Positions 1-32,000 of a stretch of 32,000 bases of DNA are shown here, in pieces. The notes beneath the pieces were generated by a model. It saw only the letters and a list, made by a program, of their open reading frames with translations. It did not search any database and had not been told where the DNA came from. Within the stretch, counting starts at the first letter, position 1. Each line of letters opens with the position of its first letter. This stretch comes from Microcystis aeruginosa NIES-843 (GTDB lineage Bacteria > Cyanobacteriota > Cyanobacteriia > Cyanobacteriales > Microcystaceae), in contig NC_010296.1 in assembly GCF_000010625.1 (NCBI RefSeq), positions 4,170,001 through 4,202,000 of the forward strand, in the 5' to 3' direction. The translations under genes were made by a program, and so were the position numbers.

Positions 1-45
1 TGCAGTATTAAAAAATCAAATCAAAGAGTAAGGGTATTATTTGCC

Positions 46-229
46 ATGAGTCAATATGTTCTACTTCGGATTCAAGTCATTCAGGAAGAATTAGAAGCCT
101 TAAAAAAAAACGGTCATTCATCAACTTGAAGGTTCTCGCAATAAGACTCAAATTAAAGGTTTATGGAAAGATGTTGTGATCAGTGATGACGATTTAGAAG
201 AGGCTAAAAAAGCAGTTTTTCGAGATTAG
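46..229 (+). pseudogene. Small hypothetical protein (~60 aa if intact), disrupted by a frameshift in an A9 run
   Basis: ATG at 46 reads MSQYVLLRIQVIQEELEALKK and then stops at 127-129. The +1 frame continues VIHQLEGSRNKTQIKGLWKDVVISDDDLEEAKKAVFRD to TAG at 227-229. Removing one A from the run at 102-110 joins both parts into one ORF. Confidence 0.3.
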
Positions 230-279
230 GTTACACTTCATTTTTATGATAACCGCTATAGTTATCATTAATGATCTTT

Positions 280-512
280 TTAAGAGTTTAAATCCTTAAA
301 GGGATTGATAACCTGTAAGCTATTATTGATAATTAAACCATCTTGCATATCTTCTGAGTAGAGAATAGTTGCATCGCCTAAAACTGCACTAGCAACAATC
401 AGGCTATCCCAAAATGAAATTAAGTAGCGATCTCGTAATTTCACGGCATACTCAAGGGTTTCGAGGGAGACAGGTAAGATTTCACACCCTTGTGTCAATT
501 CTTCAAGTAGAT
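280..512 (-). pseudogene. PIN-domain (VapC-like) toxin, C-terminal fragment; its N-terminal half is at 15829..16050
   Basis: The translation EELTQGCEILPVSLETLEYAVKLRDRYLISFWDSLIVASAVLGDATILYSEDMQDG is a PIN C-terminal region. It abuts the IS1 end at 513. Joined to 15829..16050 minus one 8-bp TSD copy it gives 447 nt, an uninterrupted 148-aa ORF. Confidence 0.75.
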
Positions 513-1459
513 GGTAATGATTCGGTAGTAGTGGCGTAGCTCTCTTGCTTACCTGGTATGAATTGTGTAAAATATTTATTAATAAAAATAATTGGCTCGA
601 ATCAGTCTTTAAACCTCTAGCTTGATCATGACTTTTCTGATAAATATCTTTTTCTGGCTCCTGTCTGGCTTACTGAAATATCAGTCTAGCACCGAACAAA
701 GTACCCCCTTCACCTCCGTTCCCCTGTCCTAATTGTGGTTCTCACCATACGATCAAGAATGGTTCTATTCATAATGGAAAACCCAAACGTCAAGGTAAAG
801 AATGTGGTCGTCAGTTGGTGATCAATCCCACTAATAAAACCGTCTCTGACGAAACCAAACAATTAATTGATAAACTCTTGCTCGAACGAATTTCCTGACG
901 AGGAATTGCTAGAGTAACAGGGGTAAGTTGGTCATGGTTACAAAATTATGTCAACAATAAACTGGCGGCTGTCCCCCGTCAAATAAAGGTTTCGGACAAA
1001 CCAAAAGGTAAATTGGTTAGAGAATGTGATGAAATGTGGTCTTTTGTTTTTTCTAAGACGATAAAGGTCTATATTTGGCGGTTAATTGATAGAAATACAA
1101 GGGAAATTATTGGTTGCTATGCGCGGAGATAGGAGTCGTCAATCAGCCAAAAAACTTTGGGCTAGTTTACCAGGTGTTTACCGACAATGTGCAGTTGCTT
1201 ACACAGACTTTTGGGAGTCATATAAGACAGTAATTCCCAGTAAACGTCATCGACCAGTCGGGAAAGAAACTGGTCAAACTAATCCTATTGAAAGATTAAA
1301 TAATACCTTTCGACAAAGGATTTCTCGGTTGGTGAGAGAGAGTCTATCTTTCTCTAAAAAAATGGAGAATCACGTTGGGGCTGTTTGGTATTTTATCCAT
1401 GACTACAATGCACACCTGGCAAAGGATTAAGCCGCCATCACTACTACAGAATCACCACC
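513..1459 (+). mobile_element. IS1-family insertion sequence, copy A (947 bp), defective
   Basis: Imperfect terminal IRs are GGTAATGATTCGGTAGTAGTG and (reverse complement of the other end) GGTGGTGATTCTGTAGTAGTG. The InsA-like zinc finger reads CPNCGSHHTIKNG..GKECGRQ, followed by an HTH (RGIARVTGVSWSWL) and InsB-like motifs (ECDEMWSFV, YTDFWESY, GKETGQTNPIERLNNTFRQR). The reading frame has an in-frame TGA (ERIS*RGIA), a frameshift near 1130 and no obvious start codon. It matches 16051..16997 in reverse wherever I compared them by eye. Confidence 0.85.
1086..1430 (+). pseudogene. IS1-family transposase (InsB-like) C-terminal remnant ORF
   Basis: The 114-aa ORF carries IS1 InsB-type motifs. It is detached from the upstream InsA/InsB N-terminal frames by a stop codon and a frameshift. 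Confidence 0.7.
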
Positions 1460-1772
1460 CTAAATCTGTATTAGCTGGCAAACTGATATAGGCAGTTAAA
1501 GTCTTAGTTGCTTTACGTTTTAGAACATCTAAAATTTCTAAAATAAAAGCCGTTTTCCCAATACCAATCAAACCGTAAACTAACAATCTTTTACGCTCTT
1601 TTCCTTTTAATAAGCTGAAAACTGGTTTTAATTCTTGACTTCTCCCAGTAAAAACTTTTCTTAACTGCGATTCCCTCAATGTTGAAGCACTTTCAGAAAA
1701 AGGAATTTCCGTTATTCCCCATTGACAATAGATATTATCTAATTCATCCCAAATGCGATCCGCTTCATTCAT
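1460..1772 (-). pseudogene. AAA+ (Orc1/Cdc6- or AAA_16-like) ATPase, N-terminal fragment with Walker A; remainder at 16998..17950
   Basis: FTGRSQELKPVFSLLKGKERKRLLVYGLIGIGKTAFILE contains a GxxGxGKT P-loop. The frame runs into the IS1 end (..PANTDLGW*). Its ATG overlaps the upstream TPR stop as ATGA at 1769-1772. N fragment + C fragment minus the 9-bp TSD = 1257 nt, a 418-aa ORF. Confidence 0.7.
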
Positions 1773-2993
1773 ACAGCTTGTTTCTCCTTAATTTTGGCAA
1801 GGCAATTCAGAACTTCTGCTATTTTAGCAATTTCTTGTTCATTATTCAGTTCTTTAAAAATAAAAGTAGCCTTCTTTAATAATTCTTCAGCTTTTTCGAC
1901 AAAACCAATTTGCAACATGAGTCTGCCTAAACTTGCTTGACAAAAGGCAACACCTCTATCATGTTTTAGATATTCATAAAAGCGCAAAGCATCCCGATAA
2001 TAAATAGAGGCTTTTTCATGGTTTCCAATTAGGTGATGGGTATGAGCAATTTGATAAATGGTATCAGCACGACTTTTGAGATCGTCAAATTGACGATAAA
2101 TTTTAAGACTTTTTTCTAAATAAGCTAATCCTTGATACCATTCTCCTCGATCTACTTTAATTTTACCTAATGTTAACCCCATCTCTGCGGCATTCAGGAA
2201 ATCTCCTGCGGTTTCATATCCTTGTAAAGCGTTTTGATAACACATGACTGCTTGTTTTATATTCTCTGCTTTCTCTCCTCTGATTCTGTTACTGTAAGCA
2301 ATAGCGAGATTATTCTGTATCCTTGCCCAGTCTTGGGGAAAAGCGTCAAAAGTCCTCACTTTCAATGCTTCCTGGTAAGCGGTGATCGCCGTTTCTAAAT
2401 TGTCGGCTTTCTCCCCTCTGATTCTGTCACTGTAAGCATTAGCGAGATTGTTCTGTGTCATTGCCCATTTTTGTGGAAATGCGTCAAAAGTCAACACTTT
2501 TAAGGCTTCTTGGTAAGCAGCGATCGCCTTTTCTAAATTCCCTGCTTGCTCCCCTCTGATTCTGTCACGGTAAGCTTCACCGAGATTATTCTGTATCAAT
2601 GCCCATTGTTCGGGAAATGCCTTAAAAGTATAAACTTGCAAGGCTTCCTGGCAAGCGGCGATCGCCTTTTCTAAATTGTCAGCTTTTTCTCCTCTGATTC
2701 TGTCAATGTAAGCAATAGCGAGATTATTCTGTGTCGCTGCCCATTCTTGGGGAAATGCGTCAAAAGTTCTCACTTTCAAGGCTTCCTGGCAAGCGGCGAT
2801 CGCCCTTTCTAAATTGTCAGCTTTCTCCCCTCTGATTCTGTCACAGTAAGCAACAGCGAGATTATTCTGTGTCATTGCCCAATCTTGGGGGAATGCGTCA
2901 AAAGTGAAGATAGTTAAGGCTATTTCATAACCCGTGATGGCAATTTCTTTGTGGGTGGTGATGTTACCGTGAGGAAACTGGGCAATTAAATTA
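1769..2993 (-). pseudogene. TPR-repeat protein, C-terminal ~3/4 (gene interrupted by ISL3 copy 1)
   Basis: It has about five tandem 42-aa repeats W(A)xTQNNLAxAYxDRIRGEKADNLExAIAAxQEALKVxTFDAFPQ, followed by classical TPRs. The frame is open from 2993 (..NLIAQFPHGNITTHKEIAITGYEIALTIFTFDAFPQDWAMTQNNL). Confidence 0.8.
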
Positions 2994-4415
2994 GGCTCTT
3001 CGTTACCCTTTATGCTAAATCAACATACAAGATGCCAAGATAACATACTTCTAACCCAAAAATTCCGAAAGTTTCTAAAGCCATAGCCTCTCCGTTTTAT
3101 TAGTTTAAGTTTATTGTTGATTCCCTCGACCACCCCATTCGTTGTCCTTCGCTCGAAATAACTAATTATTTCTCCAAACCAGTTTCGGATTGTTTGACAA
3201 CTCTTGGTAAAAACACTGGAGGATTTTGCCAACCATTCCGAGATGGATAGCATTCCCTCTGTCGGATTCTCTGAGGTTTCATAAATCTTTCTAAATTCTT
3301 CCTTTAATTCCTGCATCTTTTTCAAATTTGGGAATTTTTCTTTGATAGCTTCTAGTTTAATTTTTTGGGGTTCCGTTAAATCTTCTTCATTTTTTAACAG
3401 GCTATATTTACTTCGCTTTAAAACTTCTAGCTTCGCTTCTTTTTCCGCTTTCTGTTTTTTATTTTTCTGCGCTTCTACGGCTCTTTTTTCTGCTCTTCTC
3501 TGTTCGTCTAACTCTTGATTAATTTGTTTCATTACATGGAATCTATCGGCGACTACTTCGGCCGATGGCATCAATTCTTTCACCAAATTTTTATAAGGCA
3601 ACCAAAGGTCTATGCTCACTTCTTCAATTTGCTCTAACACCTCTTTTCCCCAGCCCGTAAGCGTTTCTCTCAACTCTTCTTGTGTTCGCTTCTCTAGAAT
3701 AGCTATTAGTTTTCCCGTATCTAAATTTACTAAAACCGCACAGTAATTTTTTTGTCCTTTGACTAGAGCGATTTCATCAATTCCTAGTCTTTTTAATTCC
3801 GATAGGTCTGGCTCTGTAATTTCTTCGGCGATGTCCTCTATCATTCTTTGAATCTCTTCTTCCGTTACGTCATTTATTCGACTAACATTTAAAATATCTC
3901 CTTCTTTTAATTGTTCGAGTATATTTGCGGCTAGTCTTTTCGTATAGGTTCGTTTCTTGGCGACAAAATCTAACTCTTCGCTCAAGGGTCTCTGACAATT
4001 ATCGCACTTAAATTGACGACGATTAATTTGTAGGTATACTGGTTGACCTGAGATTGGTAAATCTTTGACTAAATGTCGATGATTTTGGTGGAGTTTATCG
4101 CTCTCTAACCCACAACGAGGACAGGTTGCTTTTTGATTTTTCGATTCGATTCGGCAAACTATACCGATATTTTCTAGGTGTAGATAGCCTTGAATACAGG
4201 TTCCTTTTAGGTTCAAAAATTTGTCAAGTATCATAAGTAAAATAATCTCGTTTTTGGCTATTATATCAAATCTTAACTCAATTGTCTATCTTTTGGTATT
4301 AACCTGTTTGTGCCTTAAGTCCTTCCCTGTATGGATTTCAGCTACTTTTGAGCGTAGGCGCTCTCATCGAATTTTATTTTAAGTTAATTATTTGCATAAC
4401 AATTCCCGAAGAGCC
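2994..4415 (-). mobile_element. ISL3-family insertion sequence, copy 1 (1422 bp)
   Basis: Both termini carry the IR GGCTCTTCG. An 8-bp direct duplication TTAAATTA sits at 2986-2993 and 4416-4423. It contains a 404-aa transposase. Confidence 0.9.
3020..4234 (-). CDS. ISL3-family transposase
   Basis: The 404-aa ORF has an N-terminal zinc finger (CPRCG..CDNCQ) and the conserved C-terminus NGVVEGINNKLKLIKRRGYGFRNFRNF. It differs from the copy at 14160..15374 at about 5 residues. Confidence 0.9.
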   Translation of the reverse strand: MILDKFLNLKGTCIQGYLHLENIGIVCRIESKNQKATCPRCGLESDKLHQNHRHLVKDLPISGQPVYLQINRRQFKCDNCQRPLSEELDFVAKKRTYTKRLAANILEQLKEGDILNVSRINDVTEEEIQRMIEDIAEEITEPDLSELKRLGIDEIALVKGQKNYCAVLVNLDTGKLIAILEKRTQEELRETLTGWGKEVLEQIEEVSIDLWLPYKNLVKELMPSAEVVADRFHVMKQINQELDEQRRAEKRAVEAQKNKKQKAEKEAKLEVLKRSKYSLLKNEEDLTEPQKIKLEAIKEKFPNLKKMQELKEEFRKIYETSENPTEGMLSISEWLAKSSSVFTKSCQTIRNWFGEIISYFERRTTNGVVEGINNKLKLIKRRGYGFRNFRNFWVRSMLSWHLVC

Positions 4416-4872
4416 TTAAATTACTGAAATAAAAAATATCCGTAACAATAGAATTCGCTTGTTGTGGGGCAACTTGTATTAGTGTTTGTCTTGCCCACTC
4501 ATCTAAAACTTCAATCAAATTTTCATCGAATTTATCCAGATTTTGCGCCCAAAAGGGATAAATTACTTGAGGGTTGGAATTTTCTGAGATTTTTTGTAAT
4601 GTCTCGATTAAGAAATTGAGATAGTTAGTTTCCGTCTTTATAGAGGAAGAGGAATAGCTTTGTAGCAAATTTCCCGCAATATTCATTAACCGATTCGCAT
4701 TATTGAGATCGCTTCTTAGCCTTAGATTATCCGCTACTTTTAATAATTCTGTCACCAAACCCTGATCCAATAGTTCCCGATTTTCCTGTAAAATTCGGGG
4801 TTCATCGCCATCATTGCAGGATAATAGCTGATTAATCAGGTTTAGATAAGCTTGGGTGCGTTGTTCGTTCAT
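4416..4872 (-). pseudogene. TPR-repeat protein, N-terminal fragment (start MNEQRTQAYLNLINQLLSCNDGDEPRILQ..)
   Basis: ATG is at 4872. The helical N-terminal domain is of a type I recall as common on cyanobacterial TPR proteins. 457 nt + 1225 nt (1769..2993) minus the 8-bp TSD = 1674 nt, an uninterrupted 557-aa ORF. The track ORF upstream of 4872 runs into IS701 and is not coding. Confidence 0.7.
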
Positions 4873-4931
4873 GGCGTGGTAAATGATGGCGGTTAATTTA
4901 GTTATCTTTAGCGATAGGTTATTGTTCGGGG

Positions 4932-6371
4932 GTAGGGGCGAAGCATTCGGGCAATAACATATCGCTGAAACCATAAATTCCCTATTGGGACTTAAACGCC
5001 AAATAAAGATCAAATCGAGTATAATCGTTAAAGAGTAAGCACTTTACGTTGAAAGATCAGCGATGAAAGAGACAACCCCAGCCGCAATGCCCCCATGCTT
5101 TGACCGATGGTGTCGGCGGTTTGACAATTGCTTCAAAAACGAAGCGCAAAAAAACGGCTTCAGACAATATTTAGGAGGATTATTAGGGGAAAGTGAGAGG
5201 AAAAACCTGACTCAAATGGCCAATAATGCCGTCGGAGTAGTTTATAACCGATTACATCACTTTTTGACCGAATCTCCTTGGTCAGACCGTCAGGTGAATG
5301 AATGTCGGTTGCAAGTGATGAACCAATGCCGCCAGACGCAAATCCCCCGAGGATTTTCCCTGATTGTCGATGACTCAGGACATCGAAAAAGTGGCAATCT
5401 GACCGCCGGAGTTGGCAGGCAGTACCTAGGAGAAATTGGCAAGACAGACAACGGAATAGTCGCCGTCACTACCCATCTCTACGACGGCAAAAAAAGTGTC
5501 CCCCTAGACAGGGAAATTTATCAACCGGCTAGTTCCTTAGCCGAGGGGAAAGAAGACAAAGAATTTAAGAAGAAACCAGAGATAGCGATAGATTTAATTG
5601 ACCGGAGCTTAACCAGAGGCTATCGACCGAAAATCGTCTTAATAGATGCTGGTTATGGCAACAACACAAATTTTCTCAAAGCCCTGGAAGAAAGAAAGCT
5701 AAAATACTTAGGAGGATTGGCAAAAAATCGAAAAGTAATTATTGAAAAAGAAGGGGGTGTGGAAGAAACAATCCAGCTTGAGCAACTAGCAAAAAGCCTA
5801 TCAGAAAAGGATTGGGAGAAAATCACCCTAAATCTAGATAAAGAGAAAACGGTTTGGGTAGCGGTATTCAGAGCGAAAATATCTCAACTAGAAGGAGAAA
5901 GGAACTTGGCGATCGTCATGAATGCAAGTTCAATGGAAAAAGCAACAGAGGTTGACTATTTCATCACCAATGTAGTTGAGGCAGATACAGTAACAGCGTC
6001 GTGGATAGTCAAGACTTACACCGAAAGAAATTGGGTGGAAGTATTCTACCGAGAAGCCAAAGGATGGTTAGGGTTAAGGGAATATCAAGTCAGGGATAAA
6101 CGAAGCTTACTTCGTCATTTTATCTTGGTGTTTTGTGCCTATACATTTATCCTGTGGCATAAGTTAACTGGGGGATTGCAAAGGCAGTGGGCGAATCGAC
6201 CTTTAAACACTTTTGTGGAAGCCTTGGAAGCTTTTCGGACAGCGATGTCTTTCCGTTTCTTTGAGTGGCTGACCGAGAATCGGGATGTGTTTGCCGCTTA
6301 CAAAGCCAGTTTAGGCTTTGTTTGGGCTTGAAATTTGTTTAAGTCCCACTATCCGAATGCTTCGCCCCTAC
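4932..6371 (+). mobile_element. IS701-like (IS4 superfamily) insertion sequence (~1440 bp)
   Basis: A 19-bp terminal IR GTAGGGGCGAAGCATTCGG sits at 4932-4950, with its reverse complement at 6353-6371, plus a subterminal GGGACTTAAAC on both sides. No clear TSD was found. The right boundary is ambiguous by a few bp because CTAC is shared with the adjacent 17-mer array. Confidence 0.75.
5063..6331 (+). CDS. IS701-family DDE transposase
   Basis: The 422-aa ORF carries motifs typical of IS701: FRQYLGGLL..ERKNLTQMA, LIVDDSGHRKSG, GVGRQYLGEIGKTDNG, VLIDAGYGN, ERNWVEVFYREAKGWLGL. Confidence 0.85.
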   Translation: MKETTPAAMPPCFDRWCRRFDNCFKNEAQKNGFRQYLGGLLGESERKNLTQMANNAVGVVYNRLHHFLTESPWSDRQVNECRLQVMNQCRQTQIPRGFSLIVDDSGHRKSGNLTAGVGRQYLGEIGKTDNGIVAVTTHLYDGKKSVPLDREIYQPASSLAEGKEDKEFKKKPEIAIDLIDRSLTRGYRPKIVLIDAGYGNNTNFLKALEERKLKYLGGLAKNRKVIIEKEGGVEETIQLEQLAKSLSEKDWEKITLNLDKEKTVWVAVFRAKISQLEGERNLAIVMNASSMEKATEVDYFITNVVEADTVTASWIVKTYTERNWVEVFYREAKGWLGLREYQVRDKRSLLRHFILVFCAYTFILWHKLTGGLQRQWANRPLNTFVEALEAFRTAMSFRFFEWLTENRDVFAAYKASLGFVWA

Positions 6372-6421
6372 AGGTTATTTCCCCCTACAGGTTATTTCCC
6401 CCTACAGGTTATTTCCCCCTA
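6371..6421. repeat. 17-bp tandem repeat CAGGTTATTTCCCCCTA x3 (array A)
   Basis: Three perfect units, each ending in TA. The identical array recurs at 10988..11038. Both abut the left end of an IS630-family copy. Confidence 0.9.
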
Positions 6422-6694
6422 CTGGACTGTTTCAGCTAATTTGGTGCAATAGATTCTCCCGATTCCTCCTCCTCAAACACAGGATAAAGATGTTTCAGCT
6501 TGACCCTAGCATCGCTGGTCGTAAACGTCCATATTACTGTAGATGCAGTCTGATTACGTTCTTTTTGCCAGGTTTCTATCTCCCTTTTCAGTTCTTCCTT
6601 GCTAGAAATCCTTCTATCTAAACATTGCCTCGATAAGACGCTTAGTTCAGTTTCGGCTACATTTAACCAGCTACCATTACGAGGTGTGTAATAA
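6422..6694 (-). mobile_element. IS630-family element copy A, distal part (3' end of the transposase)
   Basis: It matches 11039..11311 of the intact copy where compared by eye. The IR is CTGGACTGTTTCAGCTA preceded by TA. It encodes the transposase C-terminus YYTPRNGSWLNVAETELS..SGESIAPN, and the track ORF 6436..6720 reads into the insertion. Confidence 0.85.
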
Positions 6695-6940
6695 CCCACA
6701 TTCCGCACCCTAAGTGTCACAACGTCTCAAAAGAGGAAGGGGCGTGAGTCAAAATACTTATCTAGAGGAGTGAGTTGGCGGCAAGCTGCCGGCAACTAAG
6801 CCGAAAATTTCAGAGTTCCCCCGGTCATTCTCAATAAACAGTGCTTGTTGAGAATGACTAGGCAATCAGACTTAACATCTAGGGGGAGATGTTCCAGTTG
6901 CTCGCTTTGTTTTGTCACCCCTTGAAGTCAATCCATCTGG

Positions 6941-8614
6941 TCAAGATAAGAGATAATATTCCTGGCAAGGTTTGGGAAAAAATCTCAAAATGTTGCGCCT
7001 CTCATCCGTTAAGTTGCTAATCTTTTGATTGTCTTGAATACGGACGAGATGAATCCCTTGAAAGCCCTGAAATATCCAGCGTAACGTCGGTCGGTCAGTT
7101 AACTTACCCAACGGATTTTTCAGTCCCGTCTCCTGCTGTTTTAAACTTAAACGAAGTTGTCTTTGACCAATAGTATAAACCAGCAGGCACAAGCCCATGA
7201 GCATGGCCATGACCTCGATTCTATGGGGAGATTTGAGAAAGACACTGTGGGCAAAAAAGCAGGGGTCTTTGAGAAAAGAAAATCCTCTTTCCGGAGCTTG
7301 TTGCCCTTTATATTTTTTGAGTATATCCTCACTGCTTAATCGTTGTTTCTCCAAATCGTTAGTTGCTAAAACGAATCGTCCTGCTCGTTTCTTTAGCCTC
7401 TCAATGGCGGTCAAATTCAACTCTAATTCGGCTTGAACTTGATAGCTTTGAGAGGGTAAATCGTCTTTTGATTTGAGTTTTGACCCCTGGGACTCAGGCG
7501 GAATGAGATTGACTTTAATCTCCGTTAACTGATGAGATTTTAAGGAGTCAGATAATCCTTTGGCTATCGCCAACGCCACCGCTCTATTCTCAAATTCTCT
7601 TCGGGATAGTTGCCGGATTTTTTCTTGGGCAGAATTCTTTTCCTGCTCGATTTTTTTCTCTAATTTTTTCAAGTCTGATTCTTGTCTAGCTTGACTTTCA
7701 ACTAGCAACCATCTTTGTTCTATCCCCCCATAGTTAGAGATGGTTTCCCGCCAGGAATAACCCGGTATTTCTGAATCGGTTAACTCTTTTTCTGAGATGC
7801 TATCAACCAACTCTTGAGCCTCTTTAATGCTTAATGGTACTCGAGACAACCAACGCATTTCTTTCATTAGTTTTAAATTCTCTTTGCTATAGAGGGCGCT
7901 ATCGCCGACTATTAAACTGTCAAAGTCAACTTGTTTTTTAAATTCTCGGGCGATTTGACCAAAAACCGCTTTGTCCGCTTCATTTCCGTCCCCTACTTTC
8001 AGGAATAAAGGTACATCTCCATCCCCACTTACGATTAAGTCAATCATAAATTGTTTTAAGTCAGGTCTTCGGTCGCGGGAGTATCCGTAGGTAATTTTTA
8101 TTGGCTGTTGTCTGGTTTCAATTTCTTCTCCCACTGCTCCTGATTTCAGGATTTCTACTGTTGGGTATTCCTTTTTATATTCTCCTTCTACTGATAGAGA
8201 AGTCGAATCTAAATGGGAGTTCTCGGTTGCTACACCAAATTTTTTCACGGCGGCTAAACTGATGAGTAGGAAAATACCCGAAACATCCAGTTGATAAAGT
8301 TTGTCCATTACTCGACCAATTTTATCATCATTCAAGTGCTTGGGTTCGATGCCCTCTCCCAGCAGATGTTCGGTTGCTTTATCTTCAAAAAATTGAGGAA
8401 ATAAATACAAGGCTCGGGAGACAAATCCCAATCCATTCAGGATAATTGCTTTCACTACTTGCCCCGCTGTGACAATTTCTCCTCGCTCAATTGAGACTTG
8501 TTCGTTGATAATTTCAACGATTCCTATTTCATCGATAATTCCGGCTACTAATCCCAGATGGTCTAGATTTTTGACTTCAATTTCTGTTGATTGATTCATG
8601 GTCGAACAGTCCAC
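6941..8614 (-). CDS. IS1634-family (IS4-like) DDE transposase
   Basis: The 557-aa ORF has the N-terminus NLDHLGLVAGIIDEIGIVEIIN..GQVVKAIILNGLGF, then HLDSTSLSVEG, GYSRDRRPDLKQF and VGDSALYS, with a long coiled region before the C-terminal domain. Confidence 0.8.
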   Translation of the reverse strand: MDCSTMNQSTEIEVKNLDHLGLVAGIIDEIGIVEIINEQVSIERGEIVTAGQVVKAIILNGLGFVSRALYLFPQFFEDKATEHLLGEGIEPKHLNDDKIGRVMDKLYQLDVSGIFLLISLAAVKKFGVATENSHLDSTSLSVEGEYKKEYPTVEILKSGAVGEEIETRQQPIKITYGYSRDRRPDLKQFMIDLIVSGDGDVPLFLKVGDGNEADKAVFGQIAREFKKQVDFDSLIVGDSALYSKENLKLMKEMRWLSRVPLSIKEAQELVDSISEKELTDSEIPGYSWRETISNYGGIEQRWLLVESQARQESDLKKLEKKIEQEKNSAQEKIRQLSRREFENRAVALAIAKGLSDSLKSHQLTEIKVNLIPPESQGSKLKSKDDLPSQSYQVQAELELNLTAIERLKKRAGRFVLATNDLEKQRLSSEDILKKYKGQQAPERGFSFLKDPCFFAHSVFLKSPHRIEVMAMLMGLCLLVYTIGQRQLRLSLKQQETGLKNPLGKLTDRPTLRWIFQGFQGIHLVRIQDNQKISNLTDERRNILRFFPKPCQEYYLLS

Positions 8615-8892
8615 TCGCCTCAGTTTTCCAACAATTCCTATTTTTTCATAATTAGGGGTCTCAAGACCCCCCTAGCGGCCACCGAGAAAACCTTCACCAG
8701 CTAGGTATTTTTACTCAAGTCTCTGGAGGGGGACAGCTTACACCATTTTTCTTTATTCGCGTCACAACGAACACCGGCTTGGCAAGCATTCGAGCGTGGA
8801 TGTCTGTCATGGATTTAGAAATTTGGTATTATACCATTTTTCAAAAAGTATGTCATACTTGGTAAAGGTATAGTTTGTGTGGTAAAAAGGCA

Positions 8893-9963
8893 ATGAGTGG
8901 AGTCCCTAATATTAATGTTGCTGAGTCAGTAGAAGACTTAAAATCCTTGTTGAAGCAACAAGTAACCTCTTTAAACTTTGCTAAAGTACAATCCCTGTAT
9001 CTACTAAAAATTAAGGAGGTAGAAACGGTTCGTCATCTCGCCGTGTTAATAGGACGCTCAGAAAGAACTATTCATCGCTGGTTAAGTTGTTATCGAGAAG
9101 GAGGGATAGAAAATCTCTTGTCAGAACCAGAAAAACTGGGAAGACCCAAAAAGATTTCAGTGGAAGAAGCCGCTCTAATTCAGAATGAATTAAAAGACCC
9201 AGAAGGATTTCAAAGTTATAAAGAAATTCATTTTTGGGTATCAATTATTTTAGAAATACCCACCAGTTATATAACTGTTTACCGTCTCGTAAGAAATGAA
9301 TTACAAGCTAAATTAAAAGTGGCTCGACCTCAAAATTTAAAACAATTACCAGGAGAAGTAAAAATATTCCAAAATAATCTATCTGAACAGCTACAAGCTT
9401 TACTAGAAAAGGAATCTGAAAAAGTTAGTCAATATTTAAAAGTCCGCTTCTGGTGTCAAGATGAAAGTCGCTTCGGCTGTCATACCATTGTCAGAGATAA
9501 AATAACAATTAAAGGCATAAAGCCCCTTGGTAATTTTCAGTATAATTTTCAATATCTCTGGCTCTATGGTTTAATAGAACCTCGAACAGGTAGCAGTTTT
9601 TTCTATGAATTTTCTCATTTAGATGGGGAATGTTTTAATCAATATTTAACGCTTTTTTCTCAAGCTTTTTCTGAGGAATTACATATTATTCAATTAGATA
9701 ATGCTCCCGCACATACGGCGACCGACCTAGAAATACCTGATAATATTATCCTATTTTATCAACCTCCCTATTGTCCAGAAGTAAATCCAATTGAGAGAGT
9801 TTGGCTATATTTGAAAAACCTATTGGCCTGGGGCAATTTTAACTCCCTTGATAACTTAAGAAGTAAACTTTACCATCTTTTAAATTCTCTATCCAATGAC
9901 ACGATCGGGTATTTGACGGGATGGTCTTGGATTTTAGAAGCTCTATGTCTGTCAGGAATTTAG
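8893..9963 (+). CDS. IS630-family DDE transposase (second, unrelated IS630-type element)
   Basis: An HTH (RHLAVLIGRSERTIHRWL) is followed by the DDE triad context WCQDESRF, LDNAPAH and PEVNPIERVW. I prefer the ATG at 8893 to the TTG at 8875 used by the track. ATACCATTTTTC-type IRs with flanking TA lie near 8830 and 9975. Confidence 0.8.
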   Translation: MSGVPNINVAESVEDLKSLLKQQVTSLNFAKVQSLYLLKIKEVETVRHLAVLIGRSERTIHRWLSCYREGGIENLLSEPEKLGRPKKISVEEAALIQNELKDPEGFQSYKEIHFWVSIILEIPTSYITVYRLVRNELQAKLKVARPQNLKQLPGEVKIFQNNLSEQLQALLEKESEKVSQYLKVRFWCQDESRFGCHTIVRDKITIKGIKPLGNFQYNFQYLWLYGLIEPRTGSSFFYEFSHLDGECFNQYLTLFSQAFSEELHIIQLDNAPAHTATDLEIPDNIILFYQPPYCPEVNPIERVWLYLKNLLAWGNFNSLDNLRSKLYHLLNSLSNDTIGYLTGWSWILEALCLSGI

Positions 9964-10004
9964 AAAAATGGTATTATGTGACAGTTGAGGGTGCGGAATG
10001 TGGG

Positions 10005-10985
10005 TAATAAATTTCCAGTCTTCTAGCTAAACGATGAGCAACGGGTGCTGGAAATGCTTCATAAAGCGAGGCTATGTTATGAGTGTTGAGATTATCACAG
10101 ACGAGCTTGACTTTTCGAGCCTTTGGATAGTCCACATCCAATAATTGACGAATTTCTTCTGCCCAATCTATTCGGGTTCGACTATCTCGGTTACTCACCC
10201 GTCTCCATCCTCGATGGGGGTCAAAAAACATGAACAAGGCTTGAACCCCTTCACGACTATAGTGATAGTCTTCTTTTTTATCTTGTCCAGGTTGCATGGG
10301 TATCGGAGGGTAAACTTCTCCAAGTAGTTGCTTTGATGCTTCATCCATCGCGATTAACGGTTCTTCTTCCGATGGCTGAGTGCCATACAGGTCAAGGACA
10401 ACTTCCATCTGGGCAACAAATCGGGCTAAATCCTGTTCCGGAATACAGTATCTTTGGGTTTTCCAAGGGCGTAATTGGTTTTTTTTAGAGTACGCCACAC
10501 CGTTGGACTGGAAATCTCGGTGATAATTTGTCTTTGTTTGAGTTCCGAGGTTAATAGTCGGATTGTCCACTCGGCTCGGCCAGATGGTGGCTCCGAACAG
10601 CACAGGGCAATGATTTGGGCGGCGGCGGCTCCATCAACTTTTGCCGGAGTGGGGGGAGTTTTTCTCGATTTCCGTTCTAATGCTGGTTTTTCGCCTTTTT
10701 GAAGAAATCTTTGACGAATACGTCCCACTGTATTTCTATGAACTTCTAAAGCTTCGCCTATTTCTTCATCTGTCCATTTCCTTTTCGCCTGTTCTCCCTC
10801 GTCACACATCAGCAAAATCCGAGCGTGGAGAATTTTTTTAGCTGGTGCATAGCCATTACGACTGATTTGTTCGAGGTTTTCTCTTTGTTCCCCTGTTAGA
10901 TTGACTTTATCTCGCCGACCTCTTCCCATGATTGATGTCCTCTGCTTGTTCGAGCTATTGCCCTATTTTAGCTGAAACAGTCCAC
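10005..10985 (-). mobile_element. IS630-family element copy A, proximal part (orfA plus truncated orfB)
   Basis: It matches 11306..12286 where compared by eye. orfA 10426..10929 is identical to 11727..12230. orfB is cut at the TAATAA junction (..RRLEIYY then non-homologous). The right IR TAGCTGAAACAGTCCAC is followed by TA at 10986-10987. Confidence 0.85.
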
Positions 10986-10987
10986 TA

Positions 10988-11038
10988 CAGGTTATTTCCC
11001 CCTACAGGTTATTTCCCCCTACAGGTTATTTCCCCCTA
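10988..11038. repeat. 17-bp tandem repeat CAGGTTATTTCCCCCTA x3 (array B)
   Basis: Identical to 6371..6421. It lies between the right end of IS630 copy A and the left end of copy B. Confidence 0.9.
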
Positions 11039-11052
11039 CTGGACTGTTTCAG

Positions 11053-12230
11053 CTAATTTGGTGCAATAGATTCTCCCGATTCCTCCTCCTCAAACACAGG
11101 ATAAAGATGTTTCAGCTTGACCCTAGCATCGCTGGTCGTAAACGTCCATATTACTGTAGATGCAGTCTGATTACGTTCTTTTTGCCAGGTTTCTATCTCC
11201 CTTTTCAGTTCTTCCTTGCTAGAAATCCTTCTATCTAAACATTGCCTCGATAAGACGCTTAGTTCAGTTTCGGCTACATTTAACCAGCTACCATTACGAG
11301 GTGTGTAATAAATTTCCAGTCTTCTAGCTAAACGATGAGCAACGGGTGCTGGAAATGCTTCATAAAGCGAGGCTATGTTATGAGTGTTGAGATTATCACA
11401 GACGAGCTTGACTTTTCGAGCCTTTGGATAGTCCACATCCAATAATTGACGAATTTCTTCTGCCCAATCTATTCGGGTTCGACTATCTCGGTTACTCACC
11501 CGTCTCCATCCTCGATGGGGGTCAAAAAACATGAACAAGGCTTGAACCCCTTCACGACTATAGTGATAGTCTTCTTTTTTATCTTGTCCAGGTTGCATGG
11601 GTATCGGAGGGTAAACTTCTCCAAGTAGTTGCTTTGATGCTTCATCCATCGCGATTAACGGTTCTTCTTCCGATGGCTGAGTGCCATACAGGTCAAGGAC
11701 AACTTCCATCTGGGCAACAAATCGGGCTAAATCCTGTTCCGGAATACAGTATCTTTGGGTTTTCCAAGGGCGTAATTGGTTTTTTTTAGAGTACGCCACA
11801 CCGTTGGACTGGAAATCTCGGTGATAATTTGTCTTTGTTTGAGTTCCGAGGTTAATAGTCGGATTGTCCACTCGGCTCGGCCAGATGGTGGCTCCGAACA
11901 GCACAGGGCAATGATTTGGGCGGCGGCGGCTCCATCAACTTTTGCCGGAGTGGGGGGAGTTTTTCTCGATTTCCGTTCTAATGCTGGTTTTTCGCCTTTT
12001 TGAAGAAATCTTTGACGAATACGTCCCACTGTATTTCTATGAACTTCTAAAGCTTCGCCTATTTCTTCATCTGTCCATTTCCTTTTCGCCTGTTCTCCCT
12101 CGTCACACATCAGCAAAATCCGAGCGTGGAGAATTTTTTTAGCTGGTGCATAGCCATTACGACTGATTTGTTCGAGGTTTTCTCTTTGTTCCCCTGTTAG
12201 ATTGACTTTATCTCGCCGACCTCTTCCCAT
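11053..12230 (-). CDS. IS630-family transposase orfAB, needs a -1 frameshift at an A8 run
   Basis: orfA (167 aa, two HTH regions) and orfB (DDE part: DEAS.., VCDNLNTH, WLNVAETELS) overlap at 11727-11904. Shifting -1 on CTA AAA AAA A yields ..VWRTLKKNQLRPWKTQRYCIPEQD.. . As I recall it, that is the usual contiguous IS630 sequence. Confidence 0.75.
11780..11787 (-). other. A8 slippery run (T8 on the + strand), candidate -1 recoding site; same site in copy A at 10479-10486
   Basis: This is the only place where the orfA and orfB frames can be joined to give the conserved LKKNQLRPW segment. The A AAA AAA heptamer is a classical slippery motif. Confidence 0.5.
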
Positions 12231-12285
12231 GATTGATGTCCTCTGCTTGTTCGAGCTATTGCCCTATTTTAGCTGAAACAGTCCA

Positions 12286-12819
12286 CTACATTGGTTTGAA
12301 TTTATTAAGATTGTTCTCGTCTTGTTCCCAATTTCGCGGATTGTCAAGAATGTATTGCCGGATTTTTTGATAAGAATCTTCATTGCGAATGATATGTTCA
12401 TAATAATTGCGCTGCCAAACTTTGAGGTGATCGCCACATAAACGATTAATTTTACGACTAGAAATTGATTTGAAATTCTGCACAATAGCCCCCAAAGATT
12501 CCGGCATTGTACCGTGAGTATATTGAGAATCGTATTCGGTCTTTTCCAGATCATAATTTTGTATTACTATAATTCCATGAATATGATTGGGCATGACAAT
12601 AAAAGCATCTAGTTCAATAAATTTAAAATTTAGAGGTAGTCTATACCATACCGCTTCAATAGTATCACCAAGTAAATTCTGCTCCATATTTACTTCAACA
12701 ATTTCACCAAATAGATACTGCTTCTGATAAGAACAAATTGTTATATAATAAGCTCCATTAAGTCTATAATCATAGCCTTTTAAGCGAATAGATTGTCGAT
12801 GTTTTTTGGGTTCATTCAT
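12286..12819 (-). CDS. IS200/RAYT-like Y1 (HUH) transposase
   Basis: It carries the HUH motif MPNHIHGII and the tyrosine region WQRNYYEHIIRN, with the N-terminus RLKGYDYRLNGAYYITICS. ATG at 12819 is preferred because the track ORF extends upstream without homology. The stop TAG is formed partly by the last base of IS630 copy B. Confidence 0.7.
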   Translation of the reverse strand: MNEPKKHRQSIRLKGYDYRLNGAYYITICSYQKQYLFGEIVEVNMEQNLLGDTIEAVWYRLPLNFKFIELDAFIVMPNHIHGIIVIQNYDLEKTEYDSQYTHGTMPESLGAIVQNFKSISSRKINRLCGDHLKVWQRNYYEHIIRNEDSYQKIRQYILDNPRNWEQDENNLNKFKPM

Positions 12820-13002
12820 GGCGTGGAGGATGGTGGCGGTTAATTCAATTATAAGCGATTCATCGGCAATCATCAAGAGTTGGGGATTGGTGGTAAGATT
12901 GTCAGAAAAGCGATCGCACTGAATCAAGGCTGAATAATGAGGGGCTATGATAATAGGTCGTGGTTAGAATTTTTAAAACAGTCTATCAAATCCTCACAAC
13001 AA

Positions 13003-13371
13003 TCATCGAGTAATCCAAGCACTAAGAAATTCAACCTGATCGATCATTTCTTCGGCTGATTTAGTGGCAATTAGCTGTAAAATCCCTCGCATAACTTCCC
13101 CCATTGAATATCTTTGTTGTTGGACTAGAATGATTCCTGCATGATTTCTTTTTTGTTGCAAGAAAAGTGTATGTAAATAATAAAAATCTCTAACATTAGA
13201 ACTATAAAGACTACACCCCTGAGAAGTTGCCCAGATTAATTGTTCTTCATCAGAGTATCCCCATCTATTAGCTTCTAAAGCAGTAATCACATCAACACCT
13301 CTACTTTTCAAAATAAAAGCAAGCGATCGCAATGTAGAATCCTCATCCATATATAAGCTAATTCTACTCAT
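13003..13371 (-). CDS. DUF5615-like (Mut7-C/PIN-like) putative toxin
   Basis: MSRISLYMDEDS..GVDVITALEANRWGYSDEEQLIWATSQG resembles DUF5615 partners of DUF433 proteins. The ATG at 13371 overlaps the upstream gene by 8 nt (..TATGAGTAG..). Confidence 0.55.
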   Translation of the reverse strand: MSRISLYMDEDSTLRSLAFILKSRGVDVITALEANRWGYSDEEQLIWATSQGCSLYSSNVRDFYYLHTLFLQQKRNHAGIILVQQQRYSMGEVMRGILQLIATKSAEEMIDQVEFLSAWITR

Positions 13372-13657
13372 AAGAAGAAGAATAATGTAATGCTTCAATG
13401 CGATCTGCTTCGGCGGCTTCGGCTATAATTTCTGCTTCTATTGTTTCTTTGTTAGTATGATAGTAAGTTAGAGCGGCATAAACTTGTGCCAAAGAAAGAT
13501 GAGGGATTTCATCGGCAATTTCTTCAGGGCTATATCCTAATTTATACCAGATCACTATTCTTCGTACAGTAACAGCAGTTCCCGCGATAATAGGACAACC
13601 TCCATGAATTTTGGGATCGCTTTTTATGAAAGTGCCAATATTGATCTCTGTTAACAT
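13364..13657 (-). CDS. DUF433 domain protein (putative antitoxin/HTH partner)
   Basis: The signature DPKIHGGCPIIAGTAVTVRRIVIWYKLGYSPEEIADEIPHLSLAQVYAALTYY is typical of DUF433. Confidence 0.7.
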   Translation of the reverse strand: MLTEINIGTFIKSDPKIHGGCPIIAGTAVTVRRIVIWYKLGYSPEEIADEIPHLSLAQVYAALTYYHTNKETIEAEIIAEAAEADRIEALHYSSSYE

Positions 13658-13760
13658 AACTTTCTTCGATTCAGTTTCAACTAATTAAACTACATAGGAT
13701 TCTATGCTTTTATCACCATTCTAGCATAGCCCAAGCATTGGTCGGGGTAGGGGATTGAAT

Positions 13761-13978
13761 GGGGAGATTATCAGAATTCTATCACAGGGACGATAGCCGA
13801 AAAAAATAATAGTCAATCAAACAATCGTCTGTACTGTGATTTGAATGATTGAATGAGGACTATGATTGTTAGGATTATGATTGAATGAGGACGATGATTG
13901 TTAGGGTTATGGCGCGATTATTACAATTATATCCCAGAGATCATAGCCGAGAAAAATCCTAGTTAATCAAATAATCGT
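13761..13978. repeat. ~128-bp intergenic tandem repeat, left part (about 1.5 units with an internal 33-bp duplication)
   Basis: The unit is CTGTACTGTGATTTGAATGATTGAATGAGGACTATGATTGTTAGGATTATGG..GCGATTATTACAAT..ATAGCCGAGAAAAATC.TAGTTAATCAAATAATCGT. The array continues at 15401 on the other side of ISL3 copy 2. Confidence 0.75.
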
Positions 13979-15400
13979 GGCTCTTCGGGAATTGTTATGC
14001 AAATAATTAACTTAAAATAAAATTCGATGAGAGCGCCTACGCTCAAAAGTAGCTGAAATCCATACAGGGAAGGACTTAAGGCACAAACAGGTTAATACCA
14101 AAAGATAGACAATTGAGTTAAGATTTGATATAATAGCCAAAAACGAGATTATTTTACTTATGATACTTGACAAATTTTTGAACCTAAAAGGAACCTGTAT
14201 TCAAGGCTATCTACACCTAGAAAATATCGGTATAGTTTGCCGAATCGAATCGAAAAATCAAAAAGCAACCTGTCCTCGTTGTGGGTTAGAGAGCGATAAA
14301 CTCCACCAAAATCATCGACATTTAGTCAAAGATTTACCAATCTCAGGTCAACCAGTATACCTACAAATTAATCGTCGTCAATTTAAGTGCGATAATTGTC
14401 AGAGACCCTTTAGCGAAGAGTTAGATTTTGTCGCCAAGAAACGAACCTATACGAAAAGACTAGCCGCAAATATACTCGAACAATTAAAAGAAGGAGATAT
14501 TTTAAATGTTAGTCGAATAAATGACGTAACGGAAGAAGAGATTCAAAGAATGATAGAGGACATCGCCGAAGAAATTACAGAGCCAGACCTATCGGAATTA
14601 AAAAGACTAGGAATTGATGAAATCGCTCTAGTCAAAGGACAAAAAAATTACTGTGCGGTTTTAGTAAATTTAGATACGGGAAAACTAATAGCTATTCTAG
14701 AGAAGCGAACACAAGAAGAGTTGAGAGAAACGCTTACGGGCTGGGGAAAAGAGGTGTTAGAGCAAATTGAAGAAGTGAGCATAGACCTTTGGTTGCCTTA
14801 TAAAAATTTGGTGAAAGAATTGATGCCATCGGCCGAAGTAGTCGCCGATAGATTCCATGTAATGAAACAAATTAATCAAGAGTTAGACGAACAGAGAAGA
14901 GCGGAAAAAAGAGCCGTAGAAGCGCAGAAAAATAAAAAACAGAAAGCGGAAAAAGAAGCGAAGCTAGAAGTTTTAAAGCGAAGTAAATATAGCCTGTTAA
15001 AAAATGAAGAAGATTTAACGGAACCCCAAAAAATTAAACTAGAAGCTATCAAAGAAAAATTCCCAAATTTGAAAAAGATGCAGGAATTAAAGGAAGAATT
15101 AAGAACGATTTATGAAACCTCAAAGAATCCGACAGAGGGACTGCTATCCATCTCGGAATGGTTGGCAAAATCCTCCAGTGTTTTTACCAAGAGTTGTCAA
15201 ACAATCCGAAACTGGTTTGGAGAAATCATTAGTTATTTTGAGCGAAGGACAACGAATGGGGTGGTCGAGGGAATCAACAATAAACTTAAACTAATAAAAC
15301 GGAGAGGCTATGGCTTTAGAAACTTTCGGAATTTTTGGGTTAGAAGTATGTTATCTTGGCATCTTGTATGTTGATTTAGCATAAAGGGTAACGAAGAGCC
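13979..15400 (+). mobile_element. ISL3-family insertion sequence, copy 2 (1422 bp)
   Basis: It has the same GGCTCTTCG IRs as copy 1. The 8-bp TSD ATAATCGT is at 13971-13978 and 15401-15408. It is inserted at a unit boundary of the 128-bp repeat array. Confidence 0.9.
14160..15374 (+). CDS. ISL3-family transposase
   Basis: The 404-aa ORF has about 5 substitutions relative to 3020..4234 (for example CQRPF vs CQRPL, EELRTIYETSK vs EEFRKIYETSE). Confidence 0.9.
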   Translation: MILDKFLNLKGTCIQGYLHLENIGIVCRIESKNQKATCPRCGLESDKLHQNHRHLVKDLPISGQPVYLQINRRQFKCDNCQRPFSEELDFVAKKRTYTKRLAANILEQLKEGDILNVSRINDVTEEEIQRMIEDIAEEITEPDLSELKRLGIDEIALVKGQKNYCAVLVNLDTGKLIAILEKRTQEELRETLTGWGKEVLEQIEEVSIDLWLPYKNLVKELMPSAEVVADRFHVMKQINQELDEQRRAEKRAVEAQKNKKQKAEKEAKLEVLKRSKYSLLKNEEDLTEPQKIKLEAIKEKFPNLKKMQELKEELRTIYETSKNPTEGLLSISEWLAKSSSVFTKSCQTIRNWFGEIISYFERRTTNGVVEGINNKLKLIKRRGYGFRNFRNFWVRSMLSWHLVC

Positions 15401-15535
15401 ATAATCGTCTGTACTGTGATTTGAATGATTGAATGAGGACTATGATTGTTAGGATTATGGGGCGATTATTACAATAATATCCCAGTGATGATAGCCGAGA
15501 AAAATCATAGTTAATCAAATAATCAAAAAAATCAT
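15401..15535. repeat. ~128-bp intergenic tandem repeat, right unit
   Basis: It is near-identical to 13829..13978, minus the internal 33-bp duplication. Confidence 0.75.
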
Positions 15536-15608
15536 AGTTTAGACGGGATTGGGTGCGTTGTTGATTCATCGGTTAAAATAAGATTAATTTAGAATTAAGG
15601 ATTGAGTT

Positions 15609-15842
15609 ATGCCGCAACAAACCTGTGAAGCCGTCTTTGAAAATGGCGTTTTACGTCCTCTTAGTAATCTCCAACTCAATGAAGGACAGTGCGTTAAACT
15701 CACTATAGCATCCAATTCAATTTCCCAGCTTACTCCCCAAAAATGGTCAGAAACGGGGATAATCGCCCAGTTAACAGCAAATCCGATTAAAATTGAAGAT
15801 TTCCATCCTCTTACCAGAGAAGAAGCGAATGAACGCTGGTGA
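15609..15842 (+). CDS. DUF104-type antitoxin (AF2212-like), partner of the PIN toxin
   Basis: The N-terminus CEAVFENGVLRPLSNLQLNEGQCVKLTI is the DUF104 signature. Its stop overlaps the PIN start (ATGAACGCTGGTGA). Confidence 0.65.
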   Translation: MPQQTCEAVFENGVLRPLSNLQLNEGQCVKLTIASNSISQLTPQKWSETGIIAQLTANPIKIEDFHPLTREEANERW

Positions 15843-16050
15843 ATCTCAACCCTTCTTTATTGATTCTAATATTTGGCTGTATCGCTTCATTGTTAATTGT
15901 AGCGATCCTAATGCCATCCCTAAGCAACAAATAGCTACAAATATTACGAATCAAGGAAACTTGATAATTAGTACACAAGTTGTCAATGAGGTTTGCTCAA
16001 ATTTAATCCGCAAAGCAGGGTTTAATAATTTACAGATTCAAAATCTACTT
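15829..16050 (+). pseudogene. PIN-domain (VapC-like) toxin, N-terminal fragment; C-terminal half at 280..512
   Basis: MNAGESQPFFIDSNIWLYRF.. carries the first acidic PIN motif. The frame runs into the IS1 end at 16051. The last 8 bp, ATCTACTT, equal the reverse complement of 505-512. Confidence 0.75.
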
Positions 16051-16997
16051 GGTGGTGATTCTGTAGTAGTGATGGCGGCTTAATCCTTTGCCAGGTGTGC
16101 ATTGTAGTCATGGATAAAATACCAAACAGCCCCAACGTGATTCTCCATTTTTTTAGAGAAAGATAGACTCTCTCTCACCAACCGAGAAATCCTTTGTCGA
16201 AAGGTATTATTTAATCTTTCAATAGGATTAGTTTGACCAGTTTCTTTCCCGACTGGTCGATGACGTTTACTGGGAATTACTGTCTTATATGACTCCCAAA
16301 AGTCTGTGTAAGCAACTGCACATTGTCGGTAAACACCTGGTAAACTAGCCCAAAGTTTTTTGGCTGATTGACGACTCCTATCTCCGCGCATAGCAACCAA
16401 TAATTTCCCTTGTATTTCTATCAATTAACCGCCAAATATAGACCTTTATCGTCTTAGAAAAAACAAAAGACCACATTTCATCACATTCTCTAACCAATTT
16501 ACCTTTTGGTTTGTCCGAAACCTTTATTTGACGGGGGACAGCCGCCAGTTTATTGTTGACATAATTTTGTAACCATGACCAACTTACCCCTGTTACTCTA
16601 GCAATTCCTCGTCAGGAAATTCGTTCGAGCAAGAGTTTATCAATTAATTGTTTGGTTTCGTCAGAGACGGTTTTATTAGTGGGATTGATCACCAACTGAC
16701 GACCACATTCTTTACCTTGACGTTTGGGTTTTCCATTATGAATAGAACCATTCTTGATCGTATGGTGAGAACCACAATTAGGACAGGGGAACGGAGGTGA
16801 AGGGGGTACTTTGTTCGGTGCTAGACTGATATTTCAGTAAGCCAGACAGGAGCCAGAAAAAGATATTTATCAGAAAAGTCATGATCAAGCTAGAGGTTTA
16901 AAGACTGATTCGAGCCAATTATTTTTATTAATAAATATTTTACACAATTCATACCAGGTAAGCAAGAGAGCTACGCCACTACTACCGAATCATTACC
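16051..16997 (-). mobile_element. IS1-family insertion sequence, copy B (947 bp), defective, inverted relative to copy A
   Basis: It is the reverse complement of 513..1459 wherever I compared by eye. That covers both ends, the TGA site, about 250 bp of the left part and the 114-aa ORF. Confidence 0.85.
16080..16424 (-). pseudogene. IS1-family transposase (InsB-like) C-terminal remnant ORF
   Basis: The 114-aa product is identical to that of 1086..1430. Confidence 0.7.
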
Positions 16998-17950
16998 CAG
17001 ATTTAGCTACCATTGCATTAATTGCTTTAGCCCGGGAAATGAAAGAAGATGAATGGGCGCAACAATTCTTAAATCAAATGGGATTAATTTCAGCCCAACC
17101 TTTAAGACAACGAGAGAATACAGCTAAATTTGGAATTGCAGGAATTGGTGCAGAATTAAAAGAAAAAAGTATTGATATTAATAAACCACTCTTTCCTGAA
17201 CTTAGTTTTGAAGACTTATTAAAAAGAGCATTAAAAAAATATGAGCGAGTGATTATTGCTGTTGATGACTTGGATAAACAAGATCCTGCAACTGTAAAAC
17301 AATTACTTTTAAATGCTCAAGGAATGCTAAAATCAGGAGCATGGTTTATTTTGACTGGTCATCCTTCGGGTTTAACCAGAGATATTTTAATTAGTGAAAG
17401 AGGATTATTTGATTTTGCGATTAAATTAGAACCTCTTGAACAATCTGTTATGTATGAAATGCTGGTTAATTACCTTAACAGTGTACGTTCTCAAGATTGT
17501 CAATATTCGGTAAAAGATCCCCAAGCAGTTAAACCTTTTACACCAGATACAGCTAAGATGTTGTGTGAGAGATCTAATGGTGTTCCGCGTTATTTAAATC
17601 GTTTAGGTAGCTATATTTTACAGAAAGCATCTGAATTAAATGCCGAAACTATTACACCTCAAATCTTAGAAGAAGGATTTATTTATGCTGACCAACAAAT
17701 GCGAGGTCTGCCAGGATTAACCCCAGCAGATTTTATGTTGATAGATCTAATTCTAGAAAGGGATAAATTATCAGATGAAAATATTACTTTAGAAGATTTA
17801 CAAAAGTTGCAAGTTCAAGAATTTAGTGAATTACTTCCAATTATTGACAAATTAGTAGAATTAGATTTAATTAGAAGATTGCCTAATGACCAAGCTATAG
17901 AATTTGCCTTAACTCCATTATTATTACCTTCTCAAGAAACGCAAAAATAA
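16998..17950 (+). pseudogene. AAA+ (Orc1/Cdc6-like) ATPase, C-terminal fragment (Walker B plus winged-helix-like tail)
   Basis: The frame is open from the IS1 junction (..DLATIALIALAREMKEDEW..). It has Walker B at RVIIAVDDLDKQD and FILTGHPSG. The C-terminal segment LIDLILERDKLSDENITLEDL..LVELDLIRRL looks like a wHTH. The first 9 bp, CAGATTTAG, equal the reverse complement of 1460-1468. Confidence 0.7.
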
Positions 17951-18206
17951 ATCGCCATATCGTCGGCATCTAAAGCAGCGATCGCACTTGGATTGTCTGC
18001 CAATTCAGCGCGAAACTGGGCAATTTCTTCAGGAGTAACTTTAGTTGATTCAATATCCATAGGTTATTCTTATTTACAGACAATACTAATTGTATAGTTT
18101 CTATTTTGCTATCTATCGATAGTTTTTCATAGAAAGTGTTAATCTAACTGGTTACTGATAACTGAAAAGGTTCTTAATTCCCTACCATTGTGATAATTGC
18201 TGTCAT

Positions 18207-20759
18207 TTAAACCACGACAAAATTAACTAATTTGCCCGGGACAACAATCACTTTTTTGATTTCCTTACCCTCTAAATAACGTTGGGCGATTTCTGATTCC
18301 AGGGCGAGGGTTTCTAGGGTGCTTTTATCGGCACTAGCGGGAACTTGTATCGTGCCTCTGGTTTTTCCCAAAATTTGGATGACAAGGGTAATCTCGTCCA
18401 CAATCAGGGCAGTGGAATCAACTTTTGGCCAGGGTTGCAGGTGAATTGATTGGTTATGACCTAAAGCTTGCCATAATTCTTCGCTAAGATGGGGAGCAAA
18501 GAGGGAAAGTAAGATTAATAGGGTTTCGATTCCTTCCCGATAAATGGGGGATGCAAAACACTTATTATCCCCTAAAGCGTTACTGAGTTTCATCAATTCG
18601 GAAATGGCGGTATTAAATTGATAATCTCCTTCTAAATCCTCGGAGATTTCTTTAATAGCGGTGTGAATTGCCCGTCTTAAATCCTTGTCAGTTTTCGAGA
18701 AAGTTTCTATTTTTTTGACTTGCTTGGGTTTATTTTCAATATATTCGCTGACTAAACGCCACACCCGATTAAGAAAGCGAAATTGTCCTTCTACCCCCGC
18801 ATCTTCCCACTGTAAATCTTTTTCTGGGGGTGCGGTAAAAAGTATAAACATTCGGGCAGTATCGGCCCCATATTTTTCGAGGACTTTTAGAGGATCAACG
18901 CCGTTATATTTCGACTTAGACATTTTTTCAAAGAAGAAAGATAGAACTTCTCCCGTGTCTTTATCGCAATATTTATCCTCTTTATAGATAACATTTTCTG
19001 CGGGGACATATTTGCCAGTTTCGGGATTTTTGTAGGTTAATCCCTGTACCATTCCCTGGGTTAATAGACGGTTAAAAGGTTCATCGACATTAACTAAACC
19101 TCGGTCTCTTAAAACTTTGGTAAAGAAACGAGAATAGAGTAAATGTAGGATAGCGTGTTCGATTCCTCCGACGTATTGATCCACGGGCATCCAATCATTA
19201 ACCTTCTCAAATTGAAAGGGTATATCTTCATTTTTAGCATCGGTATAACGGAGGAAATACCAACTAGAATCGATGAAAGTATCCATGGTGTCCGTTTCCC
19301 GTTTTGCGGGAGTTCCACAGCGAGGACAATCCACATTTACCCAGTCTTCTAACTTAGCTAAAGGAGAAGCACCTCGACCGCTAAATTCGACATTTTCCGG
19401 TAAAGTAACGGGTAAATTATCGATAGGTACTGGCACGGTTCCACAGTTAGGACAGTGGATAACTGGAATCGGACAACCCCAATATCTTTGACGGGAAATT
19501 AACCAATCCCGGAGGCGATATTGTATTCTAGCTTTGCCGTAACCTTGGGCAGTGGCATAATCAATAATAGCGGTTTTTCCTTCTTGGGAATTCAGTCCAT
19601 TAAATTGAGCGGAATTAATCATAATTCCCGCTTCTGTATAAGCATCTTTTAACTCGATTTCGCCACTTTCTGGAGTAATAACTATCTTAATTGGTAGGTT
19701 ATTTTCCCGAGCGAATTTAAAATCGCGACTGTCGTGAGCCGGGACTCCCATCACTGCCCCCGTCCCGTATTCGTAGAGGACATAATCAGCAATTAAAATC
19801 GGAATTTCTTCACCGGTAAAAGGATTAATTGCCAGTCCTCCGGTTTTAATACCGCGTTTGGGTTTATCTTCGGCGGTTCTTTCTAATTCGCTTTCGCTGG
19901 CTATCTCTTGAATAAAAGTTTCTACGGCCGATTTTTGTTCGGGAGTGGTAACTTGTAAAGTTAAGGGATGTTCGGGAGCAAGTACCACATAAGTGACTCC
20001 ATAAACCGTATCGGGACGAGTGGTAAAAACGGCAATTTTTTCTGTGGAGTTAACAAGAGGAAATTCTAAATAAGCACCTACCGATTTACCAATCCAGTTG
20101 GCCTGCATGGTTTTAACCCGTTCTGGCCAACCGGTAAGTTTATCTAAATCAGTGAGTAATTGTTCGGCATAATCGGTGATTTTTAGGAACCATTGCCGGA
20201 GTAATTTTCTTTCTACTTTAGCACCCGATCGCCAAGATTTTCCTTCACTATCTACCTGTTCATTGGCCAAGACAGTTTGATCGATAGGATCCCAATTCAC
20301 TGCCGCTTCTTTTTGGTAGGCTAATCCTGATTCAAAAAACTGTAAAAATAGCCATTGGGTCCAACGATAATATTCCGGGGAACAGGTGGCAACTTCTCTT
20401 TCCCAATCGATAGATAATCCTAACTGTTGTAATTGCCGTTTCATCTGGGCAATATTTTGATCAGTCCATTTTGCCGGAGGAACTCCCCTTTCAATAGCGG
20501 CATTTTCTGCCGGTAATCCGAAAGCATCCCACCCCATGGGATGCAGCACGCGATAACCCTGCATTCTTTTCAGACGGGCAATCACATCGGTGATAGTATA
20601 GTTACGAACGTGACCCATGTGCAGGTTGCCTGATGGATAGGGGAACATGGAGAGGGCGTAAAATTTCGGTTTATCGGCGTTTTCTGGGGTTTTGTCCAAT
20701 CCCATTTGCTGCCAAATCTTCTGCCATTTCTGTTCGATTTCTGCGGGGTTGTACGGCAC
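18207..20759 (-). CDS. leuS: Leucine--tRNA ligase
   Basis: The 850-aa ORF has the HMGH signature ([15 protein letters not shown]), KMSKS ([10 protein letters not shown]), a zinc-binding CPxC pair and a typical LeuRS editing-domain insertion. Confidence 0.97.
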
Positions 20760-21007
20760 TGGGGTCTTTTCTCCTGAGTTTTATCTATCCCTCCTATTTT
20801 ACAGCAGCCGGCTGGGGGCGATTGCCAGTCTTGGGGTTATCTACCCTAGCAAAAACCCTCTGGGTTTTAGTGGTTAATTTGCACGGGGAATATTAAACCT
20901 CTTGCATAATTAACTTTTGAGGGTTCAAAAACGTCAAAAATAAGGATTAAATCGCATAAAATCTGTAAATAGACCATTTAACTGATTATTATTCATTCTT
21001 AATTCTC

Positions 21008-21035
21008 CTGACTACTGACTACTGGCTACTGACTC
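21008..21035. repeat. Heptamer tandem repeat CTGACTA x4 (one variant unit)
   Basis: CTGACTA CTGACTA CTGGCTA CTGACTC lies in the leuS upstream intergenic region. Confidence 0.85.
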
Positions 21036-21088
21036 CTAACCCTAACAACAATTTTTGATTTTTACAAGAGGTTAACAGCCGTTCGACT

Positions 21089-21430
21089 TCACCCAATAGT
21101 TACTTGACTGGTATCGACGCTGGTTGCCCCATGGACTTTACTGGCAATTGCCACCATTTTATTTAAAGTCGCCTGATTGGAAACCTTGCCTTTTAGTACA
21201 ACTTTACCACCAGTTTGAGCGACCCACAATTTGTCTTCATCAGCTAAATCCGGTGTCTCGTCAAAAGCTAAAACTACTCGTTTAGCTAGGCCGCTTTCGT
21301 CGTATTTTCCATCTAATCCGACTCTTTCGGGGGGAATACCCGCAGCAGCGGCTTTCCCCGCGATCGCACTAGCGGCATCGGCCGGTTTATCTAAGCCAAA
21401 AATTCTTTTTAACCAATCCATTGCTAACAC
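21089..21430 (-). CDS. Hypothetical protein with a BON-like C-terminal domain
   Basis: The C-terminus GGKVVLKGKVSNQATLNKMVAIASKVHGATSVDTSQVTI resembles a BON domain. The gene lies 13 bp downstream of the HdrB-like gene on the same strand. The start may instead be the second Met at 21421. Confidence 0.45.
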   Translation of the reverse strand: MLAMDWLKRIFGLDKPADAASAIAGKAAAAGIPPERVGLDGKYDESGLAKRVVLAFDETPDLADEDKLWVAQTGGKVVLKGKVSNQATLNKMVAIASKVHGATSVDTSQVTIG

Positions 21431-21443
21431 TCCTGATTGAGTT

Positions 21444-22373
21444 CTAAAACCCCAATTTCTTTAAGAGGGATTTGGTGGAAACGATGTGTCGATCTAATCC
21501 TAAACGATCGGGACTGACTCCCACCGCTAAAGCGACTAATTGGGAAAAATGTAACACGGGTAAACCTAAACTTCGACCGATCACTTTTGCCACTTCCGGT
21601 TGTCGGGAATCAAGATTAAGATGGCATAAAGGACAAGGGGTGACTAAACAATCGGCCCCCGCTGCCATGGCCTCTAAAATGTGTTTTCCTGCCATTTGGA
21701 ACGATTGGGTGGTGGCATAACTGGACAGGGGCCAACCACAGCATTGAGTGCGTCCTTGATAATAAATCGGATTTGCTCCCACCACCCGAAAGACATTTTC
21801 TAGGGATTCCGGCTGAAAAGGATTATCGTAGGGGAGAGTATCCTGGGCCCGCAGGAGATAACAACCATAAAAACTGGCACAATTTAAGCCTGATAAGGGA
21901 CGAATCACCTTGGCCGCCAGATTATCTAAGCCATAATCGCCGACAATTGCCCAGAGTAGGTGCTTAACCGTCGTCGTACCTTGGTAGGGGGAACAATGTT
22001 CTTTCTGTAAATAATTATTAACTTCCTCAACATAATTGGGATTATTATGCTTTGCTTCCTTCAAGCGCTCATCCACATGACCGATCACTCCTTGACAGGT
22101 GCTACAGTGAGTCAACAGGGGTAAATTGAGGGCTTCCGCTAGGGCAATATTGCGCGCATTGACGGCATCTTCCAAGAGTTGCGAATCTTCCTTATAGGTT
22201 CCCGAACCACAACAGGCAGCTTTTTTGAGTTCGACTAAATTAATCCCCAAAGCTTCCGTCAGGGCTGCCGTGGATAAATATAGTTCCCGACAGGCACCTT
22301 GGGCGACACAACCGGGAAAATAAGCATACTGGAGATTTTTGACTGTCATGGATTCTAGGAAATTACTACTCAT
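21444..22373 (-). CDS. Heterodisulfide reductase subunit B-like / succinate dehydrogenase subunit C-like protein (two CCG cysteine-rich domains)
   Basis: Two CCG-type motifs are present: YFPGCVA..CCGSG and [20 protein letters not shown]. Confidence 0.75.
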
Positions 22374-22665
22374 TACCTATCTACCATCTTGGCCCCCTTC
22401 CCCTCTGTCATCACTAAAGTCATGGAATTTCTTAATAGACAGCCTTTTGTGAGCTGCTCCCAACAAGTGTATGCTAGTTTGCCCCCCGAAATAATATCCA
22501 AAAACGAGGAGAGCCATCTCAACAGTATAATGCCTCTCCTTGAGAAAAATTGTTGTTTTGAGGAGTCGATAATGTAAATGGCAATCTGTCCGGTCAAGAG
22601 GTGATTTACTGGTAGAATTGAGAGTGCAGCCGAGAAATTACGGCCAGAAACCCTATTTTGTCTGC

Positions 22666-23016
22666 TTACGCCGCTTGGGGGAGGGTGATAACAGCATCAA
22701 AGTCAGCACGGCTAGGGAAAATCGAGAGAACCCGGTCTAGTTGGGTTAATTCAAAGATAATCTTGACTGAAGGTGAAATAGAACAGATATTGAAAGATTT
22801 TTCTTGACTTTGAGCCAGACGAAAGGCAGTAACTAAAGCCATTAATCCAGCGCTGTCGAGGAATTCCACCCTACTCATATCCACGAGAAAAGTGATAGAG
22901 CGACTCCGGTTAACCAGATTGGTGAGCTGCTCTTGAAATTCTAGGACGTTAGCGGCGGTAATATAGCCGTTTGGCTCAAATAGAGCAATTTCCGGGACTT
23001 TTACAGGACTTTTCAT
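22666..23016 (-). CDS. STAS-domain anti-sigma factor antagonist (SpoIIAA-like)
   Basis: The 116-aa ORF has GYITAANVLEFQEQL.., the conserved FLDSAGLMALV with a phosphorylatable Ser context, and IFELTQLDRVLSIF. Confidence 0.85.
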   Translation of the reverse strand: MKSPVKVPEIALFEPNGYITAANVLEFQEQLTNLVNRSRSITFLVDMSRVEFLDSAGLMALVTAFRLAQSQEKSFNICSISPSVKIIFELTQLDRVLSIFPSRADFDAVITLPQAA

Positions 23017-23374
23017 GGCTGGGCTTTGAAATTCATAAATGAACCTTTTAACTGGAGATCAGATACCGCTATTATGTCCTAACTTTCTGATTTTGCAACC
23101 TTCGTCTTGATATATTTTCCCTCTCCTGAAAAGATTAATCTTTTCTTAATCTTTCCCCTTTAGGAAGGAACCACTTTTAGGTTAACCTGATGGTCCGGGG
23201 AGTAAAGAGGAACAGTGATCAAGGCTTATTAGGGCAAATACTAGGGGAAAGTCGTTAGGTTTAAGCTCTAATCCCGAATGACTGATGATGACCCAGCATT
23301 ATACTGGTATTTTTGCTGAAATAAAGTAAAGCAGGATACAGAAACTAGATTTATTGAACTAGAGTAAGGAAATT

Positions 23375-23569
23375 GTGGATACCCAGCCGACTATCCGCCA
23401 ATTAGTGGAACAAGCCCTATATTATCGTCAAATCACGCCAGAAATCGAAAACGGAATTAATGAACTCCTCGCTCGTCTTGGCTACGTTTCCGATGTGGAT
23501 TACGAGGCCCTAGAGTTACTCATGGATGAAATGGACGAGGGCCGGATTAATCTCGTTCCGCGTCGGTAA
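23375..23569 (+). CDS. Small hypothetical protein (64 aa, GTG start)
   Basis: The ORF has a purine-rich AAGGA a few nt upstream of the GTG. The acidic helical sequence matches no family I recognise. Confidence 0.4.
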   Translation: MDTQPTIRQLVEQALYYRQITPEIENGINELLARLGYVSDVDYEALELLMDEMDEGRINLVPRR

Positions 23570-23572
23570 ATT

Positions 23573-23593
23573 CAGTGATCAGTGATCAGTGGT
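23573..23593. repeat. Heptamer tandem repeat CAGTGAT x3
   Basis: CAGTGAT CAGTGAT CAGTGGT lies directly after the 64-aa ORF stop. Confidence 0.8.
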
Positions 23594-23639
23594 GAGTTTT
23601 CAGTTCACTGATGGCCTTTCGGTTCGTTTTATGCAATGG

Positions 23640-23985
23640 ACGGGGTTATAAGGGATGAAACCATTATATAGAAAGACATTTAGCGATCACCCGATCGAAC
23701 CGAACCTAGGCGTTGGGTTTCATGCTTCAACCCAACCTTGTATCTTGAGAAGTAGGCAACCCGTCCCAACCTAGGTAAAAAATACCGCTTTGTAGCTTGG
23801 GTGCCTATATTCTGAAAAAGGGCGTGGACATCCAGTTCAACCGAGGTGCTTGACACCGTTGGGTAGCCACCGGAGCCACGCCGTCATCCCGATGAGACAA
23901 GCTCGAACAATCGCTGGAGGATTAACCTCGTATTCGCAAGGACGAGTTACCAAAGGGACAAAATAACTTAACCCCAGCATAAACG
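23640..23985 (+). ncRNA. Candidate IS110-family bridge/guide RNA region (structured non-coding leader upstream of the recombinase)
   Basis: About 345 nt upstream of the IS110 ATG are non-coding and rich in nested stems. These include GGACGGGGTT..AACCCGTCC, ATGAAACC..GGTTTCAT, GTTGGGTT..AACCCAAC, GGCGTGG..CCACGCC and CTCGT..ACGAG. The ends and the fold are not determined. Confidence 0.3.
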
Positions 23986-24922
<937 letters not shown>

Positions 24923-25075
24923 TCCAGTTTTCCGAACAATTTCATCGCTGACAAAACGGATGACTGGTGCCGTTACTTTGTCTTGCCTATTTGGGGTACA
25001 AAAGATTTTCTTTATTCCCCTTGACTTTTAAGACAATCGCTACGTTCATCTTATATTTAATTCCACCCACCTACT

Positions 25076-25292
25076 TAGGGTCTGCTGAATAAATCTAAAA
25101 ACCTTGTTGGATAAGACTTTTGGACTTTTTTCCCCTCAAAAAGTGCCAGCCATTGCGGGGATCGGGGGAAAATTCAGGTACTTTTTCCCTGAAAATTAGG
25201 TAGTTGACCACCTCAAAACTGGTAAAACCCCACACCCCACACCCCACACCCCACACCCTGCCACCACCGAAAAGCTTTTTCAGCAAACCCTA
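25076..25292 (-). mobile_element. MITE copy 1 (217 bp), inverted relative to copies 2 and 3
   Basis: The TIR is TA-GGGTCTGCTGAA ... TTCAGCAAACCC-TA, with an internal (CCCCACA)n tract at 25228-25258. The 63-aa track ORF inside it is not credible as a gene. Confidence 0.8.
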
Positions 25293-25337
25293 CTTAGCGA
25301 TCACCCGATCGAACCAGACCAAGTAACGAAGAACCTC

Positions 25338-25379
25338 ACTGATTACTGTTTACTGTTTACTGATTACTGATGACTGAAC
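25338..25379. repeat. Heptamer tandem repeat ACTGATT/ACTGTTT x6
   Basis: ACTGATT ACTGTTT ACTGTTT ACTGATT ACTGATG ACTGAAC. Confidence 0.85.
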
Positions 25380-25460
25380 AATCCCCCAAAACCCAATTTC
25401 CCCAAATTTCCCCAAATTAATATAATTGACTTCAGGCTTTCTCTTAACCTGATTTTTTCC

Positions 25461-25805
25461 ATGATTCCTTTAACTCTTAATCTCTTGCAAGGTTCCGTTA
25501 CTTTTCGTTTCAGTCCCAGTGCTGCTCTGGATTTGCAAAGGGAAATTAACATTTTACTCGAGCGCCTGAAAGCGATCGCCAGTAATGCCGCTAGTGGGGG
25601 TAAACCCCAACCCCAAAAACCGCTGGAATATCAGCACACTGGTGATGTGTTTCTGGAAGTGTTTTGTAATCCCAATATTTATCCGAGTCCTTTTTCGGCT
25701 AAAGTTTTGTTAACGGTTCGTGACGATCGCCTACGCTTAACCACAGAAGCAGAATTAACCCGTGTAATCGAGGATTTAGAGCGTTATATCGACCAAAATA
25801 GTTAG
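25461..25805 (+). CDS. Hypothetical protein (114 aa)
   Basis: The ORF lies 78 bp upstream of the DUF790 gene on the same strand. I recognise no motif. Confidence 0.45.
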   Translation: MIPLTLNLLQGSVTFRFSPSAALDLQREINILLERLKAIASNAASGGKPQPQKPLEYQHTGDVFLEVFCNPNIYPSPFSAKVLLTVRDDRLRLTTEAELTRVIEDLERYIDQNS

Positions 25806-25883
25806 AATCGGGGGATTTTTGGGGTTTCGACCTTTCCTTGTCGTCCCACCTCTCCCCATCTGATTATTCTTCTCTAGCTTGCC

Positions 25884-27098
25884 ATGTTACCGACCGATTT
25901 ATTGATTTCCCGTCAAAATGGCGAGACAATTATTCCCAAACGCTTACCGATCGCTCCTGATTATCTGATGATCGCTCAAGAACAAATCACCTGTTTTCAG
26001 GAAAGTATCGGTCAAACTAAGGGAGAATTAAGCCAAAAACTCCTAATCTTGGAGGGAGACAGTCCCGATTATAAAATTAAACGGGGATTTGCTCACCTAT
26101 TAACCAATCATTTTGCCACCTTTGAGATTATTAGTCCCTTAGAACCGCAGGAATTAAGAAAAAGAGTTTTTGAACAAGCGGCTAACTTTGTTCCTATTCC
26201 CCAAAATCGATCGCTAATTCTTCAAACAATTGCCCAGCAACTCAGCCAAGAATTAAATCAAGAAATTTTTCCAGTAGCTCTAGAAAAAGGACTCTATGCT
26301 GATTTAGCGGAGAATAAAATTCTCACTCAATTTGATGCTCCCACCCCCGAAAACTTAATTCATCGTTTTAACCTCTCGCAAATTCAAGGTATTTTTTATC
26401 GGGCCAGTTATTTAATCATCAACGTCCACCGCAACGATCCGGGGGAATATAAATATCTCTTTCGCTATCTAAAACTATTTCGTTTAATGACTTATATCGA
26501 AGGGGATGCCGACACGGGATTTACTATTACTATCGATGGTCCCACCAGTTTATTTAAAGCTAACAGTCGTTATGGCATTGAAATCGCTAAATTAATTCCT
26601 GCCTTACTCCATGTTACTCACTGGAATCTGAAGGCACAATTACAGTATAAAGATTCCTATACAGGCACTATTAAAAAACAACAGTTCAATTTAGAGGATA
26701 ACTGTGGTCTGGTGTCCCACTATTCCCCAGGTAAACCCTACGATAGTATGTTAGAGGAATCTTTCGCTAAACGTTGGTTACAGTTAAAAACTGAATGGCA
26801 ACTAGAAAGGGAAGTGGATTTAGTGCCTTTACCCGGAGGAGTGATGATTCCCGATTTCCGTTTAGTGCATCCCGATGGTCGCGTTTTTCTCCTCGAAATT
26901 GTTGGTTATTGGCGACCAGAATACCTACAAAAGAAATTTTTACAGGTTAAATCGGCCCAAGCAAGTAATCTAATTTTAGCCGTATCGGAACGGTTAAATC
27001 TAGAAAAAGCTGGAGTTAAATTTCAAAATCTACCCGCTCAGGTTATCTGGTTTAAAGATAAATTATCACCCCAAGCAGTGTTAGAAGTTTTAAGTTAA
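25884..27098 (+). CDS. DUF790 family protein (Bax1-like putative endonuclease)
   Basis: The N-terminus MLPTDLLISRQNGETIIPKRL and the C-terminal nuclease-like block IPDFRLVHPDGRVFLLEIVGYWRPEYLQKKF match my recollection of the DUF790 pattern. Confidence 0.6.
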   Translation: MLPTDLLISRQNGETIIPKRLPIAPDYLMIAQEQITCFQESIGQTKGELSQKLLILEGDSPDYKIKRGFAHLLTNHFATFEIISPLEPQELRKRVFEQAANFVPIPQNRSLILQTIAQQLSQELNQEIFPVALEKGLYADLAENKILTQFDAPTPENLIHRFNLSQIQGIFYRASYLIINVHRNDPGEYKYLFRYLKLFRLMTYIEGDADTGFTITIDGPTSLFKANSRYGIEIAKLIPALLHVTHWNLKAQLQYKDSYTGTIKKQQFNLEDNCGLVSHYSPGKPYDSMLEESFAKRWLQLKTEWQLEREVDLVPLPGGVMIPDFRLVHPDGRVFLLEIVGYWRPEYLQKKFLQVKSAQASNLILAVSERLNLEKAGVKFQNLPAQVIWFKDKLSPQAVLEVLS

Positions 27099-27113
27099 AG
27101 GTTTAGGAAGCTA

Positions 27114-27145
27114 AAAGCGGAAGTATGGTTTGATACTCCCGCTTT
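27114..27145. terminator. Hairpin between convergent DUF790 and hspA genes (possible bidirectional terminator)
   Basis: AAAGCGGAAGTAT-GGTTTG-ATACTCCCGCTTT forms a 13-bp stem with one A/C mismatch. The T-run is partly within the stem on the minus-strand reading, so it is not a textbook intrinsic terminator. Confidence 0.35.
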
Positions 27146-27200
27146 GGTCTAATCACACTAGGTTAACTCTTTCGCTTAAGACCAGACAATGAGTACTACA

Positions 27201-27662
27201 TCATTGAGCAATGGTAGGATTGATGGACACTTTCACCACTTTATTTTTTTCTTCTTCCGCTTTCGGGAGAGTGAGATTGAGAATGCCATCTTTGTATTCA
27301 GCAGTCACGTTATTGTTATCAACCCGAACCGGTAGAGGAATAACCCGATGGAATTTACCATAACGGAACTCAGTGCGGGTAAATCCTTCTTCTTCGGTTT
27401 TAATTTCCGATTTCCTTTCACCATTAATGGTCAGACTATCGGCTGTTACTTCCAGGTTGAGGTCTTTGGCTTCCATACCGGGTATTTCCAGTTTAAGCTG
27501 AACTGCCTCTGGCGTTTCGGTCATTTCCGCCGCCGGGATGAAGGATAACCCCATTTTTTCGCCATTGCCTACATCAGTCGGCACAAGACGGTCAAACAAG
27601 CGATTCATTTCTTTCTGTAGGCTTTCTACTTCTCTGAAAGGTTCCCAACGTATAAGTGCCAT
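27201..27662 (-). CDS. hspA: Small heat-shock protein, Hsp20/alpha-crystallin family
   Basis: The alpha-crystallin domain reads PAAEMTETPEAVQLKLEIPGMEAKDLNLEV..LTINGERK..F.YGKFHRVIPLP..V.AEYKDGILNLTLPK. I prefer the ATG at 27662 (MALIRWEPF), with GGAGG 8 nt upstream, over the GTG at 27671 used by the track. Confidence 0.9.
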   Translation of the reverse strand: MALIRWEPFREVESLQKEMNRLFDRLVPTDVGNGEKMGLSFIPAAEMTETPEAVQLKLEIPGMEAKDLNLEVTADSLTINGERKSEIKTEEEGFTRTEFRYGKFHRVIPLPVRVDNNNVTAEYKDGILNLTLPKAEEEKNKVVKVSINPTIAQ

Positions 27663-27799
27663 ATAAGTCACCTCCGAAGTTTTCTTGACGCTAGAGATGT
27701 TGGTTTATCTCTACACTTTTAGGATAGATAAAAGATTCTCTGACTGGGGTAGGGTTTTCGGTATTGAGTTTTTCCAGATTCCCGTACTATCTCCTATAC

Positions 27800-28016
27800 T
27801 AGGGTCTGCTGAAAAAGTTTTTCCTGGTGGCAGGGTGTGGGGTGTGGGGTGTGGGGTGTGGGGTTTTACCCATTTTCACCTGGTCAATTACCTAATTTTC
27901 AGGGAAAAAGTACCTGAATTTTCCCCTCAATCACTGCAAGGGTCGGGACTTTTTGAGGTCAAAAAAGTCTAAAAGCCTTATCCAACAAGGTTTTTAGATT
28001 TATTCAGCAAACCCTA
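27800..28016 (+). mobile_element. MITE copy 2 (217 bp)
   Basis: It belongs to the same family as 25076..25292 and 29407..29630. The G-run GGGTGTGGGGTGTGGGGTGTGGGGTGTGGGG is at 27843-27874. It ends 5 bp from the acyltransferase stop codon. Confidence 0.8.
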
Positions 28017-28021
28017 ATTAT

Positions 28022-29395
28022 CTACTGATGAATAATTAAACTTTCTAAACTGGTTTGTAAATCTTGGGTTAATTGGGCTACGGCCGAGCGTCGATCGCTT
28101 TTATAATCAGCATAGCGCTCGGATACGGAAATAGGTTTACCAATAGTTATTATCGCTTTTTGTTGACCAATTTGGGGACGAAAAAAGGGATTACCTCCCT
28201 TAATTCTTGTCACTAAATCCCAGAGTAATAAAATTGTCTCGGCGAATCTTTCTACGGTGGGTTTTTCTTTGACATAATAACCGGTTACTGACACGAAACT
28301 TTCGACAATTCTCATGTGCCACATTTTTAAATTAGCTTCATCGGCCAGGCGATCAGCTAATCCTAATTCAAGGGGAGAAATAGAATGAGTGGGTTTTAAT
28401 TCTTGGCGATAAATACGTTCCCATCCTGCTTGTTCCAAACGACGACAGCGATCGATTACATTACCATTAGGAGAAACATTAAAATACTTTTCTACGGTTT
28501 GTAGGGCCACATCTAATAAATTGGCTAAACGTTTGGCTAGGGTTTCGTTTGGATCATCGCCATTGGCAGGTACTACAGGCAAAGATTGATAGTAGAAATC
28601 TCGATAAAAATCCTCCATTAAAGATAATAATCTTTCTCCTAACCGAAAAAGACGCTCGTATAAAACCTTTTCTTTTAGGGATGAATTCGGGGTTGTTTCT
28701 AAACCGCTATCGTTTTCTAAATTAGTTAAAATTTGCTCGATTTCTTGCCACACTGGAGTCAGATAAAAATACTGAATACCAATAGGTAAAATAATTACTT
28801 CTTGCTGTTGTTTAGCTTTTTTGACATCATCCACACCCCAAAAAGCTAATTGAGAAATACCCGGTTCAATTGCGCTAACAAGCTCATTATGTCCGTTAGT
28901 TGCCCCTTCCGGAGCAGCGGCTAAAGGATAATCTCCTTCTAATAATAAATGACGAGCCGAACGCAATCCGATTAAATCGGCTTTTCCCCGTTGAATTGGT
29001 GTGCCACCTAACTTAGAATATAACCATCCTACCCTTTCTCCAGCCCATAAAGGAATCCCTCGATCATACATAAAATGAGCGTGAATTGGCTTGTTTAATT
29101 TTATTCCTAACTCTTCGGCTTTTTTGGGTACTAATTTCCACAAAAGATAGGCCATACAGTAGGGATCGTTAATACTGGGATGACGGAAAGCAAGCAGTAA
29201 ACGGACTTTTTTCTCTTGACTTTTTTGATAAAATGTGATTAAAGTTTCTAGATTGGCGGCGGAAATTTCTCTTAAGTTGGTTTGAGTTTGTAACCAAAGA
29301 GGTAAAAAGATTTGACATCCCTTTAAAAGCAAGGAATTAAGGTCAGGGGGGATAAATTCGAGGGGAGGTTGCGCGCCCAAAGATAGATTAGACAT
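28022..29395 (-). CDS. Glycerolipid acyltransferase family protein (PlsC/GPAT-like, HX4D)
   Basis: The HX4D catalytic motif is in LLAFRHPSINDP and the PEG block is in AAAPEGATNGHNE. The 457-aa product has a long C-terminal helical extension. Confidence 0.7.
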   Translation of the reverse strand: MSNLSLGAQPPLEFIPPDLNSLLLKGCQIFLPLWLQTQTNLREISAANLETLITFYQKSQEKKVRLLLAFRHPSINDPYCMAYLLWKLVPKKAEELGIKLNKPIHAHFMYDRGIPLWAGERVGWLYSKLGGTPIQRGKADLIGLRSARHLLLEGDYPLAAAPEGATNGHNELVSAIEPGISQLAFWGVDDVKKAKQQQEVIILPIGIQYFYLTPVWQEIEQILTNLENDSGLETTPNSSLKEKVLYERLFRLGERLLSLMEDFYRDFYYQSLPVVPANGDDPNETLAKRLANLLDVALQTVEKYFNVSPNGNVIDRCRRLEQAGWERIYRQELKPTHSISPLELGLADRLADEANLKMWHMRIVESFVSVTGYYVKEKPTVERFAETILLLWDLVTRIKGGNPFFRPQIGQQKAIITIGKPISVSERYADYKSDRRSAVAQLTQDLQTSLESLIIHQ

Positions 29396-29406
29396 ATAAG
29401 TATAAG

Positions 29407-29630
29407 TAGGGTCTGCTGAAAAAGTTTTTCCTAGGGGCAGGGTGTAGGGTGTGGGGTGTGGGGTGTGGGGTGTGGGGTTTTACCCATTTTCATCGGGTAA
29501 ATTACCTAATTTTCAGGGAAAAAGTCCAGGGATTTTCCCCCCGACCACTCCCATATCTGGTACTTTTTGATTGACAAAAAGTCTAAAAGTCTTACCCAAC
29601 AAGGTTTTTAGATTTATTCAGCTAACCCTA
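29407..29630 (+). mobile_element. MITE copy 3 (224 bp)
   Basis: It is in the same orientation as copy 2 and has one extra G-rich heptamer unit (29434-29477). It starts 11 bp upstream of the acyltransferase ATG. Confidence 0.8.
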
Positions 29631-29663
29631 AGTAGTCGTGCCAAATAAATTTCCTAGTTGAGA

Positions 29664-29747
29664 CAGTTATCAGTTATCAGTTATCAGTTATCAGTTATCA
29701 GTTATCAGTTATCAGTTCACTGTTTACTGTTTACTGTTTACTGTTTA
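29664..29747. repeat. Heptamer tandem array: CAGTTAT x7, CAGTTCA x1, CTGTTTA x4 (84 bp)
   Basis: Read directly; the 7-bp period is perfect. Confidence 0.95.
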
Positions 29748-29943
29748 AGGAAGAATCAAAGAAAACTCTGATCAATAATTACCCACTGGTCAAAAGGTAA
29801 TCACAGCAGCAAACAGGTGTCGAGCTAGATTTCAAATACGCTGGGATTGCAGGCTCCCTCAACCGTGAAAGGAGAAATTAACCGACTTTAAGCGAGGAGG
29901 AACACCAGTAGTTTACCTCCTCACCTAAACAAATACAGCTATA

Positions 29944-30879
29944 CTATAGCTCTATCCCCATTTCTCGCAAACGAGCCGCCAGCCGTTGAGAACGCTGTCT
30001 TTCCGCTTCCAGAGCTTGCTGAGTAGCATTTAATTGCTCCTGTGCTGCGGCCGCCTGCTCCTGTGCTGCGGCCGCCTGCTCCTGTGCTGCGGCCGCCTGC
30101 TCCTGTGCTGCGGCCGCCTGCTCCTGTGCTGCGGCCGCCTGCTCCTGTGCTGCGGCCGCCTGCTCCTGTGCTGCGGCCGCTTGCTCCTGTGCTGCGGCCG
30201 CCTGCTCCTGGGCCGCTTCTTCTGGCAAGGGGATTAAATTGCCTTCCGGGTCATAAAATCTCGCCCAAATTGCCGTTTCTCGGTCAATAGTCCCCTCCCA
30301 AGTTCCCAACCAATAGCCTAAGGTTTCGCACCATAACCAGCCGCGCTCGTTTCGTTCTAAAGAATGGTAGCGTTGGTCTGCTCCTAAATGCCATCCTTGT
30401 AAAGAATTGGCATCAAAAGGATCGTAGATGAAATAATCTGGCGTGCGGAAGGTTCGCTCATAAATGGCTTTTTTTCGCACTTTATCGGTTCTCGCGGTAC
30501 TAGGAGAGGTTAATTCCACGATAACGTCAGGATAACGTCCCTCTTCTTCCCAAATTACCCAACCCTGTCGCTCTCTGCTGCCATCGACATTGAGGACAGC
30601 GAAGAAATCAGGCCCGCGAAAATCGCGATTTTTCGCCTGTTCGCGGCTGAAATAAATAAACATATTGCCACCCGTGTAGAAGTCGTCTCGCTCACCGTAA
30701 CCTTCCTGTAGGGAGCGAATCAGCACATTCATGGCAATGCGGTGTCGGTTGCTTTCCAAGGGTTCACCATCATCAAAAATTAAGTCTGTGGGGGGTGGGG
30801 GGGGTTCCCAGAAGTCCTCGAAATCTTCTTCTATCAGTGCCGGAGAGGTGGCAGTTTCGTCGCTTTTGGCAATCGTCAT
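29944..30879 (-). CDS. Uma2-family (DUF820) putative endonuclease with a C-terminal AAAQEQA heptad repeat tract
   Basis: The Uma2 core reads DDGEPLESNRHRIAMNVLIRSL..GGNMFIYF..RGPDFFAVLNV..PDVIVELTSPST...D...K..IYER..P.YFIYDP. This is followed by about 8.7 copies of QEQAAAA and a charged tail ERQRSQRLAARLREMGIEL. Confidence 0.8.
   Translation of the reverse strand: MTIAKSDETATSPALIEEDFEDFWEPPPPPTDLIFDDGEPLESNRHRIAMNVLIRSLQEGYGERDDFYTGGNMFIYFSREQAKNRDFRGPDFFAVLNVDGSRERQGWVIWEEEGRYPDVIVELTSPSTARTDKVRKKAIYERTFRTPDYFIYDPFDANSLQGWHLGADQRYHSLERNERGWLWCETLGYWLGTWEGTIDRETAIWARFYDPEGNLIPLPEEAAQEQAAAAQEQAAAAQEQAAAAQEQAAAAQEQAAAAQEQAAAAQEQAAAAQEQAAAAQEQLNATQQALEAERQRSQRLAARLREMGIEL
30035..30216. repeat. 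21-bp in-frame tandem repeat TGCTCCTGTGCTGCGGCCGCC x8 plus a partial unit, inside the Uma2 gene
   Basis: There are eight units, seven identical and one with a single C-to-T change at 30181. Each unit contains GCGGCCGC. Confidence 0.95.
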
Positions 30880-31087
30880 TTTTTCGGCCTCTCTAGGTGG
30901 GAGTATCCATGTTTTTGACTCTCGATCGATTCTATGATAACTTCATTGCCAACTTGATCATCTTTGCTCAAAAATATTGATGAATAAGCAAAAATTTTTT
31001 AACTCGCCGCAGTCTTATTAGCAGCGTTTGCGCCGAAGTGCCGGGGCCTGAGATAATCAGATAGCTATTATCTCAAAAACTATCACC

Positions 31088-32000
31088 ATGACGATCGATC
31101 CGCAACAACTCATCGAACTAGCTCTCAAATCGGGAGCGGTGGCAGCCGAAGTTTATCAATCTTCCTCCCTTTCCCATCCCGTTTTTTTTGAGGCTAATCG
31201 TCTCAAACAGTTAGAAAGTTCCGAATCCGTGGGAACTGCCTTGAGATTATGGCGCGAGGGTTGTCCGGGGTTAGCGGTGGGTTATGGTGATGTGGAACCG
31301 GAAATTTTAGTAGAAACGGCGTTAAATTTATCCTATCTCAATGCCCCAGAAGAAATCGAATTTTCGGCACCACGACAGGCAATTTATGACCCGATTGGGC
31401 AAGATGTGGCGGTAGAATCTTTAATCGAGATGGGTAATCAAATGATTGGCCATATTCGCCAAGTTTATCCTGAGGTTATTTGTAGTGGTGAATGGGAATG
31501 TGAACGGGAAATCACCCGTTTAGTTAATTCTCAGGGTTTATATTGTCAATATACCGATACAGCTTTGAGTTATTATCTGGGGATTGAATGGGTACGGGGG
31601 GAGGATTTTCTAGCGGTTTATGATGGAGAATATACTCGCAGTACTCCTCATCCCGAAACGGTAATTAAACAGTTATTGCAGCGACTACAATGGGCAGCCA
31701 ATAATGTGGATAGTCCCACGGGGAAATTACCAATTTTATTGACCGCTAATGCAGTTACCCTGTTATGGGGTACGGTGGCGATGGCTTTAAATGGGAAACA
31801 GATCTTAGAAAAGTCTTCGCCCTGGAGTGATAAAATCGGTCAATTGGTGATGTCAGAAAAGTTGACTTTATCCCAACAACCCCAGCGAGAACCCTATAGT
31901 TGTCCCTTTGATGATGAGGGAACTCCCACTAAATTTTTATCTTTAATTGAGGGAGGTAGAGTTAAGGAATTCTATAGCGATCTTACCACGGCAAGATTAT
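31088..32000 (+). CDS. PmbA/TldD-family metalloprotease-like protein (5' partial, runs off the window)
   Basis: ATG at 31088 opens a frame that stays open to the window end. My translation begins MTIDPQQLIELALKSGAVAAEVYQSSSLSHPVFFEANRLKQLESSESVGTALRLWREG.. and ends ..FDDEGTPTKFLSLIEGGRVKEFYSD. This is typical of the PmbA/TldD fold. It is absent from the ORF track because no stop lies within the window. Confidence 0.8.
   Translation, partial: MTIDPQQLIELALKSGAVAAEVYQSSSLSHPVFFEANRLKQLESSESVGTALRLWREGCPGLAVGYGDVEPEILVETALNLSYLNAPEEIEFSAPRQAIYDPIGQDVAVESLIEMGNQMIGHIRQVYPEVICSGEWECEREITRLVNSQGLYCQYTDTALSYYLGIEWVRGEDFLAVYDGEYTRSTPHPETVIKQLLQRLQWAANNVDSPTGKLPILLTANAVTLLWGTVAMALNGKQILEKSSPWSDKIGQLVMSEKLTLSQQPQREPYSCPFDDEGTPTKFLSLIEGGRVKEFYSDLTTARL

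What the first reader, a model, noticed from the sequence alone, without database searches (positions are those of the whole stretch)
513..16997. About 15.5-kb inversion by recombination between two inverted IS1-family copies, shown by exchanged target-site duplications
The two 947-bp IS1 copies are inverted relative to each other, and neither has a matching TSD of its own. The flank of copy A's left end (505-512, reverse complement ATCTACTT) matches the flank of copy B at 16043-16050 (ATCTACTT). The flank of copy A's right end (1460-1468, reverse complement CAGATTTAG) matches the flank of copy B at 16998-17006. The same pairing splits two genes. PIN has its N-terminus at 15829-16050 and its C-terminus at 280-512; the ATPase has its N-terminus at 1460-1772 and its C-terminus at 16998-17950. 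Re-inverting 513-16997 in silico and removing the IS plus one TSD copy gives an uninterrupted 148-aa PIN ORF and a 418-aa ATPase ORF. The order of events was therefore two independent IS1 insertions (8- and 9-bp TSDs) followed by homologous recombination between them. Both orientations may coexist in a population.
Basis: partly seen in the sequence, partly recalled or inferred. Interest (0 to 1): 0.7.

Follow-up and report, generated by a model that had tools for sequence, protein, structure and literature searches.

The report
IS1-bounded 14.6-kb inversion in Microcystis
Two identical, oppositely oriented copies of a small mobile element (IS1 family) bracket a real 14.6-kb flipped DNA segment in a Microcystis chromosome, splitting a PIN toxin gene and an ATPase gene; this is a clean example of a well-known kind of rearrangement.

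Summary
Two 947-bp IS1-family copies (513-1459, 16051-16997) are 100% identical and inverted. Their 8-bp and 9-bp target-site duplications are swapped between copies. Undoing the inversion restores a 148-aa PIN gene and a 418-aa STAND-type ATPase gene. Relatives prove the ancestral order. Five IS-free contigs join the two ATPase halves through one copy of CAGATTTAG. One contig (L008) carries both genes intact in the predicted order. The complete Nanopore-based genome of Microcystis NIES-102 has the same IS1 pair and the same inversion, so it is not an assembly artefact. A metagenome contig (L066) has the IS1 in PIN at the same site but an intact ATPase in un-inverted order, so the PIN insertion came first. 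One-step intramolecular replicative transposition from the PIN copy gives exactly the same flank pattern. I favour the two-step route (about 0.55 against 0.38), because this IS usually makes simple insertions and the segment is an IS sink. Both copies are defective (stop codon plus frameshift), so they moved with transposase supplied in trans. Evidence for coexisting orientations is one ambiguous short contig. This is an ordinary mechanism, documented well.

The parts
513..1459 (+). IS1-family copy A (947 bp; left end GGTAATGATTCGG..., right end ...GAATCACCACC). It is defective: an in-frame TGA and a 1-nt frameshift.
   Evidence: Pfam DDE_Tnp_IS1 64.9 bits. Intact 269-aa homologues at 86-88% identity.
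16051..16997 (-). IS1-family copy B, the reverse complement of copy A and 100% identical to it.
1460..16050 (.). Inverted unique segment (14,591 bp). The crossover point inside the identical IS copies cannot be located.
   Evidence: L002, L008, L010, L048 and L066 join rc(1460...) directly to 16998....
505..512 (-). Half of the PIN-site target duplication (reverse complement ATCTACTT).
   Evidence: Intact PIN genes in L008, L040 and L044 carry a single copy.
16043..16050 (+). Other half of the PIN-site target duplication, ATCTACTT.
1460..1468 (-). Half of the ATPase-site target duplication (reverse complement CAGATTTAG).
   Evidence: L001, L002, L008, L010 and L048 carry a single copy.
16998..17006 (+). 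Other half of the ATPase-site target duplication, CAGATTTAG.
15829..16050 (+). PIN toxin gene, N-terminal 74 codons.
280..512 (-). PIN toxin gene, C-terminal part (74 codons plus the stop at 280-282, once the duplicated 8 bp is removed).
15609..15842 (+). AF2212-like antitoxin gene, overlapping the PIN start. It is the operon partner of PIN.
   Evidence: Pfam PF01954. The antitoxin-PIN pair is seen in L005, L008, L040 and L044.
1460..1772 (-). STAND/AAA_16 ATPase gene, N-terminal part.
16998..17950 (+). STAND/AAA_16 ATPase gene, C-terminal part.
1769..2993 (-). TPR-repeat gene upstream of the ATPase, overlapping its start. Its 5' end is cut by ISL3 copy X1, and the remaining ORF is 1769-2875.
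   Evidence: NIES-102 aa across the empty X1 site.
2994..4415 (-). ISL3-family copy X1, with its own 8-bp duplication TTAAATTA at 2986-2993 and 4416-4423. Serves as an internal control.
   Evidence: The site is empty in NIES-102.
13979..15400 (+). ISL3-family copy X2, with its own 8-bp duplication ATAATCGT at 13971-13978 and 15401-15408. Serves as an internal control.
   Evidence: The site is empty in NIES-102 (8-bp overlap).
18207..20759 (-). Leucyl-tRNA synthetase gene. It is the fixed outside anchor that lies next to the intact ATPase gene in all relatives.

Best explanation
This is a real chromosomal inversion in a Microcystis strain closely related to NIES-102. Shown: the ancestral layout was LeuRS | ATPase<-TPR ... 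antitoxin->PIN->DUF1902. Shown by a surviving progenitor: a non-autonomous IS1-family element first inserted into PIN after codon 74, making the 8-bp duplication ATCTACTT. Inferred: a second copy of the same element then inserted, in the opposite orientation, into the ATPase gene a few kb away, making the 9-bp duplication CAGATTTAG. Host homologous recombination between the two 947-bp identical inverted copies then flipped the segment between them. This left each IS copy flanked by one half of each duplication and separated the halves of both genes. Because both copies carry the same stop codon and frameshift, the transposase was supplied in trans by another IS1 relative. After the inversion, the dead segment went on collecting other IS elements.
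For: The inverted copies are identical and the duplications are swapped. The joined ORFs are exact: 148 and 418 aa. They match full-length homologues end to end: P0001 at 99% over 418 aa, Microcystis sp. T1-4 at 100%, and P0121 at 99% over 148 aa. The reconstructed empty sites (300+300 nt) align without gaps across the joins: 100% to L008 and L010, 99% to L001, L002 and L048, and about 97% for PIN to L040, L044 and L046. L008 has both genes intact in the predicted order on one contig. NIES-102 (AP019314.1) has the same junctions and is 100% identical over the first 2,993 nt, including IS1 copy A, and 99.8-99.9% over the other shared blocks. Its assembly used 112x Nanopore coverage (PMC6930136). 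L066 has IS1 at the same PIN site in the same orientation, with an intact ATPase in ancestral order. Two of the three other copies of this IS in NIES-102 have ordinary direct duplications of 8 and 9-11 bp, so simple insertion is its usual mode. The segment is an IS sink: at least 7 further IS insertions lie in about 5 kb of ancestral DNA. A second independent hit there is therefore not surprising. The nested ISL3 pair keeps its own duplications, which shows that the flank test discriminates.
Against: The final structure cannot tell two steps from one step. No genome or contig was found with both sites occupied and un-inverted on the ATPase side, or with IS1 only in the ATPase gene. With only 5 copies in 5.87 Mb, two copies within about 5 kb is unlikely under random insertion (about 0.02). 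That favours a local, possibly single, event. The two copies are 100% identical, as fresh replicas would be.
Confidence: 0.55

Rival explanations
1. One-step origin. The IS1 copy already resident in PIN attacked the ATPase gene on the same chromosome by replicative transposition, in the 'trans' geometry. Replication through the element created the second, inverted copy, the 9-bp duplication and the inversion all at once. No separate insertion and no homologous recombination were needed.
For: Working through the strand-transfer geometry from a PIN donor reproduces the window exactly: each copy keeps one old flank and gains one half of the new duplication (derived). A progenitor with only the PIN copy exists (L066). 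No un-inverted doubly occupied state was found. The copies are 100% identical. The target lay only about 3-5 kb from the donor, and chance proximity is about 0.02 for 5 copies. PMC4471558 argues the same for IS26-bounded inversions where a relative has only one copy, and notes that IS1-family members appear to use replicative transposition.
Against: The other evaluable copies of this IS show plain direct duplications, which means simple insertions. The element is defective and needs transposase in trans. The region accumulates independent insertions of many IS families, which explains the proximity without a local mechanism. If contig L035 is real, homologous recombination does act on this pair.
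Confidence: 0.38
2. Assembly artefact. The segment between two identical 947-bp inverted repeats was oriented wrongly by the assembler.
For: Inverted repeats longer than the reads are a classic cause of wrongly oriented segments. One short contig (L035) shows the alternative junction pairing.
Against: An independent complete genome assembled with 112x Nanopore reads (NIES-102) has the same orientation. It differs from the window by several IS insertions, so the two assemblies are independent. The window also resolves 1.3-1.4-kb repeats elsewhere, which points to a long-read assembly.
Confidence: 0.03
3. The present order is ancestral, and the relatives are the rearranged ones. Alternatively, the element is a programmed invertible switch driven by a site-specific recombinase.
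For: None found.
Against: The present order splits two genes that are intact in many lineages, including other cyanobacterial genera. No invertase or integrase gene and no short recombinase sites are present. The repeats are whole IS elements.
Confidence: 0.01

Closest known systems
IS-bounded inversions by homologous recombination between inverted IS copies (for example IS1/IS150 in E. coli long-term lines and IS481 in Bordetella pertussis; cited from my own knowledge, not checked here)
   Same: Two identical inverted IS copies, reciprocal exchange of target-site duplications, inversion of everything between them, and potential reversibility.
   Different: The host is a cyanobacterium. The IS copies are non-autonomous. 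The segment is small (14.6 kb) and made mostly of dead genes and other IS elements, so no phenotype is expected.
IS26 intramolecular replicative transposition 'in trans' giving inversions (He et al. 2015, PMC4471558)
   Same: The same diagnostic pattern of inverted IS copies with matching flanks in inverted configuration, and a relative that carries only one of the two copies.
   Different: IS26 belongs to the IS6 family and transposes only replicatively. This element is IS1 family, and its other copies show simple insertions. Here both duplications can be read, because the first insertion was a simple one.
ISMae3, the IS1-like element of Microcystis aeruginosa (PMC11448079)
   Same: An IS1-family element in the same genus, present in multiple identical copies, mobile on laboratory time scales, and known to inactivate genes.
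   Different: Identity to ISMae3 was not tested, because no ISfinder sequence was available. ISMae3 is described with a 737-bp coding region. The copies here have a broken reading frame, and the closest intact relatives are 269 aa at 86-88% identity.
Site-specific invertons (Hin, Gin, Fim type; from my own knowledge)
   Same: A DNA segment flanked by inverted repeats that can exist in two orientations.
   Different: There is no recombinase gene, no short specific sites and no promoter or gene-switch logic. The inversion destroys rather than toggles the genes.

Membership tests
IS1 family insertion sequence | Transposase with the IS1-type DDE catalytic domain | tested here: met
   Pfam DDE_Tnp_IS1 scores 64.9 bits against a cut-off of 24.1 on the conceptually repaired translation. 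Hundreds of homologues are named IS1 family transposase or InsB.
IS1 family insertion sequence | N-terminal zinc-finger and helix-turn-helix DNA-binding part | tested here: inconclusive
   A CPNCGSHH...CGRQ motif is visible in the translation and is conserved in intact homologue P0241. The Pfam IS1 zinc-finger model did not score on this protein.
IS1 family insertion sequence | Short element (about 0.7-1 kb) with imperfect terminal inverted repeats beginning GGT | tested here: met
   The element is 947 bp. The ends are GGTAATGATTCGGTAGTAGTG and GGTGGTGATTCTGTAGTAGTG.
IS1 family insertion sequence | Target-site duplication of 8-9 bp | tested here: met
   The duplication is 8 bp at PIN and 9 bp at the ATPase gene. 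It is 8 bp and 9-11 bp at two other copies in NIES-102.
IS1 family insertion sequence | Autonomous: an intact transposase reading frame | tested here: not met
   There is a TGA where the intact homologue has Leu, and a 1-nt insertion inside the DDE domain. Both lesions are in both copies. The element is therefore a non-autonomous member.
Inversion by homologous recombination between two independently inserted IS copies | Two inverted, near-identical copies with reciprocally exchanged duplications | tested here: met
Inversion by homologous recombination between two independently inserted IS copies | Relatives without the IS show the co-linear, un-inverted order | tested here: met
   L002, L008, L010, L048 and L066.
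Inversion by homologous recombination between two independently inserted IS copies | An intermediate with both sites occupied, each with its own direct duplication, un-inverted | tested here: inconclusive
   L035 shows PIN-N-ATCTACTT-IS-ATCTACTT-PIN-C at 100% identity, but with only 22 nt beyond the IS and with the ATPase state unknown. No contig spans the IS on the ATPase side.
Inversion by homologous recombination between two independently inserted IS copies | Dependence on the host recombination system | not testable with these tools
   This needs genetics.
One-step intramolecular replicative transposition (duplicative inversion) | Inverted copies whose flanks pair across copies in inverted configuration | tested here: met
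   The pattern is the same as for homologous recombination, so it does not discriminate.
One-step intramolecular replicative transposition (duplicative inversion) | A progenitor with a single copy at one of the two sites | tested here: met
   L066 has IS1 in PIN only, with the ATPase gene intact. This is also expected under the two-step route.
One-step intramolecular replicative transposition (duplicative inversion) | The element transposes replicatively (forms cointegrates) | not testable with these tools
   Only a literature statement for the IS1 family is available (PMC4471558). The other copies here look like simple insertions.

The most novel reading that the evidence does not exclude
The segment may be a naturally bistable, IS1-bounded invertible region, with both orientations circulating in Microcystis bloom populations. 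Contig L035 carries the window-specific ISL3 X2 marker yet shows the un-inverted PIN junction pair. Alternatively or in addition, the inversion may have been made in one step by replicative transposition of a defective IS1 copy mobilised in trans. That would be direct natural evidence for the replicative pathway in cyanobacterial IS1 elements.
Probability: 0.3. Interest if true: 0.35.

Novelty: new member of a known kind. Interest (0 to 1): 0.2.

Why it matters
The case is unusually complete. The ancestral state, a singly occupied progenitor and the inverted product are all recovered from natural samples. It also warns that swapped target-site duplications alone do not prove 'two insertions plus recombination'. 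For Microcystis it illustrates how quickly IS elements remodel the genome. Two strains that are 99.8-100% identical over their shared DNA in this region differ by at least seven IS insertions within about 15 kb. It also shows a toxin-antitoxin module and a TPR/STAND-ATPase pair in a variable island being destroyed. It does not reveal a new mechanism or a new type of element.

Tried and rejected
1. Two scans of the JGI metagenome-contig collection with degenerate patterns for the IS left-end and right-end junctions found nothing.
2. The single genome-contig scan with the joined ATPase returned only Microcystis sp. T1-4, which has an intact gene. Neither NIES-102 nor the window's own genome is in that one-genome-per-species set.
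3. Exact-protein look-ups of the four gene fragments found the doubly disrupted state in only one complete genome, NIES-102. The first look-up of the 121-aa PIN-C product failed because of its non-ATG start.
4. PADLOC found no defence-system match for the ATPase, PIN or DUF790 proteins, and only a generic TPR model for the TPR protein.
5. L031 is unresolved. It reads PIN-N, then an IS1 whose right two-thirds are identical and whose left third is divergent, then an unrelated flank. Its tail matches none of the fetched loci. It could be recombination with a third IS1 copy or a chimeric contig.
6. I considered assembly artefact, 'present order is ancestral' and a site-specific inverton, and rejected all three (see the rival explanations).
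7. I considered a 9-bp duplication at PIN using the first G of the IS. I rejected it because the same 947-bp element gives an unambiguous 9-bp duplication at the ATPase site.
Full report
**Observation**

The window holds two 947-bp repeats, 513-1459 and 16051-16997. They are exact reverse complements of each other.

- The 8 bases left of copy A (505-512, AAGTAGAT) are the reverse complement of the 8 bases left of copy B (16043-16050, ATCTACTT).
- The 9 bases right of copy A (1460-1468, CTAAATCTG) are the reverse complement of the 9 bases right of copy B (16998-17006, CAGATTTAG).
- Neither copy has a direct repeat of its own.
- At fixed positions, a chance match of 17 bases has probability about 6e-11.
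- Joining 15829-16050 to rc(504-280) gives an open 148-aa frame. Joining rc(1772-1460) to 17007-17950 gives an open 418-aa frame.

The unique inverted DNA is 1460-16050 (14,591 bp).

**What the repeats are**

- The conceptually repaired translation hits Pfam DDE_Tnp_IS1 at 64.9 bits against a cut-off of 24.1.
- It matches hundreds of 269-272-aa proteins that their sources call IS1 family transposases. The best are 86-88% identical.
- The ends, GGTAATGATTC... and GGTGGTGATTC..., are imperfect inverted repeats.
- Aligned with an intact homologue (P0241), the window's element has TGA where the homologue has Leu (LLERIS*RGIARV). It also has one extra base inside the catalytic domain (CYA-c-GDRSRQ).
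- Both copies share both lesions, so the element is a non-autonomous IS1-family member that needs transposase in trans.
- A Microcystis paper calls the IS1-like element of this genus ISMae3 (PMC11448079). I could not test identity to it.

**What the split genes are**

- The 148-aa product is a PIN-domain protein (Pfam 1.7e-11). An AF2212-like antitoxin gene (15609-15842) precedes it and overlaps its start.
- The 418-aa product is an AAA_16/ATPase_2/nSTAND6-type NTPase. A TPR-repeat gene (1769-2875) precedes it and overlaps its start.
- Both joined proteins align end to end with full-length homologues.
  - ATPase: P0001 at 99% identity and 100% coverage over 418 aa, plus more than 100 homologues of 410-430 aa. 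Microcystis sp. T1-4 is 100% identical over residues 1-418.
  - PIN: P0121 at 99% over 148 aa, plus many 148-aa homologues across cyanobacteria.

**Ancestral order**

- Metagenome contig L002 matches rc(window 3130-1460) at 99.8%. It then runs straight into window 16998-20790 at 98.9%, and the two matches overlap by exactly the 9 bp CAGATTTAG.
- L001, L008, L010 and L048 (Microcystis sp. T1-4) show the same empty site.
- L008 carries, on one contig, LeuRS, the 42-aa ORF, the intact ATPase, TPR, a 177-aa gene, the antitoxin and an intact PIN. This is exactly the order obtained by re-inverting the window.
- L040 and L044-L046 show antitoxin followed by intact PIN. In L044-L046, DUF1902 follows PIN, which matches what lies left of the window in NIES-102.
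- Reconstructed empty sites of 300+300 nt align without gaps across the joins. The ATPase site is 100% identical to L008 and L010 and 98.8-99.3% identical to L001, L002 and L048. The PIN site is 96.7-97.6% identical to L040, L044, L045 and L046.

**Not an artefact, and shared with NIES-102**

- The complete genome AP019314.1 (Microcystis aeruginosa/viridis NIES-102) has the same four junctions and the same orientation.
- It is 100% identical to the window over the first 2,993 nt, which includes IS1 copy A. The other shared blocks are 99.8-99.9% identical.
- That genome was assembled from 112x Nanopore plus Illumina reads (PMC6930136).
- The window is a different strain.
  - It carries two ISL3 copies (2994-4415, 13979-15400) that NIES-102 lacks.
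  - It carries a DDE_5 element (4986-6348, duplication CTAT) that NIES-102 lacks.
  - It carries a block of IS630-family and IS1634-like elements (about 6353-12282) that NIES-102 lacks.
  - It carries an IS110-family element (23739-25039) that NIES-102 lacks.
  - NIES-102 has its own IS630 insertion near window 4621.
- Two independent assemblies therefore agree, and the inversion predates their split.

**Internal control**

The nested ISL3 pair is inverted, 1,422 bp long and 99% identical. Each copy keeps its own 8-bp duplication: TTAAATTA around X1 and ATAATCGT around X2. Both sites are empty in NIES-102. The flank test therefore distinguishes recombined from unrecombined pairs.

**Order of events**

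- Contig L066 (ENA ERZ9422605 NODE_1085, 9,563 nt, coverage 7.8) carries 400 nt of the IS1 right end, 100% identical to the window's copy.
- The junction in L066 is ...CACCACC|AAGTAGAT|PIN-N, the same as in the window.
- L066 then continues through the antitoxin, the 177-aa gene, TPR, an intact 418-aa ATPase (empty site, 9-bp overlap), the 42-aa ORF, LeuRS, BON and CCG.
- This is a singly occupied, un-inverted progenitor, so the PIN insertion came first.
- I found no contig with IS1 in the ATPase gene alone, and none spanning the IS on the ATPase side.

**Mechanism**

It does not.

- I worked through intramolecular replicative transposition in the inversion geometry, from a donor in PIN to a target in the ATPase gene. 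The product is PIN-C | L-IS-R | rc(T) | ATPase-N ... PIN-N | R-IS-L | T | ATPase-C, which is the window exactly.
- He et al. made the same point for IS26 (PMC4471558). They re-interpreted an 'insertion then inversion' case as a single step because a relative had only one copy. They also note that IS1-family members appear to transpose replicatively.
- Points for the one-step route:
  - It is more parsimonious.
  - The two copies are 100% identical.
  - NIES-102 has only five copies of this IS in 5.87 Mb. Two copies within about 5 kb has a probability of about 0.02 under random insertion.
- Points for the two-step route:
  - Two of the three other copies in NIES-102 have ordinary direct duplications: TTAAACATTTC (9-11 bp) and AAAACTTC (8 bp). 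One of these copies is 100% identical to the window's. The third copy is truncated at its right end. Simple insertion of this defective element in trans is therefore its usual behaviour.
  - The segment is an IS sink that has taken at least seven further independent insertions from four other families. That removes most of the proximity argument.
- I put the two-step route at about 0.55 and the one-step route at about 0.38. Either way, the two inverted 947-bp identical copies are now a substrate for further flipping by homologous recombination.

**Do both orientations coexist?**

- L035 (JGI 3300042932, 1,649 nt) is 100% identical to the window from inside ISL3 X2 through the antitoxin, PIN-N and the whole IS1. 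It then continues for 22 nt into PIN-C rather than ATPase-C, giving ATCTACTT on both sides of the IS.
- If L035 is real, a strain carrying the window-specific X2 marker has the un-inverted PIN junctions. Given that NIES-102 is inverted but lacks X2, this would imply flip-back by recombination.
- However, all four IS/flank junctions are the same in both orientations. A low-coverage assembler path through a 947-bp repeat can produce this contig, so L035 is only a hint.
- L031 shows PIN-N joined through a mosaic IS1 to unrelated DNA. That is either recombination with a third copy or a chimera.
- L002 combines the ISL3 X1 marker with an empty ATPase site. This conflicts with a simple tree and suggests inter-strain recombination or a chimeric contig.

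**Comparison with what is known, and verdict**

IS-bounded inversions with exchanged duplications are textbook. The alternative replicative route is also described. Microcystis genomes are known to be IS-rich and rearranged (PMC6930136, PMC11448079). This specific inversion does not appear to have been described, but it is a new instance of a known kind, not a new mechanism. No recombinase, switchable promoter or other sign of a programmed function is present, and both affected operons are simply destroyed. The finding is correct and well argued, its mechanistic 'therefore' is over-stated, and its interest is modest.

Noticed in passing
window 513-1459 and 16051-16997; L063, L064 and L065 (NIES-102): The IS1 element is non-autonomous: it has a TGA in place of Leu and a 1-nt frameshift in the DDE domain. 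Yet NIES-102 holds five copies at 99.7-100% identity, two of them with normal direct duplications. A defective IS1 is therefore being mobilised in trans.
   Followed up: partly
window 2994-4415 and 13979-15400: A second, nested pair of inverted repeats (ISL3 family, 1,422 bp, 99% identical) lies inside the inverted segment. Each copy keeps its own 8-bp duplication and both are absent from NIES-102. This pair is a ready substrate for a further 9.6-kb inversion. X1 cuts the 5' end of the TPR gene.
   Followed up: yes
window 4986-12290: This 7.3-kb stretch is an IS graveyard that NIES-102 lacks. It holds a DDE_5 element (4986-6348, 12-bp perfect terminal repeats, duplication CTAT). It holds two copies of a roughly 1.3-kb IS630-family element inserted into a native 17-nt tandem repeat (CCCCTACAGGTTATTTC). 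The first of these is split at 6694/10000 by a 3.3-kb element with 17-bp terminal repeats (duplication TAATAA), which itself carries an IS1634-like (DUF4277) gene and an IS630-like transposase gene.
   Followed up: partly
window 23739-25039: A 1,301-bp IS110-family element (DEDD_Tnp_IS110 plus Transposase_20, in two overlapping ORFs) is absent from NIES-102.
   Followed up: partly
window 2216-2929 (TPR gene); L001, L008, L010, L021, L023, L048, L066: The TPR gene contains 138-nt tandem repeats at 78-88% identity. Its length varies widely between strains, from 368 to 717 aa or more, so repeat number changes quickly.
   Followed up: no
interval between LeuRS (18207-20759) and the antitoxin (15609); L004, L005, L009, L044, L045: This interval is a variable island. 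Different Microcystis strains carry a CHAT-TPR protein (1,123-1,163 aa), a PLD-helicase (940 aa), a 1,829-aa protein, or the TPR plus STAND-ATPase pair seen here. Several toxin-antitoxin pairs (PIN/AF2212, HicAB, DUF433/DUF5615) lie next to it. It looks like a defence or TA island, but PADLOC gave no specific match.
   Followed up: partly
window 13727-13976 and 15403-15524: Units of about 150 nt are tandemly repeated upstream of the antitoxin gene. ISL3 X2 inserted at a unit boundary, which is why direct repeats appear to flank it.
   Followed up: partly
window 29993-30244: About ten copies of a 21-nt tandem repeat (TGCTCCTGTGCTGCGGCCGCC) lie inside a 311-aa ORF on the minus strand that has a Uma2 (putative restriction endonuclease) domain.
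   Followed up: no
window 25071-25296, 27800-28020, 29403-29635: Three copies of a roughly 220-nt repeat (83-90% identical, one of them inverted) contain GGGGTGT runs. They flank the DUF790 gene and neighbouring genes and look like MITEs.
   Followed up: no
L002 (ENA ERZ27268119 k141_72909) against the window: This contig has the window-specific ISL3 X1 junction together with an empty IS1 site in the ATPase gene. It is 99.8% identical to the window on one side of that site and 98.9% on the other. This suggests inter-strain recombination or a chimeric metagenome contig.
   Followed up: no
L031 (JGI 3300043335) 997-2943: The IS1 copy at PIN is a mosaic: positions 302-947 are identical to the window's copy and positions 82-301 are divergent. 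It is followed by DNA unrelated to any fetched locus. It could be recombination with a third IS1 copy or an assembly chimera.
   Followed up: partly
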